The notes under the pieces were generated by a model. It did not search any database, was not told the origin of the DNA, and saw only the letters and a list, made by a program, of their open reading frames with translations. Positions 1-64,000 of a stretch of DNA of 64,000 bases are shown piece by piece (position 1 is the stretch's first letter; the number at the start of each line of letters is the position of its first letter). The stretch lies in the sequence record OR770614.1, one strand, 5' to 3'. Both the position numbers and the translations under genes were made by a program. This stretch comes from Staphylococcus phage vB_StaM_PB50.

Positions 1-327
1 TTATAAATATGTGTAGACTATATTAATCTTATAATAAGATCAATACACCCAAATATAACAGTACGACTTTTTGATTTTAATTAATAATCTTTTTTATTTA
101 ACTCATTTTGTCTACAATTAGCATTTATTTCCTATTCGATAACTGGGAGGTCCCAGACCTTCTGCTCTTTAATTATAAGGGTGAATTAAAGAGTCAGGCA
201 TATTTATAGACTAGTTATAAGAGCGAAGAAAGATGACATTCTCTCTTCCATTATTATAATATAAATTTAAAAATTAAATTAAAATAATAAATGTGCTTTA
301 ACATGTACTTATTAAAATTTTAAGAAA

Positions 328-1317
328 ATGAATGGTGGTGAAGAAAGATTGGCTGAAGATGATAAAAGCTTAGAAACTTCTTTTAAGGAAGAACTTAAAA
401 AAGAAGGTAATGTAAAAGAAATAGAATCCTTTAACCCTTATAGAATGAAGGATAAAAATTCAGAAATATTTAATAAAGGATTACCTTATATTTTCTTTAC
501 TGCTCCTCGTTTAAATTTAGTAGATGGTAATATAAATAGAGATAGTTTCTTTTCATATCTTAAAAGTGTTAAACCAAAATTATTAGAAACTTTAAATTTT
601 AGTAATTTAAATGCTATAAGTTCAGGTAAACCTTTTATTCCAATCCTTTCAAATAGATTTATGGGTATATCTATACCTGATACACAAACTACAATGAAAG
701 AATTCCATGAAACATTCTATGGATATAAACAACACTTACCGGTAGGAACAGTTAACTCAATTGCCGGTGGAGAAATTGCTGTTGACTTTGAAGAAAATAA
801 AAATATAGATATTATACATTTAATAAAAGCTTGGAGCGAATATATTGAAGGAGTTACTAGAGGTTACATGTATCCTTCAGATGATGCTAAAGATAAACGC
901 TATATAGATTATACTAGTTCTATATATTATTTCTTATTAGATTTTGATGGTGAAACTGTATTACATTACTCTAAATACACAGGATGTTTTCCTATTAATG
1001 TACCGTATGATATATTCTCTCAAAATGTTGGTGAAGATGTAGACGTTCCACATGTATCAGTTAACTTTGCTTATTCGTATAAAGAAGATATGAATCCAGA
1101 TACTTTAGTTGATTTTAATACAGTATCAACAATGGGAAGTTCAGTTGCAAATGCTTCAGGTGCTTCTCCTATAAGAGCTAATATAAATGCAGTAACAATG
1201 GGTGTTAAACTTAAATACGATGAAATGTATCCTATTAATACAGGTAATCCTTATATTGCGATGGGATCAAGAAGTGAAGATGGATCACAAAATAAATATA
1301 GATTAAGATTTTTATAA
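328..1317 (+). CDS. hypothetical protein (possible virion structural protein)
   Basis: Long ORF with coding-like composition; first in a + strand block with two further large ORFs; no motif recognised. Confidence 0.5.
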   Translation: MNGGEERLAEDDKSLETSFKEELKKEGNVKEIESFNPYRMKDKNSEIFNKGLPYIFFTAPRLNLVDGNINRDSFFSYLKSVKPKLLETLNFSNLNAISSGKPFIPILSNRFMGISIPDTQTTMKEFHETFYGYKQHLPVGTVNSIAGGEIAVDFEENKNIDIIHLIKAWSEYIEGVTRGYMYPSDDAKDKRYIDYTSSIYYFLLDFDGETVLHYSKYTGCFPINVPYDIFSQNVGEDVDVPHVSVNFAYSYKEDMNPDTLVDFNTVSTMGSSVANASGASPIRANINAVTMGVKLKYDEMYPINTGNPYIAMGSRSEDGSQNKYRLRFL

Positions 1318-1340
1318 GAAAGTGAGTTGAAATTAATAAA

Positions 1341-4331
1341 ATGGCTATAACACAGTATTTCTCTAACGAACAAGAGAAATTAGATTTTTTAAATAATGCT
1401 AAGATAGATACGGATAGTGTTATTAAAATAGGAAGTACTTCATATGATGTTAAAGAAAAATGGTTTAATATGGCTAGTAAATTCTTTGAAATTGATACTG
1501 AAAATACTCCTATTGATGATAATGAAAATGAAGAACTTATTAGTTTGCTTAAAGCAGGCTTATTTGGTTATATTAATGAAATTAATTCTCATGAAGTTAA
1601 AAATGCTATTTATCACAGAAATGTTTTGTATGATGAATTATTCTTAAATACAGCATCAATACCGATGTCAATTTATAACTTTGCTAAATTATATAACGTA
1701 CCTATTCAAATGGCTACTCCTGCTAATTTTAAAGTAGATTTAGTAGTTAGAAAAGAGGATATATTAAAACTTCCAACTAAAGAGATTATATCCACTAAAA
1801 CTATTGATAAGGAAAAATCTTTAAAAACATATGAAGCAACTATATCTAAAAAACAAGATTTCACTATAGGTAACTTTAAATATAGCTTACCTTATGATGT
1901 TTCTATTATATTAAAACAATATCCAGTTACTAAAGATGGTAAAGAATTAATTGATTATAAAATATCAGCTAATTATAATATAGATAACAACTTATTTAAA
2001 TTCTCATCTATACTAGACAATAATGTTAAAGTAACTAAAAATATTTCTAATGGAATAGATTATTTATTCTTTAGTCTAGATCTATATCAAATTGATAGAG
2101 TTGAAAAAGAATTTAATATTACAAGTAATGATATTGCAGAAAATATTTATCTAGATAGTAGTTATGAAGGTCAATTAGCCGGGTTTAATGTATTTTATGA
2201 ATATATGGGTGAAAGAATCCCTATGGAAACTTATTTCAATAATACATTTACTCCAGATACAGATAATCCTTTCTGTTATTATAATTTTAAAGAGGAAAAT
2301 AAATTAGAAATATCTTTCTCTAATATTGCTAATTCATTTAGACCTAAAGCAAATAGTAGAGTTATAATTGAAACTTTAACTACTAGAGGTGAACAAGGTA
2401 ACTTTAATTATAATGATACATTAAATGTATCATTAGAATCTGGAGTTAGTACATTTGAAAAAATACCTGTTACAGTATTACCTAAAGGAAATTCTGTTAA
2501 CGGTAGAAATAAACCTACAGTAAACTCAGAGAAAAGACGTATTATTAATAAAGCTATAACTAGAGATAATATTATTACAGATTTTGATATTAAAAATTAT
2601 TTTAATGAAGTTAATGATAGTAATAATATTAATAATTCATTTATTAATTTCGTTAAGAAACGTAATGATCTATATACACGTATGTATAATGCATTCTTAT
2701 TATTAAGAGATAGTGATAATAAGGTTATGCCTACAAACACTGCACCTTATTTAGATTTCCCTAAAGAATATTTTATTGGAAATACATCTCTAGGAAATGA
2801 AGAAGACGGTTATGTTATTCCAGAAAATAGTCTATTTAAATACGATCATGAAGAAAAAGAATATATCCATATACCTGATGGTTTAGATGATAAAGATGAA
2901 AAAGAAAAATTTGAAAAAGATAAGGATTCTTTATATTATGTAAATCCTTTCTTAATCAAGATTAATAAGTATCCTTTCTTATCTTCCAACTATTATAAAC
3001 TTCATGTAAATGATTTATTCTCAACTGAATATAAATACATTAATGATTTAATACCTAGTAATATAACTACAACTGATTTATATGTAGAAAAATTAAATGA
3101 TTTCAAAAATACATTAGAGTCAGATACATTTAAATTTAGTGTAGAAATTGGTATGGATACATCATTACAAGAAATGAAAGATTTATTAAGTGTTAGAGCA
3201 GTTCTATTATCTCAAGAAACTGGAGAGAAGTATGGTTACTTTGAATTAAAACCAGAAGAAAATATTGAATCTGAAAATAATATTATTGATGACAGTGATA
3301 GTAGTGTTGATAAATCTTCACTATATACAGGTATGATATCTACAAATAGATCTTTCCATGAAGGAAAACTAGCAATCACAGATTCATTATATGATTCAAA
3401 AGGTATTGTACAAGATAATGTATTTATAGATGAGAAATTTGTAGTCAAAATTGGAATTATGTATAAAGATGAAGATATGAGATATTTTAATGAATTAGAT
3501 TATTCTGATGAAATGAATTTCTTTAAAGATGCTTTTCCTAATCATGAAGATAATGAAATTAATGACTATACATTAGCTTGTTCTATGGAAACTTTTGAAG
3601 GAGTATCTATCTATAAAGATATGTCAAATGTAATGAATAGTACAATATCCATGGATGATTCTAAATGTAGAGTGGAATTAATACCAATGTTTTCATTAGG
3701 TTACTTTATGAATAATTATGAAGAAGTATATAAAGTATTAGATGGTTATAAAGGTATACTAGAAGATGCTATTCCTAGATTACAAAATAATACTAGTATA
3801 GATATGAAACTGTATAATACAAAAGGTCCTTCTAATAATTATTATTTAGATACTAAATTAAATGATGATAATGTAGAAAATAAATATATTTCTAGAACTG
3901 ATATATTACTAGATCTAAATATAACATTATATGCTCCAATTAATGATTTCTTAGATAAAGAAATTAAAAGATATATATCAGATTTTATTGAAGCATGTAA
4001 TGAAAATGGTATTATACCTATATCTAATTTAATAAGATTATTAGAACAAAATTTTGATATTATTAAATATATTGTATTTAATGGAATTTCAGGTAAATAT
4101 GCAGAGAAAGTTGATAATCACTATCAAAAACTTCTTAACACTAATTTAGGTTATAATGATCTAAATAAACAAGAAATTATCGAATATGTTCCAGAATATA
4201 TAAATATTAAAAAGAATCTTAGAGAAAATAAAGTAGAAATTGAAAATGAAGATAATTCAACAGGAACTACAGTTATAGATTTAGGATTAACTTATGATGA
4301 TGTTGTAAATGTTACTTATTCAGTTTCTTAA
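1341..4331 (+). CDS. large hypothetical protein, 996 aa (possible structural protein)
   Basis: Uninterrupted 3 kb ORF, N/D/K/E-rich; no catalytic motif recognised; the internal 1444..1647 ORF is an alternate-frame artefact. Confidence 0.55.
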   Translation: MAITQYFSNEQEKLDFLNNAKIDTDSVIKIGSTSYDVKEKWFNMASKFFEIDTENTPIDDNENEELISLLKAGLFGYINEINSHEVKNAIYHRNVLYDELFLNTASIPMSIYNFAKLYNVPIQMATPANFKVDLVVRKEDILKLPTKEIISTKTIDKEKSLKTYEATISKKQDFTIGNFKYSLPYDVSIILKQYPVTKDGKELIDYKISANYNIDNNLFKFSSILDNNVKVTKNISNGIDYLFFSLDLYQIDRVEKEFNITSNDIAENIYLDSSYEGQLAGFNVFYEYMGERIPMETYFNNTFTPDTDNPFCYYNFKEENKLEISFSNIANSFRPKANSRVIIETLTTRGEQGNFNYNDTLNVSLESGVSTFEKIPVTVLPKGNSVNGRNKPTVNSEKRRIINKAITRDNIITDFDIKNYFNEVNDSNNINNSFINFVKKRNDLYTRMYNAFLLLRDSDNKVMPTNTAPYLDFPKEYFIGNTSLGNEEDGYVIPENSLFKYDHEEKEYIHIPDGLDDKDEKEKFEKDKDSLYYVNPFLIKINKYPFLSSNYYKLHVNDLFSTEYKYINDLIPSNITTTDLYVEKLNDFKNTLESDTFKFSVEIGMDTSLQEMKDLLSVRAVLLSQETGEKYGYFELKPEENIESENNIIDDSDSSVDKSSLYTGMISTNRSFHEGKLAITDSLYDSKGIVQDNVFIDEKFVVKIGIMYKDEDMRYFNELDYSDEMNFFKDAFPNHEDNEINDYTLACSMETFEGVSIYKDMSNVMNSTISMDDSKCRVELIPMFSLGYFMNNYEEVYKVLDGYKGILEDAIPRLQNNTSIDMKLYNTKGPSNNYYLDTKLNDDNVENKYISRTDILLDLNITLYAPINDFLDKEIKRYISDFIEACNENGIIPISNLIRLLEQNFDIIKYIVFNGISGKYAEKVDNHYQKLLNTNLGYNDLNKQEIIEYVPEYINIKKNLRENKVEIENEDNSTGTTVIDLGLTYDDVVNVTYSVS

Positions 4332-4359
4332 TATAAAATAAAAAGGAGAATTTAAACTT

Positions 4360-5340
4360 ATGTCTAAACCATTCATCTCAAAATATCGTCAAAGTCAAGC
4401 TGACTTAAATAAAAAAGCTAATAAAGCTTTAGAACAAAAGAAATACAACGATATGGTTAATGAAGAATTACAAGTTTCAAAAGAAAAAGATTTAATTTCA
4501 GGAAGAAATAACCAAATCAAGGCTACAAATAAAAGAGCTATAGATAACGCTAAAAATAAAAATGATAGAGATTTATTATCATTAAATACTCAAACTATCA
4601 TGACTACTTTATTCTCAGCATTAGTATTTAATACTTTCCCTAACAAAATTGCTGATAAAAGTAAATTACGTGACCATATTGTAAATAAGAGTCGTGTTTT
4701 CTTTAATGAAGCAATTGATGCTGAATTGGCTGATTATCAAGGTAGTGAAGTATTTAAAAATGCAAAATTCAATGCTGCAACTTATGCTAAAGATGCTCAT
4801 GGAGTTATTGATCCTAAAGACTCAATTAAAGGAGCTAAAGTAGTTTATAAAAAAGGTAGTACTGAATTTGACTACTTAGTAAATGTAGTTGCTAAGAAAA
4901 TTGAATCTGCAGTAATCAGAGAATCAGAACTAGTTGAAGTACGTGAAAAATTAAATGAAGGTATTGCTGATACTCATAAAAAACAAAGTAAAACATTTTT
5001 CCGTACATTACATGAAATGGCAATTAATGATATTGTAAATAATGAAGAATATCTTAAAGAAGAAATTTCTGCTGAAGAAGTTAATATGAATGCGTTAACT
5101 GAAGCTGTTTTAGACTATACTATTATGGAATTAGTTCATACAGCTAAATTAAGTACATTTGATATGTCAGAAGTTCAAAAATCTATTAAAAATGGATCAT
5201 TGAAAGTTAATACATCTCAATCTTCTAAAGTAAATCCTGAGAATGGTTCTACTAAACCATCTGGTGATGGTGTAAAACCTAGAGTTAGAGATAATGAAAA
5301 TAAACCAAAATCAGGAAAAGTTCAATTAAACGAAGAATAA
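4360..5340 (+). CDS. hypothetical protein
   Basis: ORF preceded by strong SD AAAGGAG 8 nt upstream; followed by a conserved terminator hairpin. Confidence 0.6.
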   Translation: MSKPFISKYRQSQADLNKKANKALEQKKYNDMVNEELQVSKEKDLISGRNNQIKATNKRAIDNAKNKNDRDLLSLNTQTIMTTLFSALVFNTFPNKIADKSKLRDHIVNKSRVFFNEAIDAELADYQGSEVFKNAKFNAATYAKDAHGVIDPKDSIKGAKVVYKKGSTEFDYLVNVVAKKIESAVIRESELVEVREKLNEGIADTHKKQSKTFFRTLHEMAINDIVNNEEYLKEEISAEEVNMNALTEAVLDYTIMELVHTAKLSTFDMSEVQKSIKNGSLKVNTSQSSKVNPENGSTKPSGDGVKPRVRDNENKPKSGKVQLNEE

Positions 5341-5357
5341 AAAAAATAATAAAATTT

Positions 5358-5387
5358 CCCCAATACCTATTAATTTAGGTATTGGGG
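5358..5387. terminator. bidirectional rho-independent terminator hairpin (CCCCAATACCT-loop-AGGTATTGGGG), member of a conserved family
   Basis: Perfect 11-bp inverted repeat between convergent genes, flanked by A-run and T-run. Confidence 0.7.
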
Positions 5388-5396
5388 ATTATATTT

Positions 5397-5867
5397 TTAA
5401 ATAGATTTTTGATAGTCATTTCTTTCTTTTACATATAGTGTTAATTTGTAGTACATTATATCTAATATGATATTTGGTAATTCTTCATTGTCATAAACTT
5501 TATAGAGTTTTTTCTTAAAGTCTTCAGATATATAATTCATGTATCTATTATAAACATCTTCTAGTATTGTATTCTTTCTTTGTTCCGTAATACTTACATT
5601 AGAAAATTTCATAGATGGATTTTCTAAATATACATCTAGATATATTTCTTCTATTGTTATATCATAAGTAGGTTTTAAGAAGTTATCAATAGAATAATCT
5701 AAATCATCAATGATACTTTTACCATCAAATTTGTCTTCCATGTCTTTTACTTTATATTGAAGTTGATTAATATTCTTTAAGCTTTGCTTATATTTATAAT
5801 AATAATGCCCTATGAATATACCTAGAAGTACACATATAAATATTAAAGCTGTAACTAAAAACCACAT
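5397..5867 (-). CDS. small membrane protein (N-terminal TM helix)
   Basis: N-terminus MWFLVTALIFICVLLGIFIGHYYY is hydrophobic; rest is a soluble domain. Confidence 0.5.
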   Translation of the reverse strand: MWFLVTALIFICVLLGIFIGHYYYKYKQSLKNINQLQYKVKDMEDKFDGKSIIDDLDYSIDNFLKPTYDITIEEIYLDVYLENPSMKFSNVSITEQRKNTILEDVYNRYMNYISEDFKKKLYKVYDNEELPNIILDIMYYKLTLYVKERNDYQKSI

Positions 5868-5906
5868 TTATTTCACTTCCTTTTTATTTTTAATTCTAAT
5901 TTTTCA

Positions 5907-6461
5907 TTACAGTTCATCATCCTTAATTCTAATGAAGTTAACATTATTCTCTATTAATAAATCCATAACAGGTTCATAATCATCATAGAGTTCATTAAAG
6001 TAAACTGTTTTTATTCCTGAAGCTATGATATTCTTAGCACAATTGTAACATGGTGAATGTGTGCAATATAAATCAAGTCCTTCTGTAGATATTCCTTTTT
6101 TACTCATCTTAGTCAATGCATTTATTTCTGCATGAACTTCATTAAGTAATGACCATTTATGATGGAGTTCTTGATCTTTGCATTTCATTAACTCATCTCC
6201 ATTAATTTCATACCAAATATTATCTTTTTTCTTAAATATTTCATTACAATTAACTTTACCCGGAAATGATCCATTTACTCCTATAGAATATATTGAAGAA
6301 TTATCTGCAATAATTGCACTAACTTTTTTAGCTGCACATTTACTTAATTTAGAAGCTTCTTTACAGTATTTCATACATAATATGTTCCATTTATTAATTT
6401 CATAAAAATCATTAAATTCATTATCGTTAAAATCTATTTTTGTAGCCATAATTAAATTCAT
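5907..6461 (-). CDS. deoxycytidylate (dCMP) deaminase, cytidine/deoxycytidylate deaminase fold
   Basis: Zinc-binding motifs HAEINAL and SPCYNCAKNI (H-A-E ... P-C-x-x-C) typical of dCMP deaminases. Confidence 0.8.
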   Translation of the reverse strand: MNLIMATKIDFNDNEFNDFYEINKWNILCMKYCKEASKLSKCAAKKVSAIIADNSSIYSIGVNGSFPGKVNCNEIFKKKDNIWYEINGDELMKCKDQELHHKWSLLNEVHAEINALTKMSKKGISTEGLDLYCTHSPCYNCAKNIIASGIKTVYFNELYDDYEPVMDLLIENNVNFIRIKDDEL

Positions 6462-6470
6462 AAACTCCTT

Positions 6471-7082
6471 TTATTTTAAATTATTAACAAATTCAGTTAT
6501 TTTCTCTATAATATAATCATATGAATAAGCTTCATCATTATTTTCATAAGCAAGTAATTTTCCTTTATTTGCATATTCATCAGCTATTTCATTATATTTT
6601 GAATCTTGATCAATTGATTTATTATGTCCTTTTGTCCATGATAAATTTATATTAAACTTCATTCCTAAATTATGTTTTATATCATCCACTAATAACCATA
6701 ATTCTTTATTTTTTATAGGAGTTCCTGTATTTGTTAACCAACCATTTTCTGACCATTTTAAGAGATATTTATTAAAACCATCAACAACATATCTAGAATC
6801 AGTTTTAATATTTATATTCAATTTTCTATCACCCTTATAAGTTTCTATAGCAAATAGAGCAGAAAATATAAATGATAGTATTTCTAAATTGTTATTAGTT
6901 AATTTTTCATCCATTACCGGTATTCCCATAGACTCAAAAGGTCTATTTTCTTCAGGTAAATATATACCTAGTCCACCATATTTAGTTCCTTTAGATTTAA
7001 CACCTTTTATTGCACCATCACAATATATTGTTACTTTATTACTATTTTCATTTAAATATTTCTTAAAGTCTATCAAATTCAT
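6471..7082 (-). CDS. rnhA: ribonuclease HI
   Basis: RNase H type 1 motifs: YCDGA near the N-terminus, TDS, WxxGH...N..AD.LA near the C-terminus. Confidence 0.8.
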   Translation of the reverse strand: MNLIDFKKYLNENSNKVTIYCDGAIKGVKSKGTKYGGLGIYLPEENRPFESMGIPVMDEKLTNNNLEILSFIFSALFAIETYKGDRKLNINIKTDSRYVVDGFNKYLLKWSENGWLTNTGTPIKNKELWLLVDDIKHNLGMKFNINLSWTKGHNKSIDQDSKYNEIADEYANKGKLLAYENNDEAYSYDYIIEKITEFVNNLK

Positions 7083-7184
7083 ACACCGTCCTAGAATTTA
7101 TAAAAAAAAAAAATAAATGAAGAGAGATTTAATCTCTCTTCATCCTTTATATAATTAAAAAGTTTTCATCATTTATTAATTTTA

Positions 7185-9254
7185 TTAAACCATAAATGAA
7201 TCTAAAACTTCTTCATCTAAAGAATTGATATCAGTTTTCTCACCAGCAATTAAATTTACTAAATCTTCATCACTATCTAAATCTTTATTAGTAACTTTAA
7301 TTCTGATATCTTCTAAAGTATCTGTTCCTTCAAGAACATCAATATAATCACTAACAAATTGAACTTCACCATCAATATTAGTAACTTTAATAGTGTGACT
7401 ATCAGAGAACTCTACACTATCTACAAAAGCAAATTTAGTATTATCATTAATTAACTTGTTGATAAATAATTTACGTTTAGCAATTTCTAATTCAATATCA
7501 CCTTTACGAATTTTATCAATTCTATGTGTAGCTCCTGCATATTTAAATGATACATCCTTAGTGAATTTATTTTCTTTAATAATTTGGTATGTCATATTTA
7601 ATTTCTCCTCTTTTTTATCATTTTTAGTTTCTTCTACATGTTCTATAGTAGTTTCTTTTGATTTAATTTCTTCTTGTACTTCTTTCAATTCATCTTCATT
7701 ATTAATTTCAATAATACTTTCTTTAGGTTTAGAAATTGCATATTTTCCTTCAATTATATTTTGATATTGATTGGTAAATGCATCAACGTAATTTTTATCT
7801 TCATTGAATATTGCCTTTAATGAAGATTCTAAACTTAGTTTTAGATTTGTATATCTAGTTGAAGATGTTTTAATACGTTTACTACTATCAAATATATCTT
7901 TTCTTGAAGTGAAGACATCTTTAATATCTTCATTAAAATCAGTGTTATTATTTTCAAAAGTAATGAATTTCATTAATTTTATAACATTGAAATCATCAAG
8001 TTTTATAGTTTGATTACTTGACTGTATATATTCAAATAAGAAGTTATTGAATAAAGTATAACCTACTATATGAGTGCTAGTACTTGATGTTTCTAATATA
8101 TTCATTTTTAATGGATACTCATTTTTCTTCTTCTTAATATAACCACGTTTATTTTCTGAATTCAATAAATATGATTTTGATGTGAATTCATTAACATTAC
8201 CTTTAGAATATATTCCTGAATAAACCCCTTGAAGAAGTTCAAAAGTAAATCTCTTTAAAGTATTTTCAATATTTTCTATACCTAAGAAACTTAAGAATAA
8301 ATCATATATCAATGTCTCTCTAATAGGATGGTCATAACTAACTGATAAGAAACGTTGTCTAAATGGATTGAAATACAAATTTTCTCTAGTTAAGATACTT
8401 GTATCTCTTATCTTTTGTTCTTTTCCATTTGTGCATATAAATAAATCTACTCTAGTATCATCTCTTACATCGCTTACTTTTGGAATATTGAATAATGGAT
8501 TACTAGCGAAATAATAATCTGAACGTTGACTAAATGTAAACACTTCAGAATATGTTCTCTGTGAAAATATATCATTTCTTTCAATCTTTTCAATTAATTT
8601 ACCTTCTTTACTTCTAACATTTAGGTTAGCATCCATTAGTAAATCAAAATAATTAATTGCATCATAAGATTTATTTAATAGTTCCTCACTGTTTAGTGAG
8701 ATTAAATAACTACCTAAATTGTCTACACTTAATTCTTTATACGCTGTCATAATAGAATCTTTATTAATTTCAGCAATTAAATCGTATAATGTATTTCTTT
8801 CATAATTACCAAAACTGCTTAGTTTTTTATGGAAACTAAAATTTCCAGTTTTATAAAATTTATAAATCATTAAATTGTCAATTATACTTGATTTGACAAA
8901 TTTTAATAATGCATCTACATTTACATCGCTGTGTTTATCTTTAATATTCATTTTTGGACCATATACTCTAGTAACAAAAGGAATATTATCAATTGAATAA
9001 ATGATAAAAATATTTCTAGATTCTTCATTATTATCATTAGAAATAAATCTAAACATTGTATCTGTTATTTTATTTTCTTTCATAATATTAATAACACCAT
9101 CAAAAAGATTATCTACATTATTTACATAATCTTTATCATTTATCATTTTAGATGATTGATTAACATCCATTTCTTTCTTAAACCAACGTTTAACCTCTTT
9201 TAAACTGATATTACCTTCTGACAAATTGTTTTTCTTTAGTATTATTCTACTCAT
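7185..9254 (-). CDS. hypothetical protein, 689 aa
   Basis: Long ORF, no motif recognised. Confidence 0.5.
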   Translation of the reverse strand: MSRIILKKNNLSEGNISLKEVKRWFKKEMDVNQSSKMINDKDYVNNVDNLFDGVINIMKENKITDTMFRFISNDNNEESRNIFIIYSIDNIPFVTRVYGPKMNIKDKHSDVNVDALLKFVKSSIIDNLMIYKFYKTGNFSFHKKLSSFGNYERNTLYDLIAEINKDSIMTAYKELSVDNLGSYLISLNSEELLNKSYDAINYFDLLMDANLNVRSKEGKLIEKIERNDIFSQRTYSEVFTFSQRSDYYFASNPLFNIPKVSDVRDDTRVDLFICTNGKEQKIRDTSILTRENLYFNPFRQRFLSVSYDHPIRETLIYDLFLSFLGIENIENTLKRFTFELLQGVYSGIYSKGNVNEFTSKSYLLNSENKRGYIKKKKNEYPLKMNILETSSTSTHIVGYTLFNNFLFEYIQSSNQTIKLDDFNVIKLMKFITFENNNTDFNEDIKDVFTSRKDIFDSSKRIKTSSTRYTNLKLSLESSLKAIFNEDKNYVDAFTNQYQNIIEGKYAISKPKESIIEINNEDELKEVQEEIKSKETTIEHVEETKNDKKEEKLNMTYQIIKENKFTKDVSFKYAGATHRIDKIRKGDIELEIAKRKLFINKLINDNTKFAFVDSVEFSDSHTIKVTNIDGEVQFVSDYIDVLEGTDTLEDIRIKVTNKDLDSDEDLVNLIAGEKTDINSLDEEVLDSFMV

Positions 9255-9432
9255 ATCCGATTCACTCTCCTAGTGTAATTTTTATGAAATACTATTAGCT
9301 AATTAGTACTTCATTTTTATAATATATATTTAAAAATTGATATAAAACGGTAATATAAAATTCATGTAGTTTAAAATATTATGGTAACATATTATTATAA
9401 TAATACAAATAAAACTATCTAGAAAGAAGGTC

Positions 9433-10125
9433 ATGAAATCTATGCAAATGCCAAAAGTAGATAAAAAAGACCTGCCAAAATTAATAGAAACAATAGAGTT
9501 AAATGTAGATGAAACTAAAAAATTTGATATGTACAATACTGAAGACGAAATCAAGTCTGAAGAGACTTTTAATAAATATGTAGAAAAAATAATTAGAAGC
9601 TCATTTGAATATAAATCATTTATTAAAGCTTTGAAAACTGAAATGGATCTAACTAAATGTAAATTTATTCCAGAGGTAGATATAAATGATGATAAAAAGC
9701 TTACTATTGAGATGCATCACTACCCACTTTCATTGTATGACATCGTCTCTAGCTATCGTGAAAAATTAAAAACTAATTATGAATATAAAAAATCATATGA
9801 AAGTTTTACTGTAGCTGAAGATGTTATCAAAATGCATTTTGAAGGTAATATAGGTATTGTACCATTATCATATACTGCACATGAACTAGCTCATAATGGT
9901 GATCTTTTCATTCCATTAAATGAGGAATTTGTTTTTGGTAATTTTGAAGGTCTTTTTAATCAGATTGAGTTAGAAGCTCCTTTAGAAAATAAAATAGAAG
10001 CAGTTAAGAAAATGACTAAGAAATATGAAGAAGATCCTTCTTTATATGAGTCAGAGGTTCTTGATAAAGTTAAAACTGAAATCAAGATGAAGAATGAAGT
10101 TAAACCAAATAAGATAATACAATAA
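9433..10125 (+). CDS. hypothetical protein
   Basis: ORF with coding-like composition followed by a conserved terminator hairpin. Confidence 0.5.
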   Translation: MKSMQMPKVDKKDLPKLIETIELNVDETKKFDMYNTEDEIKSEETFNKYVEKIIRSSFEYKSFIKALKTEMDLTKCKFIPEVDINDDKKLTIEMHHYPLSLYDIVSSYREKLKTNYEYKKSYESFTVAEDVIKMHFEGNIGIVPLSYTAHELAHNGDLFIPLNEEFVFGNFEGLFNQIELEAPLENKIEAVKKMTKKYEEDPSLYESEVLDKVKTEIKMKNEVKPNKIIQ

Positions 10126-10144
10126 AAAAAAAAATAATAAAATT

Positions 10145-10172
10145 CCTCTAACCTAAATTAATAGGTTAGGGG
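10145..10172. terminator. bidirectional terminator hairpin (CCTCTAACCT-loop-AGGTTAGGGG)
   Basis: Inverted repeat between convergent genes, A/T-rich flanks. Confidence 0.65.
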
Positions 10173-10184
10173 ATATATTTTTAA

Positions 10185-12389
10185 TTATTCAAATATAAAA
10201 TTAGTTGAACCTGTGTCATATACTTTATTTATATAAGTTTTATTTCTATCAATCTTATTTCTTATATAGCTATCATTACTTGTACCTTTTAAGAAAGTCT
10301 TTTCAATAGGTAATTCATTACCTACTTTATACATTCCAAATTTTTCAAATTTATAACACGTATATGAATCAGATTTTACATTAAAAGTTAAACTTGGAAA
10401 TGTCTTTTTAATTTTAATTAAATCTGCGTCTGTATTTAAAAGTGAAATAAAATTATGTGATACATTAGTCTTATTATTAAAAGAAAATGCACAAATAATA
10501 TAACCTTTATAATAAAGAGCGAAGAAGTCAGAATCTTTCCCATAAAAGTCTTCTGTTGAGTGATTTTCAAAGAAATCTTTAAATGTAAAGAATCCCATAG
10601 ATTTAATTTTCACACCGCCATAGTCTAATACAGAATAATCATCTTTAAATAGTAACAATTGATGTAAGAATTTAGCATAATTCTTACCATCAATTCTTTT
10701 AGTTTCATTACGGATATCATCATCAAATAAATTAAGAAGATGGTATCCTTTTTCTTTAAGTTCATTGTATTTCTTAAGTTGATGATACTTAGCATTTATC
10801 TCAGATTTAGTTTCATTAGAATGATATTTAACTCCATTAACTTCAATAGCCAATTTATGTTCTTTACAGAGTATATCAATTTCTTTACCATCTAATAAAT
10901 CTCTATTCTGTCTTTCTATTTCAAAACCTAAATATTTCATTTCATCAGATACTTTTGATTCAGCAATAGATGATTTTCCATTACTACATGATGGACAATT
11001 AATACCTTTTTCTATTAAGTCATTTGCATTTATTTTAAATTCACCATGGTCTTTACATATTACTATTGATCTTTCATATTTATCGCTAGGTCTAAATTTA
11101 CTCATATTGTATTTATCTTTACCATGTTTAATATTTGCAAGTGTTTGATATACTTCAGTCTTTTCTTTTTCAGTATAATCAAAGTTATTAAGATTTTTAA
11201 TCTTAGTATTAAGTGACTTTATACGTTTATACTCTTTTAATTCTTGAACAGAATATTTTCTCTTATCCTTTATTTTTGGTATTGATTCTGGAATTATTTC
11301 TTTTTTATTTTCATTTGATTCTTTAATATTATCCTTAACTTTATCAATATTAAAATTATTAGAAATTTCTCTTTCTATACTTTCTTTCTTCATGTTCTTT
11401 TTAGCTTTTGGTGTTTTCTTTATACCCTTAAGTAATTTCTCAGTTTCTTCTTCACGTTTCTTTTTATTATTTTCTACAATCTTTTCCCAGTCTTTATCTA
11501 TACTAAGTTTTTCTTCTTCACACTTAGGGCAAGCTAATTTCTTATCAAATAACATTTCGTGTATAGATGTTTTAAATTCACCATGTTTTTCACATATAAT
11601 TGGTTGAACATCTTTTTCGTTAATAGGTCTAAATTTAGAAAAATCATAGTTTGTATTATTAGCTTTATTCAGAGCTAAATCATAAATATGACTTTTTTCA
11701 TCTTCTGTATAATCTTTAGTCAACTCTAAAAATAAATCAGGGTCTATGTCTTTTAAATTATTAAAGATATTTTCAGTAGTTGCAACTTCTCCATCTTTTT
11801 TACAACCTGGACAACCATCAAGATTATTCATAAGAAAATTTTTAACTGAACTTTTAAAGCTACCATGTTTTTCACAGATTATATTTTGTTTAGTATTTAT
11901 ACTGTTTGGTTTAAAATTAGATACATCATAAGGAGAATATAGTCCATATTTAGCTATCGTAACATTATAGAAGAATAAATATTTTTCTTCTTTACTTTTA
12001 TTTTTTAAATATCTAACTTTATCTTTCATTTTAGTAGAGCTATTTAAGAAAAATGTATAAGGTTCTAAATATTCATTAGGATCTTCTACCATAGGAGATT
12101 CAAGTCTCTTAGTTCTTTCTTTATTTTTTAAAAATTTCTCAGCGTTAGCTTTATTTTCATTTTCTCCTAATTCAATTATTCTTAAACAACTTTCAAAATA
12201 ATTATCAAACCATTCTTTACTTTTAACGTATTTAATCGTTCTTATTTTAAATTCTTCAGATATTTTTCCTTTATAAGTTACTTTTAATTTATCTTCATTT
12301 ATTTGATAATCTTTATCATTATCTATATTAAATGTATAGTCTTTACCTAATTTTTCTTTAAAGCTTTCTCTTAATTTTTTACCTAACAT
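10185..12389 (-). CDS. putative nuclease with four tandem Zn-ribbon modules and a C-terminal PD-(D/E)xK (DUF559/Vsr-like) domain
   Basis: Four repeats of ICEKHGEFK...CPxC-type (CPGCKKDG, ACPKCEEEK, CPSCSNGK). C-terminal EIDILCKEHKLAIEVNGVKYHS resembles the DUF559/Vsr endonuclease core. Confidence 0.5.
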   Translation of the reverse strand: MLGKKLRESFKEKLGKDYTFNIDNDKDYQINEDKLKVTYKGKISEEFKIRTIKYVKSKEWFDNYFESCLRIIELGENENKANAEKFLKNKERTKRLESPMVEDPNEYLEPYTFFLNSSTKMKDKVRYLKNKSKEEKYLFFYNVTIAKYGLYSPYDVSNFKPNSINTKQNIICEKHGSFKSSVKNFLMNNLDGCPGCKKDGEVATTENIFNNLKDIDPDLFLELTKDYTEDEKSHIYDLALNKANNTNYDFSKFRPINEKDVQPIICEKHGEFKTSIHEMLFDKKLACPKCEEEKLSIDKDWEKIVENNKKKREEETEKLLKGIKKTPKAKKNMKKESIEREISNNFNIDKVKDNIKESNENKKEIIPESIPKIKDKRKYSVQELKEYKRIKSLNTKIKNLNNFDYTEKEKTEVYQTLANIKHGKDKYNMSKFRPSDKYERSIVICKDHGEFKINANDLIEKGINCPSCSNGKSSIAESKVSDEMKYLGFEIERQNRDLLDGKEIDILCKEHKLAIEVNGVKYHSNETKSEINAKYHQLKKYNELKEKGYHLLNLFDDDIRNETKRIDGKNYAKFLHQLLLFKDDYSVLDYGGVKIKSMGFFTFKDFFENHSTEDFYGKDSDFFALYYKGYIICAFSFNNKTNVSHNFISLLNTDADLIKIKKTFPSLTFNVKSDSYTCYKFEKFGMYKVGNELPIEKTFLKGTSNDSYIRNKIDRNKTYINKVYDTGSTNFIFE

Positions 12390-12479
12390 ATCATATTCAT
12401 CTCCATATTATAATATTAAGATTATATTTTAATAATCTCAAATTTATAATATATATTTAAAACGTAAAATAAAAATAAT

Positions 12480-12507
12480 CCCAATATCTATTAAATTAGA
12501 TATTGGG
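12480..12507. terminator. terminator hairpin (CCCAATATCT-loop-AGATATTGGG), conserved family variant
   Basis: 10-bp inverted repeat downstream of the minus-strand tRNA cluster. Confidence 0.55.
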
Positions 12508-12522
12508 AAATATGTATAAAGA

Positions 12523-12572
12523 TAACCCTAACCTCTTCGACTAATTTTGGAATCAATCTGTAGGTTAGGGTT
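12523..12572. repeat. long-stem hairpin (12-bp stem TAACCCTAACCT / AGGTTAGGGTTA with 26-nt loop) in non-coding tRNA region
   Basis: Perfect 12-bp inverted repeat seen directly. Confidence 0.5.
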
Positions 12573-13026
12573 ATAGTTACTTTTACGAGAAAAGTATAAA
12601 GTTGCTTTAATAATTTTTTATATCCCATAAAGCATAAGAAGGATTAAAGAAACCAATATATGCATGGAACATATTAGGAATCTTGTAGCGATTTAATAGT
12701 CTAGTTTTTCTTATATTAGGGACTAAGAAACTAGAAAACCTAAAAAAGTATTAAAGTCAGATATTTATCACAAATTAATGTAAAATAAGTCCTCTTTAAT
12801 ACTTCGATCTAATAACTAAACGTAAATTAGATCTAAGACTGTAATGATTGTTGTGATACATATATTTAATTTGGCAGATTAAATATATGTGCTATTTTTT
12901 TTACAACTAAAGATATGCCTTAACTTTAGTTGAATCTAATAAATTAAGTTTGGCATATTACTTAATTTATATTTTATTCATAGCAGGTCTGCAGCCAAGC
13001 TATAAGGATGATTAATCCTATAGGGT

Positions 13027-13129
13027 TGTTCCTAATGAGATTCGAACTCATAACCTACAGATCCATAAATTATCCTATCCAGGTATAATTCATAAAATCC
13101 GTACACTCTGACCATTGAGCTATAGGAAC
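13027..13129 (-). tRNA. tRNA-Lys(TTT)-like gene with a 31-nt insertion in the anticodon loop (possible intron-containing tRNA or pseudogene)
   Basis: Clean acceptor stem (GTTCCTA/TAGGAAC), D-arm (GCTC-AATGGTCA-GAGT), anticodon stem (TACGG/CTGTA), T-arm (ATGAG-TTCGAAT-CTCAT). The anticodon loop region is 38 nt, not 7 nt. Confidence 0.55.
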
Positions 13130-13136
13130 ATAGAAA

Positions 13137-13208
13137 CTGCTCTAGTTTGATTCGAACAAACAACCTCTTGATTAACAGTCAAGCATTCTACCATTGAATT
13201 ATAGAGCA
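13137..13208 (-). tRNA. tRNA-Asn (anticodon GTT)
   Basis: Canonical cloverleaf: acceptor TGCTCTA/TAGAGCA, D-arm ATTC-AATGGTA-GAAT, anticodon arm CTTGA-CTGTTAA-TCAAG, T-arm GTTTG-TTCGAAT-CAAAC. Confidence 0.8.
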
Positions 13209-13560
13209 TTAATAAAAAAAAATAAAAGAGTACATTTATCATCTATGCACTCTTTTAAGTAAATAAATATATAATAATATCTATTCATTTTTAATTATAC
13301 GTAAGGAGGCGTATGGATTTCTATTTAAAACCATGACATATTAAAAATAGAAACAAGAAATCAAAGGAACATTTTTAAAGCAACAACAAATGACAAAGTA
13401 AGTTATAATAGAATTTAATCTATTATATTTTTTAGTTAAATCAAAAACTAAAAAAAAAAATCTATAATAATTTGACGAGGATCATTATAGATTTATACTA
13501 TATAGTTAATTAATATTTTTAAATAAAATTTTTTAATAAATAGGAATTTTAGACCAAAAA

Positions 13561-13630
13561 AAGCTTATCCGAGGGATCGAACCCCGGACACATGATGAAA
13601 ATCATTGCTCTACCAACTGAGCTAGATAAA
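13561..13630 (-). tRNA. tRNA-like gene with non-canonical anticodon arm (5-bp stem ATGAT/ATCAT closing a 4-nt loop TTTC); isotype unresolved, possible pseudogene
   Basis: Classic D-arm TAGCTCAGTTGGTAGAGC, T-arm CGGGG-TTCGATC-CCTCG and 7-bp acceptor stem. Total 70 nt, 3 nt short in the anticodon loop. Confidence 0.5.
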
Positions 13631-13678
13631 CTTTCTTCATTATTATAATATATGTTTATATTTCACTATATTACGCTT

Positions 13679-14074
13679 TTAATAAATATAATCTTCGATA
13701 TCAATTTCATTTTGTTTAATTGTCATATCATGGAAAGACTTCATGGAGCTTGTTACAATTGCTTGAGCTACCTGATTGACTAATAAACCAATATTTTCAA
13801 TACCTAATTTGTAAGGTAATTCTCCTGCACATTTACTACAAATATCTTCACTCGCACAATACATAGGACTTCTGAAGTTCAATACTTTCTCAATATACTC
13901 ATCTACATTTTCAGGAGTTAATAATATTAATTGACCTTTTCTTCCTGAAGTATTTTCAAAATATCTATAAAGTAAAAGACTTGCATTATCTTTAGTTAAA
14001 GTTAATTTTAATGTATGTTTTGTTCTACAATCAGAACCTTGTTTATCTAATACAGTTGTTTGGAAAGCGGACAT
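13679..14074 (-). CDS. RNAP beta-prime-like subunit, distal exon or fragment (trigger-loop region)
   Basis: ICSKCAGELPYKLGIENIGLLVNQVAQAIVTSSMKSFHD aligns with bacterial beta-prime CxxCYG...[25 protein letters not shown]. Confidence 0.7.
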   Translation of the reverse strand: MSAFQTTVLDKQGSDCRTKHTLKLTLTKDNASLLLYRYFENTSGRKGQLILLTPENVDEYIEKVLNFRSPMYCASEDICSKCAGELPYKLGIENIGLLVNQVAQAIVTSSMKSFHDMTIKQNEIDIEDYIY

Positions 14075-14239
14075 AAGTTTTTTAGCTTGATCATTTTATT
14101 ATCTATATTTTACTATAGATTAGACTATATCTTATGAATTTAATCATTTCTATATTTAGTCGTTGGACAACTTTATTAAGTTGATGCTAGTTAGTTTTAA
14201 CATTCTAGCAATTAATAGAATTTATTGTGAGCATCTAAT
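14075..14239 (-). mobile_element. intron-like intervening element (conserved core family) splitting the beta-prime C-type gene in the bridge-helix region
   Basis: Contains family core TTAATTGCTAGAA...TTAACTAGCATCAAC...TTGTCCAACGACTAAATA...GATATAGTCTAAT in gene orientation. Flanking ORFs are contiguous in the beta-prime alignment (GSAGRALGTQEGG | SAFQTTVLD ~ GARKGLADTALKTAN | SGYLTRRLVD). Confidence 0.55.
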
Positions 14240-15055
14240 TTACCCACCTTCTTGAGTACCTAAAGCACGTCCAGCTGAACCAGCTGTCATAATATCACCA
14301 AACATATATAATTCTTCTGGATCAATTCCATCAGCTAAAGAACTCTTAGCAATACGTATTTTACTAGGATCAGCAAAATTTTTATTTGCTCCACGAATAA
14401 GAGCTGTTAATTTAAAGTTATTTTCAAAACTACCTCTTGATTTACTATCATAAATATCAAGATCTGCTAAACCTTCTAATTCTTCCTTACTTAACTTAAT
14501 TAATTCTTCTTCAATAGCACTAATAGCATTCAATTCTTCACCAGGAGTATTTAATGCTTTACCGTATTTCTCTAGTAATTCTTCTTTCTTTTGTTTAACT
14601 TTATCTGGAGCAACCATCATTGTAGTTGTTAAGCTAGAATTAATAAATCCTGCTATAGAGAAACCAAGCCATTGAAGTTTATCAATATACATATTCATAT
14701 CTTTAGTTGTAATAACGTCATTAAGTAATAAACTAGATAGTTCAGATTGTAGATTTCCTACACCTGATCCTCCCATATCTTTATTCATATATCCTATAAT
14801 AGGTCCTATTTTATTGTCTAATATAAATTTATTAAATATATATCTTCCAACTGTTGTTCTTTCATCTTTACTATTATAAACTAAATCTTTTTTAAGTTTA
14901 AATCTATCGCTAGGGTTAAACATTGGTTGTGTATTTTGTCTAAATGCAAATAATTCTTTAAGTTTATCAAGAGTAATATCTTCTTTTTTTATACTTAATA
15001 AAGTTGATATTTCTTTCTCAGATAAATCTTTTTTATCATAAGTCATATTAACCAA
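14240..15055 (-). CDS. RNAP beta-prime-like subunit, proximal exon or fragment (region up to bridge helix)
   Basis: C-terminal ELYMFGDIMTAGSAGRALGTQ resembles beta-prime EYFISTHGARKGLADTA (region F). Confidence 0.6.
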   Translation of the reverse strand: MVNMTYDKKDLSEKEISTLLSIKKEDITLDKLKELFAFRQNTQPMFNPSDRFKLKKDLVYNSKDERTTVGRYIFNKFILDNKIGPIIGYMNKDMGGSGVGNLQSELSSLLLNDVITTKDMNMYIDKLQWLGFSIAGFINSSLTTTMMVAPDKVKQKKEELLEKYGKALNTPGEELNAISAIEEELIKLSKEELEGLADLDIYDSKSRGSFENNFKLTALIRGANKNFADPSKIRIAKSSLADGIDPEELYMFGDIMTAGSAGRALGTQEGG

Positions 15056-15258
15056 TTTAATTTCACTTCTTTCATATATTATTTGTAATATTTGAATGTT
15101 ATCATCAATTTTATATTTTTGTAATTTATAAAATTATCTCATAAAAAATTTGAAAACCTCCGGAATATTATATTTATATAATAATATAATTATTATAATA
15201 TATTAAAATATAAAATATTTTAATATATAAAAAATATAATATTAGAGGGGGTATATTT

Positions 15259-15281
15259 AGATTTTGATATAATCAAAATCT
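15259..15281. promoter_or_regulatory. perfect 10-bp palindrome AGATTTTGAT-ATA-ATCAAAATCT in the divergent promoter region between the beta-prime and beta genes
   Basis: Seen directly in a very AT-rich 316-nt intergenic region between divergently transcribed RNAP genes; candidate operator or promoter element. Confidence 0.4.
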
Positions 15282-15371
15282 AATAAATTATTTCTCCTTA
15301 AATTACATAAAAAAGATAAAGAAAACAAGTACATATATAAAATTTATTAAATGAAAGGAATTGAATAATAA

Positions 15372-18300
15372 GTGAAGTATCTTAATAGATTAAAGAATTT
15401 AAAATTCTATTCAATTTCAGGATATAAGATTAAAGCTATAGATGAAAATATTAAGGATCAAAAGAAAAACCAATTAATAATTTATAAAGGTTTTAAAGAA
15501 AATTCATTTATAGAATTCTTAAATAGTGGTATATTATATTATCAAAATTTCAAGAATATTTATACTCCTAGAATATATAGAACATCAAATAGAAAATCAA
15601 GATTAATTACTAATATTTCAGATTACCAACAAGAAATTAAAAGTAAATCAATCAAATCTTATAGAGTAGAAAGAAATGAGAAATTATTTAAAGGTAGAAA
15701 TTATATAGTTGATTCAAGTAAATTTATCAATCTTGAAAATAAATCTTTAATGACTAAGAATTTTAAAACTGTATTAGATTCAATTAAAAATACTTATAAT
15801 AATTTAAATAATCCAGAAGAATATGAAAATTTATTATATGTAATTAATGTAGATGGATACAATAAATCTTCTCAAGAAGCTATTAGACCAAATACAAAAG
15901 ATTTTATGTCAAGTTTATTTATGATGATTAAGAATCAGGAAGAATTACCTCACAAAGAAAATCAAAATGTAGTAGCTTTATTTGTTTCTATTGAGAACGG
16001 TATAATGTTCAAATTTGATTTTAAAGATTATAATAAATTGAATAATAGATTAAGACAAAGGTTAAGAAGAGCTATTGATTTAAATACTCAACAAATGGAT
16101 ACAGATGAAATTTCTAATGTTGAAGATGATGATAATACAGAAGCTATAGATTCAACTATTAAAAAGAAATCATTTAACAATGTTAAAGATATTGATCCAA
16201 TTGAATTACAAGATAATAATAAAGATGAAATTAATCAAAACATTGAAGATTCTAAGATGGAAAAAATATCTAAGAAAATAGATGATACATTAAGATATAT
16301 CAAATCTAATGATAATATTGATATGGATATTAATGATGAGTATAATATTGCAATGATAATTGAAAAAGAATTAAATGATAATAATGATCTTATTGATATT
16401 GATGAAGATACATTATATAATGATGTACTTGATAAGAATGATTCATTTAAATCAATTAAAAGAGATATTAAAAATAAATCATATATTGGAGACACTGCAT
16501 TAAAGAATTCTAAAAAGATATTATCATTATCTAAAAATCAAGATGAATATCTTGAAAAATTAGAAGATTTTAGTTTCTCTGAAGATAGTGTTATTGATAG
16601 AGAGATTAATGAAAATGTTAATAGTATTAATGATGAAGCAATCAACAATGTATCTTCGAATGATTTTGACTTATCTTATATGAAAAAGACATTTAATAAA
16701 GACTTTGTAAATATCATGAAGAGTTTTAATGATAAAGAAGAAATACCTGTATTCATTAGCAAAATGAATGTAGAAGATAATTCAGATTCTCAATCATTAA
16801 AAAATACTGTAAAAGTCCAATTTAAGAGTCCTGATGGGATTAATCATAATGTAAAATTTGATGTACCTAAAATTATTGATGGTAAATATTTAAAATTAAA
16901 TGGTGGTAAAAAGGTACTAACTAAACAATTAATGATGTATCCTATTGTTAAATATAGACCAGATACAGTTTGGATTACAACTAACTATAATAAATTCATC
17001 ATTGAAAAATTTGGTAGCAAAGAAAATTCTGAAACTGAATGGCTTAAAAAAGTTATTGAAGATAAACAAGTACTAGAATACATTAAAGATAAAAATGATA
17101 TTAGTATTCAAAAAGGTAATTCATCTTTAATTAATAAAGAATATTTAACTTCTGTGTTGTATAATAATTTATCTAAAAATATATTAAGATTCTCTAAAGA
17201 TGATTTAATAATTGATTTTAATCAAAGAAATCTTAAAAAAGTTATTTCAGAAAGTAAAACTTTAAGTGAGATTGATTACGATAAAGATAAATACTATCCT
17301 ATCGGTTATAATTCAAACAAATCTAAATTAATATTGTCAAATACTACAGAATCTATTATTTTTAAAGCTACTAAAAGTAATATAGAATCCATGAATATTA
17401 ATATCACAGATTATATTATTGAACAACTTGAAGATAATATTGATTTTAGTCTAATAGATAAAAAATTCAGTAAAAATATTCAAGCTAGTAAAACAATGGC
17501 ATTCTCTCGTGTTAAAATTACTAATAAATTAATCCCTACAATAGTGTTATTAGGTTTCTATAAAGGTTTAACTAGTATTCTTGATCTCTATGAAGTTGAT
17601 TATAAGTTTGTTAAGGAAAATGAAAGAATAACTATTAAAGATAAAAAGAATAAAATTAAATTCCAAGATGGTTATCTTATTTATTCAACAGATAAATTAA
17701 GATATGATTTATTATTATCAGGATTAAATACTATTCCTACTTCACAATATGACTTTGAAGAATTTAATAGTGAAACACCTTACTTAGAATACTTTAATGA
17801 TAAGTTCTATAGTCGTAATGTTGGTAAAGGTATTAAAAATGCATTAGATTTAGCAATGGATCCTATTACAGAAGATGTATTAAGAGATTTAAAATTACCT
17901 GAAACTATGGTAGAATTATTACTCTTAGCTAATACCATGCTAGAAGATGTAACTGCTAGAGAACACAATGACATGGGAATATATCGTGTACGTGGTCCAG
18001 AACAAGTTAATGCTTTAATATATAAAATGATTGCAAATGCATATAAAGAATATTCAGACTCTTACAATAATAAGAATCCTAAGAATATTTCTGTTAAGCA
18101 AGACCAATTAATCAAAACTATAATGGAACAACCTACTGTAGATGAAGTATCTGATCTTAATCCATCTTTAGAGATTGATAAGATGACTTCTGTTACATTT
18201 AAAGGTCCAGCAGGACGTAATAATGAACAATCATATGAACCTGACATTCGTTCATACAGTGAAAGTATGCAAGGTGTATTAGGAATATCTAGTCCTGATT

Positions 18301-18488
18301 CTAATAAAATTGGGGTAGTTAGACAGCTTTCATATAATTCACTAATTAAATCTACTAGAGGTTATACAGATGGTGGTAAAAAAGATGCTAATGACACATC
18401 TCTATATACTCCATTAGAACTACTTAACCCATATTCTAGTAGACATGCCGATGATCAAACATGGATAGTCGGCTTAAAAACTATTTAA
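15372..18488 (+). CDS. RNAP beta-like subunit, exon 1 or N-terminal fragment (GTG start)
   Basis: C-terminal part (SRHADDQTWIVGL) aligns with the bacterial beta region (HDDANRALMGANM); continued by two downstream ORFs carrying the next conserved beta blocks. Confidence 0.6.
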   Translation: MKYLNRLKNLKFYSISGYKIKAIDENIKDQKKNQLIIYKGFKENSFIEFLNSGILYYQNFKNIYTPRIYRTSNRKSRLITNISDYQQEIKSKSIKSYRVERNEKLFKGRNYIVDSSKFINLENKSLMTKNFKTVLDSIKNTYNNLNNPEEYENLLYVINVDGYNKSSQEAIRPNTKDFMSSLFMMIKNQEELPHKENQNVVALFVSIENGIMFKFDFKDYNKLNNRLRQRLRRAIDLNTQQMDTDEISNVEDDDNTEAIDSTIKKKSFNNVKDIDPIELQDNNKDEINQNIEDSKMEKISKKIDDTLRYIKSNDNIDMDINDEYNIAMIIEKELNDNNDLIDIDEDTLYNDVLDKNDSFKSIKRDIKNKSYIGDTALKNSKKILSLSKNQDEYLEKLEDFSFSEDSVIDREINENVNSINDEAINNVSSNDFDLSYMKKTFNKDFVNIMKSFNDKEEIPVFISKMNVEDNSDSQSLKNTVKVQFKSPDGINHNVKFDVPKIIDGKYLKLNGGKKVLTKQLMMYPIVKYRPDTVWITTNYNKFIIEKFGSKENSETEWLKKVIEDKQVLEYIKDKNDISIQKGNSSLINKEYLTSVLYNNLSKNILRFSKDDLIIDFNQRNLKKVISESKTLSEIDYDKDKYYPIGYNSNKSKLILSNTTESIIFKATKSNIESMNINITDYIIEQLEDNIDFSLIDKKFSKNIQASKTMAFSRVKITNKLIPTIVLLGFYKGLTSILDLYEVDYKFVKENERITIKDKKNKIKFQDGYLIYSTDKLRYDLLLSGLNTIPTSQYDFEEFNSETPYLEYFNDKFYSRNVGKGIKNALDLAMDPITEDVLRDLKLPETMVELLLLANTMLEDVTAREHNDMGIYRVRGPEQVNALIYKMIANAYKEYSDSYNNKNPKNISVKQDQLIKTIMEQPTVDEVSDLNPSLEIDKMTSVTFKGPAGRNNEQSYEPDIRSYSESMQGVLGISSPDSNKIGVVRQLSYNSLIKSTRGYTDGGKKDANDTSLYTPLELLNPYSSRHADDQTWIVGLKTI

Positions 18489-18626
18489 TTGCTGAAATTA
18501 CTTTAAAGTTAATCAGCATCAATCAAATTGTTCAACGACTAAATAATAGTTACTAATTATATAATTAGTAATGATATAGTCTCAACTATGTATAAAGTAT
18601 ATAGAAATAAGATAATGTCTCCACGT
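18466..18626 (+). mobile_element. intron-like intervening element in RNAP beta (approximate limits inferred from protein alignment; the ORF-to-ORF gap is 18489..18587)
   Basis: Core TTAATTGCTGAAA..TTAATCAGCATCA..TTGTTCAACGACTAAATA..GATATAGTCTCA. Joining HADDQTW to IGMTGTQAKHVIP recreates the beta motif HDDANRALMGANMQRQAVP. Confidence 0.5.
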
Positions 18627-19091
18627 ATTGGAATGACTGGTACTCAAGCCAAGCACGTAATTCCAACAAAAACTAATAGTAAACCATTAGTTGGATCTGG
18701 TGTTGATAAATCTTTAGCTTATCAATTATCAGATACATTTGCTTTTAAAGCTAAGCAAGATGGTAAAGTATTAAAAATTAATGAGAAAACTGGTTTAATG
18801 ACAGTGGAATATATCAATGGTGAAAAAGATATTGTTGATATATCTGAAAAATTAGCCAAAAACTCTAACTCAGGTTTTTATCAATCTAATAAACTTGATC
18901 CACAATTTAACGTAGACGACACTTTTAATAAAGGTCAAATACTTGCTAAAAATAATAATTTCTTTGCTGGATCTGGTAAAAATAATGATATTCAATTCAC
19001 TTCAGGTAAATTATCTAAAGTATCTGTAGCTAGCTCATATGGTATTATAAATGCCTTTCATTATAGTAATGTAATGTCAAAAAATTATTAA
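18588..19091 (+). CDS. RNAP beta-like subunit, exon 2 or fragment (KPLVGSG block)
   Basis: SKPLVGSGVDK (beta KPLVGTGME), AKQDGKVLKI, NSNSGFYQSN, ends AFHYSN-VMSKNY inside the conserved beta motif AFMPWNGYNFEDS. Confidence 0.65.
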   Translation: MYKVYRNKIMSPRIGMTGTQAKHVIPTKTNSKPLVGSGVDKSLAYQLSDTFAFKAKQDGKVLKINEKTGLMTVEYINGEKDIVDISEKLAKNSNSGFYQSNKLDPQFNVDDTFNKGQILAKNNNFFAGSGKNNDIQFTSGKLSKVSVASSYGIINAFHYSNVMSKNY

Positions 19092-19220
19092 TTGCTGAGA
19101 AATATTAAATTAATCAGCATCTCTATATTTATAGAGTTCAACGACTAAATATAATTATTCATTAATGCTAATGAATTTGATATAGTCTAATCTATTATAA
19201 AAATATAATAGCTAATATAA
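19080..19220 (+). mobile_element. intron-like intervening element in RNAP beta, second copy (ORF gap 19092..19220)
   Basis: Core TTAATTGCTGAGA..TTAATCAGCATCT..GTTCAACGACTAAATA..GATATAGTCTAAT. Flanks AFHYSN | (M)TYEDSSI recreate the beta AFMPWNGYNFEDSI. Confidence 0.5.
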
Positions 19221-19982
19221 ATGACTTATGAAGATAGTTCTATTATTTCTAGTAGTATGTCTGAAGCAATGTCTACTAAAGTTACTATGAAGAAAACAGT
19301 AAATATTCCATCAAACACAAATATTCAATATATAGTTAAAGAAGGTCAGAAAGTACGTACAGGAGATCCTTTAATGATATTTGAAACTTCATTCGATGAA
19401 GAAGGTATTGGTTCTTTATTAGATAAAATTGGTAGTGAATTTGAACAAGATATTCAAGATATAGCTAACCGAGCTGTTAGAAGTAAATATACAGGTAATA
19501 TTAAAAAGATTAATATTTATTATAATGATGATATTGAAAATATGACTGATAGTTTAGCTAAATTAGTTAATAATTACATTAAAAAATCAAATGATAAATA
19601 TAAAGAATATAAATCTGGAATTAAAAATAATAAAGAAACTTTACCTGGTATTGATGTAGATATCGCTGCAGTTGATAAAATTAATACAGAGAAAATTAAA
19701 GGGGAAAAAGTTGACGGAGTTCTTATTGAAATCTTCACTGAGTATGAAGATGATATGAGTGTTGGAGATAAAATTAGTTTCTATGGAGCTTGTAAAACTG
19801 TAGTTGCTGATGTAACTCCTCCAAATGAATCTCCTTATGCAGAATATAGACCTGATGAGGAAATCGAAGCTGTATTCTCTCCATTAAGTATTGTCTCTCG
19901 TATGACAGTTGATATTTACATGATGCTATTTACAAATAAAGCTTTAATAGAATTAAAACGTAAAGTAAAAGATATGATTTAA
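19221..19982 (+). CDS. RNAP beta-like subunit, exon 3 or fragment
   Basis: TYEDSSII (beta NFEDSIL), GDKISFYGACKTVVADV (beta GDKMAGRHGNKGVVSKI), SPLSIVSRMTVD (beta NPLGVPSRMNIG). Confidence 0.7.
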   Translation: MTYEDSSIISSSMSEAMSTKVTMKKTVNIPSNTNIQYIVKEGQKVRTGDPLMIFETSFDEEGIGSLLDKIGSEFEQDIQDIANRAVRSKYTGNIKKINIYYNDDIENMTDSLAKLVNNYIKKSNDKYKEYKSGIKNNKETLPGIDVDIAAVDKINTEKIKGEKVDGVLIEIFTEYEDDMSVGDKISFYGACKTVVADVTPPNESPYAEYRPDEEIEAVFSPLSIVSRMTVDIYMMLFTNKALIELKRKVKDMI

Positions 19983-19987
19983 TTCAC

Positions 19988-20020
19988 ATATCCCAATGAT
20001 TATATTGATCATTGGGATAT
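19988..20020 (+). terminator. terminator hairpin ATATCCCAATGAT-loop-ATCATTGGGATAT
   Basis: 13-bp inverted repeat immediately after the beta exon 3 stop, followed by T-rich tract. Confidence 0.65.
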
Positions 20021-20071
20021 TATTATTTAACACAATATTATTATAAATATTAAAGAAATGAGGAAAATATA

Positions 20072-21100
20072 ATGGATTTTAAATCTCTAGAAGAATCTTT
20101 AGATAAAGAATTTGGTTTAGTTAATGAAGATCCTGAACAAAACCTTTTTAATGATTTAAAAGGTGTTATTATAAATCAATATCAAAAAGGAATTGATAGA
20201 TTAACTAAACAAGGATATGCTAATTTTCAACCTAGTAAATTTGTTTATGCGGGAACTAATATAAACTTAGAAGTAAAATGTAAACATTTAGTTAGCGGAG
20301 ATAATACGGAAAGAGACTTTGCTGTAGTTAGAGTTAATAGAACTATTGCATCTGGTGGACAGTATGAAAGTTTAATGAATAGAAATAAATCATCCGTATT
20401 TCCTGAACTTAAAAAGATGAAACCTTCAGATGAAGCTAAAAAAGCTGCTGAAAGTAGAATTAAGAAAGATAAAATGAAAACGGAACTTCAAAAAGATATT
20501 GAAGATATTAGAAATACTAAAGACAAACAAGAGAAAAAAAGAAAGATTAAAGAATATAAAGAGAAATTGAAAAATAGTAAGAAAAAATTAAATGAAGAAT
20601 TGAATCGTGATATCGATACTGATAAAGAAGAACCTATTTGTGAAGAGTGTGGTTCTAAAATGTCTCCAAATGAATCAGGTCAATTAGTATGTGAAGATTG
20701 TGGTAACACTGCAGATGTTGCTGTTCAAGAAGGAATTGTTGAACCTGATACTCTTGAAGCGGATTTTGCTAAAGCTTGTATGAATTTTAAAATAAAAGCT
20801 AAAAGTAAAGGTATTAGGATTGATTCGGGTAATGCTGTGGTAGTAGCTAAACGTACTGGTGGCAAAAACGCTGCTTTAGAAGTACCTATTATATATAAAG
20901 GTAAAGATAAAATTAGAAGAATACCTATTGGAATAGTTGCAGATCGTTTCAAAGAAGCTCAGAAATGGGCTCAAAGTAATGGTAATAAATTTGTATCTAT
21001 CTTTAAAAAAGCTCCTGATAAAAAACCTGAGATTGATGAAGATGATAAAGTGGTAGAAGAATTAGAAAATAAATTGAATGAAGAATTCTTTTTAAACTAA
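20072..21100 (+). CDS. hypothetical Zn-ribbon protein
   Basis: CEECGSKMSPNESGQLVCEDCG four-Cys ribbon. Its N-terminal peptide SLEESLDKEF is duplicated at the C-terminus of the 21138..21728 ORF. Confidence 0.55.
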   Translation: MDFKSLEESLDKEFGLVNEDPEQNLFNDLKGVIINQYQKGIDRLTKQGYANFQPSKFVYAGTNINLEVKCKHLVSGDNTERDFAVVRVNRTIASGGQYESLMNRNKSSVFPELKKMKPSDEAKKAAESRIKKDKMKTELQKDIEDIRNTKDKQEKKRKIKEYKEKLKNSKKKLNEELNRDIDTDKEEPICEECGSKMSPNESGQLVCEDCGNTADVAVQEGIVEPDTLEADFAKACMNFKIKAKSKGIRIDSGNAVVVAKRTGGKNAALEVPIIYKGKDKIRRIPIGIVADRFKEAQKWAQSNGNKFVSIFKKAPDKKPEIDEDDKVVEELENKLNEEFFLN

Positions 21101-21137
21101 TAATTATTAAAAATAAAAAAAAGGTAGGAAAAAACTT

Positions 21138-21728
21138 ATGGAAGATATTTATATTCAAGAAGGTAAAAAATTAGATAAAGCTAAAAAAGCAGCTAGAAAA
21201 TTATTTTTAGGATTAACTCCTGAAGAAATTAAAGAAAAATTTGCTATACGTGTAGCTAAAAAGAAATATAGTCTTGAAGTTAAAAAAGGTTATAAGATAA
21301 ATTATTCTGACGCTAAATTATTTACACATGCAACTACACGTAAAGATTCACATGCTATAGATTACGAATTAAGTTTAGTGTTTTCTTTTACTAAACCTAA
21401 TGGTAAGAAAAGTTTCTTTGATAGAAGCGTTTTTATTTATAATCGTTTCGGATCAATGCAAGAAGCTGTATCATTCCAAAATAAACATGGAAAAGATTTA
21501 TTAAAAATATTTAAAACGACTAAAGCAGATAAAAAACCTAAGAAATCTAAATCAGTTAATGAAAGTATGGAAGAATTAGGTATTAATGAAGATTTTGAAG
21601 ACAAATTATTTGAATATTTAGAAGGCGTTACAGAGCAAATCTTATCTGAAGAAAATAAAGAAGAAAATGATAATAAAAAAGAATTAGATTCTCTAGAAGA
21701 ATCTTTAGATAAAGAATTCAGTTTATAA
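21138..21728 (+). CDS. hypothetical protein
   Basis: ORF with SD; C-terminal LDSLEESLDKEFSL repeats the N-terminus of the 20072 ORF (29-nt identical DNA). Confidence 0.55.
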   Translation: MEDIYIQEGKKLDKAKKAARKLFLGLTPEEIKEKFAIRVAKKKYSLEVKKGYKINYSDAKLFTHATTRKDSHAIDYELSLVFSFTKPNGKKSFFDRSVFIYNRFGSMQEAVSFQNKHGKDLLKIFKTTKADKKPKKSKSVNESMEELGINEDFEDKLFEYLEGVTEQILSEENKEENDNKKELDSLEESLDKEFSL

Positions 21729-21732
21729 TAAT

Positions 21733-21767
21733 TATCCCAATACCTAAATTAATAGGTATTGGGATAT
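21733..21767. terminator. bidirectional terminator hairpin TATCCCAATACCT-AAATTAAT-AGGTATTGGGATA (conserved family)
   Basis: 13-bp perfect inverted repeat between convergent genes. Confidence 0.7.
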
Positions 21768-21771
21768 TTTA

Positions 21772-22941
21772 TTATTTAAGTAAATCTAATTTATATTGTA
21801 ACGTTTCAATTTCTATGCCTAGTTTAACTGCTTTAAGAATATTTTTTCTTTCAGTTATAATTGTAGGAATAACATAAGATATTTCAGTGTTTAAGAAATT
21901 AATATAATTTAATTTCTTGCTATTTGATGCAATAAATTTATTAAGACTATCTATGTCTTCTCTAGTTATATCTGATTCTGGATCATTAGCTGCTTTAAAA
22001 TACTCATCTGATCTTTCTAAATCTTCATTAAGTTCTTTTTCAACTTCTTTATAAATTTTATCCATATCCTTAGAGAATAATTTTAAGTTATTTGTAAATT
22101 TATCAATTTTTTCTATATCTTTATATCTAATATTTGCAGCATTATTTTCATTAATCACTTCATTAGCTGGAAAGATTTTTAAAGAGCTCTTATAATTTCT
22201 ATAATTAGATATTAATTCATCGATTTGTCTTACACTTCTTTTAACTTTAATTACTGAGCTGTTTATATTAACTTCATCTTTTATTCCCATAAATAAATCT
22301 TTAATGTCATTCAATACAGAAAGTTCTTTTAATAATCCTACGCTACCTCTTCCGATTATTCCTTCATAACCATCTTTTATTTTAATTTCACTTAAAGCTT
22401 TTTTCTTAGAGATTATTATATCATTAAATTCTTTTTTCTTCTCTTCTTTATTTTTTCTTAATTCTCTTTCATAGGTATCATTTAAATTATTTAAATATTT
22501 TCTAGATTTTTCTAGATCATTTATTGTTGAATCTTTCTTTTTACTTTCTCTTTCTTTATCTGCTAATTCTTTTTCTTTTTTCTCTATAGTCTTTTTCATA
22601 CGATCTAATTCAGAAGAATAAATATTATAATTATCTGAATTTACTTTTTTCATTTTTTCATTTTCTTTTTTAAGTTTATCTATCTCAGCAATAAATGCTT
22701 CTTCTTTCTTAGAATAACCTGTAATTTTATTAAATAGATTAACTATAAATTTCTTGAATTTCTTATAAATATTTACTAAGAAATTTTTAATTTTTAAAAG
22801 CATTTTCTTAATCTTTTCTAATACACTCTTTTTATTTTTATTTGAAGATTCTTCTTCATTAATTACTTCATAAAAAGAAATTGATTCTTTAACAAAATCT
22901 ATTTCATATTCTTTCATCTCCAACATAGTATCTTCCCTCAT
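21772..22941 (-). CDS. coiled-coil protein (K/E-rich), hypothetical
   Basis: Long ORF with heptad-like K/E/L-rich composition. Confidence 0.5.
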   Translation of the reverse strand: MREDTMLEMKEYEIDFVKESISFYEVINEEESSNKNKKSVLEKIKKMLLKIKNFLVNIYKKFKKFIVNLFNKITGYSKKEEAFIAEIDKLKKENEKMKKVNSDNYNIYSSELDRMKKTIEKKEKELADKERESKKKDSTINDLEKSRKYLNNLNDTYERELRKNKEEKKKEFNDIIISKKKALSEIKIKDGYEGIIGRGSVGLLKELSVLNDIKDLFMGIKDEVNINSSVIKVKRSVRQIDELISNYRNYKSSLKIFPANEVINENNAANIRYKDIEKIDKFTNNLKLFSKDMDKIYKEVEKELNEDLERSDEYFKAANDPESDITREDIDSLNKFIASNSKKLNYINFLNTEISYVIPTIITERKNILKAVKLGIEIETLQYKLDLLK

Positions 22942-23029
22942 TTTATTATTATTTTTTATATAAATTTAATGTTAACATTAACATATCGTATAAATAATAA
23001 TAATAATAATAAGAAAGTGAGGAAAATTA

Positions 23030-24298
23030 ATGGGTTATTTTATTAGTAATGATGATCTTCAACCGAAAGATATTGTAAATAGTTATGTATCTTCATATCT
23101 TTCAGGTACTGAAAAGTATAGTAAATTCCAAGCTGGAGCTCCTAGTTTTGTTACTTATTACAGTAAAGATCATGAGAACTCAACCTCAGATAGATCATTA
23201 GATAATGTTGAAGAAATTGTTGGAGATAATTCTCCACTTAAATATAATAAATTAAAAGATTTTCCTATATATTCTGTTACTGAAATGAATCCTACTATAG
23301 AATGGGATGAAGAGTGGGGAACTGAAAAAGATTTAGAAAGTGAAGCTGTAATATTACCTGGAACTATTGAACCTCTTCCAGATGATTTTATTGTATTTCA
23401 GTATCAAACTAAAGATAATTTAAATAGTAGAATATATAGAGTAAATAATGTAGAAATGAGTTCATTAGAAAATTCATCATATTATAAAATAAGTTACCAG
23501 AATTTTAATGTAAATACAGAAGATATTGAAAGACAAGTTTCTAATACTTATAGAACTGTATTTTCTAATATTGGTACAGATAATAAATCATTGATATTAG
23601 AAGAAGATTTCTATCAAGTTAATAATAGTATTAAATACTCCGATGAAATATCTGCGTTAATTATTGATAATTTCTATAATTCTTCATTAAATACATTCAT
23701 TTATTATGAAGATGAAATTAGTGCAATAGCAAATATAAAATATATAGATTTAAATTTATCTAGATTTATATACGATAATAATTTATTAGTAAAGTCTAGT
23801 ACCTATTTATCAAACATAATGCCTTATAAAGATAAAAATCCTAAAAATGAAAGAATAAACCAGAAAAATTATAAATATTCTTTATATGAAAGATTGAAAG
23901 ATAGAAAAGAATTACCTAATATAATAACTTTAGATGAAACTAAAGATAATTTTTTAAAAATGTTTAGAGAGAAATATTTAGAGATTAACTTTATGAATAA
24001 AGCTCTTCATGATACAAAAATATTAAATGATATGAATGATTTCACTGAATTATCTAATATAAGTAAGATTAATAGAATTAATGAAGATTATCAAGGTTTA
24101 AATAGTTTAACTGATCTTGATGAACGTTATAAATTAATTATACTATACTTACAAAAAGATAATATTGATGAAAAAATTCTTGATAAAATATTTAAGTACT
24201 ATGACAATAAATTTGAATTAGATATGGAAGATTATATATTATTACCATGCATATTATTTATTATAAAGAATAATATTGAATCTAAATTTAAAAAATAA
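23030..24298 (+). CDS. hypothetical protein
   Basis: ORF with SD (GAGGAAAATTAATG); no motif recognised. Confidence 0.5.
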   Translation: MGYFISNDDLQPKDIVNSYVSSYLSGTEKYSKFQAGAPSFVTYYSKDHENSTSDRSLDNVEEIVGDNSPLKYNKLKDFPIYSVTEMNPTIEWDEEWGTEKDLESEAVILPGTIEPLPDDFIVFQYQTKDNLNSRIYRVNNVEMSSLENSSYYKISYQNFNVNTEDIERQVSNTYRTVFSNIGTDNKSLILEEDFYQVNNSIKYSDEISALIIDNFYNSSLNTFIYYEDEISAIANIKYIDLNLSRFIYDNNLLVKSSTYLSNIMPYKDKNPKNERINQKNYKYSLYERLKDRKELPNIITLDETKDNFLKMFREKYLEINFMNKALHDTKILNDMNDFTELSNISKINRINEDYQGLNSLTDLDERYKLIILYLQKDNIDEKILDKIFKYYDNKFELDMEDYILLPCILFIIKNNIESKFKK

Positions 24299-24336
24299 TA
24301 AACTGTGAAATATAGAAAATAAAGGAGAATTTTAAT

Positions 24337-26253
24337 ATGTCTAAAAAAATAAATAAAACAGATTTAAATGAAGAAGATATGTTTTTATATGAAGGAAATG
24401 ATTTAGATAGTAATGATGAAGAATTAAAACGAGATATTCCTGAAGATGAAGAAGAAATTGAAGAAACTTTCAATAAATTAATCAATGAAGAAGAAATTGA
24501 TGATGAAGAATCTGATGATCTTGATGAAGTAGAAGATGCTGAAGAAGAAGATGATGTAAAAGTTATTGATTCTGATGATCCTGAATACGATGATCCTATT
24601 ATCTTAGATAAAGATGATGTAGTTGATGATGATACTGCAAATAATGACATTCAAGAGAATCTTTTATTTAATGAAGATGATAAAGAAGATGAAGAAAAAA
24701 CACAACCTGGTTATACTGAATTAAGAGCTAAATTCTTAGATTCTCAAATGGTAGTTCCTACTACTTTTGGTCCTCATTCAACTTATGGAGTTAATACATC
24801 CAGTGCAAATACTTCAGCACCTTCCGTTAGTGATGGAGGAATGTCAACAGCTAACGGTACAGCTAGTGTTGGAGGAGCAGTTACTGAAACTTATTTATAC
24901 AATAAAGATCCTAAACCTGAATTTACTTTTGTAGATTTAAAAAATGCTTTGTTAGATACTGATGCCGAAGTAGGATATACAATAGGTACACCTGAATCTA
25001 GTGAAGTAAAAAATCAAAGTAAAAATATTGTTGCGAATGAAGCTTATGTAGATGAGGAAAATAAAGCATTTCCTTTTGTTAAAGTAAATGAAAATTACGA
25101 TACTGCTATTGTAAAAGCTTTTAATGGTGAAGTTAAGAAAATTAGTGAATCCATTTTAAATACTTTTAAATTAGAATCTAAAAGTAGAAAACAAATTTTT
25201 GTTACTAATGAATCAATTGAAACTATGCGTGGATTATTAAATGAAACTGGAAAAATTAAAAACGGTCAACAAATTTGTGAAGATTGTGGTAGTAAACTTT
25301 CTCTTAATGAATCCAATGAATTAATCTGTGAAAATTGTAATAAAGATATAAATGAAGCAATTAAACAAGAAAAAGAAGTTGGAGAAGTTATCTGCAATGA
25401 GTGTGGGGTACAAGAAGAAGTTGACCCTAACGTTAATGAAGCTGAATTAGTTTGTGAAAATTGTGGTTCTGATGATGTTGAATTTAAAACTAAAGTTATT
25501 AATGAATTTGAAACTAATGAAGAATTTTCACCTAAAGATTTATTAAGATATGCAACTACAATTTCCGAATCATTAGGTAAACGTGTAGATATAGTTGTAT
25601 CTAAAGAATCTTATTCACAAATTCCTTCTGTATATGATCCATCTTCTTTACTTGTAGATAAAGTTGACTTTGGTAAAGGATTTAAAAAGGTAATTGTTGT
25701 GGCTCCTAAAGGAAATAAATTACTTAAAGAACTTTATACTAGTAATGAAATTGATTTTGATTCACTTAAAGAAGAATTCAATAGTCAATTAATACAACGT
25801 GTCACTAATGAATCACTAAATGGAATTTTAGAAAACTTTTTAAATCCTTTAGATGAAGTTGATCATAGTGTAAAAGAAGAACTTAATAATAATGAAGTTG
25901 ATCTAGAACAATTAGAAGAATCAATTAATGCTGAAATGAAAAATAAAGATGAAGTATTATATGAAGGTCATCAAGAGTCTTTAGAAGAATTCTATGAAGA
26001 TATTGTTTTTGAAGCTTATGAAAATGTACCTAATAAAGATGAAGAAAAATTCAAAAAAGCTTTAAGTGAAAATATCAATGATCTTAATATCAATAAAGAA
26101 ATTAAAGTTAGTGAATCATCATTAATTATCAATGGAAAAACTATTGATTTTGAAGATAAAAGTGAAAAAGAATTAAAAGAAATGCTAATGAATGAAAGTA
26201 GATTAGAACAAAATCTATTGAACGAAAATATTTTTAAAATTATTAATGGTTAG
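24337..26253 (+). CDS. acidic protein with two Zn-ribbon motifs (paralogous ribbon to 20072 ORF)
   Basis: D/E-rich N-terminus; ICEDCGSKLSLNESNELICENCNKD and ICNECGV...CENCGSDD ribbons; strong SD AAAGGAG. Confidence 0.55.
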   Translation: MSKKINKTDLNEEDMFLYEGNDLDSNDEELKRDIPEDEEEIEETFNKLINEEEIDDEESDDLDEVEDAEEEDDVKVIDSDDPEYDDPIILDKDDVVDDDTANNDIQENLLFNEDDKEDEEKTQPGYTELRAKFLDSQMVVPTTFGPHSTYGVNTSSANTSAPSVSDGGMSTANGTASVGGAVTETYLYNKDPKPEFTFVDLKNALLDTDAEVGYTIGTPESSEVKNQSKNIVANEAYVDEENKAFPFVKVNENYDTAIVKAFNGEVKKISESILNTFKLESKSRKQIFVTNESIETMRGLLNETGKIKNGQQICEDCGSKLSLNESNELICENCNKDINEAIKQEKEVGEVICNECGVQEEVDPNVNEAELVCENCGSDDVEFKTKVINEFETNEEFSPKDLLRYATTISESLGKRVDIVVSKESYSQIPSVYDPSSLLVDKVDFGKGFKKVIVVAPKGNKLLKELYTSNEIDFDSLKEEFNSQLIQRVTNESLNGILENFLNPLDEVDHSVKEELNNNEVDLEQLEESINAEMKNKDEVLYEGHQESLEEFYEDIVFEAYENVPNKDEEKFKKALSENINDLNINKEIKVSESSLIINGKTIDFEDKSEKELKEMLMNESRLEQNLLNENIFKIING

Positions 26254-26421
26254 AATTTTATAACATTATTATATAATATTAATTATTTTTCGCTGTTTTG
26301 AATAAATACCCTAATACATTACTAAACGATGAGCCAATTTAAATATAAGAGACAATCATCGGTTTACAAGTGTATTAGGGGGATTTATTTGAAAAATTTA
26401 AACAGAAAGTAGGAGAAACTC

Positions 26422-27576
26422 TTGAATAATGAAGATGGTAAAATTCTAATAACGGTCCCACATAGAACATATATACCCAATAAAGGAATGGGACCAATAA
26501 ATAAACCTTTTTATGTTGATAAAGATATTTTAAAATTGTATGACTTAATGAACATACAATATAAAAGAATAACTGAGTATGATTATGTTGATATAAATGA
26601 AGATGGAAAATATGAAGTTGAAGAAATTAAATCAGTAGAAGAATTTATTGAACTAAAGTATCTACAAATTAATGAAATACTTAAACAAATAAAGATTATG
26701 TCTAATGACAGTGAAAAGATTAATAAAGAAATGGAAGATAAATTTAACAAAGTTAAAGAAAATTTAATCAATACTGATAATCTTGATGCATACTTAAGTG
26801 ATCTTGATGAATTTAAAAACAACATAGAAAATAAAAAATCAGATCTTCAATCTGAAAAAGAAGATGTGATTTCAACAATAGAAGATATGAATACTAAGTT
26901 GAATGATATGAAAGCCACTTTATCTGATTTTGAAAAAGTCAAAGAACAGTTCAATAGTAATTATAACAATACAATGAGTCTTAATGATGAAATGCAAAGT
27001 TTAAGTGAAACTGTAAATTATATTAAGGATATGGAAAATAGTGTAATTAAGGTTGAAGAAAAATTAAATCTTATAAAAGATAAATCTGAAGAATTAAAAT
27101 CTTCACAAGATTCATTTAATAATAGAATAAACGATTTTGAAAATAATTTATTAGATTATAAAGAGAATCTTAAAAATTATATGATAGAAAATGCTGAAAT
27201 GTATAAAGGTGATCCAGGCAAACAAGGACCTAAAGGCGATCCTTTCAAATACTCTGACTTTACTCAAGAGCAGTTAAATGGATTAAAAGGTGAAAAAGGA
27301 GATAAATTAACTTTTAATGATTTAACTAGCGAAGAAAAAGAAGAATTAAAAGGTGAAAAAGGAGATAAATTAACTTTTAATGATTTAACTACTAAAGATA
27401 AAGAAGAATTAAAAGGTGAAAAAGGCGACCCCTTCAAATATTCTGATTTTACAGAGGAACAATTATCTAACTTAAAAGGTGAAAAAGGCGATTCAGCACC
27501 TCCTAAAGTTTTTACTAGAGAAGAGTATGAAACTTTAGAAGAAAAAGACCCTAATACTCTTTACTTTATTATATAG
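26422..27576 (+). CDS. tail-fibre-like protein with collagen-like / GEKGD repeats
   Basis: C-terminal repeats KGDPGKQGPKGDP, LKGEKGDKLTFNDLT x2, LKGEKGDPFKYSDFT x2; N-terminal coiled coil. Confidence 0.6.
   Translation: MNNEDGKILITVPHRTYIPNKGMGPINKPFYVDKDILKLYDLMNIQYKRITEYDYVDINEDGKYEVEEIKSVEEFIELKYLQINEILKQIKIMSNDSEKINKEMEDKFNKVKENLINTDNLDAYLSDLDEFKNNIENKKSDLQSEKEDVISTIEDMNTKLNDMKATLSDFEKVKEQFNSNYNNTMSLNDEMQSLSETVNYIKDMENSVIKVEEKLNLIKDKSEELKSSQDSFNNRINDFENNLLDYKENLKNYMIENAEMYKGDPGKQGPKGDPFKYSDFTQEQLNGLKGEKGDKLTFNDLTSEEKEELKGEKGDKLTFNDLTTKDKEELKGEKGDPFKYSDFTEEQLSNLKGEKGDSAPPKVFTREEYETLEEKDPNTLYFII
27214..27510 (+). repeat. tandem in-frame DNA repeats encoding collagen-like GEKGD units
   Basis: Near-identical 60-nt units (aaaggtgaaaaaggagataaattaacttttaatgatttaact...). 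Confidence 0.7.
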
Positions 27577-27581
27577 AAAGG

Positions 27582-28322
27582 ATGGCTAAAATGATAAATA
27601 TAGGAAGTCTTAAATCATCTTTTCTATATAAAGGTAAAGATTTAATCTATCCGAATCCTATTAAAGATGGTTTAATTCTATGGTATGATTTTGCAAGCAT
27701 GAAAAATGATAGTGCTAATAAAAGTATTGCAAAAAATATGATAAATATTGATAATGATGGAAAATTAAATAATTTTGCTTTTAATAGTGAAAGTGGATAT
27801 AGTAATAATAATCTTAATTTTGACGGAATAGATGACAAGATAATTGTTGATGGATCTGATGGCAGATTTATGTTAGATAGTTTAACTGTAGAATGGACTG
27901 GAAAAATGAATGCAACTGAAAATAGTGGAACAAATCATATAATATATTGTGGTTATTATATGGGCTGGTCCTTAACTTATCATGATTCAAATCAATTGAT
28001 GTTGTGCATGAAAAATTCTTTAAAGGAAGATGGATGGAATAGAAATTACTTATCAAGAACCGTATTTGAAGTTGGTTCAGAAGCTTTTCACTTTACTGCA
28101 GTTTTCAGTCCTAATGGAATTAAATGTTATATTAATGGAGATTATAAAGAAAACGGATCAAACACTACAGAAATAAAACCTCAATATGAAAAAATGTTTG
28201 ATATAGAGATTATGAATGATTTAGAAGGAAGTTTAATGTCAACTAGAATATATAACAGAACTCTTACTGAAGAAGAAATCAAACATAATTATCAGTTAGA
28301 AAAAGAAAGATGGGGGTTATAA
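27582..28322 (+). CDS. LamG/concanavalin-A-like jelly-roll protein (tail-associated, receptor-binding candidate)
   Basis: N-terminal YKGKDLIYPNPIKDGLILWYDF and C-terminal IYNRTLTEEEIKHNYQLEKERW are LamG-domain signatures common in phage tail proteins. Confidence 0.55.
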   Translation: MAKMINIGSLKSSFLYKGKDLIYPNPIKDGLILWYDFASMKNDSANKSIAKNMINIDNDGKLNNFAFNSESGYSNNNLNFDGIDDKIIVDGSDGRFMLDSLTVEWTGKMNATENSGTNHIIYCGYYMGWSLTYHDSNQLMLCMKNSLKEDGWNRNYLSRTVFEVGSEAFHFTAVFSPNGIKCYINGDYKENGSNTTEIKPQYEKMFDIEIMNDLEGSLMSTRIYNRTLTEEEIKHNYQLEKERWGL

Positions 28323-29149
28323 TTATGAATACAATTAGATTAGGCAATAATCCCATATCTTTTGTTTATCAAGGTAGTAAATTAATATACCCTAACCCAA
28401 TTAAAGATGGATTAGTTTTATGGTATGATTTTAATGGTATGAAAAATATTGATACTAATAAAGGTGTTACCAAAGATCTAACTGGAAGATCTACTGAAAA
28501 TACACAACATTTTAATTTCCTATATAACTCTGAAAGTGGTTATAATAAAGGATTAAAATTTGATGGTATTGATGATAGAATTATACCTATGGCAAAACAC
28601 CCTGACGGAACGGTAAGTCAGTTAGATATGAAGAAAATTAACAATGGTCAAAAATTTTCAGTTGAAATGACACTAAAAATGTCAGATAAACTTATAGAAA
28701 AAGGATCTGAAATTTTTATGACCAGTAAAACATATGGTAGATTTTGGTTACAGTTTATAAAGGACAATAATATAGTTTCTTCTGAGGAATATAGTATTTC
28801 TGCTTCTACTTACTATGGAGCTGAAGGTGGTAGAAGTACCTATTCATTTAGTAAATCAGAAGGATATAAATATGGCGATGAATTTCATCTAGTATCTACA
28901 GTTGATAAAAACGACAAAATTACATTATATGTAAATGGGGTAAAAAAGGATGAGAAACCTTTAAATGATATTACAATTACAACTTCTCAAGAAACAGATT
29001 TTAAAGTATTTTTAGGTCAAGGAGATGCTACAGCTTATTATAGAAGATTTGAACATGAACTCTATTCAATGAAAATTTACGATAGAGTGCTTACTGAACA
29101 AGAAATTCAGTACAACTATAATTTAGAAAAAGAAAGGTGGAACTTGTAA
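28310..29149 (+). CDS. LamG-like jelly-roll protein, paralog of the preceding gene
   Basis: Shares YQGSKLIYPNPIKDGLVLWYDF and IYDRVLTEQEIQYNYNLEKERWN with 27582 ORF. Confidence 0.55.
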   Translation: MGVIIMNTIRLGNNPISFVYQGSKLIYPNPIKDGLVLWYDFNGMKNIDTNKGVTKDLTGRSTENTQHFNFLYNSESGYNKGLKFDGIDDRIIPMAKHPDGTVSQLDMKKINNGQKFSVEMTLKMSDKLIEKGSEIFMTSKTYGRFWLQFIKDNNIVSSEEYSISASTYYGAEGGRSTYSFSKSEGYKYGDEFHLVSTVDKNDKITLYVNGVKKDEKPLNDITITTSQETDFKVFLGQGDATAYYRRFEHELYSMKIYDRVLTEQEIQYNYNLEKERWNL

Positions 29150-29370
29150 TGAAATTTGTAATTGCAAATGTAGAATTTTTTGAGAAATTAGGATATAGTA
29201 CTAAATATTGGAGAAAATCTGTAGATGGAAATAAAACTATTTGTCATCTAGAATATGCTGAAATTTTAGATAATGGAATTCAAGAGGAAGAAAATGTTTT
29301 AGTTGTTGATGCAGCTGAAGCCCAAGATATTATGAATACTGAAGAATGGTCTAGTAAAGAAGAAGAATAA
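29137..29370 (+). CDS. small hypothetical protein
   Basis: 77-aa ORF overlapping the upstream stop (ATGA-type coupling). Confidence 0.4.
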   Translation: MELVMKFVIANVEFFEKLGYSTKYWRKSVDGNKTICHLEYAEILDNGIQEEENVLVVDAAEAQDIMNTEEWSSKEEE

Positions 29371-29411
29371 GAACAAGTAAATATAATAAAAATAAATGGA
29401 GGAAATTTTTT

Positions 29412-30374
29412 ATGGCTAAAAAACATATCGGTACATGGAACGGTGTTCCTGTATATACTGATTTTTTACCAATAGGTACTCGTAGAGCTGGAGATAAGCT
29501 TAACGGACCTAAATTTATTGTTGCTCATGACACTGGGAACCCTAACACTACAGCACAAAATAATGTAGATTACTACCGTAATTCATATAATATTGATTGG
29601 AATTATACAGCATCAGCTCATATCTTTGTTGATGATAAAGAATGTATTATCTGTGTTCCTTTAGATGAAAAAGCATGGCACGTTATGTATGGTACACCTA
29701 CAGATAATGCTTGGTATGGAGTGGATGCAAACGATTCAGCAATTGGAGTAGAAGGATGTTACTTCTCAGACCGTAATCGTTCATTAAAATCATTTGATAA
29801 TTACTGTCGTGTATTAGCTTATTTATGTAAAACATATAAGATTAACGCTAGCACAAATATGCCTGGACATCAAGATATTCAGGCAGATAAACAAGATCCA
29901 GGTAACTTATTAGCTGCGTGCGGTATGTCTCGTAGTGTTTCTAATGTAGATAAAAAAGTATTAGCTTATATGAAATCTGGTGTTACTTCGACTGCAAAAG
30001 ACAGTAAAACAACTAAAGTTGCTACTAAAGAAGAAGTTGCTAAGAAAGCTCCAGCTAAACCGGCTAAAACTTCAACTGTAACTTCTAAAACTTGGAAACG
30101 TAATTCTGCAGGAATTCTATGGAAAACTGAAAAAGCTACATTTAAATGTGGTGTTTCAGTAGGTATTAAAACTCGTAAAGGTGGTCCATGGACTGGATGG
30201 CCGCAAGGTCCATTTATGGCTAAAGGAGATACTATTAAATATGATGAAATTCAAGATTTTGATGGTTATATTTGGGTATCAGGTAACTTTAAAGGTCAAT
30301 ATGTTTATGTACCGGTTGGTAAATCAACAGGAAATGGTAAACGTGTAGGGCCAGCATGGGGTACATTTAGTTAA
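29412..30374 (+). CDS. N-acetylmuramoyl-L-alanine amidase (Amidase_2/PGRP) with C-terminal SH3b (SH3_5) cell-wall-binding domain; endolysin
   Basis: FIVAHDTGNP amidase_2 motif. C-terminal WKRNSAGILWKTEKA..ITRKGGPWTGWPQ..KGDTIKYDEIQDFDGYIWVSGN..YVYVP..AWGTFS matches staphylococcal lysin/lysostaphin SH3b. Confidence 0.8.
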   Translation: MAKKHIGTWNGVPVYTDFLPIGTRRAGDKLNGPKFIVAHDTGNPNTTAQNNVDYYRNSYNIDWNYTASAHIFVDDKECIICVPLDEKAWHVMYGTPTDNAWYGVDANDSAIGVEGCYFSDRNRSLKSFDNYCRVLAYLCKTYKINASTNMPGHQDIQADKQDPGNLLAACGMSRSVSNVDKKVLAYMKSGVTSTAKDSKTTKVATKEEVAKKAPAKPAKTSTVTSKTWKRNSAGILWKTEKATFKCGVSVGIKTRKGGPWTGWPQGPFMAKGDTIKYDEIQDFDGYIWVSGNFKGQYVYVPVGKSTGNGKRVGPAWGTFS

Positions 30375-30389
30375 TTTATTAATTTAATT

Positions 30390-30418
30390 GTCCTAACGTT
30401 CATATAGAGCGTTAGGAC
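30390..30418 (+). terminator. rho-independent terminator GTCCTAACG-loop-CGTTAGGAC
   Basis: 9-bp inverted repeat then T-rich tract, directly after the amidase stop. Confidence 0.6.
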
Positions 30419-30489
30419 TTATTTCTTTAATAGAAGAACAGGTTATTATAAATATATAAAATGGAATAAAGAAAGGATTTGAATTCTAT

Positions 30490-31287
30490 ATGAAAACAAA
30501 AACTCAAGCTCTTGATTGGGTTAATAGTCGTATTGGTCGTAGACTAGATTTTGATGGTTGGTATGGAGCTCAGTGTATGGATTTAACTATAGGTTACTGT
30601 AATTATATCTCAGGTGGTTCTTTCCGTCCTTGGGGTAATGCAATTAATCTTAAAGACAACACAATGCCAGCTGGATGGAAATTAATTAAAAATACTCCAT
30701 CATTCTTACCTCAACCTGGTGATATTGCTATTTGGGCTTATGCACCTTATGATGTTTATGGTCATACAGGTATTATTACTTCAGCTAACTTAAATAACTT
30801 CTATTCAGTTGACCAAAACTGGTTTAATGCAGGAAGTAACGGTTCACCGGCAGCTAAAGTATTTCATGATTATACAGGTTTCTGGGGAGTAATTCGTCCA
30901 GCTTTTGGTAGTACATCTACTAAGAAAGCAACTCCTAAGAAAGCGGCTCCTAAGAAAAAAGTAGTTAAAAAAGCAGCTACTAAGAAAGCAGCTACAACTG
31001 CTACTTGGAAACGTAATTCTGCAGGAATTCTATGGAAAACTGAAAAAGCTAAATTCACATGTAATGTTTCTTCAGGAATTATTACTCGTAAAAATGGTCC
31101 ATGGACTGGATGGGCTCAAGGTCCATTTATGAAGAAAGGTGATACTATTAAATATGATGAAATTCAAGATTTCGATGGACATATTTGGGTATCAGGTAAC
31201 TTTAAAGGTCAATATGTTTATGTACCAATTGGTAAATCAAATGGTAAAGGACAACGTATTGGTGCTGCATGGGGTACATTTAGTTAA
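30490..31287 (+). CDS. CHAP-domain peptidase with C-terminal SH3b (SH3_5) domain; second lysin
   Basis: CHAP catalytic Cys (WYGAQCMDL) and His (YGHTGII); C-terminal SH3b about 85 percent identical in DNA to that of the amidase gene. Confidence 0.8.
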   Translation: MKTKTQALDWVNSRIGRRLDFDGWYGAQCMDLTIGYCNYISGGSFRPWGNAINLKDNTMPAGWKLIKNTPSFLPQPGDIAIWAYAPYDVYGHTGIITSANLNNFYSVDQNWFNAGSNGSPAAKVFHDYTGFWGVIRPAFGSTSTKKATPKKAAPKKKVVKKAATKKAATTATWKRNSAGILWKTEKAKFTCNVSSGIITRKNGPWTGWAQGPFMKKGDTIKYDEIQDFDGHIWVSGNFKGQYVYVPIGKSNGKGQRIGAAWGTFS

Positions 31288-31297
31288 TTAAGTTCTT

Positions 31298-31326
31298 AAA
31301 GGGATTTTTATAAAATCCCTTTTTAA
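31298..31326 (+). terminator. rho-independent terminator AAAGGGATTTT-loop-AAAATCCCTTT
   Basis: Inverted repeat plus T-run after CHAP lysin. Confidence 0.6.
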
Positions 31327-31372
31327 CTTTTTTATATAATAAAATAATAAAGATGAAAGGAAAGAAAATTAT

Positions 31373-31897
31373 ATGTTAAATTTCAATGAAGATAATAATT
31401 TCATTATTATTAATGAAAAAGCATTTGTTCCTGGTAAAGGTAAAGGTCCTTTTGTTAAACCATTTGTGGCTACAGGATCTCAAATTCGTTTATATAGACG
31501 TTTAGGTTTACAAGTAACAATAGTGGATGAAAATTATGAATATCCTAGTGATAAAGATAATAAAAAAGAAGAAAAAGCTGAAAAGAATGAAGAAGTCAAT
31601 GTTGAAGAAAATAATGATACAACAACTGAGACAAAGAAAGATGAGGAAAGCGACTCTTCAGAAAGCAAAGAAGAGAGCGAAGTTTCTGAAGAAAGTAATG
31701 AAGAACATTCAACTGATGAAAAAGTAGATGAACCTCAAGAAGATAATTCTAAAGAAGAATCAGAAATTAGTGAAGAAGATTTAAATGAATTCACTGTTGC
31801 TGAACTTAAAGATGAATTAGATTCAAAAGGCATTGAATATGCAAATAATGCACGTAAAAAAGATTTAATTGAATTATTAAAAGAAAACTCAAAATAA
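31373..31897 (+). CDS. acidic protein with C-terminal SAP/HeH (Rho_N-like) motif
   Basis: E/D/S-rich middle; C-terminal FTVAELKDELDSKGIEYANNARKKDLIELL matches SAP/HeH helix-extension-helix. N-terminal 25 aa are shared with the 26422 fibre ORF. Confidence 0.5.
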   Translation: MLNFNEDNNFIIINEKAFVPGKGKGPFVKPFVATGSQIRLYRRLGLQVTIVDENYEYPSDKDNKKEEKAEKNEEVNVEENNDTTTETKKDEESDSSESKEESEVSEESNEEHSTDEKVDEPQEDNSKEESEISEEDLNEFTVAELKDELDSKGIEYANNARKKDLIELLKENSK

Positions 31898-31917
31898 GAA
31901 AGGAAGTTTAACTAATA

Positions 31918-33825
31918 ATGGCAACTACTAACTTTTATAAAGTGAAAGTATTAGATGAAAAAATAATTCCATTTTTAGGTTATAAAGAATACGGTCCTAG
32001 AGAAAATGTTATTCTTTCTGGTAGCGATTTAGCTAGTTTAAAACAAGCTGGCTGGACTATTACTGATGTTACACCTTTACCTGAAACTGGAAAAATTAAA
32101 TATGATAGACGTACTATCTATTTCAAAACTGAAGGAGAACAAAATAAATTTATTAACGTTCCTTTCTATGTAAATCCTATTGATGCTCGTGATGTATTTG
32201 GTTTACTTAAATTTGATTTAATCAAATTATCTGATAAAACAGTTGTAAGTACACATAATGTTAAAGAAATTAAAAATGAAATATTAAGTATACCTACTTC
32301 TGATCTTGAAATTGGTGAAGAATACAAATTAAGATTATACTTCCCTAAAGATGCAGATGAAAACTATGACATCGCTATTTCTGAAGGTTATAAAGATCTT
32401 TTTGAAAGAGTACATGATGAAGTATTTATTCAAGTAAAAGAATACGGTAAAATTACAGGTCGTCTTGTTCAATTACAACAAGATATTAATGTATATAAAG
32501 AATCTGTATTACCTTTAGAGAAAATTGTAGGATATAAAGACTTTGATTCTAAAGAAGTAACTCCTATAAGTAAAGAGAATTTATTACAATTATTATCAGT
32601 TGAAGTTAGTGATACTAGCTTTGCTAAATTTGAACGTAATAAAAATCGCTTATTCTTCTATAGTAAAGAAGGAAAAATAGTTGTTAAAGTTATTGAAAGA
32701 AACATTCAAGACAATATCATTAACTTTAATGTACGTATTTTAAGTGAAGAAACTGCACAAAAAGAAATTGATAAAAAACTTGAATATTCTGTTTATAATC
32801 CTAAAGATGGAAAATTTGAAAGCATTAATCAAACTAAAAGTATAACTGTTACTCCAGAAACAGTTAATATTGAAGCAGAAGGAACTCAAAAATTAGAAGT
32901 TACTACTGAACCAGAAGGAAGAAAAGTAAGCTTTGAATTAAAAGACGGTTCTGAATTTGCTTCATTAGATAATAACGGAAATATTACTGGTATTTCTGAA
33001 GGAACTGCAACTGTTACAGTTAAATCAGATAATGTTTCTAAAGATGTAAAGGTTAATGTAAGCCGTTTAAAGACTAAGAGTCTAACTGTTACTCCAGAAG
33101 AAATTAACATAGACGCAGAATCATCTCAACAGTTAGACGTTAAACTACAACCATCTACAAATGTTGTAAATTATTCTATTACTGAAGGATCTGAATTTGC
33201 TTCAGTTAATAGTAGCGGTCTTATAACTGCTAAAGCTGTAGGAACTGCTAAAGTTAAAGTAAGTTCTGATTCTATTAGTAAGACAGTTAATGTTAATGTA
33301 ACTAGAGTAAAAACTAAAAATCTAACTGTTACTCCACAGACAGTTAGTATAGATGCAGAATCAACTAAACAGTTAACTGCAACTACAGATCCTAAAGGAA
33401 ACCCTGTAAGTTATTCTATTACTGAAGGATCTGAATTTGCTTCAGTTGACAATAACGGTCTTGTAACCGCTAAAGATGTAGGAACTGCTAAAGTTAAAGT
33501 TGTTTCTGATAGCGTAAGTAAGACAGTTAGTGTTAATGTAACTAGAGTAAAAACTAAAAATCTAACAGTTACTCCTAATAGTGTTGATATGAAAGATAAT
33601 GAAACTCAACAATTAACAATAACTACAGATCCTAAAGGAAACCCTGTAAGTTATTCTATTACTGAAGGATCTGAATTTGCTTCAGTTAACAACAGTGGTC
33701 TTGTAACTGCTAAAGCTGCAGGAACTGCTAAAGTTAAAGTTACTTCTGATAGTGTAAGTAAAGATGTTAGTATTAATATTTCTACTTCACAAGTAGAAGA
33801 AACTCCAGAAGGAACTTCAGAATAA
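31918..33825 (+). CDS. structural protein with five tandem Big_2 (bacterial Ig-like) domains
   Basis: Five repeats of ...LTVTPE.V.IDAES.QQL......P....VSYSITEGSEFASV...GLVTAK..GTAKVKV.SDSVSK.V.VNV. Confidence 0.7.
   Translation: MATTNFYKVKVLDEKIIPFLGYKEYGPRENVILSGSDLASLKQAGWTITDVTPLPETGKIKYDRRTIYFKTEGEQNKFINVPFYVNPIDARDVFGLLKFDLIKLSDKTVVSTHNVKEIKNEILSIPTSDLEIGEEYKLRLYFPKDADENYDIAISEGYKDLFERVHDEVFIQVKEYGKITGRLVQLQQDINVYKESVLPLEKIVGYKDFDSKEVTPISKENLLQLLSVEVSDTSFAKFERNKNRLFFYSKEGKIVVKVIERNIQDNIINFNVRILSEETAQKEIDKKLEYSVYNPKDGKFESINQTKSITVTPETVNIEAEGTQKLEVTTEPEGRKVSFELKDGSEFASLDNNGNITGISEGTATVTVKSDNVSKDVKVNVSRLKTKSLTVTPEEINIDAESSQQLDVKLQPSTNVVNYSITEGSEFASVNSSGLITAKAVGTAKVKVSSDSISKTVNVNVTRVKTKNLTVTPQTVSIDAESTKQLTATTDPKGNPVSYSITEGSEFASVDNNGLVTAKDVGTAKVKVVSDSVSKTVSVNVTRVKTKNLTVTPNSVDMKDNETQQLTITTDPKGNPVSYSITEGSEFASVNNSGLVTAKAAGTAKVKVTSDSVSKDVSINISTSQVEETPEGTSE
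32818..33780 (+). repeat. tandem ~240-nt coding repeats (Big_2 domains)
   Basis: High DNA identity between successive units. Confidence 0.7.
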
Positions 33826-33843
33826 AAAAAATAATAAAATTTC

Positions 33844-33873
33844 CCCAATACCTAAATTAATAGGTATTGGGGA
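33844..33873. terminator. bidirectional terminator hairpin CCCCAATACCT-AAATTAAT-AGGTATTGGGG (identical to the one at 5358)
   Basis: Perfect inverted repeat between convergent genes. Confidence 0.7.
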
Positions 33874-33881
33874 TTATATTT

Positions 33882-34730
33882 TTAACCTCTAATAATATCA
33901 TCATCAGAAAGTTCTATTTTATTACCTGCATCCATTTTATTTATCTCATCTGTATCTATTGTTTCTTTAATGAATTCTATTTTTAAATTCATTCCTAAAG
34001 AATTGATGACTGTTTCCATAGTCTTCCAAGTTAATTTTCCTTGTTTGATCATTTTATCTAAAGATGATTTTAGTTTACTTACTACATTAACTTCATCTGA
34101 ATTCTTTTCTAGCTCACCAAATAACATTTCAAATGTATAACCTTCATTACCTAATATTTCTAAGAAATCCACAAATTCTAATATATATTCTTCATATAAA
34201 ACATCCGGCATTAATTTAAATCCTAGTTTACCTGAAAATTTAGATGTCTTAGTTTTTCTTTTAGGATTATATAAAGTTAATTCATCTTTATCTTTAAATT
34301 CTTCTGAAACTAATGAAACTTTATACCCGATTACTTCACAAATACTAATTAATGAATGTATAGTAAATACTTTACTACTCTTTAATCTATACATAGTGTT
34401 TTTAAATGAATCGATTTCACCTTCACCATATACTTTAGCATATCTTTCAAAATATTCTTCGAAAGTCATTCCTTCTTTATCGCCTACAATATTTTCCATA
34501 AATTGTATTACCTTTTTACCTAAATAAGGTAATTTATCATATTCTTCTTTAGTAACAATTCCTTGTATACTACCATGATATTTTGAAGAATTTGATTGTT
34601 CTTCTTGATCTTCCATTTCATCATTTAATTCAGTATATCTGACATCTTTAAATACTGATTTAACATCAACTTCGTCTACATTAGATATAATTCTTTCTAA
34701 TTCGTCTGAAACATCTCTATTGTTTTTCAT
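33882..34730 (-). CDS. hypothetical protein
   Basis: ORF, no motif recognised. Confidence 0.5.
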   Translation of the reverse strand: MKNNRDVSDELERIISNVDEVDVKSVFKDVRYTELNDEMEDQEEQSNSSKYHGSIQGIVTKEEYDKLPYLGKKVIQFMENIVGDKEGMTFEEYFERYAKVYGEGEIDSFKNTMYRLKSSKVFTIHSLISICEVIGYKVSLVSEEFKDKDELTLYNPKRKTKTSKFSGKLGFKLMPDVLYEEYILEFVDFLEILGNEGYTFEMLFGELEKNSDEVNVVSKLKSSLDKMIKQGKLTWKTMETVINSLGMNLKIEFIKETIDTDEINKMDAGNKIELSDDDIIRG

Positions 34731-34810
34731 TTACATAATCTCCTTACAGTATATAAAAAATAAATATAATATTGGTATAATGTGAGGTTAATCACATTAT
34801 ACCGTATTTA

Positions 34811-36016
34811 TTAAATTCCTAAATCATCATCTTTATCTAATTCTTTACTTTTACTTGTAAATTTATCTAATAATGATTTTGATCTACCTTGATCTTCACC
34901 ATTTTCTTCATTTACATTATTTGATAAGTCTTCCATAGATCCAGATTCTTTATTAACATCTGCATCTTTAAACATTGTAGATTTATCAATTTGTCTATCA
35001 TCTTGTTGATTGTTAGTTTCTGTTTTATCAGCAAAAGGTAAATCGTCATCAGAAATATTATCCACTGCACCAAAAGGATTTTCCGGAGTACTTTGTTGTT
35101 GATTTTGTGGTGTATTATTTACATTACCGAAAGGATTTGGATTTGATTGTTGCTGCTGTTGAGGTTGATTAAAATTACCAAATTGATTATTTGATTGTTG
35201 AGGAGCATTATTCTGTTGTTGATTAAATCCTCCATTATTATTACCAAAATTTCCAAAACCATTATTTTGTTGGTTAAATCCACCTGAGTTATTTTGTTGT
35301 CTTGGAGCACTATTGTATGAAGCTTTCTCATCCATATGATGATTAGACATATCAGTTGGTAAACCTTGAGCTCTTAATAATCCTTTAAGTAGTTGATTAT
35401 TTTCAATTTCTTTAGCTTGCATTTCAGCTTGTACACATTGATTTCTAAATGTTAAAGGATCATTAGTAATTCTAACTAATAAATTAACTAAACTAATAAA
35501 AGCATTTGCTGAAATGAAATCATATTTATTATTATCATTTACAATAATAGCAAAACCAATTTCAGTTGAATTAGTACGTTTATTAACAATTGTAGTTGGA
35601 GCGAAAGCAATACCTTTACCTGAAACTAAACTAGGTGATTGCCAAATATGATTTTGATACTCAGCAGTTACTTGATTATTTTGGAAAATACTATTAAAGT
35701 TTTCACCAATACTTTTGTAAGTAGCTTTTAAGAAATTATTAAATTCTTGTAAGTGTGGATAACTAATTAATACATCCTCTGAAATAGGTGCTTGACCTTG
35801 TTGAAATTTACTGTAAGAGAATGAAATATAATGATTACCGTTATTTTCAATTTCACTTAAAAATGGAATATTGTTATATTGACTTGATTTATAAGTATTG
35901 ATATATTCACCATTAATAGCATTACCAGTGTTTTTATTCTTTCTAGCAAATAGTGTGTAAATTGAAACTGAAACATTTTGTCCTCGGTATAGATGGTCTT
36001 TGAAATTTGTTAACAT
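34811..36016 (-). CDS. protein with Q/N/G-rich FG-repeat low-complexity region and internal Firmicutes SSB-tip motif ISDDDLPF; possible SSB-like protein or SSB C-terminal mimic
   Basis: Residues ~235-310 GFNQQNNGFGNFGNNNGGFNQQQ...PFGNVNN...PFGAVDNISDDDLPF; second acidic tip DKDDDLGI at the C-terminus. Confidence 0.55.
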   Translation of the reverse strand: MLTNFKDHLYRGQNVSVSIYTLFARKNKNTGNAINGEYINTYKSSQYNNIPFLSEIENNGNHYISFSYSKFQQGQAPISEDVLISYPHLQEFNNFLKATYKSIGENFNSIFQNNQVTAEYQNHIWQSPSLVSGKGIAFAPTTIVNKRTNSTEIGFAIIVNDNNKYDFISANAFISLVNLLVRITNDPLTFRNQCVQAEMQAKEIENNQLLKGLLRAQGLPTDMSNHHMDEKASYNSAPRQQNNSGGFNQQNNGFGNFGNNNGGFNQQQNNAPQQSNNQFGNFNQPQQQQQSNPNPFGNVNNTPQNQQQSTPENPFGAVDNISDDDLPFADKTETNNQQDDRQIDKSTMFKDADVNKESGSMEDLSNNVNEENGEDQGRSKSLLDKFTSKSKELDKDDDLGI

Positions 36017-36081
36017 AATAAAATCTCTCCTAATAAAATAATTTTTGTATTACTACTTTTATATAATATATATTTAAATTT

Positions 36082-36687
36082 TTAATCTAAAATTTTTGCT
36101 TTCTTAATGAATGACAATAATAATGATGCAATTGATAGTGAGGAATCAGTCATAGATTCATTTGTTCCCATTAATTCTTCTGCATAAGAATAATCACCAT
36201 CTTTAATACTAGACATTCTTACTACTGATTTCACATCAATAGGTTGGAAATCAATATATGAAGGAAATTCATAAGTGTTATCTGAAGATCCACCGTATAC
36301 CAATTCAATTAATTGACTCCATAAAGTTATTTCATCTATCCAGAAAACTAATTTATCTGCATATTCAGAAAGTCCTTCAAAATAATCTCTAATACGTTGA
36401 ACTTGAATAACTGTATCATCTTTAATTAATCTCAAGTTATAATCATCTAACGTTTTATCAATCTTAGTATAGTTAGACAATTGACCTTTTTCATATGCAT
36501 CCTTAAGCATTTCATTTTTAAATACTTCATTTAGATCTATATCTGAGAACTCTAAATACAAGTCTTTAAATTTAGGACTATCTACCATAAATGTCATATT
36601 GATAAATTCAGTATTAGTTTTAGGTGAAGTAGTTACTGCAGAAACTATTATATTTAACGCTGGCAATTTTTCTTCAAATTCTATCAA
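36082..36687 (-). CDS. hypothetical protein
   Basis: ORF. Confidence 0.45.
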   Translation of the reverse strand: MIEFEEKLPALNIIVSAVTTSPKTNTEFINMTFMVDSPKFKDLYLEFSDIDLNEVFKNEMLKDAYEKGQLSNYTKIDKTLDDYNLRLIKDDTVIQVQRIRDYFEGLSEYADKLVFWIDEITLWSQLIELVYGGSSDNTYEFPSYIDFQPIDVKSVVRMSSIKDGDYSYAEELMGTNESMTDSSLSIASLLLSFIKKAKILD

Positions 36688-36689
36688 TC

Positions 36690-37403
36690 TTATAACCTAC
36701 CTTCATATTTAATGTAAAATTCAAAACCATATTCATTTCTAAAATACTGTAAGAAACCATTTATCTTATTGATAATGAAATCTTTATTAGCAAATCTGAA
36801 GTCATATTTACTAATTGTATCTTTTTCTTTTTGAAGTGAGTTTAATTCTTTATTATTCTTATCTAATAACTCTTCATTACTATAGATTCTCTCTTTTAAT
36901 TCATTTATTTCTTTTTTAATTTTAAATGAATTATCCATACCTACTAGATTTAATAATGCATTAGATAAAGAACCTAGTTTAATTTTTTCAATTAGTTCAT
37001 TATTTTTATCTTCTAATTCTCTATTATATTTTTTATTATTTCTATTCATAATTTCGATAGTATTTTTTCTAGTGTCTATTTTATTTTCTAATATATTTAT
37101 TTGATTATTAATTGATTCTTTTAAAAATTCAATATTCTCTTCTAAGTCATATAAGAATATAATACCTTCGTAAATATCAAATTCAATAAATTTGTTTAAG
37201 ATTAAAAGGGATATATTATTCTTATTTTCAACTATATCAAAATTAGATTTAATATTTTTAATAATAGATGATTTAAAACTAGTATGATTAATTTTAAATA
37301 TCTCATCTGATAAAAAATTATTAATATCTCTTCTTACATTTATAAATAATTCGTTGAGGTATTGATAATTATCAATTGCCTCTTTACGAGATATACGTGT
37401 CAC
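36690..37403 (-). CDS. hypothetical coiled-coil protein
   Basis: ORF. Confidence 0.45.
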   Translation of the reverse strand: MTRISRKEAIDNYQYLNELFINVRRDINNFLSDEIFKINHTSFKSSIIKNIKSNFDIVENKNNISLLILNKFIEFDIYEGIIFLYDLEENIEFLKESINNQINILENKIDTRKNTIEIMNRNNKKYNRELEDKNNELIEKIKLGSLSNALLNLVGMDNSFKIKKEINELKERIYSNEELLDKNNKELNSLQKEKDTISKYDFRFANKDFIINKINGFLQYFRNEYGFEFYIKYEGRL

Positions 37404-37423
37404 AATACCTCAACTACCTTTCT

Positions 37424-38980
37424 TTATTTTAACTTAAAATCAGTAACGTTTAAAGCTTTTTTCTTAAATACATTTTTTAATCTATTATTAGCTTGCGTTA
37501 CTAGTTTTTTAAAACCATGATCGACAAAATCAAAATACATCAATTTTTCATTTTCAATATAGCGTAATCTTCCCATTATCTGTATAACTTTACTTTCAGA
37601 AGATAATGGAACTGTATTAATGACAGCTTTGAGATCAGGTATGTCTATACCTGTTCCTAAAGATAAATCTGTAGTAATTATTAGATTAGATTCTAATACT
37701 TTAGATTTTTCTTCTTTATCAATTCCATCATAGTAGCGAATACAGTTTAGAAATTCTAATCCTTCTTTACCTAATTTTTCTTCTAAATAGTAATAAAACT
37801 CATCTATCATATTTTTCAATTTAAACATAACGACAGTTTTTCTTATTTCTTTTTTCATAATAACTTCATTAATGATATTAAATATCATATCAAAATATTT
37901 ATCTTTTCTCTCATCTTTATCTATAAGATATTTACTGTAATGATTTACATTAAGACCATTTCTTCTTGATGCTGAAACAAAATCTGCTAGCTCTGTTTCA
38001 CTAGGTTCACTATTGTAGCGTATAATGAACACATCATGATATTTAGATGGTATCTTTCTATTAGAAGCTATTTGTTTATCATAATTGTCAGATCTAAATA
38101 TAGGAACATTTAAGAATATATTATTAAATACAAAGTTCTCTGATTTATCAGATCTTTCAGGAGTTGCAGAGAGATATATAGACGGTAAATCTGTTTGTAT
38201 ATCTATATTTGTTAAACTTCTAAAGTCTAAATGTGCTTCATCAAATATCTTAATAGATACTTTAGTTTTAAATATTAGTTCTTGTAGTTTTTCAATGTCG
38301 TCTTCTATAAATGAATTTAATGTCTTATACATAACTATATAGAAATCTATTTTATTACGTTCATCAGACTTCATTTTAAATAATTTATTAATACTTGATT
38401 TACCTTGAATAATATATATTCTTTCATCATCAATATTGGTATATTCTTTAATCTTATCAAACCATTGTTCTTTAAGTTTATTATTATTGACAAATATCAT
38501 AGGAACTAACTGACGATCAATAACACTTTTTAAAGCACAAAAAGTTTTACCTTCACCAGTTTTAAGTGATAAAAATTTCTGAGTTGAAGCTTCATATATA
38601 CTAAAAGCATTTAAGAATTCAATAGATTTCTTTTGTAATAAATCTCTTGGTTTAAAATTCATTTCTACATCATAATTCTTTTTAGGTTTAAAATATAAAT
38701 TGTCTACTTTTCTAAAATCTTGAAAATCTACTTCTCCATGATTTTGTAATGACTGAATTAGTATCTTCATATTTATTCCAGCAGGAAATGATATAGTTTT
38801 CTCTTCTTCATTATATACGAAAGCTTTATACGTATGTTTAAAGTATATTTTATCCCATACAGATAGATACTTCTCTATTGCTGAACAATATCCTAGTTCA
38901 TAATTTTCAACAAGAATTCGTGTCGGATAAACCGACACTTTTATTTTTCTTGTTTTATTTAAAACTACCATAAATTTCAA
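37424..38980 (-). CDS. superfamily 2 DEAD/DEAH-box helicase
   Basis: Motif I KTGEGKTF, motif II FDEAHL, motif III SATP, C-terminal helicase domain. Confidence 0.7.
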   Translation of the reverse strand: MKFMVVLNKTRKIKVSVYPTRILVENYELGYCSAIEKYLSVWDKIYFKHTYKAFVYNEEEKTISFPAGINMKILIQSLQNHGEVDFQDFRKVDNLYFKPKKNYDVEMNFKPRDLLQKKSIEFLNAFSIYEASTQKFLSLKTGEGKTFCALKSVIDRQLVPMIFVNNNKLKEQWFDKIKEYTNIDDERIYIIQGKSSINKLFKMKSDERNKIDFYIVMYKTLNSFIEDDIEKLQELIFKTKVSIKIFDEAHLDFRSLTNIDIQTDLPSIYLSATPERSDKSENFVFNNIFLNVPIFRSDNYDKQIASNRKIPSKYHDVFIIRYNSEPSETELADFVSASRRNGLNVNHYSKYLIDKDERKDKYFDMIFNIINEVIMKKEIRKTVVMFKLKNMIDEFYYYLEEKLGKEGLEFLNCIRYYDGIDKEEKSKVLESNLIITTDLSLGTGIDIPDLKAVINTVPLSSESKVIQIMGRLRYIENEKLMYFDFVDHGFKKLVTQANNRLKNVFKKKALNVTDFKLK

Positions 38981-38988
38981 CTACTTTC

Positions 38989-39447
38989 TTATTTATTAAT
39001 TTCAATTGTAGAAGAAAATACGTTATTAATTATTTGAAAGATATCAGGTCCATCAGCTTTAAACATTCCTGAAAGATCAAATGTAGCATTTTCATCTTCT
39101 AAATTAACATATACAGGCATAGGACCGAATAAAATATCAGAAACAACATAGAATAAACCTTCTTTGAATTGATTATTTTCTTCAGCTTTAATTAGAGTAA
39201 TCTGTTGATCTTCTTCTTTATCTACAATAATATTTAATTTATAAATATCTTTAGAAGTAATACCATCTTTTGAGTATTTTAAATAATCTTCAACATTTTC
39301 ATTAATTAATTTAGTAATAGAAAAAGTACCTTTTTCTGAATTGAAAAAAGCATCTTTAATCTCTTTTAAGTATTTATCTTCTGTATTTAACTCAATTGTA
39401 ACTTCTTTAGGGTATTCTAATTCTTTTAATTTAGTAACTTTCAGCAT
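38989..39447 (-). CDS. hypothetical protein
   Basis: ORF. Confidence 0.45.
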   Translation of the reverse strand: MLKVTKLKELEYPKEVTIELNTEDKYLKEIKDAFFNSEKGTFSITKLINENVEDYLKYSKDGITSKDIYKLNIIVDKEEDQQITLIKAEENNQFKEGLFYVVSDILFGPMPVYVNLEDENATFDLSGMFKADGPDIFQIINNVFSSTIEINK

Positions 39448-39516
39448 ATTGAAAATTCTCCATTCTATATAATTTTAAAATTTTATATCTATCAGTTATT
39501 ATAAATTTTTAATTTT

Positions 39517-39810
39517 TTACGAATTAATTTCTCTAATTATCTTTTTATTTAAATCTTCAAACTCATAAATATCTTCAATAGAAAAACTATGTGAAGACAC
39601 AGGTATATCATCTTTAGTTAATAAGAATGAAAGTACATATTTATCATTAATATCAGCATCAGAAATTAAATATATATTTCGTTCACCATCGTCATTAATA
39701 TTGTCAAATACCGCATCACAATTTTTAAATATCGCCTTTAGTAATTCATCTTTATCATAATGAAACTTCTCTAATAAATTATCATTAAAAATATTTTCTT
39801 CATTAATCAT
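39517..39810 (-). CDS. hypothetical protein
   Basis: ORF. Confidence 0.4.
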   Translation of the reverse strand: MINEENIFNDNLLEKFHYDKDELLKAIFKNCDAVFDNINDDGERNIYLISDADINDKYVLSFLLTKDDIPVSSHSFSIEDIYEFEDLNKKIIREINS

Positions 39811-39886
39811 ACTTAAATTCCTCCTTAGTAATTTTTATATAATATACCAAACTCTAAAGTTAATTAGAGTTTGGTTAAATCAATTA

Positions 39887-41803
39887 TTAAATATCAAAAT
39901 CAAATAATGGATCGAACATAGATTCATCATCTTTACTGAAGAATCCATTAGTTTCATCTGTAGTAAGCTGAGCACGAACATTTTCAAATATCAATGAATG
40001 TACTGGTGAAGGTGAATTTAATATAGAGTTACCTACATTACGTAAAGTAATTTTAGGATTAAAGTCAGGATCTTTATATTTCACTCTATCTTTATATATA
40101 GTATCATTTAAGAATACCATATTACGAATAATAGTCTCAACATGAACTGACATAACATCTGTACCTGATTTTAATAATAGATCCATTACATCATTAAACA
40201 TTCTTTGATAATCTTTTTCTTCATAATCATTCTTAATAAAATTACTTCTTTCTAATATAGAACGAATTTTTAGAAGTGGATCTGCGACACCTTCATTTTT
40301 AATTTTAATATTAAATAAGAAATTCTCTCCTAAATCTTTCATATTAAATACATAAGCATTTTCATCTTCATTGTAGAATTTTTCAATTGAATCAAATTTC
40401 TGATCTGGTATTCTAAGAATAACAGGTGATTTAACTTCATGTACTTTAGTACCTATTTTAAATTTAAATGATTTAGCTTTATATTTTCCATAATCAATAT
40501 CTTCATTAATAATCATATCATCTATAATAACTTTAGTTTTCTCATCACGAGGAATAATATTATCACCAGAGAATTCAAAGTGTTCGTTAAATATATCTGG
40601 CCATGAGAATTCAGAAAGTTGAACAGCTTGAAGATGCTTTGTTGAAAGTAATTTCTGTGTCATAGGTTCTGTTAACTGTAATGTAGCTATGATACCTACT
40701 GCTAAATTTCTATTAATATCATATAGTCTTCTTCCATAACACATTTGACATATTTTACCATTTGGTTCAGCACATGTTATAGGAGATCTTAATGGTACAA
40801 TTTGCCCTATTAAATGAACATCATTTCTACTATCAATTAATTTAAATTCTTGATCGTTATCATCATAATAATATCTATCATTAATACGATCTAGTTTTTC
40901 TTGACTATCTACATTAAAGTAAAGTAAGTGCTTACTACCACAATCATGATTATCTGATAGTTTTAAATCTGAAGTTAATAATGTAATCTTACGGTTTAAG
41001 TATCCTGATTCTCTAACTTTATTCTTAGAGTTCATTAATGCATTTAAAGAAGATTCTGCATCAATAGCAAATTGAGTTGTATTCTTTAATCCACGCATAA
41101 ATGAAGTATCAATAATATCAGTAACAACATCTCCACGAATATCAGGTTTAAATCCTACAAAACTTAATACCTCATTCAATTGTATTTTATTTATACCTGT
41201 TCCTGACTCTAAGAAAGTTTTATAATCATTTTCTTTATCCATCTTAATATGTTTAATAAGATTATCCATATTAGGTTTTTGAACTTCATTAATAATTTGT
41301 TGATACGTTAAATTAGGATCGATATCGTCATTATCAAAGTTAATTAATCTTTCAATTTCTTTATCTTCATTAGCTAATCTCATAATATCATATAAAGATA
41401 TAGAAGGTCCATCTACAGGAAGAATATATTCATTTGAGAATATAGTAAGTTCATCAATGATATAAGCTATTGATTGACTGATTTTAATAGGATCATGTCC
41501 TTCTTTAATAAAGTTCACTACAATTTTATCAAAATAATCATAGTATTCATTAATATTAGTTGGATTAACTAAATACTCTTCTGTAAATTTCTTATTCATT
41601 TCTCTAAAAGGTTTTCCTAAAATTAATAATGTTAAATAATTACTTTTAGAAATATTATCTTCAAAATAGTCATTCATTCTATCTTTAGGGTTATTAATAA
41701 TATCCTGCTTTAATTCTTCTATTATTTCATAATAATTATCTGAATGTAAATAATTATTATATTTACCCAATTTTAAATCCAAAACTAACTTTTCTTCACT
41801 CAT
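39887..41803 (-). CDS. RNAP beta-prime C-terminal-type subunit of a second RNAP (uninterrupted)
   Basis: Bridge-helix-like ESGYLNRKITLL (SGYLTRRLVDV) and trigger-loop region ICQMCYGRRLYDINRNLAVGIIATLQLTEPMTQKLLSTKH (CxxCYGRDL...[25 protein letters not shown]). Confidence 0.7.
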   Translation of the reverse strand: MSEEKLVLDLKLGKYNNYLHSDNYYEIIEELKQDIINNPKDRMNDYFEDNISKSNYLTLLILGKPFREMNKKFTEEYLVNPTNINEYYDYFDKIVVNFIKEGHDPIKISQSIAYIIDELTIFSNEYILPVDGPSISLYDIMRLANEDKEIERLINFDNDDIDPNLTYQQIINEVQKPNMDNLIKHIKMDKENDYKTFLESGTGINKIQLNEVLSFVGFKPDIRGDVVTDIIDTSFMRGLKNTTQFAIDAESSLNALMNSKNKVRESGYLNRKITLLTSDLKLSDNHDCGSKHLLYFNVDSQEKLDRINDRYYYDDNDQEFKLIDSRNDVHLIGQIVPLRSPITCAEPNGKICQMCYGRRLYDINRNLAVGIIATLQLTEPMTQKLLSTKHLQAVQLSEFSWPDIFNEHFEFSGDNIIPRDEKTKVIIDDMIINEDIDYGKYKAKSFKFKIGTKVHEVKSPVILRIPDQKFDSIEKFYNEDENAYVFNMKDLGENFLFNIKIKNEGVADPLLKIRSILERSNFIKNDYEEKDYQRMFNDVMDLLLKSGTDVMSVHVETIIRNMVFLNDTIYKDRVKYKDPDFNPKITLRNVGNSILNSPSPVHSLIFENVRAQLTTDETNGFFSKDDESMFDPLFDFDI

Positions 41804-41909
41804 ATCCTAATCTCTCCTTAAGTATAAATAAATCAAATATTGTTACATGTTTATAATATATAATTGAATAATGATTTGTAATAAACCATTATTCAATTAT
41901 TTTTATATC

Positions 41910-44396
41910 TTAAAAATCACTATCATCATCTGCATTGTTATCATCAGAACCAAATGAATCATCATCTGTATTACCATCAGAACCAAATGAATCATCATCA
42001 GATTTTTTTGATAACTCATCTTCTTTTTTATCTTTTTCTATATCTTTTTTAACATTCTCAATAATGTTTTCAAATCTATCATAAGATAAATTAGACATAA
42101 ATTCTTGTGTTACTAATTCTTTCCTAAATAATCTCTTAAGTTTATCATTTTCAGTCTCGTCTTCAGTTTCTGGAGTATATAAAGGAACTAAGAAATCTAA
42201 CATTTGTGTTACTGCACCAACTTCTTCATTTAAATTACCTAAATTTAAAAATACTGGTGGTGGGAAATATGCTTCTATTTCTGATACAGTTCCTAATAGT
42301 TCTTCATAATCTTTTTCATTATTAGTTTCTTTATTTTCTAAATAATATAAACGTCTTAATACTTTAGTAAAGAAATCTCCAAATGAATTTTGATAGTTAA
42401 CTACTTTTCTTACAAATCCATTATTTTGCATTGCTAATGATCTTGCATAATCAGTTTCAGCTTCAGAATCAATATAATTTAAAGGTACTCCTGTACCTGA
42501 AATAACGGATTTCTTAAGCCATTCTAAGAATTCATCATTAATATCAATTTGAATACCTGAAATGGTATCTATTTCTAAAGGTGTATTACCATCTTTATTC
42601 TCAGGAATGTACATGTTCTCTAAATTACCTACTTGGTTAAACATTGTTTGAACTGATGTTCCATCTCCAAACATACCAGAAGACATTTCACTAGATCTTA
42701 CATTACGGATAACTTCTTCTACAGTACCTTCATAATCATCATCTAATCCAGATTTAACTCTAAATACACGTCTATCTCTTGACTGATTTATTTTAACCAT
42801 CATTGTAGTAATTAATGTACTTAAATATAATTTAGCAAAGAATAATGATTTGTATAATCTTGAAACTCCATATGTCTTCTGACTATCAAGTTTATGATGT
42901 ACAACTTCTTCAGGTTCTAAGTACGTTAATTTAATACCATTTTCAATAATATAATTTTTACGTATTAAACGATATATAACATCTTTAAAAGAATCATTTT
43001 TATTTACAAAATCCATATCAATCTTTTTAGCTATACCTTTAACCATTACATCTACAAGACCTTGATAAGCCATTAATGTATTACCATTTTCAAAGTAAGA
43101 ACCTGAAGTAGCATTCATTCCAGCATTTGGATTTTTAGAATTAGTAGTTGTTCCTCCCGTAGCTGAATTACCTGTAACAGGATCTAAATTAGTTATTCCC
43201 ATTCCATTTGGCATAGAACCCATTTGGGATTGTTTTTGATATCCATCTCCCATAATACCGTTCATAGCACTTAATAAAGGATTTGCTCCTCCTCTAATAT
43301 CAGTACCAGAATCAGGTTCAATATAAAGATAACCAATACATAAACCATCAATTTCTAATTTAATCATATCTTCTGGATTAACATTTCGGAAATATGTAGT
43401 TCCACTTTTAATCTTTTTATCTCTGTTACTTCCTTGAGCTTTATCTAAGAAAGATTGAAGGTCATTTGAACCTTTATATTTACCAACATCAGAAAGCAAT
43501 TCAGAAGAATTTTTAAAGAACTCTACATTTTCATTAATACTCTTAAGAATCTCATTTTTAAAATTTTCTTTTTGTAATTTAACATTCTTTTCATCTTTAT
43601 ATATTGATCCTTCATCAATATGATTATTTAATTCCTTAAGTAAGATATCTAAATCTTCATTATTAATTTCTTCATCTAAAAATGATTCATTAATAACTTT
43701 AGCATCATCAACAGAAGAACTTTCTCTACCTAAAACATCATCGTTCTCAGTAAGTATTTCTTCAAAATCTTTTCTAGTATCTTTAATAATATAGAAGAGA
43801 TCACCTAACATTAATCCTTCTCTCACTGAAGGATATATTAATTTATTTAAATCATATTTATCTACAATACGATCTAATTCTCTTTTAACTTTTCTATTCT
43901 CTTCATTATTTTCATTAATGTCAGATTTATATCTATACATTAATGATAATTTACTAGTATCATCAGGAGCTATAATTGAAGTTGAGAATACATCTATACT
44001 AGAAGAAATTTCTGGTATAAATTTATCTATAATACGATAATCATCATATCTAGATATTCTAGCTACTTCAGTACTAAAATCTTGATCATCGATATTCTCT
44101 TTAATAAAATCATTAACAAAGTTTTGTCTCTCATCTTTAGATACAGTTTTATTCCTTCTACTGTTACTCATTTCTTTAGCAGTAACCTTAGCACCTAAAG
44201 ATAATAAATCTCCACCATTTTCATCTCTATGACTAGTTTTTCTTCTTATATTAGGCAATCTTTTATTAAAATCGTTAATACTATTTCCTAGTATTTTAGG
44301 ATTTTCTTCAGGATCTAAACTTTTAATAATATCTTTATCTAAATTATTAAAAGAATTATTTATTTTATTATTTTCATCAGCCAAATTCCATTTCAT
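41910..44396 (-). CDS. large hypothetical protein with acidic DDDSFGSD repeats at the C-terminus
   Basis: 828-aa ORF upstream of the beta-prime C gene; no RNAP motif recognised. Confidence 0.5.
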   Translation of the reverse strand: MKWNLADENNKINNSFNNLDKDIIKSLDPEENPKILGNSINDFNKRLPNIRRKTSHRDENGGDLLSLGAKVTAKEMSNSRRNKTVSKDERQNFVNDFIKENIDDQDFSTEVARISRYDDYRIIDKFIPEISSSIDVFSTSIIAPDDTSKLSLMYRYKSDINENNEENRKVKRELDRIVDKYDLNKLIYPSVREGLMLGDLFYIIKDTRKDFEEILTENDDVLGRESSSVDDAKVINESFLDEEINNEDLDILLKELNNHIDEGSIYKDEKNVKLQKENFKNEILKSINENVEFFKNSSELLSDVGKYKGSNDLQSFLDKAQGSNRDKKIKSGTTYFRNVNPEDMIKLEIDGLCIGYLYIEPDSGTDIRGGANPLLSAMNGIMGDGYQKQSQMGSMPNGMGITNLDPVTGNSATGGTTTNSKNPNAGMNATSGSYFENGNTLMAYQGLVDVMVKGIAKKIDMDFVNKNDSFKDVIYRLIRKNYIIENGIKLTYLEPEEVVHHKLDSQKTYGVSRLYKSLFFAKLYLSTLITTMMVKINQSRDRRVFRVKSGLDDDYEGTVEEVIRNVRSSEMSSGMFGDGTSVQTMFNQVGNLENMYIPENKDGNTPLEIDTISGIQIDINDEFLEWLKKSVISGTGVPLNYIDSEAETDYARSLAMQNNGFVRKVVNYQNSFGDFFTKVLRRLYYLENKETNNEKDYEELLGTVSEIEAYFPPPVFLNLGNLNEEVGAVTQMLDFLVPLYTPETEDETENDKLKRLFRKELVTQEFMSNLSYDRFENIIENVKKDIEKDKKEDELSKKSDDDSFGSDGNTDDDSFGSDDNNADDDSDF

Positions 44397-44421
44397 CTCC
44401 TTTTTAGAATTTTTCCTTACA

Positions 44422-45207
44422 TTATATATTATAAATCAAAAAATCTAAATTTGCTATAAATTTATCTTGAGAAATTGAAAATTTTAGTAAGATAAATTCA
44501 CTATATACATCTGTTTCCGGAGCAAAGATATCTACATGAACTTCAGGACAAACAATATTTCCTTTTGTCGTTTTATATTTTAATCCTAATAGATATTTCT
44601 TTGAAGTTCTGAAATCAATTAAATAATCATCTTCATCATAAATATAATACGGTTCTCTTACAAACATTTCATTTTCAGTAAATATACATTTAAAGAATTC
44701 AGAAGGTTTACATTCTTTAATATATAATAAAGATTTTTCATCTAAATTAAAAGAATAGAAAGGATCTGATTCTTTAAGAAATTTAATAGCATCCTCTGTA
44801 TAATTATATTCTTCATTGATATTCTCTTCAATATGATAATCTTTATCATCAATAATTGTTTCTAAATCAGATTCTCTAGTAAACTTAATACCTTTATTAT
44901 CTTCATCATTAAAGAATTCTACTTTAATAATTTTATCAGCTTTATTAGTTCTAACTTGTATAAAATCTTCTACATTAAAGCTACAATATTCAATTGGAAG
45001 AAGATAATCATAAATTGGATTATCTTCTTTAATTTGTACATTAACATTATTAGGTATAGTCTCTAAATTAGAACCATTAGTAAATACATTATTTTTGAAA
45101 TCTATCAATTTATTTCCATTTTCAATATTATTAAATAATTTAGAAATTTCTTCAAAAGTCATGACTAATTTATTTACTATTTTACTTTCTTCAATTAAAA
45201 TACTCAA
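44422..45207 (-). CDS. hypothetical protein
   Basis: ORF. Confidence 0.45.
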   Translation of the reverse strand: MSILIEESKIVNKLVMTFEEISKLFNNIENGNKLIDFKNNVFTNGSNLETIPNNVNVQIKEDNPIYDYLLPIEYCSFNVEDFIQVRTNKADKIIKVEFFNDEDNKGIKFTRESDLETIIDDKDYHIEENINEEYNYTEDAIKFLKESDPFYSFNLDEKSLLYIKECKPSEFFKCIFTENEMFVREPYYIYDEDDYLIDFRTSKKYLLGLKYKTTKGNIVCPEVHVDIFAPETDVYSEFILLKFSISQDKFIANLDFLIYNI

Positions 45208-45210
45208 AGG

Positions 45211-46152
45211 TTAAGCTCCTTTACTTTTTATTTTATCAGATACTTTCTTAGCTGCAACATTCAATGGAGGTAAACCATGAAATTCTTGAGCAAATGCTAC
45301 ACTATCTTGACTGTTAAATTTACTAATAAATTCAGTATTAAAGTCGTAATTTAATTTGTCTTCTTCATACTTAGGAACTGTCATTGTAGATTTATCTTGT
45401 ATTTGAATTTTACCTATATGTCCTTCAGGTGTTATATTATATGCTCTAATAATAGATGGATATAGAGCAGTCAAGTCAAAGTCACAAACATTACTAAATA
45501 ATCTATTAGATCTAATATCTCTACCTTTAACTAAAATATCACCCATACGTTCTATTAATGTCATATTAGCTACAAATCCACCACGTATTTTATCTGCGTT
45601 TGGATCAGATAGTATTTTAGAGTGATTATTACTTAATACATATCCTTGATTTTCAAAGAAGACAGAACTACGATTTCTTAAACAAATAGTTTTCTTAAGT
45701 GCTTTACTTGGTCTCGTTCTAGTCATATCTACAATAGAGAATAATAAATCAAACATATTAGTGTTCTTTTCTATTAAAGCAGTTAATACTGTATCTTTAA
45801 TATTGTATAGAATAAATGTATAATAATCTCTAAAATGTAAATCAGAGATAGATCCTTCATATACATCCTTTTTAATACCAGTTTCTTTTTCACCAACATC
45901 ATTTAACTTAACTGATTCCATAACACCATTTGGTTTATTTACATTTGCATATAAAGCTAATTGGTCAATCCAGTTAGTGTATGAGTTAGTTTCGAATGTA
46001 GATGATCTATTAGCTGCATCTGTAGCATTTTTATCTAATCTATAATAAGCTTTTTTATCTTGTAAATCTTTAGAACAGAAATAATCAGCTGGATCTTCTC
46101 CATTAGCTCTGATTCTTTCAAATATAGCAGGAAAATCGTAATCAAGATTCCA
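45211..46152 (-). CDS. family B DNA polymerase, distal exon (Exo II to motif A); the listed ORF 45211..45921 extends upstream in frame to about 46152
   Basis: WNLDYDFPAIFERI (Exo II WN..FD.PY) and DFDLTALYPSII (motif A DxxSLYPS). Protein stops about 60 aa after motif A, with no motif B or C. Confidence 0.7.
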   Translation of the reverse strand, partial: WNLDYDFPAIFERIRANGEDPADYFCSKDLQDKKAYYRLDKNATDAANRSSTFETNSYTNWIDQLALYANVNKPNGVMESVKLNDVGEKETGIKKDVYEGSISDLHFRDYYTFILYNIKDTVLTALIEKNTNMFDLLFSIVDMTRTRPSKALKKTICLRNRSSVFFENQGYVLSNNHSKILSDPNADKIRGGFVANMTLIERMGDILVKGRDIRSNRLFSNVCDFDLTALYPSIIRAYNITPEGHIGKIQIQDKSTMTVPKYEEDKLNYDFNTEFISKFNSQDSVAFAQEFHGLPPLNVAAKKVSDKIKSKGA

Positions 46153-46293
46153 CTTTTATTTAAATAGACTGTATCTTATTTGTTATTTAAACAAATTTCC
46201 TTATTCAGTCGTTGAACGTATATTAATACGATGCTGATTAGTTTAAACACTTCCAGCAATTAAAGGAATTTTACACGACCTAGAATTTTGATT
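46153..46293 (-). mobile_element. small intron-like element (conserved core family) in the DNA polymerase gene
   Basis: Core TTAATTGCTGGAAG..TAATCAGCATCG..GTTCAACGACTGAATA..GATACAGTCTAT. Joining the flanks gives PDVCTA|WNLDYDFP, matching the family B PDVITGWN..FD.PY. The exon side ends in U and the element ends in G. Confidence 0.55.
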
Positions 46294-46606
46294 AAGCCGT
46301 ACATACATCAGGTTTACTAATTTCATTAATATAATATAAAAATGCTTTTATAATTTCCATTTCAGATTCTAATTCATATATTTCAAATTCTAATCCTAGA
46401 TTACCAATTTTACTATTTTCATTATTATAAATATTATTTAAATCTTCTAACAGTTTACTTTTATTTTCCATAGTTTCTTTATAAGTATCTGTATCATATT
46501 TTAAAGCAAATGTTAAACATTTACGTTTACTCCAGTCAACAGCAGTTATAATATTAACTTCAGCCTCTGCTTTTTCTGGTTCAGGGACATTTATATTAAC
46601 TTTATA
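46294..46606 (-). CDS. family B DNA polymerase, middle exon (approximate limits)
   Basis: NVPEPEKAEAEVNIITAVDWSKRKCLTFALK resembles the T4 gp43 segment FPDPMKAEYEIDAITHYDSIDDRFYVFDLL as I recall it; SEMEIIKAFLYYINEISKPDVCTA is the pre-Exo II block. Confidence 0.5.
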
Positions 46607-47352
46607 CAATTGTATAAAGATTAGACTATATCTTTTAAATTCAAATATATTTCCATTTAAAATTTTTGTAAGTTTTACTATTTCTATAACCATTTGCAAC
46701 TGCTTGTATTCCTTTTCTATCTATATTTAATTCTTCCGCTGCAAATTTAGCACTTTCATATTCTTTTATAATTTTATCTGTTTCTTTATCTATTTGTGCC
46801 ACTGGTTTTCTTCTCTTTTTTAATGATTCTTCCATTTTATCAGTTTTATGAAGATTATTTTCTATAGCATGTAAATTATTTTCTAATACTGACATCCATT
46901 CTAAATTAGATAAATTATTATTTAATTTATTACCGTCAATATGATTAACTACATTTTTATCAATATCTTTATTTTCGATAAAATTCTCTGCAACTAAACG
47001 GTGTATTCTTCTTGTATGCTTCTTATTATTTTTATATAATTGAACATCTTCATAACCATTTTTATTTATTCTTGTCTTTAATACTCTTTCTTTAATAAGC
47101 ATTCTTTTATCTTTACCTTTTAAAGAATCATTATATACATATCTTGAAACCGATTTAACTTTACCAGTATTGGATATTTTATAGTAATTTTCAAAATCTT
47201 TAATGTCTTTCCATATTTCTTTCATTATTTTCCTCCTTTTATAAAGGAAGTATATTTGAATTATATTATTATATTTAGTCGTTGAACACTAAATTAGTGA
47301 TGCTGATTATTTTTAAACTTTTCAGCAATTAATAATTTTTTAATTGAGCTAC
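46607..47352 (-). mobile_element. intron-like element of the same core family carrying an HNH homing endonuclease ORF
   Basis: 5' part has core TTAATTGCTGAAAAG..TAATCAGCATCA..GTTCAACGACTAAATA followed by SD and HNH ORF. 3' part has GATATAGTCTAATC. Interrupts the polymerase just after Exo I. Confidence 0.6.
46641..47225 (-). CDS. HNH homing endonuclease (NUMOD4-like N-terminus plus HNH_3)
   Basis: WKDIKDFENYYKISNTGKV; HRLVAENFI...NHIDGNKLNNNLSNLEW HNH motif; strong SD AAAGGAGG. Confidence 0.8.
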   Translation of the reverse strand: MKEIWKDIKDFENYYKISNTGKVKSVSRYVYNDSLKGKDKRMLIKERVLKTRINKNGYEDVQLYKNNKKHTRRIHRLVAENFIENKDIDKNVVNHIDGNKLNNNLSNLEWMSVLENNLHAIENNLHKTDKMEESLKKRRKPVAQIDKETDKIIKEYESAKFAAEELNIDRKGIQAVANGYRNSKTYKNFKWKYI

Positions 47353-47844
47353 CTAAATTAACCCAACTGTTTGCGAAGAATCAACTTCTATATCAAAGAA
47401 AACTATATCAATTCCAACTTTACTATCTAAGTTTTGTTTGATATACTCATTAATATTATAATCTTCAATATTAATATCAGATCCATGAACATTATTCATT
47501 AAATGAAAATCTTTTAATTTTCTAAACTCTTCATAATTACCTGAAGATAATATTCTATCGTATTCTGATTTATCTTGAGCATTACCTGCTTCTCTAACTA
47601 TAGATTTAATAACATCTTTATGTTTACAGTGTACAGTTCTAACTTTTTCTTTAGCCATAGAACCTACAACTATATTAGGTGGTAACCAATGTTCATCTTT
47701 AGTTACATAATAATGCATCATAGGATCTACTATTTCCATATGTTTCTTAGTTCCATCTTCTTCTTTGACTACCATTACTACTTTTTCTTTTTTATTAGAT
47801 GTTTCTTTTTTATTCAAATATGTTGATTTTATAAAACGACCCAT
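47353..47844 (-). CDS. family B DNA polymerase, first exon (Exo I motif)
   Basis: GIDIVFFDIEVDS (Exo I FDIE). Confidence 0.65.
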   Translation of the reverse strand: MGRFIKSTYLNKKETSNKKEKVVMVVKEEDGTKKHMEIVDPMMHYYVTKDEHWLPPNIVVGSMAKEKVRTVHCKHKDVIKSIVREAGNAQDKSEYDRILSSGNYEEFRKLKDFHLMNNVHGSDINIEDYNINEYIKQNLDSKVGIDIVFFDIEVDSSQTVGLI

Positions 47845-47921
47845 AACTAAAAATTCCTCCTAATTCAAGTTATTTCATAATTGCTAGTTATTACAATTTT
47901 GTAAAAAATTAAAAATATAAT

Positions 47922-47950
47922 GCCAAACAACCTTATTAAAGTTGTTTGGC
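47922..47950. terminator. bidirectional terminator GCCAAACAAC-loop-GTTGTTTGGC
   Basis: 10-bp perfect inverted repeat with A-run and T-run flanks. Confidence 0.6.
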
Positions 47951-48009
47951 TTGTTTTATATTTATTTAGTCCAAATAAAAACTGTTTCTTTAGTAGTTTT
48001 TGATTCTTT

Positions 48010-48210
48010 TTAAATTTTCTCCTTTGATTTTAATTCTAAGTAATAATCATTTAACTTTTCACAAATATTTAAAGATAATCCACCTATTTCTCTTTTACCA
48101 TTCTTAAGTTTAGATATTTGTGATTGATCTACTTTTGTTTCTTTTGCAATTCTACTTCCATTTATATTACTTTTAAGTAATTTTTCTATATTATTTCTCA
48201 TCTCACTCAT
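48010..48210 (-). CDS. small HTH (XRE/Cro-like) DNA-binding protein
   Basis: SRIAKETKVDQSQISKLKNGKREIGGLSLNICEKLN fits the HTH_3 pattern. Confidence 0.6.
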   Translation of the reverse strand: MSEMRNNIEKLLKSNINGSRIAKETKVDQSQISKLKNGKREIGGLSLNICEKLNDYYLELKSKEKI

Positions 48211-48434
48211 ATATAAACTCCCATTCTATATTTTATAATAATTTATCTTCTTCATTATATACATATTTTTCTGTATCAACTGTGTCGATATCATCTTGCT
48301 GATATCTAGTTCTTAAATGTTCAAAGAATAAGTTAAGTGGTAAAGCAATTGCAATAGTCATTAAAGTAGATATTAGTAGTCTTTTTTTATTCATTTTAAA
48401 ACATCCTTTTCAAATTTATTTAAATAAGTCTTGT

Positions 48435-51170
48435 TTAATTTAATTTAAATAACACATTCTTACCTTGCATTATTTCTTCATCATTAATATCAATCTTACT
48501 TTCATATCCTTTAAGTAAAATTAAATCAATATCAGAACTATAAAATTCATCATTATGACTAATTAAGAATACTTGTTCTAATCCCATTAATTCAATTTGT
48601 TTATCTATAACATCAACAAATCTTCTACGATTATTAGAGTCTAATGTTGCGTCCATCTCATCTAGGTAAAGAATATTATAATCTTGTGATACTTTATTTA
48701 ATAATGATAATGATAAACTAATATTAGTTAAAGCTGTTTCACCTTGAGAAGCTTCTTTAATGTCTTGTAATTCAGTTCCATTACCTTTATAAACATTAAT
48801 AAAGAAATCCTTGTCAGTTAAATCAAAATCAATCTTGAATGAATTATTATAAGCTACTGAAAGAAGTTCATTAGTACTTACTGCAATATCTTTAAGGTAA
48901 TTAGTAATGAATATTAATGGTATAGAATCTTTTTTAGGGTTTAATGAATCGACTACTAATGAATATTTCCATAAAACTTTCTCAATATCATCAATCTTAT
49001 TAATAATCGTATTTACTGTAAAGTATTTTTCTTTAGTAGATTCTAATTCATTTTTCTTCATAGTTAAATTATCTTTAATAGAATTAATCTTATTATCTGA
49101 TTGTTGATTAAGTTCATATAATCTACTTAATTTATTTAAATCTTTATCAACTTCATCAATCTTATATTGTTTATCTTTAATGTTAGATTTAATTTCATCA
49201 GACTTCTCTGTTAAATTAATAAATTCATTAATAATGTCTAAAGTATTTTGTCCTTTATCTTTCTTTGCATTAAGTTCATTAAGATTCTCTAAGATATTAT
49301 CTTTATTACTTTTAACTTCTTCAATCTGCTTTTCTAATTCAGCTTTATCTTCATTATATTGATTCATTAATTTTTGATTAGAATGATCTTCTTTAAACGC
49401 ATATCTTTTTCTTTCTAATTCTTTAGATAATTCATCTCTATTGCGTTCAGATGTTCTAATTTCATTAACATTATCTGATAATGATTTCAAGCTATTTTCT
49501 TCATTAGTAAATGAGCTATTATTAATAAATATTTCTTTAATATTATCCATAGTAATAATATCAAAACCTAAATATTCGTTTAATGAATCGACATCTTCTT
49601 TAATATAATTAAATTGATTTAATATATCGATATGATTAGAAAGAAGTTCATTATCATTTTCTAACTGATTATTTTCTTCATAAAGTTCATTAACTCTAGT
49701 TTCCAATTTATCAATTGAATCATATTCATTATCTTTAAAATCAACTACTAAAGGTACAAACACACATTCTTTATAATGTTCATGATCTTTTTGTTCTAAT
49801 ATTTTAAGTAAATCTGATTTACCTTTAATTTGATTAAGACTTGTATTAAGTTCATTAGCTTCATTTAGGTTCATAGAAATTTTTTCTTTATTAGATTTAA
49901 TTTCAGTTTCAAAATCTCCATGAATATCATTATATTTAAATTTATTATCATTAACTAGACTCTTGAATTTATTAACTTTATTTAATAGATTATCTATATA
50001 TAAATTAAGCGTATTAACTTCAATGTCGTCTTTAATTTTAATATTAAAGTTATTGAAATAAGATCCTCTAGCAGCATCTATATCATTATCCAAATCAGTT
50101 AGATCATCTTTATATGATTGAAGAATTTCATCAATTTCCTGTGAAGCGTCATAATCTTCATTGAACTTAATAGCATTCATTCTAGATTCAATTTTAGATT
50201 TTCTACTAATTAAATCATCTAATTTATCTTGATTAGATTCTTTATCTTTTTTAGTTGATGTTAAATTTGTATGAACTTCATTAAGTATAGAAGATACTTT
50301 TTCTTTCTTTTCATTAGCAGATTCTAATGTATAATTATTTAAATTTTCATTAGATTCTTTTAACTTTCTTTCTTTTTCTAATTCAATTTCAAGTTCATGA
50401 AGTTCATTACTTAAATTTTCTTTTAATTGAGTTGGATGAATTTCATTATACTTTTCTTCCATAATAGAATTTAATTTAGTTTCATTAGAAGTCTTTTCTT
50501 TATTAGCATTATCTAATTCATCCTGAATTTCATTAATTAGATTTTCTAGTACTTCTTTTTCTTTCTTAATTTCATCAAATTCTTTATATTTATCTAAATC
50601 AAATCTTAATGATTTAAGATCTTTATCAATAAGTCTTTTCTTTTCATTAGCTACTTTATAAGCTTCTAAATATTTATCAATATTAGGTACAAATTTATTA
50701 ATATATGTCTTACGATCACCAGTAGTATAATCAATAAAGTTAGAAACATTATCTCCTAATCTACCTACAGTGAAATATTCTTGAGATACGTCTAATTCTT
50801 TATCAACTATTTCATTAAATAACTTAATACCACCATTCTCATTTAGCTCTTCACCATTCTTTTTAATAAATGATTTATTTTGAGAACTGTTTTTTCCATA
50901 ATGATGTTTAATCTCATATATGTCACTATTTTTAATATAATCGATTTCTTTAATTCCTTTTTCATCTTCAATAATATGATTTTTTCTTACATCATTAGAA
51001 CCTCTGTATGGACTTAATTGAGATATAATCGCTGATTTTCCAGATCCATTATCTCCAAGAAGCATTATCATATTATTTTTACTTTTACTGAAGTCTATTT
51101 CAATTTCTTTTAATCCTGTTCCAGCATATATACCTATAAAATTCTTTAACTTTAATCTTTTAATTTTCAT
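48435..51170 (-). CDS. SbcC/Rad50-like SMC-family ATPase with long coiled coil
   Basis: Walker A LLGDNGSGKSAI at the N-terminus, ~650-aa coiled coil, signature and Walker B ILYLDEMDATLD at the C-terminus. No Mre11/SbcD partner in window. Confidence 0.75.
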   Translation of the reverse strand: MKIKRLKLKNFIGIYAGTGLKEIEIDFSKSKNNMIMLLGDNGSGKSAIISQLSPYRGSNDVRKNHIIEDEKGIKEIDYIKNSDIYEIKHHYGKNSSQNKSFIKKNGEELNENGGIKLFNEIVDKELDVSQEYFTVGRLGDNVSNFIDYTTGDRKTYINKFVPNIDKYLEAYKVANEKKRLIDKDLKSLRFDLDKYKEFDEIKKEKEVLENLINEIQDELDNANKEKTSNETKLNSIMEEKYNEIHPTQLKENLSNELHELEIELEKERKLKESNENLNNYTLESANEKKEKVSSILNEVHTNLTSTKKDKESNQDKLDDLISRKSKIESRMNAIKFNEDYDASQEIDEILQSYKDDLTDLDNDIDAARGSYFNNFNIKIKDDIEVNTLNLYIDNLLNKVNKFKSLVNDNKFKYNDIHGDFETEIKSNKEKISMNLNEANELNTSLNQIKGKSDLLKILEQKDHEHYKECVFVPLVVDFKDNEYDSIDKLETRVNELYEENNQLENDNELLSNHIDILNQFNYIKEDVDSLNEYLGFDIITMDNIKEIFINNSSFTNEENSLKSLSDNVNEIRTSERNRDELSKELERKRYAFKEDHSNQKLMNQYNEDKAELEKQIEEVKSNKDNILENLNELNAKKDKGQNTLDIINEFINLTEKSDEIKSNIKDKQYKIDEVDKDLNKLSRLYELNQQSDNKINSIKDNLTMKKNELESTKEKYFTVNTIINKIDDIEKVLWKYSLVVDSLNPKKDSIPLIFITNYLKDIAVSTNELLSVAYNNSFKIDFDLTDKDFFINVYKGNGTELQDIKEASQGETALTNISLSLSLLNKVSQDYNILYLDEMDATLDSNNRRRFVDVIDKQIELMGLEQVFLISHNDEFYSSDIDLILLKGYESKIDINDEEIMQGKNVLFKLN

Positions 51171-51227
51171 TATCCAAAGTCATCTCCTAGCCGAATTATA
51201 ATTTTCCGTTACTATAGATTTTTAATT

Positions 51228-52088
51228 TTATTTAAAATTATCCCTTACTTTATATTTAGCTATAATCTTTTCATCATTAATTTTCTCAAATGTATCTGTT
51301 TCATCTATATAACTGAATAATTCTATATATTCATCTTTAATATCTTCTTCTTTTATTTTTAAATCTTCTTTGCTAAATTCTAAAAAATATTTTTCATTTA
51401 AATAAAAATTTATATTAAGATGGTTAGTTATTTTATTCAATAATATTAGTATTTCACTATTTATATTTAGAAGAACTTTATACATCATATGATGACCTAG
51501 ATTTTTTTTCTTTAAAGCATTATATAATTGAATTGGATCTTCTTCAGGTATAAATTTATTTATTTCAAATACCAATGTATTATTTTCTCCTTTAAACTCA
51601 AATACATTTCCACATATTTTATTAAATAATTTTTTGTCTAATTCAGTTCCAAGATTTGAAATATTCAATTCTAAACTAAGATCAATACCATTTTTAAGTA
51701 CATAAATATCATTATCGTCTTTATCTTTATATTTACCTTTTTCATGAAATTTAACATCTGAATTTAAATTTATACTAAAATTATTTAATATTTTTGAATT
51801 GTCTATACTATAAGATAAAAAAGGTAGAAATGACATCATATCTAGATTAACTCCTTTAATATGTCTTGGTTCCTCTTTAAAAATATTAAAAAGCATAAAA
51901 GGGGATTTATCAGGGTTTCTATTTTCTTTATTTGAGAATTGTAAATTTGATAATATATGACTTAAAGTATTAATTTCTGGAGTTATAAAATTCTTTATAC
52001 CTATATCCGATAAATCTTCAATTTCATTTTCAACTGTGTACATTTTGTCTTCTAATTTATATAGATAATAATCTTTATTTTTATCCAA
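51228..52088 (-). CDS. tandem paralog family member 1 (C-terminal tail FEKINDEKIIAKYKVRDNFK)
   Basis: Conserved C-terminal tail shared by 13 genes in 51.2-62.4 kb. Confidence 0.6.
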   Translation of the reverse strand: MDKNKDYYLYKLEDKMYTVENEIEDLSDIGIKNFITPEINTLSHILSNLQFSNKENRNPDKSPFMLFNIFKEEPRHIKGVNLDMMSFLPFLSYSIDNSKILNNFSINLNSDVKFHEKGKYKDKDDNDIYVLKNGIDLSLELNISNLGTELDKKLFNKICGNVFEFKGENNTLVFEINKFIPEEDPIQLYNALKKKNLGHHMMYKVLLNINSEILILLNKITNHLNINFYLNEKYFLEFSKEDLKIKEEDIKDEYIELFSYIDETDTFEKINDEKIIAKYKVRDNFK

Positions 52089-52102
52089 CGAAAAATCCTC
52101 CT

Positions 52103-52834
52103 TTATTTAAAATTTTCTCTTACTAAATACTTCTCAATAGTTTCTTTATCAGTTATTTCCTTAAATATTCTACCAGAATCAAAATTTTTAAGAAATTCAA
52201 TTTCTTTATTATCGAATTTACTATAGTCTTCTAAATTTTTAGTTCCAATTATAGATGCAAAAGAAACTTCTTTTATTAAGAATTCTAAATCAAAATGTTT
52301 AGACATTGCATGTAAAACATTGATAATTGCACCATTCATATCAGATAAAGTAAACACCATATCATTATTATTTTTAAGATTTTCATTTTCAAGATCTGAA
52401 ATGAAAATATCATAATCACTTATTACCGGTAAATACTCCATTTTTATTGAATTATTTTTGTCTAAGATATCTCCAGATACAGATCTAAAGAATGGATTAT
52501 AAACAGTAGGATAAACTCCAGTATTAAATACTAAAGTTAAGTAGCTGGTATCATTTTTATTTATTTCAAATCTTCCAGCAATATCGATATAATCAATTGA
52601 TTCTTCATTTTTACTTTTTATTGAATAATATAATCTAGGAAATATATTATGAAAATCTATAGTACAAGATTTTTTATCTTTTTCATAGCTGGACCATTCA
52701 TAGGAATCAGTTTTAACTTGTAAACTAGCAAGCAAATAATTGAAAAATATTTCATTATTTGTTTGCTCTGAATTTATATTATCTATTTCAATTAATCTTT
52801 CACTTAGTTTTGTTACAAAATATTTTTTACCCAT
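52103..52834 (-). CDS. tandem paralog family member 2
   Basis: N-terminal KKYFVTKLSERLIEID; C-terminal FKEITDKETIEKYLVRENFK. Confidence 0.6.
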   Translation of the reverse strand: MGKKYFVTKLSERLIEIDNINSEQTNNEIFFNYLLASLQVKTDSYEWSSYEKDKKSCTIDFHNIFPRLYYSIKSKNEESIDYIDIAGRFEINKNDTSYLTLVFNTGVYPTVYNPFFRSVSGDILDKNNSIKMEYLPVISDYDIFISDLENENLKNNNDMVFTLSDMNGAIINVLHAMSKHFDLEFLIKEVSFASIIGTKNLEDYSKFDNKEIEFLKNFDSGRIFKEITDKETIEKYLVRENFK

Positions 52835-52850
52835 ATTAAATTTCTCCTTT

Positions 52851-53633
52851 TTATTTAAAATTATTTTTCACTAAATATTTTTTAATAATCTTTTCATCTT
52901 TAATCTCTTCAAATACTCCAGATATTTTATACTCGTCAAATAAATTATAGTATTCATCATCTATATCAACATTATCTCTTTTATCATTCTCTGGTATGTG
53001 CGAGAAACAACCATCTGATACAAAAAATTCTATATCAAAATGATCTCTAATTTGTGATAAAATTTCCAATATAGAACTATTTACTTCAACTAATATTTGG
53101 TATAAATCTTTATTATTTCTAAAATTATTCTCTGTACCACTATTAAAATCTGATATTAAATCTTCCATGCTATTTATATGAAATCTAAAAGGCACTTTTA
53201 AAGAATTGGATTCATCTAATATATTGCCAATAACGCTATTAAAAATTATTGAATTTATACCTGAAGAGTATGGATTTTCAATTCTAACTTTTAAATAGTT
53301 CTTATTTTCTATTGATTCGTTGAAAATAATATCAAAATCAATAATAAGTATATTCGTTGTCTTTTTATTATTAACATTATATTTGATAACTGGAAAAATA
53401 TATCCAGCCGATATAATCCCTGACCATAAATTCTCTCCATTATCATCTTTATCAACAATCTCTTCAGAAGATATAGTTATTTCTTCATTACTTTTTACTT
53501 GTAAATTAGAAAGTAATTGAGGTAGATATAAATAATCTTCACTTATATTATATTTGTATAAATTAGTAACTTCAAATAAATCATCTGTCATTTTACTTAA
53601 AAAATATTTTTTATGACTTTTATTTATACTCAT
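52851..53633 (-). CDS. tandem paralog family member 3
   Basis: N-terminal KKYFLSKMTDDLFEV; C-terminal FEEIKDEKIIKKYLVKNNFK. Confidence 0.6.
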   Translation of the reverse strand: MSINKSHKKYFLSKMTDDLFEVTNLYKYNISEDYLYLPQLLSNLQVKSNEEITISSEEIVDKDDNGENLWSGIISAGYIFPVIKYNVNNKKTTNILIIDFDIIFNESIENKNYLKVRIENPYSSGINSIIFNSVIGNILDESNSLKVPFRFHINSMEDLISDFNSGTENNFRNNKDLYQILVEVNSSILEILSQIRDHFDIEFFVSDGCFSHIPENDKRDNVDIDDEYYNLFDEYKISGVFEEIKDEKIIKKYLVKNNFK

Positions 53634-54490
53634 TATGAAAATCCTTTCTTGACTTTAAAATTTTTAATATCTTTTTCATCTGTTAATTCTTTAAATAAAT
53701 CATTTTCATCACTTTCTATTAGATGTAATAAATTAATTAAACTGCCACCCTTACTGGAGAAACTAATATAAAATTCTATATCATCTTTATACATATATTT
53801 AATCTCATAAAGAGACATTAATACACTAAGATTATTCTGATATAATATTATAAAGAATAAATCCTTAAAATCTTCTATAAATTTAATAATAGGATTTTTC
53901 TCAAATGCCGATATTGAAAAACTTAAATCCATAAATGATTCATTATTATATTTGATCTCGTATAAACTCTTTTCAAATAATTCAATATTTACAAGAGATC
54001 TCATTTTTTCATTTATTCCTTCATTAACTAAATTATTTTCATTTACTAAACCATTAGTAATTGTATTGAAATATTCTTTATATAATGAATTATCAAAATG
54101 AAAATCTAATTTAAATTCTCCAGTTTCAATTTTATCCATTCTACCAGTATTGAAATTAATATGAAAATTAGTATTAAATCTTTTAAAAGCATCATTTTTA
54201 TTATGTTTGTCTATAAAATAAATATCATTATCAATTTCTTTATAATGAAAATTCATATAATCTTCTTCTTTAGAAATATTATTTATGAAAGATTTAGCGT
54301 ATCCTTTACTACTTAAAATATTATTAATATCCATAGTGGTTAATACATATGCAATATATTCATATCGGTTAAGATAATTTCTATCAATTTCAATTAATTC
54401 ATCTCTTTCTTTATCTATAAAATATTTTGTATTATTTTTCATATTAGGAAAATCCTTTCTTGACTTTAAATTTTTTAATCTCTTTCTCAT
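53633..54490 (-). CDS. tandem paralog family member 4 (true start probably the internal Met near 54442)
   Basis: NTKYFIDKERDELIEID; C-terminal FKELTDEKDIKNFKVKKGFS. The first 16 codons overlap the upstream gene in another frame. Confidence 0.55.
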   Translation of the reverse strand: MRKRLKNLKSRKDFPNMKNNTKYFIDKERDELIEIDRNYLNRYEYIAYVLTTMDINNILSSKGYAKSFINNISKEEDYMNFHYKEIDNDIYFIDKHNKNDAFKRFNTNFHINFNTGRMDKIETGEFKLDFHFDNSLYKEYFNTITNGLVNENNLVNEGINEKMRSLVNIELFEKSLYEIKYNNESFMDLSFSISAFEKNPIIKFIEDFKDLFFIILYQNNLSVLMSLYEIKYMYKDDIEFYISFSSKGGSLINLLHLIESDENDLFKELTDEKDIKNFKVKKGFS

Positions 54491-55223
54491 CAGTTATTTC
54501 TCTAAAATATGCATCAGCGTCAAAATCATTTAAACTGATATACTTATCATATTCTTTTTCAAAACTAAAACCTTTTTCTTTTACCTTTTCCTTAACGCTA
54601 AAATCCCAATCCGGTGCAATAAGAAATTCAATATCTGAATGGTCTTGTATCTGATCTAGTAATTCAAAGATTAATTTATTTGTATCATTAAATATTTTAT
54701 ATAAATCATCTTTGAGTTCTACAGCTCTTTTTCCTTTTTGTATATGACTTTTATAATATTTTAAAAATCGAGATATAATTTCTTCATTAAAGCTATGATG
54801 TAAATATAGTTCGCCATCATCATCAAATATACCAGATCTTTTACTAAATAATCTTTTACCTATCTTACTATTATTATATACAGGGAAAGCTCTAATCTTA
54901 ATATAGTTATCGTCTTCTTCTTTTAAACTAAAACGTATTGTAGCGTAAAAGAGAAGTTCCATTTTATTTTTTTTACCCTTATATTTATATTTTACGGTAG
55001 GGAAAGCATCAAAAAATAATCTAACACCAAATAAGCCATCATTATCATCATATTCTTCATGAGTTATGAAAAATCTTTCATTATACTTTAACTGCATTTC
55101 AGCGAATAATTTGCTTAAAACTTTCCATTTAAAGTCAAAATAGTTTGTTTCATTTTCATTGAAACTTAATTCCATAAATTCTTCTCTCAATTTACTAATA
55201 TAATATTTATTAATTTTCTCCAT
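54444..55223 (-). CDS. tandem paralog family member 5
   Basis: KYYISKLREEFMEL; C-terminal FREITDEKEIKKFKVKKGFS. Confidence 0.6.
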   Translation of the reverse strand: MEKINKYYISKLREEFMELSFNENETNYFDFKWKVLSKLFAEMQLKYNERFFITHEEYDDNDGLFGVRLFFDAFPTVKYKYKGKKNKMELLFYATIRFSLKEEDDNYIKIRAFPVYNNSKIGKRLFSKRSGIFDDDGELYLHHSFNEEIISRFLKYYKSHIQKGKRAVELKDDLYKIFNDTNKLIFELLDQIQDHSDIEFLIAPDWDFSVKEKVKEKGFSFEKEYDKYISLNDFDADAYFREITDEKEIKKFKVKKGFS

Positions 55224-55249
55224 TTATTTAACTCCTTTTATTATAATAA

Positions 55250-55280
55250 TCCCAATACCTAAATTAATGGGTATTGGGAT
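55250..55280. terminator. terminator hairpin TCCCAATACCT-AAATTAAT-GGGTATTGGGA (conserved family)
   Basis: Inverted repeat with one mismatch. Confidence 0.6.
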
Positions 55281-55305
55281 AACATTTTTATAATATATAT
55301 TTATT

Positions 55306-55707
55306 CTAATCTTCAGAATTGAGTGACACTTGAACATTTTCCATTTCTTCACGTTGTTCTTTAAGTCTATCAAGAACTTCTTTTTCTTCTTTATTTTGAG
55401 TTAATTCTGGTTCAATTAATAATTCTTTTTCTTTCATGTCTTCTAATATACTTAAACCTTTTTGAACCTCTGGCGATTCATTAGAAGGATTAAATCTATT
55501 ATGTTTATTATCATAATAATTTAATTTAACTAGATCTGAATTAGTTTCAATAACCACTTCAGCTTCTATGAATAAAATATCATTCGGATCAGTTACACGT
55601 TTTCTATATATTAAAGCTTTAGTATAAGAATCCTTTTTAAAACCATAATCTCTTAATAGCTGTTTAATATTTTCTTTATTACTATTTAATCTATATTCTG
55701 ATAACAT
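55306..55707 (-). CDS. hypothetical acidic protein
   Basis: ORF inside the paralog array; not a family member. Confidence 0.45.
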   Translation of the reverse strand: MLSEYRLNSNKENIKQLLRDYGFKKDSYTKALIYRKRVTDPNDILFIEAEVVIETNSDLVKLNYYDNKHNRFNPSNESPEVQKGLSILEDMKEKELLIEPELTQNKEEKEVLDRLKEQREEMENVQVSLNSED

Positions 55708-55869
55708 TATAAATCACTCCTTAATTATTTTTACTAAATTCATGAACTTCATTAAGATGCTCATGATCTTGGTAGCTAAATTTAAACTCGTATAGTTTCT
55801 TTTCAAATCTTTTTCTAGTTAATAATTCGTATAATCTTTTTAACATATCTAATACATCTCCTTATTAAT

Positions 55870-56280
55870 TTAAAATGAAGCATCTATTACTAAATAAAAA
55901 TTATGCTTATTGCTTTCTAAATAGTATCTATTTTGAAATATTTCTAACATTAATTTGTAGTATTTTGTTAGATCATTATCAAAATTATCTTCTTTTAATT
56001 CTTTTTTCATTAATTCTTTTAAATTTGATTCTGAAATTACTTGAACATCATAACCTTCATCATCTTTAAAAATAGTTGAATTTTCACTTAAAACTTTAAA
56101 TAATTCATGTGGTTTATATAATTCTAATTCAAATAAGTGATTTTTCTTATTTATATATCTTTTATTTTTAATATACCAATCTAAATTTCTTTGATGACTT
56201 TTATTTATTCCATATATACTAAGTTCCATACCCATAAATAATACATCTCCTATATAATAAATACCCATAATATATTGCAT
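55870..56280 (-). CDS. hypothetical protein
   Basis: ORF. Confidence 0.4.
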   Translation of the reverse strand: MQYIMGIYYIGDVLFMGMELSIYGINKSHQRNLDWYIKNKRYINKKNHLFELELYKPHELFKVLSENSTIFKDDEGYDVQVISESNLKELMKKELKEDNFDNDLTKYYKLMLEIFQNRYYLESNKHNFYLVIDASF

Positions 56281-56303
56281 TAATATATTATGGGCAAAAT
56301 AAT

Positions 56304-57089
56304 CTAAAATTCTGCTTTTTGATAAATATTTCCAAATTCATCTTTAACTATTTCATCATTACCTTCAATATCTTCAAAGATAAGATCTCTAGTCATAGTA
56401 AATAATTCTGGATATTCATCTTCAAGCTCATCTTCTTCAATGATATTCATTTCATTATCAGCAATTACTAGTTCATATTCATTTGGAGTATCACCTAATA
56501 CAAAGAATTGCAATGTGCCTTTATATACTTTTAAAATAGAAGCTAAGTCTTGATATTTAAGTTCATTGACCTCTTTTTGTAATTCCTCTCTTTTTTCAAT
56601 TTCTTTTTCATCTTCATCTATATCTTTATTTAGATTTTCTAAAGTTTGATCTAATTTATCTTTCAAATCTTCTTCATCTTCAGCAGTATCTTCTTCATTT
56701 TCTGTCATGCTGTTTAATATATCTTTATTAGACATATTATTAAGCTGACTAAGTACATTTTTAGCAAGCACTTTATAGTTATCTTCAGATTCATCATCTT
56801 CAGCCATTTTCTGAGCTTTCATAGTTAAGTCAATAATATCTTTTTTAACATTTTTCATTTGCATAATAGTGTCTTTAATTTCTTTTTCTACACTAATAAT
56901 ATTAGCTTCCATATTAGATACAAATGTATGTTTAGGATATTTCAGATTCTTAGTTAAATCTCTAATTCTTTCTTCTAATTGAATTTCTTTACGTTCCATT
57001 TTAGATTTAAAACCAACTAGCATTTTATATTCTTCCATCATATCATTAATTTGTGAAATTAAATCAATTCCGTTATTTTCATTAGACAT
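56304..57089 (-). CDS. acidic coiled-coil protein
   Basis: E/D/K-rich ORF. Confidence 0.45.
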   Translation of the reverse strand: MSNENNGIDLISQINDMMEEYKMLVGFKSKMERKEIQLEERIRDLTKNLKYPKHTFVSNMEANIISVEKEIKDTIMQMKNVKKDIIDLTMKAQKMAEDDESEDNYKVLAKNVLSQLNNMSNKDILNSMTENEEDTAEDEEDLKDKLDQTLENLNKDIDEDEKEIEKREELQKEVNELKYQDLASILKVYKGTLQFFVLGDTPNEYELVIADNEMNIIEEDELEDEYPELFTMTRDLIFEDIEGNDEIVKDEFGNIYQKAEF

Positions 57090-57135
57090 TTAGTTAATCA
57101 CTTCTTTCATATATTATAAAAGTAAGTTAATTAAA

Positions 57136-57822
57136 TTACCTAAAGTTTTTATTTACTAAATAGTTTTTAATTTCTTTCTCATCTTTAATTTCAATAAATT
57201 TCTTACTGAAATTTAATATATTATAATCTTCTAATGTACCATCTTTATACTTCGAGAAATTTTCTAGTTTTATTTTATTCTTATTTTCTTCAAATTCTTC
57301 TATAATTTCTTCATTAATTACATAAAAATCAATATCATCATTTTCAATTTCTTTTAATACCGCTTCAAACATTTCACTAAAGAAAATCTGATCTTCTTCT
57401 TTATAATCATATTCAAATTTAGGATAATTTTCATATTTAAATAATTTCCGGTTATAAAATAAGTTTCTTACTTTTGTGAAATTTCCAACACTTTCAAATT
57501 TATTAAGAGTTGCAGCTGTAGGTGTAAGTTTAATATTAATTATAGCTTCATGATTAAGCTTCAACCGAATAGTCAATTCTATGTGTTTTATTCTATACAT
57601 AATGTTATTGTGATTAATTACAATGAAACTTCCAGTCATTCCTTGATGTCTCAATATATAGTCGTCTTTTGTATATTTTTCATGCTTCACTAAGTATAGA
57701 TTATCATCCACATAGTTAATAAATGAAAAAGATCTAATATATTTTTCTATACCATCTTTTGCTTCTATATATTTTCCATTATCTATATTTTTGTATAATT
57801 TAAAATCAATCATATTATTCAA
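57136..57822 (-). CDS. tandem paralog family member 6
   Basis: C-terminal FIEIKDEKEIKNYLVNKNFR. Confidence 0.6.
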   Translation of the reverse strand: MNNMIDFKLYKNIDNGKYIEAKDGIEKYIRSFSFINYVDDNLYLVKHEKYTKDDYILRHQGMTGSFIVINHNNIMYRIKHIELTIRLKLNHEAIINIKLTPTAATLNKFESVGNFTKVRNLFYNRKLFKYENYPKFEYDYKEEDQIFFSEMFEAVLKEIENDDIDFYVINEEIIEEFEENKNKIKLENFSKYKDGTLEDYNILNFSKKFIEIKDEKEIKNYLVNKNFR

Positions 57823-58450
57823 AACCTTTCTTGACTAAGTAATTTTTAATTTCCTTTTCATCCGTTACTTCTTTAAATAGTTCATCTATAATATTTAAAT
57901 TATAGATTTCTTTTATATCCTCTTTACTTATTTTGTAATCATGAATATTGTCTTCGTTATTTAATGAAAAGACATTAAATGCAGAACCATTTTTATTAAA
58001 TATATCTCTAGTCAAGTATTCTTTAGCTCTGTCTAGTAAAGTTTTTCCTTCAGTATATATTTCTGTATCATTAAAATAAAATTCAATTTCACCTTCTCTA
58101 GATACAAAAGGTCCTATTTCACAGTGAACTTCTTTTTTTGAAAACGCTGGAATATCTAATACAAAACTAAATTCATATTGACCATCATTTTTATCTACGA
58201 AAAGATCAAATTCATTTACATAAAAAAGATTATTCATATCATAACCGAATCTTAGAATTAGACCATCCATAGAATTTATCCAAAGACGAACATTTTTAAC
58301 ATCATAACCAGTACAGCCTGGATGTTTGAAAAATTGATCAAAAGATATATCAAATAATTCTTTTCTAGAAAGACTCTTTTTATCAATGAAACTATATTCT
58401 AAAATATCAGATACATATAATGATTCATTCATTTTAATTACCTCTTTCAT
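57815..58450 (-). CDS. tandem paralog family member 7
   Basis: C-terminal FKEVTDEKEIKNYLVKKGFE. Confidence 0.6.
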   Translation of the reverse strand: MKEVIKMNESLYVSDILEYSFIDKKSLSRKELFDISFDQFFKHPGCTGYDVKNVRLWINSMDGLILRFGYDMNNLFYVNEFDLFVDKNDGQYEFSFVLDIPAFSKKEVHCEIGPFVSREGEIEFYFNDTEIYTEGKTLLDRAKEYLTRDIFNKNGSAFNVFSLNNEDNIHDYKISKEDIKEIYNLNIIDELFKEVTDEKEIKNYLVKKGFE

Positions 58451-59064
58451 TATTTAAAATTTTTTTCTACTAAATATTTTTTAATTTCTTTTTCATCTTC
58501 TAGTTTTCTAAAATATACATGAGGTTCAAATATATCAATACCATTTATAAAGATTTTAGTATTTCCATCAACATTTTCTTCTTTAAGCATTTTGTCCAAC
58601 AAATTAGACAATGTATCTAAATTATTTTCGTATTGATTATAACCCATAAGATCTTTTTCATAAAAATCTTTTACCATTGTTATAGCAAGACTATTTGAAA
58701 TAGTATCATCTTCTAAAAATTGTATCTGAGTATCTCTATTAATATAGGTTTCTAATTGTAATGTTACTTCATTATCTTTAATTTTTACATATGAAAATTC
58801 TAAGGCTTCTACTGGAAGATTCTTTCTAATCCCATTATATATATTACTGTAATATATATTTTCACTATCAATTAAATCAAAACGTAAATTTCTATTATAA
58901 TAAAGATCATCATTTAAACTAGGGTAATAATCTAAATTTCTTTCCATTAACTTTTTATAATAGAATTTATTTATTTTATCATTAATATCATTTTCATCTT
59001 TACCAATTATAAAAAGCTCATTAATATCCTTATTGTAATAAAATTCATTCTCTTTTAAAATCAT
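58450..59064 (-). CDS. tandem paralog family member 8
   Basis: C-terminal FRKLEDEKEIKKYLVEKNFK. Confidence 0.6.
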   Translation of the reverse strand: MILKENEFYYNKDINELFIIGKDENDINDKINKFYYKKLMERNLDYYPSLNDDLYYNRNLRFDLIDSENIYYSNIYNGIRKNLPVEALEFSYVKIKDNEVTLQLETYINRDTQIQFLEDDTISNSLAITMVKDFYEKDLMGYNQYENNLDTLSNLLDKMLKEENVDGNTKIFINGIDIFEPHVYFRKLEDEKEIKKYLVEKNFK

Positions 59065-59156
59065 ATCTTTTCCACTCTCCTAATTAAATTAATATAGAGA
59101 TAATGAATCATATTAATTCATTATCTCATTTTTATAATATATATTTAACACATATT

Positions 59157-59834
59157 TCATCTAAATCCTTCTTTAACTAAATAATTCTTGAATTCTTTAT
59201 CAGTAGCAACTCTAAATAAGTTTTCATTGTGTAAATTGATATCTTTTAAACTATAATATTTTCCATCAATTAAAAACTGTATATCTTCATATTTATTTAA
59301 TTCAGTTATTATTTTTAAAAATTCTTTTTTAAACTTTTCAATTGATAAGTGAAATTTAGGACACCTTTTACCATCAAAATCTGATAAGCTTACTAATTCT
59401 TTTGTTTTAACCTTAAGTGTATTCTTTTTGTTATTCATACCTAAATTTTTTCTTTTCATCATATTAAATTCATATAGTATTTCATCTTCTAAATAACTAT
59501 TATCTTTCTCTTTAGATATAATTTTTAATTCAGTAGAAGTAAATGATAAACCGGCAAAATTAGTTGTATGGTCATTCATATTCTGATAATAACTTATTTT
59601 AATATCTTTATAATCATTAAAACCTCTTAGTTTTAATTTACAATCAATTTTAAATGATATTATATTTTCAAAATCAGGATTAGCATTATTCGTTAATAAT
59701 CTCATCATGTTAACAACATTTACTTTCTCAATATATTCTCTATCATTATTATATTTATCTTTATCTATTCTCGTAAAATAATTATTTTCTATATCTTTGG
59801 TCGCTTTATATAGATCAAAATCATAATTTTCCAT
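59157..59834 (-). CDS. tandem paralog family member 9
   Basis: C-terminal RVATDKEFKNYLVKEGFR. Confidence 0.55.
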   Translation of the reverse strand: MENYDFDLYKATKDIENNYFTRIDKDKYNNDREYIEKVNVVNMMRLLTNNANPDFENIISFKIDCKLKLRGFNDYKDIKISYYQNMNDHTTNFAGLSFTSTELKIISKEKDNSYLEDEILYEFNMMKRKNLGMNNKKNTLKVKTKELVSLSDFDGKRCPKFHLSIEKFKKEFLKIITELNKYEDIQFLIDGKYYSLKDINLHNENLFRVATDKEFKNYLVKEGFR

Positions 59835-59836
59835 TA

Positions 59837-60022
59837 TTATTCTTCTCCTTTTAAGATTCTTTCCATTTCTTCTTTAGAAACTTTCTCTCCTATAATTGGA
59901 CCTTTTATTTTTTTCTTGTCTTTATTTTTCTCTCTGTATAATTCTGCATCAATTTCCCATTTTTCTTGTAAAGTCAATTGTTTACTTTCATTTTTTCTAA
60001 TTTCTTTTCTCATATTTATCAA
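59837..60022 (-). CDS. small K/E-rich hypothetical protein
   Basis: 61-aa ORF. Confidence 0.35.
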   Translation of the reverse strand: MINMRKEIRKNESKQLTLQEKWEIDAELYREKNKDKKKIKGPIIGEKVSKEEMERILKGEE

Positions 60023-60027
60023 TCCCC

Positions 60028-60519
60028 TTATCTAAAATGATTTCTAATTTTAAAATCTTTTACTTCTTTACAATCTTCTGAGATTATTTCAAATATATCT
60101 TCATTATCAAAATTGAATTTTTCTAATGGAATATTATAATGTGCCATATTTATATCTATCGCATAACATAATCTTTTATAAAATAAATAATAAAGATCAA
60201 TTGAAGAGTCTGATATGACAAGATTTTGGTTTGTTAAATCTATATTTTTAGGTATAAAAGGAATACTATTAAGATCCCAAGAAATGTTTGTAGTTAAATG
60301 AAGATTAATAAAACCGTAAAGTAAGAAAAACTCCAATTTTATAATTCCTACGTCTTCATCATATAAATCAATCTTTTTACCATAAGATCTATAAAAAGAC
60401 GAATTCTCTTTTTTAAATTTATTTCCAAATACATAATAAAATGCATCATCTTTTCTATGAATATCATTAACTTCATATATTTCGCCATTTACTTTATTTT
60501 CGTAATATATCATATCCAC
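60028..60519 (-). CDS. tandem paralog family member 10 (near-duplicate of 61247..61729)
   Basis: MIYYENKVNGEIYEVNDIHRKDDAFYYVFGNKFKK; C-terminal EDCKEVKDFKIRNHFR. Confidence 0.6.
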   Translation of the reverse strand: MDMIYYENKVNGEIYEVNDIHRKDDAFYYVFGNKFKKENSSFYRSYGKKIDLYDEDVGIIKLEFFLLYGFINLHLTTNISWDLNSIPFIPKNIDLTNQNLVISDSSIDLYYLFYKRLCYAIDINMAHYNIPLEKFNFDNEDIFEIISEDCKEVKDFKIRNHFR

Positions 60520-60529
60520 TTACACTTCC

Positions 60530-61231
60530 TTATTTAAATTCTTCTTTAATTAAGTAATTTTTAATTTCTTCCTCATCAGTAATTTCTTCAGCAATAAATT
60601 CCAAATTCCATCTTAGATAATCCATAAAATACATATACGAATTGTCGATCTTAATTCTAAGGTCCTTTAATATATAATATATCAATTCATCTAGAGAATC
60701 ATAAACGTCATTATTCTTATCAGACAAATAATCTTGTTTGAAACTAACTTTAAAATGTACTTCATTTTTATCCATTGTACAAGAAGATATTTTATATTTA
60801 TCACTTTTATATTTATCTAGCATACGAATTATTTTCTTAGCCTTTTTTGTATTTAAAACAATTTGAAATATATTTTCATAAATTCCATCATTATCTGTAT
60901 TAGAATCAGAGAAACAAACAATTGAAGATGAAATATTTCTTTCTTTATTTTCATTACTCTTAATTATTATATCTTCGTCTACTCCAATTAAATTTTTAAA
61001 ATTTATAATAATATCTGAATGTGTATAAAAATGAAAATTCAGTTGTTTATTAATTAAATAAGAGTTTCCATTGGTTGTAACGGGTTGGTCTTCATAATTA
61101 TAATATGGGTAAAAATTACTTTTTATCTGTTTCATGACTTTATAAAGAAATCTACCATTATTAATTTCATCTTTAGATAAAATAAATTTATTACCATTTT
61201 CTAGATTTTTATACAATTTAATATTTTCCAT
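60530..61231 (-). CDS. tandem paralog family member 11
   Basis: C-terminal IAEEITDEEEIKNYLIKEEFK. Confidence 0.6.
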   Translation of the reverse strand: MENIKLYKNLENGNKFILSKDEINNGRFLYKVMKQIKSNFYPYYNYEDQPVTTNGNSYLINKQLNFHFYTHSDIIINFKNLIGVDEDIIIKSNENKERNISSSIVCFSDSNTDNDGIYENIFQIVLNTKKAKKIIRMLDKYKSDKYKISSCTMDKNEVHFKVSFKQDYLSDKNNDVYDSLDELIYYILKDLRIKIDNSYMYFMDYLRWNLEFIAEEITDEEEIKNYLIKEEFK

Positions 61232-61246
61232 TTAAAATTTCTCCTT

Positions 61247-61729
61247 TTATTTAAAAAGATTTCTAATTTTAAAATCTTTTACTTCTTTACAATCTTCTGA
61301 TAATATTTTAAATATGTCTTCATTATCAAAATTAAATTCTTTTAATAATATATTATAATTTAATAAAGGTATATCTATTGCATTACACATTCTTTTATAT
61401 AATATATAGTAAAGATCTTCTGAAGAATCAGATGAGACAAGATTTTGATTCTTTAAATCTACTAATTTAGGTGCAAAAGGATTATTATTATCATATTTCA
61501 TATGTGTAACTAAAAATAATCTAGATGAGTCATAATTTAATTGGAAGTTTAATTCTTTATGTCCTTTATCTTTATCAAATAAATCAATTTTTTTACCCAC
61601 TGATTCATATAATTCCATTCTTTCTTTTTTAAATTCATTACCAAACACATAACAAAAAGCATCATCTTTTCTATGAATATCATTAACTTCGTATATTTCA
61701 CCATTTACTTTATTTTTGTAATATATCAT
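61247..61729 (-). CDS. tandem paralog family member 12 (near-duplicate of 60028..60519)
   Basis: MIYYKNKVNGEIYEVNDIHRKDDAFCYVFGNEFKK; C-terminal EDCKEVKDFKIRNLFK. Confidence 0.6.
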   Translation of the reverse strand: MIYYKNKVNGEIYEVNDIHRKDDAFCYVFGNEFKKERMELYESVGKKIDLFDKDKGHKELNFQLNYDSSRLFLVTHMKYDNNNPFAPKLVDLKNQNLVSSDSSEDLYYILYKRMCNAIDIPLLNYNILLKEFNFDNEDIFKILSEDCKEVKDFKIRNLFK

Positions 61730-61746
61730 TATCTATTTCAACTCCA

Positions 61747-62367
61747 TTATTTAAAATTTTCTTTAATTAAATATTTCTTAATCTTATCAATATCTTTTTC
61801 TTCATTATTTTCTAATTCATTTATATTCCTACCATTTAATAACAAATCATAACCTTTATCATTAAATTTTCTTTCTAAATCGTATAAGTATCTAATTACA
61901 ATATCAGAATATTTTAAATGAAAATCATTTTTATCATAATTAAAAATAGAAATTGTTACATTATTGATTTCTTTATCATCTACTATTAAATTTATATAAT
62001 CAACATCTGATATAAGTTTTTTATATCTATCACTTTCTATTTGTTTTTCTTCATTATCATAAAACAATCTTATGCCACTTGTATATTCATTTAACTCATT
62101 TTCTTGTTTTTCAGAAAAAATATCTATTGACAAACTAAATTGAAATTTTATATTTTCACATATCAATTCAAGATTATCAAGAGAAATATTTATATCTAAT
62201 CTCTCTAGACCTAAATTTAGAAAATTATCTTCCTTGATACGATCTACATCAATATGCAACATTCCTATCAAGTCTGTAATATTTCCTTTAATTTTATCTT
62301 TATAGATTTGCATTAATCTATCATCCATTTTAAAATACCTATAATCATTAATATTCAAAATAATCAC
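61747..62367 (-). CDS. tandem paralog family member 13
   Basis: C-terminal EKDIDKIKKYLIKENFK. Confidence 0.55.
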   Translation of the reverse strand: MIILNINDYRYFKMDDRLMQIYKDKIKGNITDLIGMLHIDVDRIKEDNFLNLGLERLDINISLDNLELICENIKFQFSLSIDIFSEKQENELNEYTSGIRLFYDNEEKQIESDRYKKLISDVDYINLIVDDKEINNVTISIFNYDKNDFHLKYSDIVIRYLYDLERKFNDKGYDLLLNGRNINELENNEEKDIDKIKKYLIKENFK

Positions 62368-62442
62368 TTCTCCTTTTATATTTTAATACACTTCTATTTT
62401 ATAATATATATTTAAATAAGTATTTTGTATAAGAGCAATATA

Positions 62443-62475
62443 ATAAGAGTAACGATCTATATTAGACCGTTACTC
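62443..62475 (-). terminator. terminator hairpin AGAGTAACG-loop-CGTTACTCT after the beta-prime N gene
   Basis: 9-bp inverted repeat directly after the mini-exon stop. Confidence 0.55.
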
Positions 62476-62485
62476 TGAATTTTTA

Positions 62486-62521
62486 AATTATTCTTTAGTT
62501 AAAGAATATAAAGCTTGTACC
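62486..62521 (-). CDS. RNAP beta-prime N-type gene, terminal mini-exon (MVQALYSLTKE)
   Basis: VQALYSLTKE aligns to beta-prime DVVLGLYYMTR, which directly follows the block ending the previous exon (..PSQ); 11 codons then stop. Confidence 0.5.
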
Positions 62522-62644
62522 ATATATTTATGATAATTAGACTATATCTTATGATATTTAAATCATTTTCATATTTAGTCGTTGAACAACTTTTATTAAG
62601 TTGATGCTGATTAATTTTGTTTTTCCAGCAATTAATGAAATTTA
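62522..62644 (-). mobile_element. intron-like element (core family) in the beta-prime N gene, copy C
   Basis: Core TTAATTGCTGGAAAAAC..TTAATCAGCATCAAC..GTTGTTCAACGACTAAATA..GATATAGTCTAAT between ..FVCSQ and (M)VQALYSLTKE. Confidence 0.55.
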
Positions 62645-62778
62645 TTGAGAGCATACAAACTTACTCTCATTACCAACTCCACGTATACTATTTCCTGTGT
62701 AGTTTAAGTAATTAGTTTTCTTATTAATAAGTTTATCAGCTTCTTTATTTGCTTCTACAGACCATAAAGAGCGTATTG
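62645..62778 (-). CDS. RNAP beta-prime N-type gene, exon (DMISIRSLWSVEANKEADKLINKKTNYLNYTGNSIRGVGNESKFVCSQ)
   Basis: Aligns with beta-prime [41 protein letters not shown], immediately after the NADFDGD motif. Confidence 0.6.
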
Positions 62779-62937
62779 AAATCATATCCATTTTATATAC
62801 ATGTATTTACATATAATTAGACTATATCTTCTTTAGTAATATATTTAGTCGTTGAACAACTTTTATTAAGTTGATGCTGATTATCTTATAGATTTTCCAG
62901 CAATTAATATTATTTAATGATGGTAATATAAAATTTT
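62779..62937 (-). mobile_element. intron-like element (core family) in the beta-prime N gene, copy B, inserted within the catalytic NADFDGD motif
   Basis: Upstream exon ends ..YAQALGADFDG; the next exon begins D-MISIRS. The element ends ..AAAATG immediately before GATATGATT. Confidence 0.55.
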
Positions 62938-63129
62938 GCCATCAAAATCTGCACCAAGTGCTTGAGCATATGAATTGTGTATGATTGCAGTATCTAAGAA
63001 AATATCTTCATCAACAGGATACTCTCTTACTACTTTAGGGTAATCTTTTAATACTATATCATCTAAAATTATTTCTGGAATAGTATCAACAGTAGTTAAT
63101 ATTTTAATTTTAGCAGGTGCTACGTTCAA
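62938..63129 (-). CDS. RNAP beta-prime N-type gene, exon ending in ADFDG (catalytic loop)
   Basis: HNSYAQALGADFDG matches the HPLVCAAYNADFDGD context. The listed ORF uses a TTG start and runs on into the element (KILYYHH stop). Confidence 0.55.
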
Positions 63130-63300
63130 GAAATTTTCGCATTTATTATATTTATATAAGTATTATATAAATTAGACTATATTATATACTATTAAATAGT
63201 ATCATTGCATTTAGTCGTTGAACAATTATATTTAATTGATGCTGATTAACTTTATTAATAGTATTTCAGCAATTAACAATATTTATCAACTTAAATCACT
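63130..63300 (-). mobile_element. intron-like element (core family) in the beta-prime N gene, copy A
   Basis: Core TTAATTGCTGAAATAC..TTAATCAGCATCAAT..TTGTTCAACGACTAAATG..AATATAGTCTAAT between SRYPINKMVAA (NRAPTLHRLGI) and the next exon. Confidence 0.55.
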
Positions 63301-64000
63301 TTAAGCAGCGACCATTTTATTAATCGGATATCTTGAATACATAACATGCTTATCTTCTACTATTTCGGTTGCAGCAATATAAAGTAAATCAATTACAGTA
63401 AAATCTCTACCCAAAGTTTTTTCAAATAATTTAACTTTATGGCGTTTACCTTCTCTATCATTTACATATATAGGACTAAATCTTTCATTAGGATCTTTAA
63501 TAAAGAATTCTAGCATATTCTTAATAGATTTATCATCGAATTGTTCATATACTTCTTCTAATGATAATTCTTTCTCATCATTTCCAGTAGCTGTTTGGAA
63601 AGCATCTTTATGAAGTTCAATAAAATCAATTATATACTTATTAAAGAATGGTAAGAATAATGTAACTAACTGAGTTAATGGTACACCTAACTCACCAAAC
63701 TCAATTTGCATTTCATCCCATTTATTCGAATTAATTTTAGGTGAAGAAATAACAGCACGAGTACTATTATCTACCGTTTTACCCAATATACGTTTTTGCA
63801 TAAAACCAGTTTTACCTGATAATTCTCCTGAAGTAAATTTCTGATATATTTCAAATAATGTATTTTGTATATTATATTTAGTACTGTTAGCAATAAAACC
63901 AAAAGAATTAAAACTAATGGCATCTACAGAACGTATAATAGAAGAATACATATTATTAACTTCTTCAGTATCTTGAATTTCTCCTGAAGTTTCATTAGGA
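63301..64000 (-). CDS. RNAP beta-prime N-type gene, proximal exon (partial; continues beyond the window end)
   Basis: GFMQKRILGKTVDNSTRAVISSPK matches beta-prime NLLGKRVDYSGRSVIVVGP; YSRYPINKMV matches LNRAPTLHRL; the frame is open upstream to position 64000. Confidence 0.7.
   Translation of the reverse strand, partial: PNETSGEIQDTEEVNNMYSSIIRSVDAISFNSFGFIANSTKYNIQNTLFEIYQKFTSGELSGKTGFMQKRILGKTVDNSTRAVISSPKINSNKWDEMQIEFGELGVPLTQLVTLFLPFFNKYIIDFIELHKDAFQTATGNDEKELSLEEVYEQFDDKSIKNMLEFFIKDPNERFSPIYVNDREGKRHKVKLFEKTLGRDFTVIDLLYIAATEIVEDKHVMYSRYPINKMVAA

What the first reader, a model, noticed from the sequence alone, without database searches (positions are those of the whole stretch)
13679..63300. 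Family of at least seven very short (about 120-175 nt) intron-like elements with one conserved core, interrupting RNAP beta, RNAP beta-prime and DNA polymerase genes
In the orientation of the host gene, every copy contains the ordered core TTAATTGCTG(A/G)(A/G)A ... T(T/A)AATCAGCATC(A/G) ... (T)TGTTCAACGACTAAATA ... GATATAGTCTAAT. The first two blocks form a hairpin (TGCTGA pairs with TCAGCA). Copies are at 14075-14239 (beta-prime C-type), 18466-18626 and 19080-19220 (beta), 46153-46293 and 46607-47352 (DNA polymerase, the latter carrying an HNH endonuclease), and 62522-62644, 62779-62937 and 63130-63300 (beta-prime N-type). In each case the flanking ORFs resume the conserved protein alignment with zero to a few residues missing. 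Reasons an RNA-level removal seems required: the beta-prime NADFDGD motif is split as ADFDG | D; an 11-codon mini-exon (MVQALYSLTKE) lies between two copies; and the beta motifs HDDANRALMGANMQRQAVP and AFMPWNGYNFEDS are cut in the middle. The elements are far below the minimum size of known group I or group II ribozymes and contain stop codons, so they are not inteins. They could be a new class of compact introns, self-splicing or helped by a phage or host factor, or degenerate derivatives of an HNH-carrying parent intron.
Basis: partly seen in the sequence, partly recalled or inferred. Interest (0 to 1): 0.95.

Follow-up and report, generated by a model that had tools for sequence, protein, structure and literature searches.

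The report
Miniature group I introns in phage polymerase genes
The eight short elements are real introns, but they are very small members (142-183 nt without an ORF) of the well-known group I self-splicing family, not a new kind, and they sit in RNA and DNA polymerase genes of a Staphylococcus jumbo phage whose relatives are already annotated as intron-rich.

Summary
Eight copies of one conserved core interrupt four genes of a Machias/AH12-like Staphylococcus jumbo phage: virion RNAP beta, beta-prime N, beta-prime mid, and the DNA polymerase exonuclease part.

Every copy aligns to Rfam Intron_gpI, below its gathering score (14.5-42.5 against 50 bits). Every copy has the P3/P7 pseudoknot, P4-P6, a P1 guide pairing and a 3'-terminal G. 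[quoted passage not shown] Seven have P8. P3, P6 and P8 covary strongly.

Corrected lengths are 150, 165, 180, 142, 183, 149 and 142 nt, plus 773 nt for the copy carrying an I-HmuI-like HNH gene in its P8 loop. Phage S6 has intron-less alleles. At seven sites these match the predicted ligated exons base for base without gaps. At the eighth (B2) they relocated the 5' splice site.

Introns in these genes are already published and annotated for Machias, MarsHill, Madawaska and AR9. What looks undescribed in the papers I could search:
- the very small size;
- a variant with no P8;
- C.A in place of U.G at one splice site;
- 9-32 copies per genome.

Splicing itself was not tested.

The parts
14092..14241 (-). 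Intron A, 150 nt, group I, in the virion RNAP beta-prime mid-domain gene. It lies inside a codon (GGG T|..|AT CAA). P1 GTGGGT/GCTCAC, P3 TCTAT/ATAGA, P4 TGCTAG/CTAGCA, P6 CAACTT/AAGTTG, P7 GACTA/TAGTC, P8 ATGA/TCAT, P9 ATCTATA/TATAGAT. It ends in G.
   Evidence: Rfam RF00028 34.6 bits, E 3.5e-7, full model. Model R1 100.6 bits. Gapless match of the ligated exons to S6. Helices.
18453..18617 (+). Intron B1, 165 nt, group I, in the virion RNAP beta gene, between HAD and SPRIGMTG. P1 GCCGAT/GTCGGC with U.G, P3 ACTATT/AATAGT, P8 TTACTAATTA/TAATTAGTAA, P9 present.
   Evidence: RF00028 42.5 bits, E 3.1e-9, model 1-253. R1 88.3 bits. S6 colinear. In Madawaska and LY01 the exon base (GCC to GCG) and the guide base change together.
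19044..19223 (+). Intron B2, 180 nt, group I, in the beta gene, between SYG and TYEDS. P1 is short (GGT/GCC) and is followed by a P2-like hairpin CATTAT/GTAATG. P3 AATTAT/ATAATT, P8 ATTCATTA/TAATGAAT, P9 CTATTATA/TATAATAG.
   Evidence: The 5' splice site was revised from the intron-less S6 allele (SYG|TYEDS) and from four intron-bearing relatives. R1 93.9 bits. RF00028 15.4 bits.
46588..47360 (-). Intron D2, 773 nt, group I, in the DNA polymerase exonuclease-domain gene, just after the FDIE motif and inside a codon (GGG T|..|TC CCT gives G-F-P-E-P). A homing endonuclease gene sits in the loop of a 12-bp P8 (AATTCAAATATA/TATATTTGAATT).
   Evidence: R1 68.5 bits for the 5' part. RF00028 hits to both halves. 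S6 colinear. P8 stem located.
46641..47225 (-). Intron-encoded HNH homing endonuclease, 194 aa, with the I-HmuI-like architecture NUMOD4 + HNH_3 + NUMOD1.
   Evidence: Pfam PF07463 3.8e-15, PF13392 7.9e-9, PF22083 and PF07453. The orthologue in Machias is annotated 'HNH homing endonuclease'.
46153..46294 (-). Intron D1, 142 nt, group I, in the DNA polymerase gene, between CTA and WNLDYDFP. P1 ACGGCT/GGTCGT, P3 TTCCTT/AAGGAA, P7 GACTG/CAGTC (a compensatory change), P8 ATTTGTT/AACAAAT, no P2 and essentially no P9.
   Evidence: RF00028 30.7 bits. R1 103.3 bits. The unconstrained fold recovers P1, P3, P4-P5 and P6, z -3.68. P10 pairs 6/6. S6 colinear. At the same site Machias has a roughly 1-kb intron with the same guide sequence.
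63140..63322 (-). Intron N3, 183 nt, group I, in the virion RNAP beta-prime N-terminal gene, inside a codon (CCG AT|..|C GAA gives RYPIENF). P1 CGAT/GTCG, a P2 hairpin CTTAAA-GTGA-TTTAAG with a GNRA loop, P3 ATTGT/GCAAT, P8 ATACTAT/ATAGTAT, P9 present.
   Evidence: RF00028 21.9 bits, partial match. R1 95 bits. S6 colinear. A homologous intron in LY01 sits after another ...CCGAT|. P10 was not found (2/6).
62789..62937 (-). Intron N2, 149 nt, group I core without P8, splitting the catalytic motif as ADFDG|D. P1 is GATGGC/ACCATC, with C.A in place of U.G at the splice site. P3 TAATAT/ATATTA, P9 present.
   Evidence: RF00028 32.6 bits. R1 91.4 bits. S6 colinear. The P8-less core is conserved in Machias and AH12 at this site, and in MarsHill and LY01 at the N1 site. 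P10 pairs 6/6.
62521..62662 (-). Intron N1, 142 nt, group I, just before the 10-codon last exon. P1 GAGAGT/GCTCTC, P3 TTCAT/ATGAA, P8 ATGAT/ATCAT, no P2 and minimal P9.
   Evidence: RF00028 27.8 bits. R1 99.9 bits. The S6 alignment has no gap at the junction. P10 pairs 6/6. This intron is not annotated in the Machias record, whose CDS ends at exon 3.
15372..19982 (+). Host gene: virion RNAP beta subunit. Exons 15372-18452, 18618-19043 and 19224-19982.
   Evidence: Continuous ORF after splicing (with the B2 revision). Pfam RNA_pol_Rpb2_6. It is a single uninterrupted CDS in S6.
13679..15055 (-). Host gene: virion RNAP beta-prime mid-domain. Exons 15055-14242 and 14091-13679.
   Evidence: Machias annotates it as 'viral RNA polymerase beta-prime subunit, mid-domain'.
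45211..47844 (-). Host gene: DNA polymerase exonuclease-domain protein. Exons 47844-47361, 46587-46295 and 46152-45211.
   Evidence: The spliced length of 1722 nt equals the uninterrupted S6 CDS. Machias annotation.
62488..64000 (-). Host gene: virion RNAP beta-prime N-terminal subunit; the 5' end runs off the window. Exons 64000-63323, 63139-62938, 62788-62663 and 62520-62488.
   Evidence: The Pfam RNA_pol_Rpb1_2 match spans the spliced N2 junction. It is uninterrupted in S6.

Best explanation
The eight elements are compact group I introns. Seven lack an ORF (142-183 nt). One carries an I-HmuI-like HNH homing endonuclease gene in its P8 loop.

How they most likely work:
1. In the pre-mRNA, the last 3-6 bases of the upstream exon pair with an internal guide sequence near the intron's 5' end (P1). 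A U.G wobble marks the splice site (C.A in N2).
2. The bases just 5' of the guide pair with the start of the downstream exon (P10).
3. The core folds into P4-P5-P6 and the P3/P7 pseudoknot, with P8 in seven of the eight.
4. A free guanosine bound in P7 attacks the 5' splice site.
5. The intron's terminal G then takes its place, and the freed exon end attacks the 3' splice site. This joins the exons precisely and restores the beta, beta-prime and DNA polymerase reading frames.

At the DNA level the family spreads between co-infecting phages. Likely routes are endonuclease-triggered gene conversion, recombination between copies, and possibly guide-sequence-directed reverse splicing.

Shown here: the anatomy, the covariation, the exact colinearity with intron-less alleles, and the presence/absence differences between related phages.

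Inferred: the chemistry of splicing, whether splicing is unaided or needs a protein, and the route of mobility.
For: 1. Rfam RF00028 (Intron_gpI) aligns to every copy. Six align over the whole model: B1 42.5 bits (E 3e-9), A 34.6, N2 32.6, D1 30.7, N1 27.8 and B2 15.4. N3 gives a partial match of 21.9 bits. D2 matches in two halves around its ORF.
3. P1 pairs 6/6 with U.G at the splice site in A, B1, D2, D1 and N1, 4/4 in N3 and 3/3 in B2. N2 pairs 5/6 with C.A. P10 pairs on average 5.0/6 for each intron with its own exon, against 2.2/6 for mismatched intron-exon combinations. All eight introns end in G.
4. Covariation on 31 copies from the window and five related phages: 98.5% of cells paired against 22-51% when the partner is slid by 1-3 columns. 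Twelve of 22 pairs change on both sides, in 92 cells. None of 500 shuffles reaches the observed values. P3 covaries in 5 of its 6 pairs, and P7 shows GACUA/UAGUC changing to GACUG/CAGUC.
5. Unconstrained folding recovers P1, P3 or P7, P4, P6, P8 and P9, with z-scores of -2.3 to -3.7.
6. The predicted ligations give open reading frames. Seven of eight align without a gap to the uninterrupted genes of phage S6. The eighth (B2) agrees with S6 after its 5' site was re-derived from that same allele, so it is not an independent test. The spliced queries match S6, UFV_DC4 and SA1 in a single piece.
7. Model R1 finds no copy in the S6 loci and 23 in Machias, AH12, LY01, Madawaska and MarsHill, at partly different sites.
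8. The exon and the guide sequence change together at the B1 site (GCCGAT/GTCGGC against GCGGAT/GTTCGC). U.G changes to C.A between homologous introns.
9. The ORF in D2 has NUMOD4, HNH_3 and NUMOD1 domains.
10. GenBank records of Machias, Madawaska and MarsHill already join these exons. Korn et al. (bioRxiv 10.1101/2020.12.14.422802) report intron-disrupted RNAP and DNA polymerase genes, and refer to experimentally determined mature mRNAs in AR9.
Against: - No RNA data were available, so splicing of these particular introns is not demonstrated.
- All Rfam scores are below the curated gathering score of 50 bits.
- The helices are short and very AT-rich (cores 19-27% G+C), and peripheral stabilising elements are almost absent. 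Unaided self-splicing under physiological conditions is therefore uncertain.
- N2 lacks P8 and has C rather than U before the splice site.
- P1 is only 3-4 bp in B2 and N3, and no P10 was found for N3.
- The covariation alignment was fitted to the model and includes orthologous copies, so its statistics are inflated.
Confidence: 0.93

Rival explanations
1. The elements are group I-derived introns that are no longer ribozymes on their own. They splice only with a phage or host protein (a maturase or RNA chaperone), or with help from another copy. This is a variant of the main explanation and differs only in autonomy.
For: - The helices are very small, AT-rich and weakly stable, at -21 to -28 kcal/mol for about 148 nt.
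- P2 and P9 are lost in D1 and N1, and P8 is lost in N2.
- GNRA loops that could make tertiary contacts are few.
- With 9-32 copies per genome, one shared factor would be economical.
Against: - No candidate splicing factor was identified.
- The catalytic core elements P, Q, R, S and the terminal G are conserved as in autonomous introns.
- As I recall, engineered sunY derivatives of about 180 nt are active. This is from memory and was not checked here.
Confidence: 0.35
2. The genes are truly split. The fragments are translated separately and assemble into the enzymes, and the conserved element is an inter-cistronic signal rather than an intron.
For: Jumbo-phage RNA polymerases are already built from split beta and beta-prime subunits (PMC7598289). 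Each element ends in AUG in 7 of 8 cases, which mimics a start codon.
Against: - Three elements lie inside codons (A, D2, N3), so residues are restored only by ligation.
- The catalytic NADFDGD motif would be cut.
- Fragments as short as 10 codons in the window, and of 9, 14 and 16 nt in LY01 and Machias, cannot be subunits.
- The elements carry a complete, covarying group I core and guide sequences complementary to both flanking exons.
- Closely related phages have the same genes uninterrupted.
Confidence: 0.02
3. This is a categorically new class of small introns unrelated to group I or group II.
For: The lengths of 142-183 nt lie below the usual group I range (more than 200 nt, PMC3160393). 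No Rfam family reaches its gathering score.
Against: - RF00028 aligns to all copies, over its full model for six, with E-values down to 3e-9.
- The conserved blocks match the group I core consensus, for example GUUCAACGACUAAAU and AAGAUAUAGUC.
- P1 and P10, the U.G pair, the terminal G and the P3/P7 pseudoknot are all present.
- A full-size group I intron with the same guide sequence occupies the D1 site in Machias.
Confidence: 0.01
4. The ribosome hops over the elements (programmed translational bypassing, as in T4 gene 60), so the RNA is never cut.
For: The elements are short and lie inside coding sequence.
Against: I recall the known bypass as about 50 nt with matched take-off and landing codons (from memory, not checked). 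I saw no such matched codons at the junctions but did not test this systematically. Nothing in bypassing explains a covarying group I core or guide sequences.
Confidence: 0.01

Closest known systems
[quoted passage not shown] 2016; Korn et al. 2021)
   Same: - The phage lineage is the same, and so are the host genes (virion RNAP beta and beta-prime, DNA polymerase).
- The Machias copies of N3, N2 and N1 are about 99.6% identical in their flanking exons.
- The GenBank records join the exons.
- The AR9 beta gene is annotated as six pieces, and model R1 detects related cores there.
   Different: - Those papers and records predict exon junctions from protein alignment. In the text I could read they describe neither the RNA type nor its structure. 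The AR9 paper and the journal version of Korn et al. were not held.
- The Machias record misses N1 and the last exon.
- It also treats two adjacent beta-prime-mid introns as one.
- The AR9 cores are longer and richer in G+C, and score only 23-36 bits with R1.
Classical phage group I introns with HNH endonucleases (SPO1/SP82 DNA polymerase intron with I-HmuI, Bastille I-BasI, Twort, T4 td/nrdB/sunY)
   Same: - The conserved P, Q, R and S core, the guide sequence and the terminal G are shared.
- They insert at the most conserved sites of DNA and RNA metabolism genes.
- D2 encodes an I-HmuI-like NUMOD4-HNH-NUMOD protein in a peripheral loop of a DNA polymerase gene intron (background from PMC12908238).
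   Different: - As I recall (not checked here), those introns are about 250 nt or more without their ORFs and have P2, P7.1/P7.2 and P9 extensions.
- The present ORF-less copies are 142-183 nt, usually have no P2, have no P7.1/P7.2, and have little or no P9.
- One type has no P8.
Group I introns of gut 'Jug' jumbo phages (Sci Adv 2026, PMC12880540)
   Same: Many small group I introns per genome (18.5 on average, about 206 nt each) fragment essential genes such as terL, nrdD and DNA polymerase. Splice junctions were seen in metatranscriptomes. IMG/VR jumbo-phage-sized contigs (I did not identify them as Jug phages) carry the same R...S core, with P3-to-P7' spans of 102-151 nt.
   Different: - The phage lineage and host differ.
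- The specific P-Q-R sequence combination of the Staphylococcus family is absent from IMG/VR.
- The present introns are shorter still.
Azoarcus tRNA-Ile intron and engineered sunY mini-ribozymes (recalled from memory, not checked here)
   Same: They are minimal group I architectures, built from the core helices with few peripheral elements.
   Different: As I recall, Azoarcus is about 205 nt, G+C-rich, and held together by two tetraloop-receptor contacts. The phage introns are 60 nt shorter, about 20-27% G+C, and mostly lack GNRA loops. Their self-splicing is untested.
Degenerate 56-81 nt 'group I' introns of fungal rRNA genes (PMC3160393)
   Same: They are natural group I derivatives far below the normal size.
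   Different: The fungal ones keep only P1, P7 and P10, and seem to need flanking rRNA for activity. The phage introns keep P3-P7, and seven of the eight also keep P8.

Membership tests
Group I intron | A conserved catalytic core: P4-P5-P6, P3 and P7 forming a pseudoknot, and P8, with the conserved P, Q, R and S sequence elements. | tested here: met
   All eight have P3, P4, P5, P6 and P7. Seven have P8; N2 lacks it. Covariation: 98.5% of cells paired, 12 pairs with changes on both sides, 0 of 500 shuffles as high.
Group I intron | The 5' splice site is defined by P1, a pairing between the exon end and an internal guide sequence, with a U.G wobble at the cleavage site. | tested here: met
   Seven of eight have U.G. 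P1 is 6/6 in five copies, 4/4 in N3 and 3/3 in B2. N2 has C.A. The exon and the guide change together at the B1 site in Madawaska and LY01.
Group I intron | The 3' terminal nucleotide is G, and P10 pairs the guide region with the 3' exon. | tested here: met
   All eight end in G. P10 averages 5.0/6 for each intron with its own exon against 2.2/6 for mismatched combinations. It was not found for N3.
Group I intron | A score at or above the curated Rfam RF00028 gathering threshold (50 bits). | tested here: not met
   14.5-42.5 bits. Six copies align over the full model, with E-values from 3e-9 to 0.4 in the local searches; N3 aligns partially and D2 in two halves. There is no hit in the standard whole-window scan. 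The shortfall comes from deleted peripheral and P2/P9 positions, not from core mismatches.
Group I intron | Guanosine-initiated two-step transesterification (self-splicing, with G added to the intron's 5' end). | not testable with these tools
   This needs in vitro transcription with labelled GTP, or RNA from infected cells.
Mobile group I intron with homing endonuclease | A homing endonuclease gene in a peripheral loop, and presence/absence differences at the same site in related genomes. | tested here: met
   D2 carries a NUMOD4-HNH_3-NUMOD1 ORF in the P8 loop. All eight sites are empty in S6. The seven other introns have no ORF.
Subgroup IA1/IA2 (typical T4/Twort phage introns) | Extra helices P7.1/P7.2 between P3' and P8 (a defining feature as I recall it). 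| tested here: not met
   P3' is followed directly by P8 in every copy. Only 15-40 nt lie between J7/3 and J8/7. No subgroup was assigned.
Intein | An in-frame protein insertion without stop codons, with splicing-domain motifs. | tested here: not met
   The upstream ORFs reach stop codons inside the elements, three elements lie inside codons, and most are only about 150 nt long.

The most novel reading that the evidence does not exclude
These could be the smallest natural group I ribozymes that still keep the catalytic core: 142 nt in the window, and by my rough count about 139 nt in MarsHill and LY01. The group would include a functional architecture with no P8 helix and splice sites that use a C.A pair instead of U.G. 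The family has multiplied to 9-32 ORF-less copies per genome, much as miniature transposable elements do. If they self-splice unaided, they would lower the size limit for a natural group I ribozyme with its core intact, and would offer a minimal scaffold for structural work and RNA engineering.
Probability: 0.35. Interest if true: 0.6.

Novelty: new member of a known kind. Interest (0 to 1): 0.4.

Why it matters
For annotation:
- Standard Rfam scans miss these introns, because they score below the gathering threshold and are lost to the filters in whole-window searches.
- Essential polymerase genes of these therapeutically relevant Staphylococcus jumbo phages are therefore called as strings of 'hypothetical proteins' in the AH12, LY01 and S6-type records.
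- Even curated records miss introns and mini-exons, for example Machias N1 and the second beta-prime-mid intron.
- The boundaries given here allow the correct proteins to be reconstructed.

For RNA biology:
- The family is a natural experiment in how far a group I core can be trimmed: no P2, little P9, no P8 in one type, and about 20-27% G+C.
- It is untested whether a C.A pair can replace the U.G wobble in nature.

For phage evolution:
- The introns cluster at catalytic motifs, with up to three within 30 nt around NADFDGD in LY01.
- They differ between near-identical phages.
- This fits intron-mediated competition between co-infecting phages.

Tried and rejected
- Whole-window Rfam scans, both at gathering and at E-value thresholds, found only tRNAs and chance hits. 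The introns appear only when short stretches are searched (against 8, 21-23).
- My first 5' boundary for B2 (after CATTAT, which gives a neat 6-bp hairpin) was wrong. The intron-less S6 allele lacks the seven codons IINAFHY, and homologous introns elsewhere carry the same sequence as intron. That hairpin is now read as P2.
- The weak R1 hit at 39018-39121(+), 20 bits, lies antisense inside a continuous ORF and has no P, Q, R or S blocks. It is a chance match.
- The ninth motif hit, at 53310, has three mismatches and no partner blocks.
- Isolated S-like motifs at 24(-), 11936(+) and 21265(+) are not near an R element. I read the flanks of the first two and found no other core block.
- I suspected an extra intron at the window's right edge. 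There is none: the beta-prime N exon 1 is simply open to position 64000.
- The family-specific P-Q-R pattern gave nothing in IMG/VR or in GTDB genomes.
- I could not model P5 or the inner P6 and P8 pairs on the MAFFT alignment, because the register shifts between copies. They are shown per copy instead.
- Literature: the AR9 genome paper and the J Virol version of Korn et al. are not held. I found no citable statement on the smallest self-splicing group I intron.
- Protein homology, structure prediction and fold search were not needed.

Full report
**1. What the window is**

DNA searches place the window in the Staphylococcus jumbo phages related to Bacillus phages AR9 and PBS1.
- The region is 94-99.6% identical to phages AH12 and Machias.
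- It is about 80-85% identical to S6, UFV_DC4, SA1, PALS_2, MarsHill, Madawaska and LY01.

The interrupted genes are:
- the virion RNA polymerase beta subunit;
- the beta-prime N-terminal subunit;
- the beta-prime 'mid-domain' subunit;
- the DNA polymerase exonuclease-domain protein.

These identities rest on Pfam and on the annotation of Machias.

Yes.
- The block TGTTCAACGACTAAATA, allowing up to 3 mismatches, occurs 9 times against 0.44 expected. Eight of these are the listed copies.
- A covariance model built from the cores (R1) finds exactly those eight at 68-103 bits. Its only other hit scores 20 bits and lies antisense inside an intact ORF.
- A regular expression for paired R and S elements also finds exactly eight.

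**3. What the elements are**

The four conserved blocks are the classical conserved elements of group I introns.
- TTAATTGCTGRRA is J3/4 plus the 5' strand of P4 (element P).
- AATCAGCATC is the 3' strand of P4 (element Q).
- GTTCAACGACTAAAT is J6/7, the 5' strand of P7 and J7/3 (element R).
- GATATAGTCTAAT is J8/7 plus the 3' strand of P7 (element S).

The standard Rfam scan reports nothing here. When short stretches are searched, RF00028 (Intron_gpI) aligns to every copy, over its whole 253-position model for six of them.

| Copy | Bits | Note |
|---|---|---|
| B1 | 42.5 | E 3.1e-9 |
| A | 34.6 | |
| N2 | 32.6 | |
| D1 | 30.7 | |
| N1 | 27.8 | |
| N3 | 21.9 | partial match |
| B2 | 15.4 | |
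| D2 | 15.2 and 14.5 | two halves around its ORF |

All scores are below the gathering score of 50.

Reading each copy by hand gives P1, P3, P4, P5, P6 and P7 in all eight. It also gives:
- P8 in seven copies;
- a P9 hairpin in six;
- a P2-like hairpin only in B2 and N3, where the N3 loop is GUGA.

Unconstrained energy minimisation recovers P1, P3 or P7, P4-P5, P6, P8 and P9. The z-scores are -2.3 to -3.7 against dinucleotide shuffles.

**4. Splice sites**

I placed the 5' splice site at the U.G end of the exon-guide pairing, and the 3' site after a G that restores the reading frame.

| Intron | Coordinates | Length (nt) |
|---|---|---|
| A | 14241-14092 (-) | 150 |
| B1 | 18453-18617 (+) | 165 |
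| B2 | 19044-19223 (+) | 180 |
| D2 | 47360-46588 (-) | 773 |
| D1 | 46294-46153 (-) | 142 |
| N3 | 63322-63140 (-) | 183 |
| N2 | 62937-62789 (-) | 149 |
| N1 | 62662-62521 (-) | 142 |

- P1 pairs 6/6 with U.G in A, B1, D2, D1 and N1, 4/4 in N3 and 3/3 in B2. In N2 it pairs 5/6, with C opposite A at the splice site.
- The six bases 5' of each guide sequence pair with the first six bases of that intron's own 3' exon at 5.0/6 on average. Mismatched intron-exon combinations give 2.2/6. N3 is the exception, at 2/6.
- All eight introns end in G, and seven end in AUG.
- Introns A, D2 and N3 lie inside codons.

All ligations give continuous reading frames. They restore GG-Y-QAKKL in beta-prime mid, G-FPEPEKAE after FDIE and CTA-WNLDYDFP in the polymerase, RYP-I-ENFLNVAP and ADFDG-DMISIRS in beta-prime N, and HAD-SPRIGMTG in beta.

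**5. Independent test with intron-less alleles**

In phage S6 all four genes are single uninterrupted ORFs.
- At seven of eight sites the 90-nt predicted ligated junctions align to S6 with no gap at the junction.
- The eighth site, B2, showed that my first 5' site was wrong. S6 reads ...SSYG|TYEDS..., and four intron-bearing relatives all read ...TATGGT|ATTATAAATGCC... I therefore moved the site 21 nt upstream.
- The spliced DNA polymerase ORF is 1722 nt, exactly the length of the S6 CDS.
- Spliced queries match S6, UFV_DC4 and SA1 in one piece. They match Machias, AH12 and LY01 in several pieces.

**6. Covariation**

R1 found 23 more copies in the loci fetched from Machias, AH12, LY01, Madawaska and MarsHill, and none in the S6 loci. 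I counted pairs on the 31-copy alignment (28 distinct rows), for 22 pairs in P3, P4, outer P6, P7 and outer P8.
- 98.5% of cells form standard pairs, against 22-51% when the 3' partner is slid by 1-3 columns.
- 12 pairs have changes on both sides, in 92 cells.
- None of 500 shuffles reaches any observed measure.
- P3 covaries in 5 of its 6 pairs, and D1 has the P7 change GACUA/UAGUC to GACUG/CAGUC.

Two caveats apply. The alignment was fitted to the model, and many copies are orthologues.

There is also covariation between exon and intron.
- At the B1 site, the window has exon GCCGAT with guide GTCGGC. Madawaska and LY01 have GCGGAT with GTTCGC.
- The B2-type intron pairs exon GGU with guide GCC (U.G). 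Its homologue in AH12 sits after GGC and has ACC (C.A), the same geometry as in N2.

**7. Unusual features**

a) Size. The ORF-less copies are 142-183 nt. A paper on fungal introns gives the usual range as more than 200 nt (PMC3160393). The introns of gut Jug phages average about 206 nt (PMC12880540).

b) N2 has no P8. P3' (ATATTACT) is followed by AAAGAAGATA and then P7'. This P8-less core is conserved in Machias and AH12 at the ADFDG|D site. In MarsHill and LY01 it sits at the N1 site, with changes in P5 and P6 that keep pairing when read by eye. This suggests selection, and also recombination between intron copies.

c) C.A replaces U.G at the N2 splice site.

d) Density and copy number.
- A BLAST search with B1 finds 27, 28, 32, 11 and 9 places in AH12, Machias, LY01, Madawaska and MarsHill. 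It finds none in S6, UFV_DC4, SA1 or PALS_2.
- LY01 has three introns within 30 nt around NADFDGD, separated by 14-nt and 9-nt exons.
- Machias has a second intron in beta-prime mid, 16 nt upstream of intron A.

e) Intron subtypes recur after the same exon ends: GGT| for the B2 type at five sites (plus GGC| at a sixth, in AH12) and CCGAT| for the N3 type at two. This fits target choice through the guide sequence.

f) At the D1 site, Machias has a roughly 1-kb group I intron with a homing endonuclease gene and the same guide sequence, GGTCGTGTAAAA. The window's 142-nt D1 therefore looks like a trimmed version of it.

g) D2 keeps an I-HmuI-like gene (NUMOD4, HNH_3, NUMOD1) in the loop of a 12-bp P8.

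**8. Distribution**

- The generic R...S core is common in IMG/VR, with at least 120 loci, many of them on 200-400 kb contigs. Compact cores spanning 102-151 nt from P3 to P7' are frequent there.
- The specific P-Q-R combination of this family is absent from IMG/VR and from GTDB genomes. It occurs on only four contigs of a single metagenome, each carrying at least two copies.
- The AR9 beta gene, annotated as six pieces, holds related but longer and more G+C-rich cores.

**9. What was already known**

- Korn et al. (bioRxiv 10.1101/2020.12.14.422802) reported that RNAP subunit, DNA polymerase and other genes of MarsHill, Madawaska and Machias are intron-disrupted. They predicted the junctions by protein alignment to AR9, where they say mature mRNAs were determined experimentally.
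- The GenBank records join the exons.

The phenomenon is therefore known. I did not find the following in the papers I could search:
- the assignment of these particular small elements to group I together with their secondary structure;
- their very small size;
- the P8-less and C.A variants;
- several introns and mini-exons missing from the records.

The AR9 paper and the journal version of Korn et al. were not available to me.

**10. Verdict**

The interpretation as introns is right. The interpretation as a new class is wrong, because they are compact group I introns. Splicing chemistry and autonomy are inferred, not shown.

I rate the finding as a new member of a known kind, with moderate interest (0.4). 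If these RNAs self-splice unaided, interest would rise to about 0.6.

Noticed in passing
window 62789-62937 (-); also L129:3208-3307, L130:3389-3487, L131:4046-4146, L132:2999-3099: A group I core with no P8 helix at all: P3' is followed by about 10 unpaired bases and then P7'. It is conserved in five phages and sits at two different insertion sites (ADFDG|D in the window, Machias and AH12; the N1 site in MarsHill and LY01). P5 and P6 differ between these copies in ways that keep pairing (read by eye).
   Followed up: partly
window 62938 (last exon base) with 62918-62923 (guide); L130 about 3170-3200: Two introns have C, not U, as the last exon base, and in both the opposing guide base is A instead of G. 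So C.A replaces U.G. The homologous B2-type introns have GGU paired with GCC.
   Followed up: partly
L131:3152-3898 (LY01 beta-prime N): Three introns lie within 30 nt of coding sequence around NADFDGD. One is a larger intron (roughly 400 nt) and two are mini-introns. They are separated by exons of only 14 nt and 9 nt.
   Followed up: partly
L134:880-1240 (Machias beta-prime mid); L129:3482-3739 (Machias beta-prime N): The Machias GenBank record treats two adjacent mini-introns (177 and 150 nt, with a 16-nt exon between them) as a single intron. It also ends the beta-prime N CDS at exon 3, missing intron N1 and the 10-codon last exon.
   Followed up: yes
L135:2860-3960 (Machias DNA polymerase, D1 site): The same insertion site and the same guide sequence (GGTCGTGTAAAA) as the window's 142-nt D1. 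Here, however, the group I intron is about 1 kb, has an extended P5 region, and contains a homing endonuclease gene. The window copy looks like a trimmed derivative.
   Followed up: partly
whole genomes of AH12, Machias, LY01, Madawaska and MarsHill: BLAST with the 165-nt B1 intron finds 27, 28, 32, 11 and 9 places per genome, including in the prohead protease and DNA polymerase I genes. It finds none in S6, UFV_DC4, SA1 or PALS_2. This looks like a lineage-specific burst of ORF-less introns.
   Followed up: no
window: 3' ends of seven introns (14092, 18617, 19223, 46588, 62521, 62789, 63140): Seven of the eight introns end in ...AUG. Gene callers therefore start each downstream exon with a false Met, which fragments the annotation. 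I did not examine whether this AUG has any function.
   Followed up: no
window 13027-13632 (-): A tRNA cluster next to the beta-prime mid gene. It holds tRNA-Asn (13137-13208) and a tRNA that ARAGORN reports with an odd two-base anticodon (13561-13632). There is also a 103-nt Rfam tRNA match (13027-13129, 52.5 bits) that ARAGORN does not call. Machias marks its tRNA-Asn genes here as pseudogenes.
   Followed up: no
L136-L139 (metagenome Ga0079226): Four short contigs of one metagenome each carry at least two copies of this exact intron family (62-90 bits with R1). In L138 one copy lies on each side of a 339-aa ORF that I did not characterise. This points to an uncultured relative with equally dense introns.
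   Followed up: partly
window as a whole against Machias and AH12: The window is 99.6% identical to Machias in beta-prime N, but only 91-96% in beta, beta-prime mid and the polymerase. Its intron content also differs: it lacks the large endonuclease intron that Machias has in beta, the second beta-prime-mid intron, and the long D1-site intron. It is thus a mosaic relative, not any deposited genome.
   Followed up: partly

Follow-up and report, generated by a model that had tools for sequence, protein, structure and literature searches.

In the 64,000 nt of phage DNA analysed here (hereafter the window), which belong to a Staphylococcus jumbo phage of the AR9/PBS1 group that resembles Machias, the gene for the exonuclease subunit of a family-B DNA polymerase (polB) is interrupted twice by the same core family. 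We consider it highly probable (about 0.9), going by what the sequence predicts, that both insertions are group I introns whose removal from the mRNA is required for one 572-aa protein to be made. The gene runs on the minus strand from the ATG at 47844 to the stop codon at 45211, as the first-pass annotation of this DNA had claimed together with the two interruptions, and both insertions do exist and carry the same core blocks. Exon 1 (47361..47844, minus strand) contains Exo I and extends from the ATG to FDIEVDSSQTVG and the U that opens a Phe codon, exon 2 (46295..46587, minus strand) from (F)PEPEKAEAEVNIITAVDW to ISKPDVCTA, and exon 3 (45211..46152, minus strand) carries WNLDYDFPAIF (Exo II), YNIKD (Exo III), DFDLTALYPSII (motif A) and the stop codon. 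When the three exons were joined in silico, they gave 1719 nt free of stop codons, the predicted ligated junctions being GUUGGGU|UCCCUGAA where intron 1 is removed and UACGGCU|UGGAAUCU where intron 2 is removed.

Across both junctions (GFPEP and TAWNLDYDFP), the predicted spliced protein is colinear with the RB69/T4 polymerase, and its family B motifs FDIEV, WNLDYDFP, YNIKD and DFDLTALYPS align with those of the same polymerase. A search of Pfam with the spliced product gave zero matches, and it was identified instead through PHROGs and PDB sequence searches, the phrog_3011 DNA polymerase matching over the full length with an E value of 1.4e-58. Polymerase motifs B and C are absent from the protein and from the whole window; the protein terminates about 80 aa past motif A, and in sister phages it is annotated as an 'exonuclease subunit/domain protein'. 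Since there is no ATG in exon 3 before 45921, Exo II would be translatable only after splicing, and the sole start candidate of exon 2 is a TTG located inside an intron.

The intronless alleles of MarsHill, Madawaska and AH12 set the polB junctions to the base, exon 1 being delimited by alignment to those of MarsHill and Madawaska. Such a comparison with related phages lacking the insertions had been proposed in the first-pass annotation, and it both confirmed the insertions and shifted some of their limits. The element that had been placed at 46607-47352 becomes, from the alignment to the MarsHill allele, a 773-nt intron 1 at 46588..47360 (minus strand), and exon 2 starts with (F)PEPEK rather than with VNINVPEPEK. 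For the second element, previously given as 141 nt at 46153-46293, the junction PDVCTA|WNLDYDFP was right, but the alignment with the intronless allele and the in-frame join make it 142 nt long and start it at 46294 (intron 2, 46153..46294, minus strand). The earlier remark that the exon side ends in U and the element in G, as in group I introns, holds at both corrected junctions, and both introns possess a P/Q/R/S core. The core blocks common to the two are AATTGCTG, AATCAGCA, GTTCAACGACT and GATA(T/C)AGTC; allowing at most one mismatch, GTTCAACGACT occurs eight times in the window against 0.3 occurrences expected.

In intron 1, the guide consists of UUUAGGUA (P10, 47357..47350) followed by GCUCAA (P1, 47349..47344), the latter pairing with the exon sequence UUGGGU with a U•G at the splice site, while P10, lying just 5' of GCUCAA, forms 7/8 bp. 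The P element begins at 47330, R lies at 47287..47277 and S at 46633..46622, and a P9 hairpin (CUUUAUAC/GUAUAAAG) is present as well as the terminal G at 46588. The two strands of P8, as read from the sequence, are AAUUCAAAU (47262..47254) and AUUUGAAUU (46646..46638), and the P8 loop harbors a homing endonuclease gene of 194 aa (46641..47225, minus strand) with its own Shine-Dalgarno sequence, AAAGGAGG, and a stop codon that falls within the 3' strand of P8. This HNH reading frame had been recognised earlier as I-HmuI-like and is real: its product matches NUMOD4 (56.3 bits, cut-off 23.4) and HNH_3 (35.5 bits, cut-off 24.8) in Pfam, I-HmuI_NUMOD-like staying under its cut-off of 27 with 23.6 bits, and it aligns with I-HmuI (PDB 1U3E) over 187 aa (residues 5-191) with an E value of 3e-23, HRLVA...H.DGNK.NN..NL.W being retained. 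Intron 1 thus consists of a small ribozyme (about 150 nt) of the same family as intron 2 that houses an I-HmuI-like HNH gene in its P8 loop.

Intron 2 is the minimal copy, with about 26% G+C. Its guide, AUUCUA (P10, 46286..46281) followed by GGUCGU (P1, 46280..46275), pairs with the exon sequence ACGGCU in P1, again with a U•G at the splice site, and P10, immediately 5' of the P1 part, forms 6/6 bp between AUUCUA and UGGAAU. The core made up of P3, P4, an apparently vestigial P5 of 2-3 bp, P6, P7 and P8 occupies 46273..46165, with the terminal G at 46153; P2 and the P9 hairpin are lacking. The P7 closing pair is G-C in this intron and A-U in 123/124 of the other tabulated cores. Intron 2 aligns end to end with the Rfam group I model RF00028 (30.7 bits), its P, Q, R and S blocks being near the consensus, and scores 99.4 bits under the family model R1. 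The only matches to intron 2 in a blastn search of a phage collection were other small introns, none above 75% identity, from five Staphylococcus jumbo phages, and an orthologue at the same site was not among them.

The window holds eight introns of this family, seven of which are 142-183 nt long with 19-26% G+C and lie in genes for RNA and DNA polymerases. All eight interrupt essential genes at catalytic motifs, are on the coding strand of their gene and preserve the reading frame. Three of them are located in the virion RNA polymerase beta' gene, on the minus strand: one of 183 nt (63140..63322), one of 149 nt (62789..62937) within the ADFDG|D catalytic motif, in which the P8 hairpin is missing and the last exon base is a C opposite a guide A, and one of 142 nt (62521..62662). 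A beta-like RNA polymerase gene on the plus strand has copies of 165 nt (18453..18617) and 159 nt (19065..19223), and a beta'-like C-terminal gene on the minus strand one of 150 nt (14092..14241), the junctions of these last three introns having been deduced solely from P1 and the frame. No ninth copy was found in the window with the core covariance model run with its filters off. At 8768..8780 (minus strand) the P block is matched exactly by coding sequence devoid of Q, R and S blocks, which was attributed to chance, and an S-like block at 14..25 (minus strand) was unmatched by the family model. Relatives of the family also occur on large metagenomic viral contigs.

The assignment to group I is carried by the core and by the way in which its helices vary. 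The blocks AAUUGCUG, AAUCAGCA, GUUCAACGACU and AAGAUA(U/C)AGUC align to the RF00028 consensus and are invariant or nearly so in 19 intron copies. When these 19 copies were aligned with MAFFT and helices P3, P4, P6, P7 and P8 were scored against 500 shuffles and slid registers, 94.4% of the cells were paired, compared with 73% in the shuffled alignments and 28-48% in the slid registers. Two-sided changes were observed in 19/29 pairs, and none of the 500 shuffles reached the observed values; cross-permutation of the helix halves gave 0/20000 for P3, P6 and P8. The guides are likewise matched to their own exons, with P1 energies of -6.6 kcal/mol against -2.4 kcal/mol with the other exons (0/20000 permutations). 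All copies retain J3/4, J4/5, J6/7 and J8/7 together with the terminal G and the pair of P7 that binds G, and this conservation of the core junctions, combined with compensatory changes in the helices, argues for ongoing selection on the ribozyme fold. Departures within the family are nevertheless found: P9 is missing from intron 2, and some sister copies are without P8 or have a C•A replacing the U•G at the splice site. In one sister copy, P1 is weak with only 4 bp.

None of the eight introns reaches the RF00028 gathering threshold of 50 bits, their scores falling between 22 and 33 bits (30.7, 32.6, 27.8 and 21.9 bits among them), and these matches appear only when short stretches are searched; a search of the whole window, at the gathering threshold and at E <= 1, detected none of them. 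Characterised phage group I introns are stabilised by peripheral elements (P2, P7.1/P7.2 and P9) that the small introns lack, and no GNRA tetraloop or receptor was seen in the latter. The sub-threshold scores come from these absent peripheral positions and not from a defect of the core, and a single Rfam group I model is known to cover the diversity of subtypes poorly (PMC6125680). Given the missing periphery and a P5 of 2-3 bp, autonomous self-splicing in vitro is uncertain.

Both polB introns show presence/absence polymorphism: among nine related phages, the same sites are either empty or occupied by a small copy or an endonuclease-bearing copy. The intron 1 of Machias differs from that of the window at 4/773 positions, while AH12 has at this site a 154-nt copy without endonuclease gene, in which 137/153 positions match the ribozyme parts of the 773-nt intron. 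The suggestion that small copies are endonuclease-free relatives of the same intron is well borne out by this AH12 copy. It does not extend to intron 2 in a simple way, since the intron at the corresponding site of Machias is a 1087-nt endonuclease-bearing one with a much larger periphery, so the 142-nt copy is not simply that intron without its ORF; the two have nothing in common beyond the guide, P4 and P7 blocks, the Machias intron having large extra domains, and we rejected such a derivation. The relationship between small and endonuclease-bearing copies is compatible with gene loss as well as with gene gain. In Madawaska, a small intron is located 6 nt downstream of the intron 2 site of the window. 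The virion RNA polymerase beta' gene of Machias has the same three small introns with 99.3% identity, and Machias is a plaque-forming isolate, which we count in favour of splicing in the cell.

If these introns splice as group I introns do, the guide would pair with the 6-7 bases at the end of the upstream exon to form a U•G-closed P1, and a free guanosine bound in P7 would attack after the splice-site U. The terminal G of the intron would then take the same P7 site, and P10 would align the downstream exon so that the exons could be joined. Intron 1 would be the mobile version, its HNH enzyme presumably nicking the intronless polymerase alleles of co-infecting relatives, and the repair that follows would copy the intron into them. 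Intron 2 is the bare ribozyme of the same family, with only P1, P3, P4, a P5 of 2-3 bp, P6, P7, P8 and P10. With 19-26% G+C and no peripheral stabilising elements, a chaperone or cofactor would probably be needed for efficient splicing in the cell, although this is a conjecture.

The small element could also be a decayed intron remnant that is no longer self-catalytic and is removed only with help in trans, be it from a phage or host maturase or chaperone or from the ribozyme of a sister intron. We regard this as a serious possibility, at somewhat less than even odds. The G+C content of 19-26%, the fact that P2, P9 and a GNRA tetraloop or receptor were not seen, the loss of even P8 in some copies and the low Rfam scores all go in this direction, and in most group I introns the core is held by recruited peripheral RNA or proteins (PMC2813881). 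However, every copy has kept its core junctions, its terminal G and the P7 pair that binds G, along with compensatory changes, and a remnant of this kind departs from the splicing group I introns that we favour only in the amount of help required.

A polymerase that is truly fragmented, with three pieces translated separately and the conserved blocks serving as regulatory, promoter or protein-binding sites shared between cistrons, would fit a group of jumbo phages in which RNA polymerase and DNA polymerase are split into several genes, and a polymerase that is already without motifs B and C. It is very unlikely, however, since a third piece with no start before 45921 would lose Exo II and a second could begin only at the intronic TTG, since the sister alleles lack the insertions base for base, and since the blocks belong to a covarying structure, pseudoknotted through P3 and P7, whose guides match each flanking exon. 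The first-pass annotation had itself named promoter or protein-binding sites as the alternative to introns, and the helix covariation and exon-specific guides exclude it. Eight dispersed copies of about 140-180 nt might otherwise bring to mind miniature repeats at the DNA level that resemble an intron core and are tolerated in a dead gene copy. This is hardly credible for insertions that are all frame-preserving, on the coding strand and at catalytic motifs of essential genes, that covary in their helices at the RNA level, and for a polymerase exonuclease gene of which no second intact version was seen.

That a phage polymerase gene can contain an intron with an endonuclease gene is textbook knowledge, and as introns in this gene had already been annotated in sister phages, the basic finding of two group I introns in polB is not new. 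What is noteworthy is how small the ribozyme can be, with a complete core in 142 nt, about 60 nt less than the Azoarcus intron. We tentatively propose, at a little short of even chances, that the AT-rich introns of 142-183 nt are the smallest natural group I ribozymes with a complete core, that they are without P2 or peripheral domains, have spread through essential jumbo-phage genes and are invisible to standard Rfam annotation. A full-text literature search on smallest or minimal group I introns, within a limited library, yielded no description of phage introns this small. As their scores are below the Rfam threshold, such introns are probably undercounted in phage genome annotations; in the paper on a sister phage, Rfam detected no introns in its genome (PMC10638138). 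If the small introns are self-splicing, the minimal natural group I fold would be redefined, and if they are not, an unrecognised splicing cofactor must come from the phage or the host. A naturally minimal ribozyme could be of use for the study of fold requirements and of jumbo-phage splicing cofactors, and as a compact scaffold for RNA circularisation, while the three site states across nine phages offer a clean system for the cycle of intron and endonuclease gain and loss.

Introns in the Staphylococcus jumbo phages Machias, Madawaska and MarsHill were annotated earlier (Korn et al., bioRxiv 10.1101/2020.12.14.422802; GenBank MW349128, MW349129), gene 137 being given in Machias as a join of three exons accompanied by two genes for homing endonucleases, and in Madawaska as two exons flanking a 153-nt gap. 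The exon joins of Machias and Madawaska were predicted from protein alignment, and the words 'group I', 'ribozyme' and 'self-splicing' are absent from that preprint (bioRxiv 10.1101/2020.12.14.422802); in the sources consulted, neither the intron class nor the small size is remarked upon.

Group I introns with nicking HNH endonucleases have been described in the DNA polymerase genes of SPO1/SP82 (I-HmuI, I-HmuII), Bastille (I-BasI) and Pf-WMP3 (I-PfoP3I) (PMC12908238). As in those phages, intron 1 is inserted in a conserved region of a DNA polymerase gene, and it encodes, in a loop of the ribozyme, an I-HmuI homologue with its own ribosome-binding site. Unlike them, it is hosted by the exonuclease subunit of a family-B polymerase, and its ribozyme is only about 150 nt long, without P2 or P7.1/P7.2 periphery. 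The Azoarcus intron is G+C-rich, belongs to a different subgroup (IC3) and has P2 and P9 with tetraloop-receptor contacts. This pre-tRNA-Ile group I intron is compact, with 205 nt and several peripheral domains missing (PMC13168695), and like it the phage introns are naturally reduced group I introns with a complete catalytic core. It is however about 60 nt longer, the phage introns having 142-183 nt and 19-26% G+C, and intron 2 being devoid of P2 and P9. Degenerate putative group I introns of 56-81 nt, in which only P1, P7 and P10 are left, have been reported in Phialophora fungal rDNA (PMC3160393). The phage copies resemble these in being very short and in being assigned to group I, but in contrast to them they keep P3, P4, P6, P7 and P8 and all of the conserved junctions.

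The exonuclease-subunit gene of a family-B DNA polymerase (polB), which runs from an ATG at 47844 to a stop at 45211 on the minus strand, is split into three exons by two insertions that share the blocks AATTGCTG, AATCAGCA, GTTCAACGACT and GATA(T/C)AGTC, so that the common core family proposed in the first-pass annotation is present in both. With at most one mismatch allowed, the window has eight occurrences of GTTCAACGACT, where 0.3 would be expected. Over 3 kb around the insertions, the sequence is 95.7% identical to Staphylococcus phage Machias and 80-93% identical to AH12, LY01, Madawaska, MarsHill, PALS_2, DC4, S6 and SA1, eight Staphylococcus jumbo phages of the AR9/PBS1-like group. Exact junctions were set by sister phages without insertions, a comparison that the annotation had recommended: the intronless MarsHill allele, our reference, reads GTAACAGGAT directly followed by TCCCGGAT at site 1, and TGTACGGCATGGAAT directly followed by CTAGAT at site 2. 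Intron 1 is found at 47360..46588 (773 nt, minus strand), between an exon ending in GUUGGGU and one starting with UCCCUGAA, and intron 2 at 46294..46153 (142 nt, minus strand), between UACGGCU and UGGAAU. They end in AAAUG and AAAAG, respectively, which bears out the U-ending exons and G-ending elements noted earlier. The annotated limits of intron 2 were right to within one base, whereas those of intron 1, which had been drawn at ORF ends, missed the true boundaries by 8 nt (5′) and 19 nt (3′).

When joined, the three exons give 1719 nt encoding 572 amino acids with no stop. The product matches phrog_3011 (DNA polymerase) over the full profile length and runs colinear with RB69/T4 DNA polymerase without a break at either junction (FDIEVDSSQTVGFPEPEKAEAEVNIITAVD opposite FDIEVTSPDGFPEPSQAKHPIDAITHYD at one, KPDVCTAWNLDYDFPAIFERI opposite a 22-residue polymerase segment at the other), restoring the Exo II context as had been predicted. 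Since the first possible start codon of exon 3 lies at 45921, this product can be translated only after excision. The gene ends about 80 amino acids past motif A, and motifs B and C (KxxxNSxYG and YGDTDS) are encoded nowhere in the 64-kb window; the polymerase is therefore a split enzyme with its second subunit elsewhere. An adjoining 261-amino acid ORF (44422-45207) had no match in Pfam or PHROG.

In a search of 1.6 kb, the Rfam group I model aligned with intron 2 from one end to the other (30.7 bits, E = 1.5e-5), with the conserved P, Q, R and S blocks near consensus. Read from the sequence, the P1 helix of intron 2 pairs the guide GGUCGU with the exon end ACGGCU, closing on a U•G pair, and P10 pairs AUUCUA, the six bases directly 5′ of the guide, with UGGAAU of the 3′ exon. 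Likewise, in intron 1 the guide GCUCAA pairs with UUGGGU in P1, and UUUAGGUA pairs with UCCCUGAA at seven of eight positions in P10; at the same site in LY01, P1 carries a compensatory change (CUGGGU with GCUCAG). Across 11 family introns, the 5′ regions paired with their own exons at -6.6 kcal/mol, versus -2.4 kcal/mol with other exons (0 of 20000 permutations). We counted pairs of P3, P4, P6, P7 and P8, with P3/P7 entered as a pseudoknot, in 19 distinct copies from the window, Madawaska, AH12, LY01 and IMG/VR contigs, using a MAFFT alignment that was hence not fitted to structure. Paired cells made up 94.4%; their share fell to 73% when columns were shuffled and to 28-48% when registers were slid. 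Of 29 core pairs, 19 had changed on both sides. None of 500 shuffles reached any observed covariation measure, nor did any of 20000 cross-permutations for each of P3, P6 and P8. In 123 of 125 cores P7 closes with A-U; intron 2 alone has G-C there. Taken together, the model match, the guides and the covarying helices identify the polB insertions, on sequence and covariation, as group I introns with an intact catalytic core.

Intron 1 is the same small ribozyme as intron 2 plus an ORF. Its R block and P3 3′ strand are followed by the P8 5′ strand AAUUCAAAU (47262..47254), which pairs with AUUUGAAUU (46646..46638), and the endonuclease gene sits in the P8 loop: the roughly 600 nt between the strands hold a Shine-Dalgarno sequence and a 194-amino acid ORF. 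The I-HmuI-like HNH assignment of this ORF holds: its NUMOD4 and HNH_3 domains pass the Pfam cut-offs, and it matches the sequence of the I-HmuI crystal structure (1U3E, E = 3e-23). At the exact intron-1 site, AH12 has a 154-nt ORF-less intron that corresponds to the ribozyme parts of intron 1 at 137 of 153 positions and has a short P8 hairpin in place of the ORF. The correspondence directly supports the view that small and large copies represent one intron without and with an endonuclease gene, as the first-pass annotation had suggested, and is compatible with either order of the two forms. Its observation is confirmed with corrected intron-1 boundaries, and its interpretation is supported.

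Sites at conserved motifs that are empty in some phages, occupied in others and occupied differently in still others typically point to mobile introns. Site 1 holds the 773-nt intron with its HNH gene in the window and in Machias, the 154-nt intron in AH12 and a 142-nt intron without P8 in LY01, and is empty in Madawaska and MarsHill. Site 2A, after ACGGCU, is empty in AH12, LY01, Madawaska and MarsHill; site 2B, 6 nt downstream after UGGAAU, holds a 153-nt intron in LY01 and Madawaska and is empty in the window, Machias, AH12 and MarsHill. Nothing in the phage collection matched the 142-nt intron 2 at site 2A with more than 75% identity. In Machias the same site is occupied by a 1087-nt intron (3163-4249) with large peripheral domains, long, G+C-richer extensions past the R block, and a different endonuclease gene (253 amino acids) that separates its Q block from its R block (P6 region); two very different group I introns thus share one guide and insertion site. 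The flanking exon sequence is mosaic among phages (window 46050-47450 compared with L001 (Machias), L124, L126 (LY01), L002 and L003): window and Machias are identical in the 16 nt upstream of intron 1, where AH12 and MarsHill differ, and they differ from each other over roughly the first 25 nt of exon 3. From sequence, this looks like co-conversion tracts left by homing or recombination.

A covariance model of the shared core, run with filters off, found exactly eight family copies in the window: the two in polB; three of 183, 149 and 142 nt in the virion RNA polymerase beta′ gene, their junctions checked with the intronless allele of S6; two of 165 and 159 nt in a beta-like gene; and one of 150 nt in a beta′-like C-terminal gene. 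Their G+C content is 19-26%. The small introns lack P2 and peripheral P7.1/P7.2 or P9 extensions, keep a P5 of only 2-3 bp and have no evident tetraloop-receptor pairs; intron 2 lacks P9 altogether, with only 13 nt from P7 to the terminal G. Among 134 P-Q-R core matches in IMG/VR viral contigs, R-to-S spacing was mostly 40-120 nt, and only 10 had a spacing below 45 nt as in the small introns here, several of them on contigs of 166-401 kb. All eight introns score below the Rfam gathering score (22-33 versus 50 bits), in keeping with the published comment that a single model represents the diversity of group I introns poorly (PMC6125680). The beta′ intron at 62789-62937 (minus strand), inside the ADFDG/D motif, follows an exon whose last base is C (GAUGGC/AAAA); opposite this C the guide ACCAUCA has an A, so that C•A replaces the near-universal U•G. 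In the intronless allele of S6 this position reads GGT. This intron has no P8 hairpin and only 18 nt between R and S. Other copies without any P8 hairpin (LY01 903-1044; L024 8104-8211 and 8391-8498; L101 1525-1620) have spacings of 17-18 nt, and the family core apparently tolerates reduction to below the size of the 142-nt polB copy.

Elsewhere, in region 1-200, an S-like block TAATATAGTCTA at 14-25 (minus strand), downstream of a G+C-rich stem ggtctgggacctcccag, had no match with the small-intron model and may represent the 3′ portion of another, larger intron that the window edge truncates. A tRNA-like gene at 13027-13129 (minus strand; 52.5 bits with the Rfam tRNA model, no ARAGORN call) has a 34-nt insertion in its anticodon loop, far too short for a group I intron. 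Another at 13561-13632 (minus strand) was called "tRNA-???" by ARAGORN with a two-base anticodon (tt), and scored 45.8 bits with Rfam, its anticodon loop being shortened.

By the established group I mechanism, guanosine would attack after the U•G pair of P1, the terminal G would be exchanged into the P7 site, and the exons would be ligated with P10 as guide. We infer that the introns must be spliced in the cell, since Machias, a plaque-forming phage, has the same three small introns (99.3% identity) in its essential RNA polymerase beta′ gene. The endonuclease-less copies could have spread or persisted by co-conversion during recombination or by in-trans cleavage from other endonucleases; candidate, too, is persistence by shielding the site from an endonuclease such as that of the Machias 2A intron.

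The interruption of polB was already known: GenBank joins three exons in Machias gene 137, which has two homing endonuclease genes, and two exons in Madawaska gene 137, with both joins noted as "predicted based on alignment to YP_009283036", and the preprint of Korn et al. (bioRxiv 10.1101/2020.12.14.422802) counts DNA polymerase subunits among intron-disrupted genes, never naming the intron class or mentioning ribozymes. New here are the assignment to a class, the exact anatomy of the RNAs and their minimal size. The literature searched, with partial coverage of the key papers, gave no account of phage group I introns this small. A 142-nt RNA would gain interest if it were self-splicing, or if it depended on a dedicated cofactor. 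Intron 1 is an ordinary member of the classical kind, and its HNH protein presumably nicks intronless alleles and so promotes homing, as I-HmuI does in SPO1/SP82 (PMC12908238). Most group I introns exceed 200 nt (PMC3160393), and the 205-nt Azoarcus intron is called compact (PMC13168695). The fungal "introns at their minima", of 56-81 nt, have lost most of the core (PMC3160393), whereas in the introns described here the core is intact.

Follow-up and report, generated by a model that had tools for sequence, protein, structure and literature searches.

The analysed window covers 64 kb (64,000 nucleotides) of Staphylococcus phage vB_StaM_PB50, a jumbo phage that belongs to the S6/MarsHill/Machias clade (AR9/PBS1-like), and is 94% identical to phage Machias. 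Between positions 51228 and 62367 lie exactly 13 genes, all on the minus strand and encoding proteins of 160-286 aa, that end in a common C-terminal tail of 20 residues with the consensus F-x-E-I-T-D-E-K-E-I-K-x-Y-L-V-K-x-N-F-K:

51228..52088, minus strand: m01, 286 aa, tail ...FEKINDEKIIAKYKVRDNFK; last gene of the array, followed by the SbcC-like gene
52103..52834, minus strand: m02, 243 aa, tail FKEITDKETIEKYLVRENFK; body homologous to m03
52851..53633, minus strand: m03, 260 aa, tail FEEIKDEKIIKKYLVKNNFK; modelled with AlphaFold2
53633..54442, minus strand: m04, 269 aa from the ATG at 54442, tail FKELTDEKDIKNFKVKKGFS; the ORF extends to 54490 (for the start, P0005 begins MKNNTKYF)
54444..55223, minus strand: m05, 259 aa, tail FREITDEKEIKKFKVKKGFS; first gene downstream of early promoter P3
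57136..57822, minus strand: m06, 228 aa as listed, tail FIEIKDEKEIKNYLVNKNFR; ATG start probably at ~57813
57815..58450, minus strand: m07, 211 aa, tail FKEVTDEKEIKNYLVKKGFE
58450..59064, minus strand: m08, 204 aa, tail FRKLEDEKEIKKYLVEKNFK; first gene downstream of early promoter P2
59157..59834, minus strand: m09, 225 aa, tail FRVATDKEFKNYLVKEGFR; pI 8.5, the sole basic member
60028..60519, minus strand: m10, 163 aa, tail ...EDCKEVKDFKIRNHFR; paralog of m12
60530..61231, minus strand: m11, 233 aa, tail IAEEITDEEEIKNYLIKEEFK
61247..61729, minus strand: m12, 160 aa, tail ...EDCKEVKDFKIRNLFK; second AlphaFold2 model
61747..62367, minus strand: m13, 206 aa from GTG, tail ...EEKDIDKIKKYLIKENFK; first gene of the array (a TTG at 62358 is the probable start; P0012 begins MNIDDYRYF)

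A tail HMM built from the last 34 alignment columns was used to search the window's complete set of 343 six-frame ORFs. The 13 members were recovered with E-values of 1e-15 to 3e-8, while the next best ORF scored 0.23, a separation far beyond chance, and no 14th tail-bearing ORF was detected by this HMM in the 64 kb. Together with the ORF list, this bears out the tandem array of 13 genes with a common 20-residue tail that the first-pass annotation had described. Computed pI values range from 4.6 to 6.3 in 12 of the 13 members, and reading the member sequences by eye revealed no hydrophobic stretch that would point to a membrane-spanning segment or a signal peptide. Nor could the family be assigned to a well-characterized structural family: Pfam-A, PHROGs v4, and NCBIfam yielded nothing above their curated cut-offs (best E-values ~0.01), PDB and fold searches gave no match, and the tail profile matched no PDB sequence. 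The four genome papers searched make no mention of the tail-bearing genes, which constitute a real and undescribed family.

The bodies preceding the tails have diverged strongly, as the first-pass annotation had also noted. Once the tails were trimmed off, the bodies of 106 members, drawn from nine genomes, fell into about 14 body groups, between which neither BLAST, hhalign, nor leave-one-group-out HMMs found any link. Within the array, BLAST connects the bodies of m01, m02, m03, and m05, and those of m10 and m12. The latter two, at 60028 and 61247, had been taken for recent near-duplicates; their bodies are just 65% identical, and since both genes occur in 5 of the 8 relatives, their duplication predates the divergence of those relatives. 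An N-terminal motif proved to be real and partial: a post-hoc regular expression matched 7 of the 13 members, not all of them, against 1 of 46 other ORFs. It is common to 5 unlinked body groups (1/46 decoys), and its Y/F column is kept in 91 of 99 unique members. Along with similar sizes and a similar order of secondary-structure elements, this motif suggests a single scaffold for all bodies; it is only suggested, because homology between the body groups is statistically undemonstrated.

The array is interrupted by four ORFs, rather than the three unrelated genes counted initially, and is bordered downstream by an SbcC-like gene, an assignment upheld by tblastn to AR9 g139 (E 4e-53), with Pfam matches below cut-off. 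Its upstream neighbor is the gene for the virion RNA polymerase (RNAP) beta' subunit.

48435..51170, minus strand: SbcC-like ATPase, 911 aa, homolog of AR9 g139; conserved downstream border of the array
55306..55707, minus strand: interrupting gene, 133 aa, without the tail; kept in all relatives, pN/pS 0.21
55870..56280, minus strand: interrupting ORF, 136 aa as listed, without the tail; true start uncertain, 5' end overlapped by a hairpin at 56296-56262
56304..57089, minus strand: interrupting acidic gene, 261 aa; homolog of Bacillus phage AR9 g142 (BLASTP E 3e-5 across 209 aa), pN/pS 0.26
59837..60022, minus strand: interrupting small gene, 61 aa, lysine/glutamate-rich, without the tail; found in 6 of the 9 genomes compared (window counted)

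All 8 relatives examined, and one uncultured contig, carry an array of 7-14 members each at this same locus, flanked by the virion RNAP beta' gene on one side and the SbcC-like gene on the other. A tail tblastn against 50,697 phage records matched only the 9 Staphylococcus jumbo phages, and a profile run against 1.84 billion representative proteins returned 17 clusters, all 17 with the tail and 16 of them mapping to array genes. Both AR9 and Listeria phage LPJP1 lack tail-bearing genes but have retained the g142 homolog together with the genes that flank the array. These sequence searches confine the tail family to this clade of Staphylococcus jumbo phages and to this locus; the g142 homolog belongs to the conserved backbone, and the array expanded around it. 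Across the 8 relatives, array members were gained, lost, or replaced as whole genes. Orthologs can be close (m01 and CPT_Machias_134 are 91% identical), and the members form 22 ortholog clusters whose presence or absence varies even between close relatives. Homology breakpoints between genomes fall at gene junctions in 84 of 103 cases, while junctions make up ~25% of the sequence. Between orthologs, pN/pS is 0.36 in tails and 0.53 in bodies, compared with 0.21-0.27 in neighboring genes; the value for the bodies could reflect relaxed constraint instead of an arms race.

The timing of expression was approached through the consensus recognized by the AR9 virion RNAP, AAATATATATTAT-N6-G(+1) (PMC5312081), which in AR9 was shown experimentally to drive early transcription independent of protein synthesis (PMC5312081). 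The window contains 6 exact matches; allowing one mismatch raises the count to 9, where shuffled sequence gives an expectation of 1.1 at the same setting. Three exact copies precede three blocks of the array, upstream of m13, m08, and m05, and their positions are kept in all 8 relatives and a Logan contig:

62446..62476, minus strand: hairpin resembling an intrinsic terminator, at the end of the upstream virion RNAP beta' gene and immediately ahead of P1
62394..62413, minus strand: early promoter P1, exact AAATATATATTAT-N6-G; m13 follows 27 nt downstream
59127..59146, minus strand: early promoter P2, exact AAATATATATTAT-N6-G; a hairpin at 59127-59097 starts at the predicted +1
55283..55302, minus strand: early promoter P3, exact AAATATATATTAT-N6-G; a hairpin lies downstream of it, at 55280-55249

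The annotations of MarsHill and Madawaska place a terminator in the gap that separates the first member of the array from the gene before it; that of Machias has none there. Since early promoters at conserved positions precede the array blocks, the array genes are in all likelihood transcribed early in infection, judging by a consensus defined in a Bacillus relative.

AlphaFold2 models were made for two members. The m03 model (pLDDT 79, pTM 0.82) places the tail in a strand (241-244) and a helix (247-258), while the m12 model is poor overall (pLDDT 53) and confident only in its N-terminal hairpin (70-74) and tail (79-88). Secondary-structure elements follow one another in the same order in both models. 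The tail is thus modelled as a β-strand followed by an α-helix, and we read the helix motif as capped at both ends.

We consider the array to be best explained, at about even chances, as an early, diversifying host-interaction library, in which the constant terminal module provides a docking or assembly surface. Alternatively, the tail could be a structural element only, its strand and helix forming, with the N-terminal hairpin, the folding core of a fast-diverging fold. No shared partner or tag function would then be needed; an early accessory role of the paralogs would still be compatible with this reading. This is somewhat unlikely in our estimation. It agrees with the ordered strand and helix of the models (tail pLDDT 73-89), with a T/S-x-x-E N-terminal capping box that we read as helix-stabilizing, with what we take to be an acidic first and a basic last helix turn and a G/N C-cap before an invariant Phe, and with weaker conservation that extends to the preceding helix and a "D-I-E-F" strand. 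However, conservation is packed into the 20 terminal residues instead of being distributed across core positions, and the tail retains 2-3.7 bits per column while the bodies diverge past recognition. Moreover, the conserved charged positions D-15, K-13, and K-10 are likely at the surface, and position -7 alternates between Leu and Lys, unlike a buried core residue.

It is quite improbable that the tail is another kind of C-terminal sorting signal, either a timed degron of the ClpXP/ClpCP type or an amphipathic membrane-targeting helix. Early proteins often require later clearance, and the C-terminal helix is lysine-rich with hydrophobic residues, its maximal helical hydrophobic moment (0.43) being near that of the Bacillus subtilis MinD targeting helix (0.40). 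That moment is well under the 0.78 of the FtsA helix, however, with hydrophobic residues spread over more than one helix face, and the tail is modelled as ordered and joined through a β-strand. By inspection, the tails end in N-F-K, G-F-S, or N-F-R, unlike the ssrA-type ...LAA, and none of the 13 contains an ssrA-like ...LAA, a β-clamp motif (QL[SD]LF), or the SSB motif DDDIPF. The ordered model likewise leaves the shared proteolytic signal proposed in the first-pass annotation unsupported.

That annotation had also raised a packaging or ejection signal. It appears highly improbable to us that the tail targets virion-borne, injected proteins to the capsid, marks them for packaging or ejection, or serves as a prohead-protease site, even though the array adjoins a virion RNAP subunit gene and a gene annotated as "virion associated protein" in relatives. 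The heads of giant phages such as phiKZ and 201phi2-1 do hold paralogous internal proteins; these inner-body paralogs, like the internal proteins of T4, are products of late genes, abundant in virions, and equipped with N-terminal signals or protease sites. The array resembles them as a set of large-phage paralogs with a common short terminal signal, but differs in its early promoters and in a motif that is C-terminal and modelled as folded, where the T4 targeting sequences are N-terminal and cleaved. A late-expressed protein with an N-terminal signal cleaved by the prohead protease was rejected as a candidate identity on the same grounds. Furthermore, AR9, LPJP1, and PBS1 have the same virion architecture but lack the family. 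Members were not detected in virions, which counts against a packaging or ejection signal: none of the 8 members of SA1 (within ORFs 179-191) is among the 52 proteins of its CsCl-purified virions, an incomplete proteome (PMC9096886 Table S2), and none of the 14 members of DC4 (loci 00025-00042) is among the 15 proteins of its equally incomplete virion proteome (PMC10638138). The SbcC-like protein, annotated as "virion associated" in relatives, is also absent from the SA1 virion proteins.

Conservation at the nucleic-acid level, with the 3' ends acting as promoter, ribosome-binding site, terminator, or recombination site and the peptide as a by-product, has next to no probability: the genes are tightly packed, their junctions are enriched in homology breakpoints, and the K-K-G-F variant of m04, m05, and m07 (AAG AAA GGA/GGT, 8-11 nt upstream of the next start codon) resembles a Shine-Dalgarno site, but such a site elsewhere lies mostly past the stop codon (e.g., m02, m03, m10, and m12), tails are equally conserved where a long intergenic region follows (m01 and m09), orthologs show equal synonymous divergence in tail and body (pS 0.227 and 0.232), and between paralogs tail pS is near saturation (0.58), with all synonymous codons of Val, Thr, Glu, and Lys in use, including all four at the conserved Val. 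Judged from these substitution patterns, the tail is conserved as protein, not as DNA, and nucleic-acid-level conservation as the main cause is largely refuted.

The array is a clade-specific family that spread by tandem duplication and evolves fast, its genes being swapped, gained, and lost whole at gene junctions. Under the host-interaction library that we favor, the injected virion RNAP would transcribe the array at the start of infection from the three early promoters, yielding soluble cytoplasmic, mostly acidic proteins. In each, a constant frame would enclose a central part of 100-200 highly variable residues, with the frame comprising an N-terminal β-hairpin motif (h-Y-Y/F-x-x-K...E-L-x-E-h) and a C-terminal β-strand (F-x-E-I) plus α-helix (T-D-E-K-E-I-K-x-Y-L-V-K-x-N/G-F-K).

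Paralog expansions are known from other jumbo phages, including arrays of >30 similar genes (2026 review, PMC13282480) and the ~35 zinc-ribbon copies of Bacillus phage G (PMC7824862). The array shares with these tandem duplication in one lineage, the lack of outside homologs, and an otherwise conserved gene order. In contrast, its copies are unrecognizable save for the tail and the short N-terminal motif, and it stands under three early promoters without a recognizable domain. Early accessory modules of large Firmicute phages, such as the SPO1 host-takeover module and the Tre genes in the terminal repeats of Staphylococcus Kayvirus, likewise consist of small-to-medium early genes that differ from one relative to the next and are not needed for virion structure. 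Those modules, however, mix unrelated genes and use host sigma-A promoters, whereas the array is one tail-marked family with promoters for the phage-encoded virion RNAP. Among the single-copy Ung inhibitors of uracil-DNA phages (Ugi, SAUGI, and p56), proteins are <120 aa and have a defined Ung-binding strand (PMC10303552). Array proteins are similarly acidic, β-sheet-containing, putatively early, and from the same phage super-group, but are multi-copy, 160-286 aa long, and without a fold match; as they matched these inhibitors neither in sequence nor in PDB fold, this identity was not supported. As a separate observation, the Staphylococcus jumbo phage clade is without any recognized uracil-DNA glycosylase inhibitor.

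The poxvirus ankyrin/PRANC (F-box-like) host-range families consist of variable bodies with a short C-terminal element that docks the paralogs to one partner. Our model of the array likewise combines target-choosing variable bodies with a conserved docking tail, and copy number varies between strains in both. This is an analogy only: Pfam and fold searches revealed no sequence or fold relation, and to our knowledge, SCF machinery is absent from bacteria. We infer that the constant terminal module may give all paralogs the same surface for docking onto, or assembling with, a single partner, and that the variable middles would give each paralog its own specificity. A library of effectors, for example anti-defence proteins, as first proposed, fits the predicted early promoters, the cassette-like turnover, and the high pN/pS. 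Any host-directed function is putative; the array would represent a library of early host-interaction proteins, which may act in host takeover or anti-defence.

The array occupies 51-62.4 kb of the window and consists of 13 minus-strand genes (51228-62367), here named m13 (first gene of the array) to m01 (last gene), which encode proteins of 160-286 aa each. All 13 products end in variants of F-x-E-I-T-D-E-K-E-I-K-x-Y-L-V-K-x-N-F-K, a tail of 20 residues. The common tail proposed in the first-pass annotation is present: an HMM built from the last 34 alignment columns and run on all six-frame ORFs of the window separated exactly these 13 genes (E-values from 1e-15 to 3e-8) from all other ORFs, the next best of which had an E-value of 0.23. 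Among the 99 unique members found in nine genomes (the window and eight relatives), the Phe at tail position -2 is invariant (99/99), and the information content of the tail columns is 2-3.7 bits. The N-terminal motif h-Y-Y/F-x-x-K...[DG]-E-L-x-E is conserved as well, if less strongly (1.5-2.7 bits). The members are mostly acidic, with a pI of 4.6-6.3 in 12 of the 13 and of 8.5 in m09. Four ORFs interrupt the array:

Interrupting ORFs that lack the tail
55306-55707, interrupting ORF, no tail
55870-56280, interrupting ORF, no tail
56304-57089, interrupting ORF, no tail, homolog of AR9 g142
59837-60022, interrupting ORF, no tail

The window comes from a Staphylococcus jumbo phage; it is 94% identical to phage Machias over the alignable part, and 80-86% identical to phages DC4, S6, PALS_2, MarsHill, Madawaska, LY01, and SA1. 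Its group is AR9/PBS1-like, with two multisubunit RNA polymerases, and uracil-DNA has been reported or proposed for it (bioRxiv 10.1101/2020.12.14.422802; PMC10303552). The array was found in every relative, flanked by the gene for the N-terminal part of the virion RNAP beta' subunit and by a gene for an SbcC-like ATPase, and an uncultured contig of 27 kb, from publicly available sequencing data, shows the same arrangement. The number of members varies: 7 in LY01, 8 in SA1, 12 in Machias and PALS_2, 13 in S6, Madawaska, and the window, and 14 in DC4 and MarsHill. Bacillus phage AR9 and Listeria phage LPJP1 keep the flanking genes and the acidic 261-aa gene at 56304-57089 (BLASTP E-value of 3e-5 to AR9 g142), but tail-bearing genes are absent from both, so the expansion of the family around a conserved backbone gene is limited to the Staphylococcus clade. 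This g142-like gene, whose homologs are AR9 g142 and LPJP1_00169, belongs to the conserved backbone, and phages of Bacillus, Listeria, and Staphylococcus all have it at one position, flanked by SbcC and the virion RNAP beta' gene.

None of the members had a match in Pfam-A, PHROGs, or NCBIfam that reached threshold. When 1.84 billion representative proteins were searched exhaustively with a profile, 17 clusters were returned, all with the tail, which is a lower bound, as the search missed true groups such as m10/m12. Sixteen of these map to array genes, the exception being a new type of body encoded on a short contig, and this search gave no sign of members outside the array locus. Matches of the tail in a tblastn search of 50,697 phage records were confined to nine Staphylococcus jumbo phages, and scans of IMG/VR with degenerate tail patterns gave approximately 300 pattern matches, none of which was confirmed. 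A word-indexed homolog search recovered only 2 proteins with the full alignment, its candidate list being swamped by AT-rich low-complexity words, and zero matches with the tail alignment. The array genes of the relatives are annotated as hypothetical in GenBank, and the genome papers searched do not mention the family. This is a real, undescribed, and clade-restricted multigene family, fixed in one locus.

The AR9 early promoter, AAATATATATTAT-N6-G(+1), is read by the injected virion RNA polymerase and was shown in AR9 to be active within 5 minutes, without protein synthesis (PMC5312081). Nine matches to this promoter with at most one mismatch were found in the window, compared to 1.1 expected from shuffles at the same setting, and six were exact, all on the minus strand:

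Exact early promoter motifs in the window
62413-62394, minus strand, just upstream of m13
59146-59127, minus strand, just upstream of m08
55302-55283, minus strand, just upstream of m05
9331-9312, minus strand, outside the array
12458-12439, minus strand, outside the array
36075-36056, minus strand, outside the array

The three array positions carry exact copies in all eight relatives and in the uncultured contig, and the upstream beta' gene ends in a terminator-like hairpin (62476-62446) ahead of the first array promoter. From these motifs, defined in a related Bacillus phage, we infer that the array is read as three early transcription units. A scan for sigma-70 promoters was uninformative at 22% GC (147 sites found, 162 expected). 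At two of the three array promoters, strong minus-strand hairpins of 12-14 bp (59127-59097 and 55280-55249) start at, or at most 3 nt from, the predicted +1 G; the equivalent of the latter is annotated as a terminator in Machias. These hairpins may terminate the unit before them, protect the new transcript as a stem-loop at its 5' end, or do both.

Our preferred reading, to which we give an even chance, is that the array represents a library for early host interaction, in which the constant terminal module of each paralog would dock to one shared partner and the proteins would act in takeover or anti-defence. Its main rival, in which the termini are merely a structural core, is unlikely but deserves serious weight. 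The AlphaFold model of m03, an alpha/beta protein, is reasonably confident (pLDDT 79, pTM 0.82), and shows the tail as a strand (241-244) followed by a helix (247-258). The m12 model, based on 27 sequences, is poor overall (pLDDT 53), its confident parts being the N-terminal hairpin (pLDDT 70-74) and the tail (pLDDT 79-88). The order of elements is equal in the two models, running from an N-terminal hairpin through a beta-rich middle to a long helix, a strand, and the terminal helix.

Outside the tail, common descent was not statistically demonstrable. After removal of the last 24 residues, the bodies of 106 members from the nine genomes fell into 22 ortholog-like clusters, and these into approximately 14 groups that were unlinked by BLAST or hhalign. 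In leave-one-group-out HMMs, built for the whole body, for the C-terminal module that precedes the tail (60 residues, -85 to -22), and for the N-terminal 45 residues, the held-out group did not score above decoy ORFs. A "helix, D-I-E-F strand, loop" module seen by eye gained no statistical support from these HMMs. Weaker facts point to one diverged family: a post hoc regular expression for the N-terminal motif matched, at one common position, 5 groups that were not linked by other means, compared to 1 of 46 other ORFs; the members are alike in size and tandem arrangement; and the models share their element order.

Read against helix rules, the tail looks like a strongly stabilised helix, with T-D-E-K-E as an N-terminal capping box and acidic first turn, a basic last turn, G/N as C-cap, and the invariant Phe folding back. 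Its conserved hydrophobic positions are I(-11), Y/F(-8), V/I(-6), and F(-2); at position -7, Leu and Lys alternate. That the tail is a sorting signal of another kind, for example a degron or a membrane helix, seems highly improbable. Compared with membrane-targeting helices, its maximum hydrophobic moment of 0.43 is close to that of the B. subtilis MinD helix (0.40) and far below that of the FtsA helix (0.78). No obvious membrane or secretion signal was seen when the members were read by eye.

The first-pass annotation had also proposed a packaging or ejection signal. Purified by CsCl, SA1 virions yielded 52 proteins, and the rows for the SA1 array (ORFs 179-191) are without mass-spectrometry evidence in this incomplete proteome (PMC9096886 Table S2). 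Similarly, loci 00025-00042 are absent from the incomplete DC4 virion proteome of 15 proteins (PMC10638138). Along with the early promoters, these proteomes, incomplete as they are, make such a signal very unlikely. For the SbcC-like ATPase at the downstream border of the array (48435-51170), Machias, MarsHill, and Madawaska carry the annotation "virion associated protein"; mass spectrometry of SA1 virions gave no evidence of its counterpart there, ORF192, and the gene lies directly downstream of a predicted early transcription unit. Its virion status looks doubtful.

A DNA-level cause of the tail conservation can be rejected almost outright on synonymous-site data: synonymous divergence between orthologs is alike in tails and bodies (0.227 and 0.232), the tails of the 13 paralogs have a pS of 0.58 (pN 0.31), and all four codons are in use for the conserved tail Val, placing the constraint on the peptide. 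As a minor overlay, the K-K-G-F variant of m04, m05, and m07 is also a Shine-Dalgarno-like site for the abutting next gene. The m04 and m05 tails share 89% nucleotide identity, and gene conversion between them could not be told apart from divergence among alleles in the m04 ortholog group. The tail is a C-terminal strand-helix conserved at the peptide level. With a pN/pS of 0.36 for tails, 0.53 for bodies, and 0.21-0.27 for the SbcC-like, g142-like, and small interrupting genes, the bodies evolve about twice as fast as neighbouring genes.

Array maps of different phages differ by whole genes. Of 103 homology breakpoints between genomes within the array, which are not independent since the relatives share history, 84 fall in gene-junction windows (approximately 25% of the sequence) and only 11 in gene bodies (63%); the genes thus behave as cassettes. 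The conserved termini may aid recombination, or selection may retain whole-gene exchanges only.

Several other features were observed in the window. Three copies of a conserved structured element of 95-120 nt (63290-63160, 62974-62800, and 62715-62518, minus strand) interrupt or follow coding segments of the gene for the N-terminal part of virion RNAP beta', whose Machias homolog is annotated as three exons. Their matches to a group I intron model are sub-threshold (E-values of 2.6e-6, 7e-5, and 4e-3; 22-33 bits, where the gathering score is 50). They are similar to one another, unusually small (approximately 175-200 nt), and devoid of an endonuclease ORF. An HNH/NUMOD homing endonuclease gene (46641-47225; NUMOD4 E-value 4e-15, HNH_3 E-value 8e-9) lies just downstream of the SbcC-like region; such genes are typical of mobile elements breaking synteny in this phage group. 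A tRNA cluster (13027-13631, minus strand) holds three genes, one of them extended (103 nt match); DC4 has a single tRNA according to papers on the relatives.

Expansion of paralogs within one lineage of jumbo phages, as seen here, is in itself of a known kind, and the architecture and early context of the array make it a moderately interesting experimental target. Staphylococcus jumbo phages are under study as therapeutic agents, and approximately 80% of their genes are without function. The array spans about 10 kb that is, judging from its promoter motifs, probably among the first genes expressed, and since it varies between otherwise near-identical phages, it is a prime candidate for a determinant of host range or defence resistance. 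The tail offers a direct experimental handle: one peptide with which to fish for a common partner of 7-14 proteins at once. More tentatively, and rather improbably, the tail and N-terminal hairpin could be a true modular docking tag that brings all paralogs into one host or phage machine, with the middles as interchangeable specificity modules. We know of no such tag described for phage proteins; if true, the array would be to bacterial viruses what the ANK/PRANC adaptor families are to poxviruses. In a sharper version, at least one member would be the missing anti-repair factor, such as an Ung inhibitor or DNA mimic, none having been identified for these uracil-DNA phages (PMC10303552). If the termini are a structural core only, the array still shows, cleanly and in nature, how extreme divergence can proceed on a fixed frame; if the docking tag is real, phages would have a clear example of a multigene family that follows the "constant adaptor plus variable specificity" plan.
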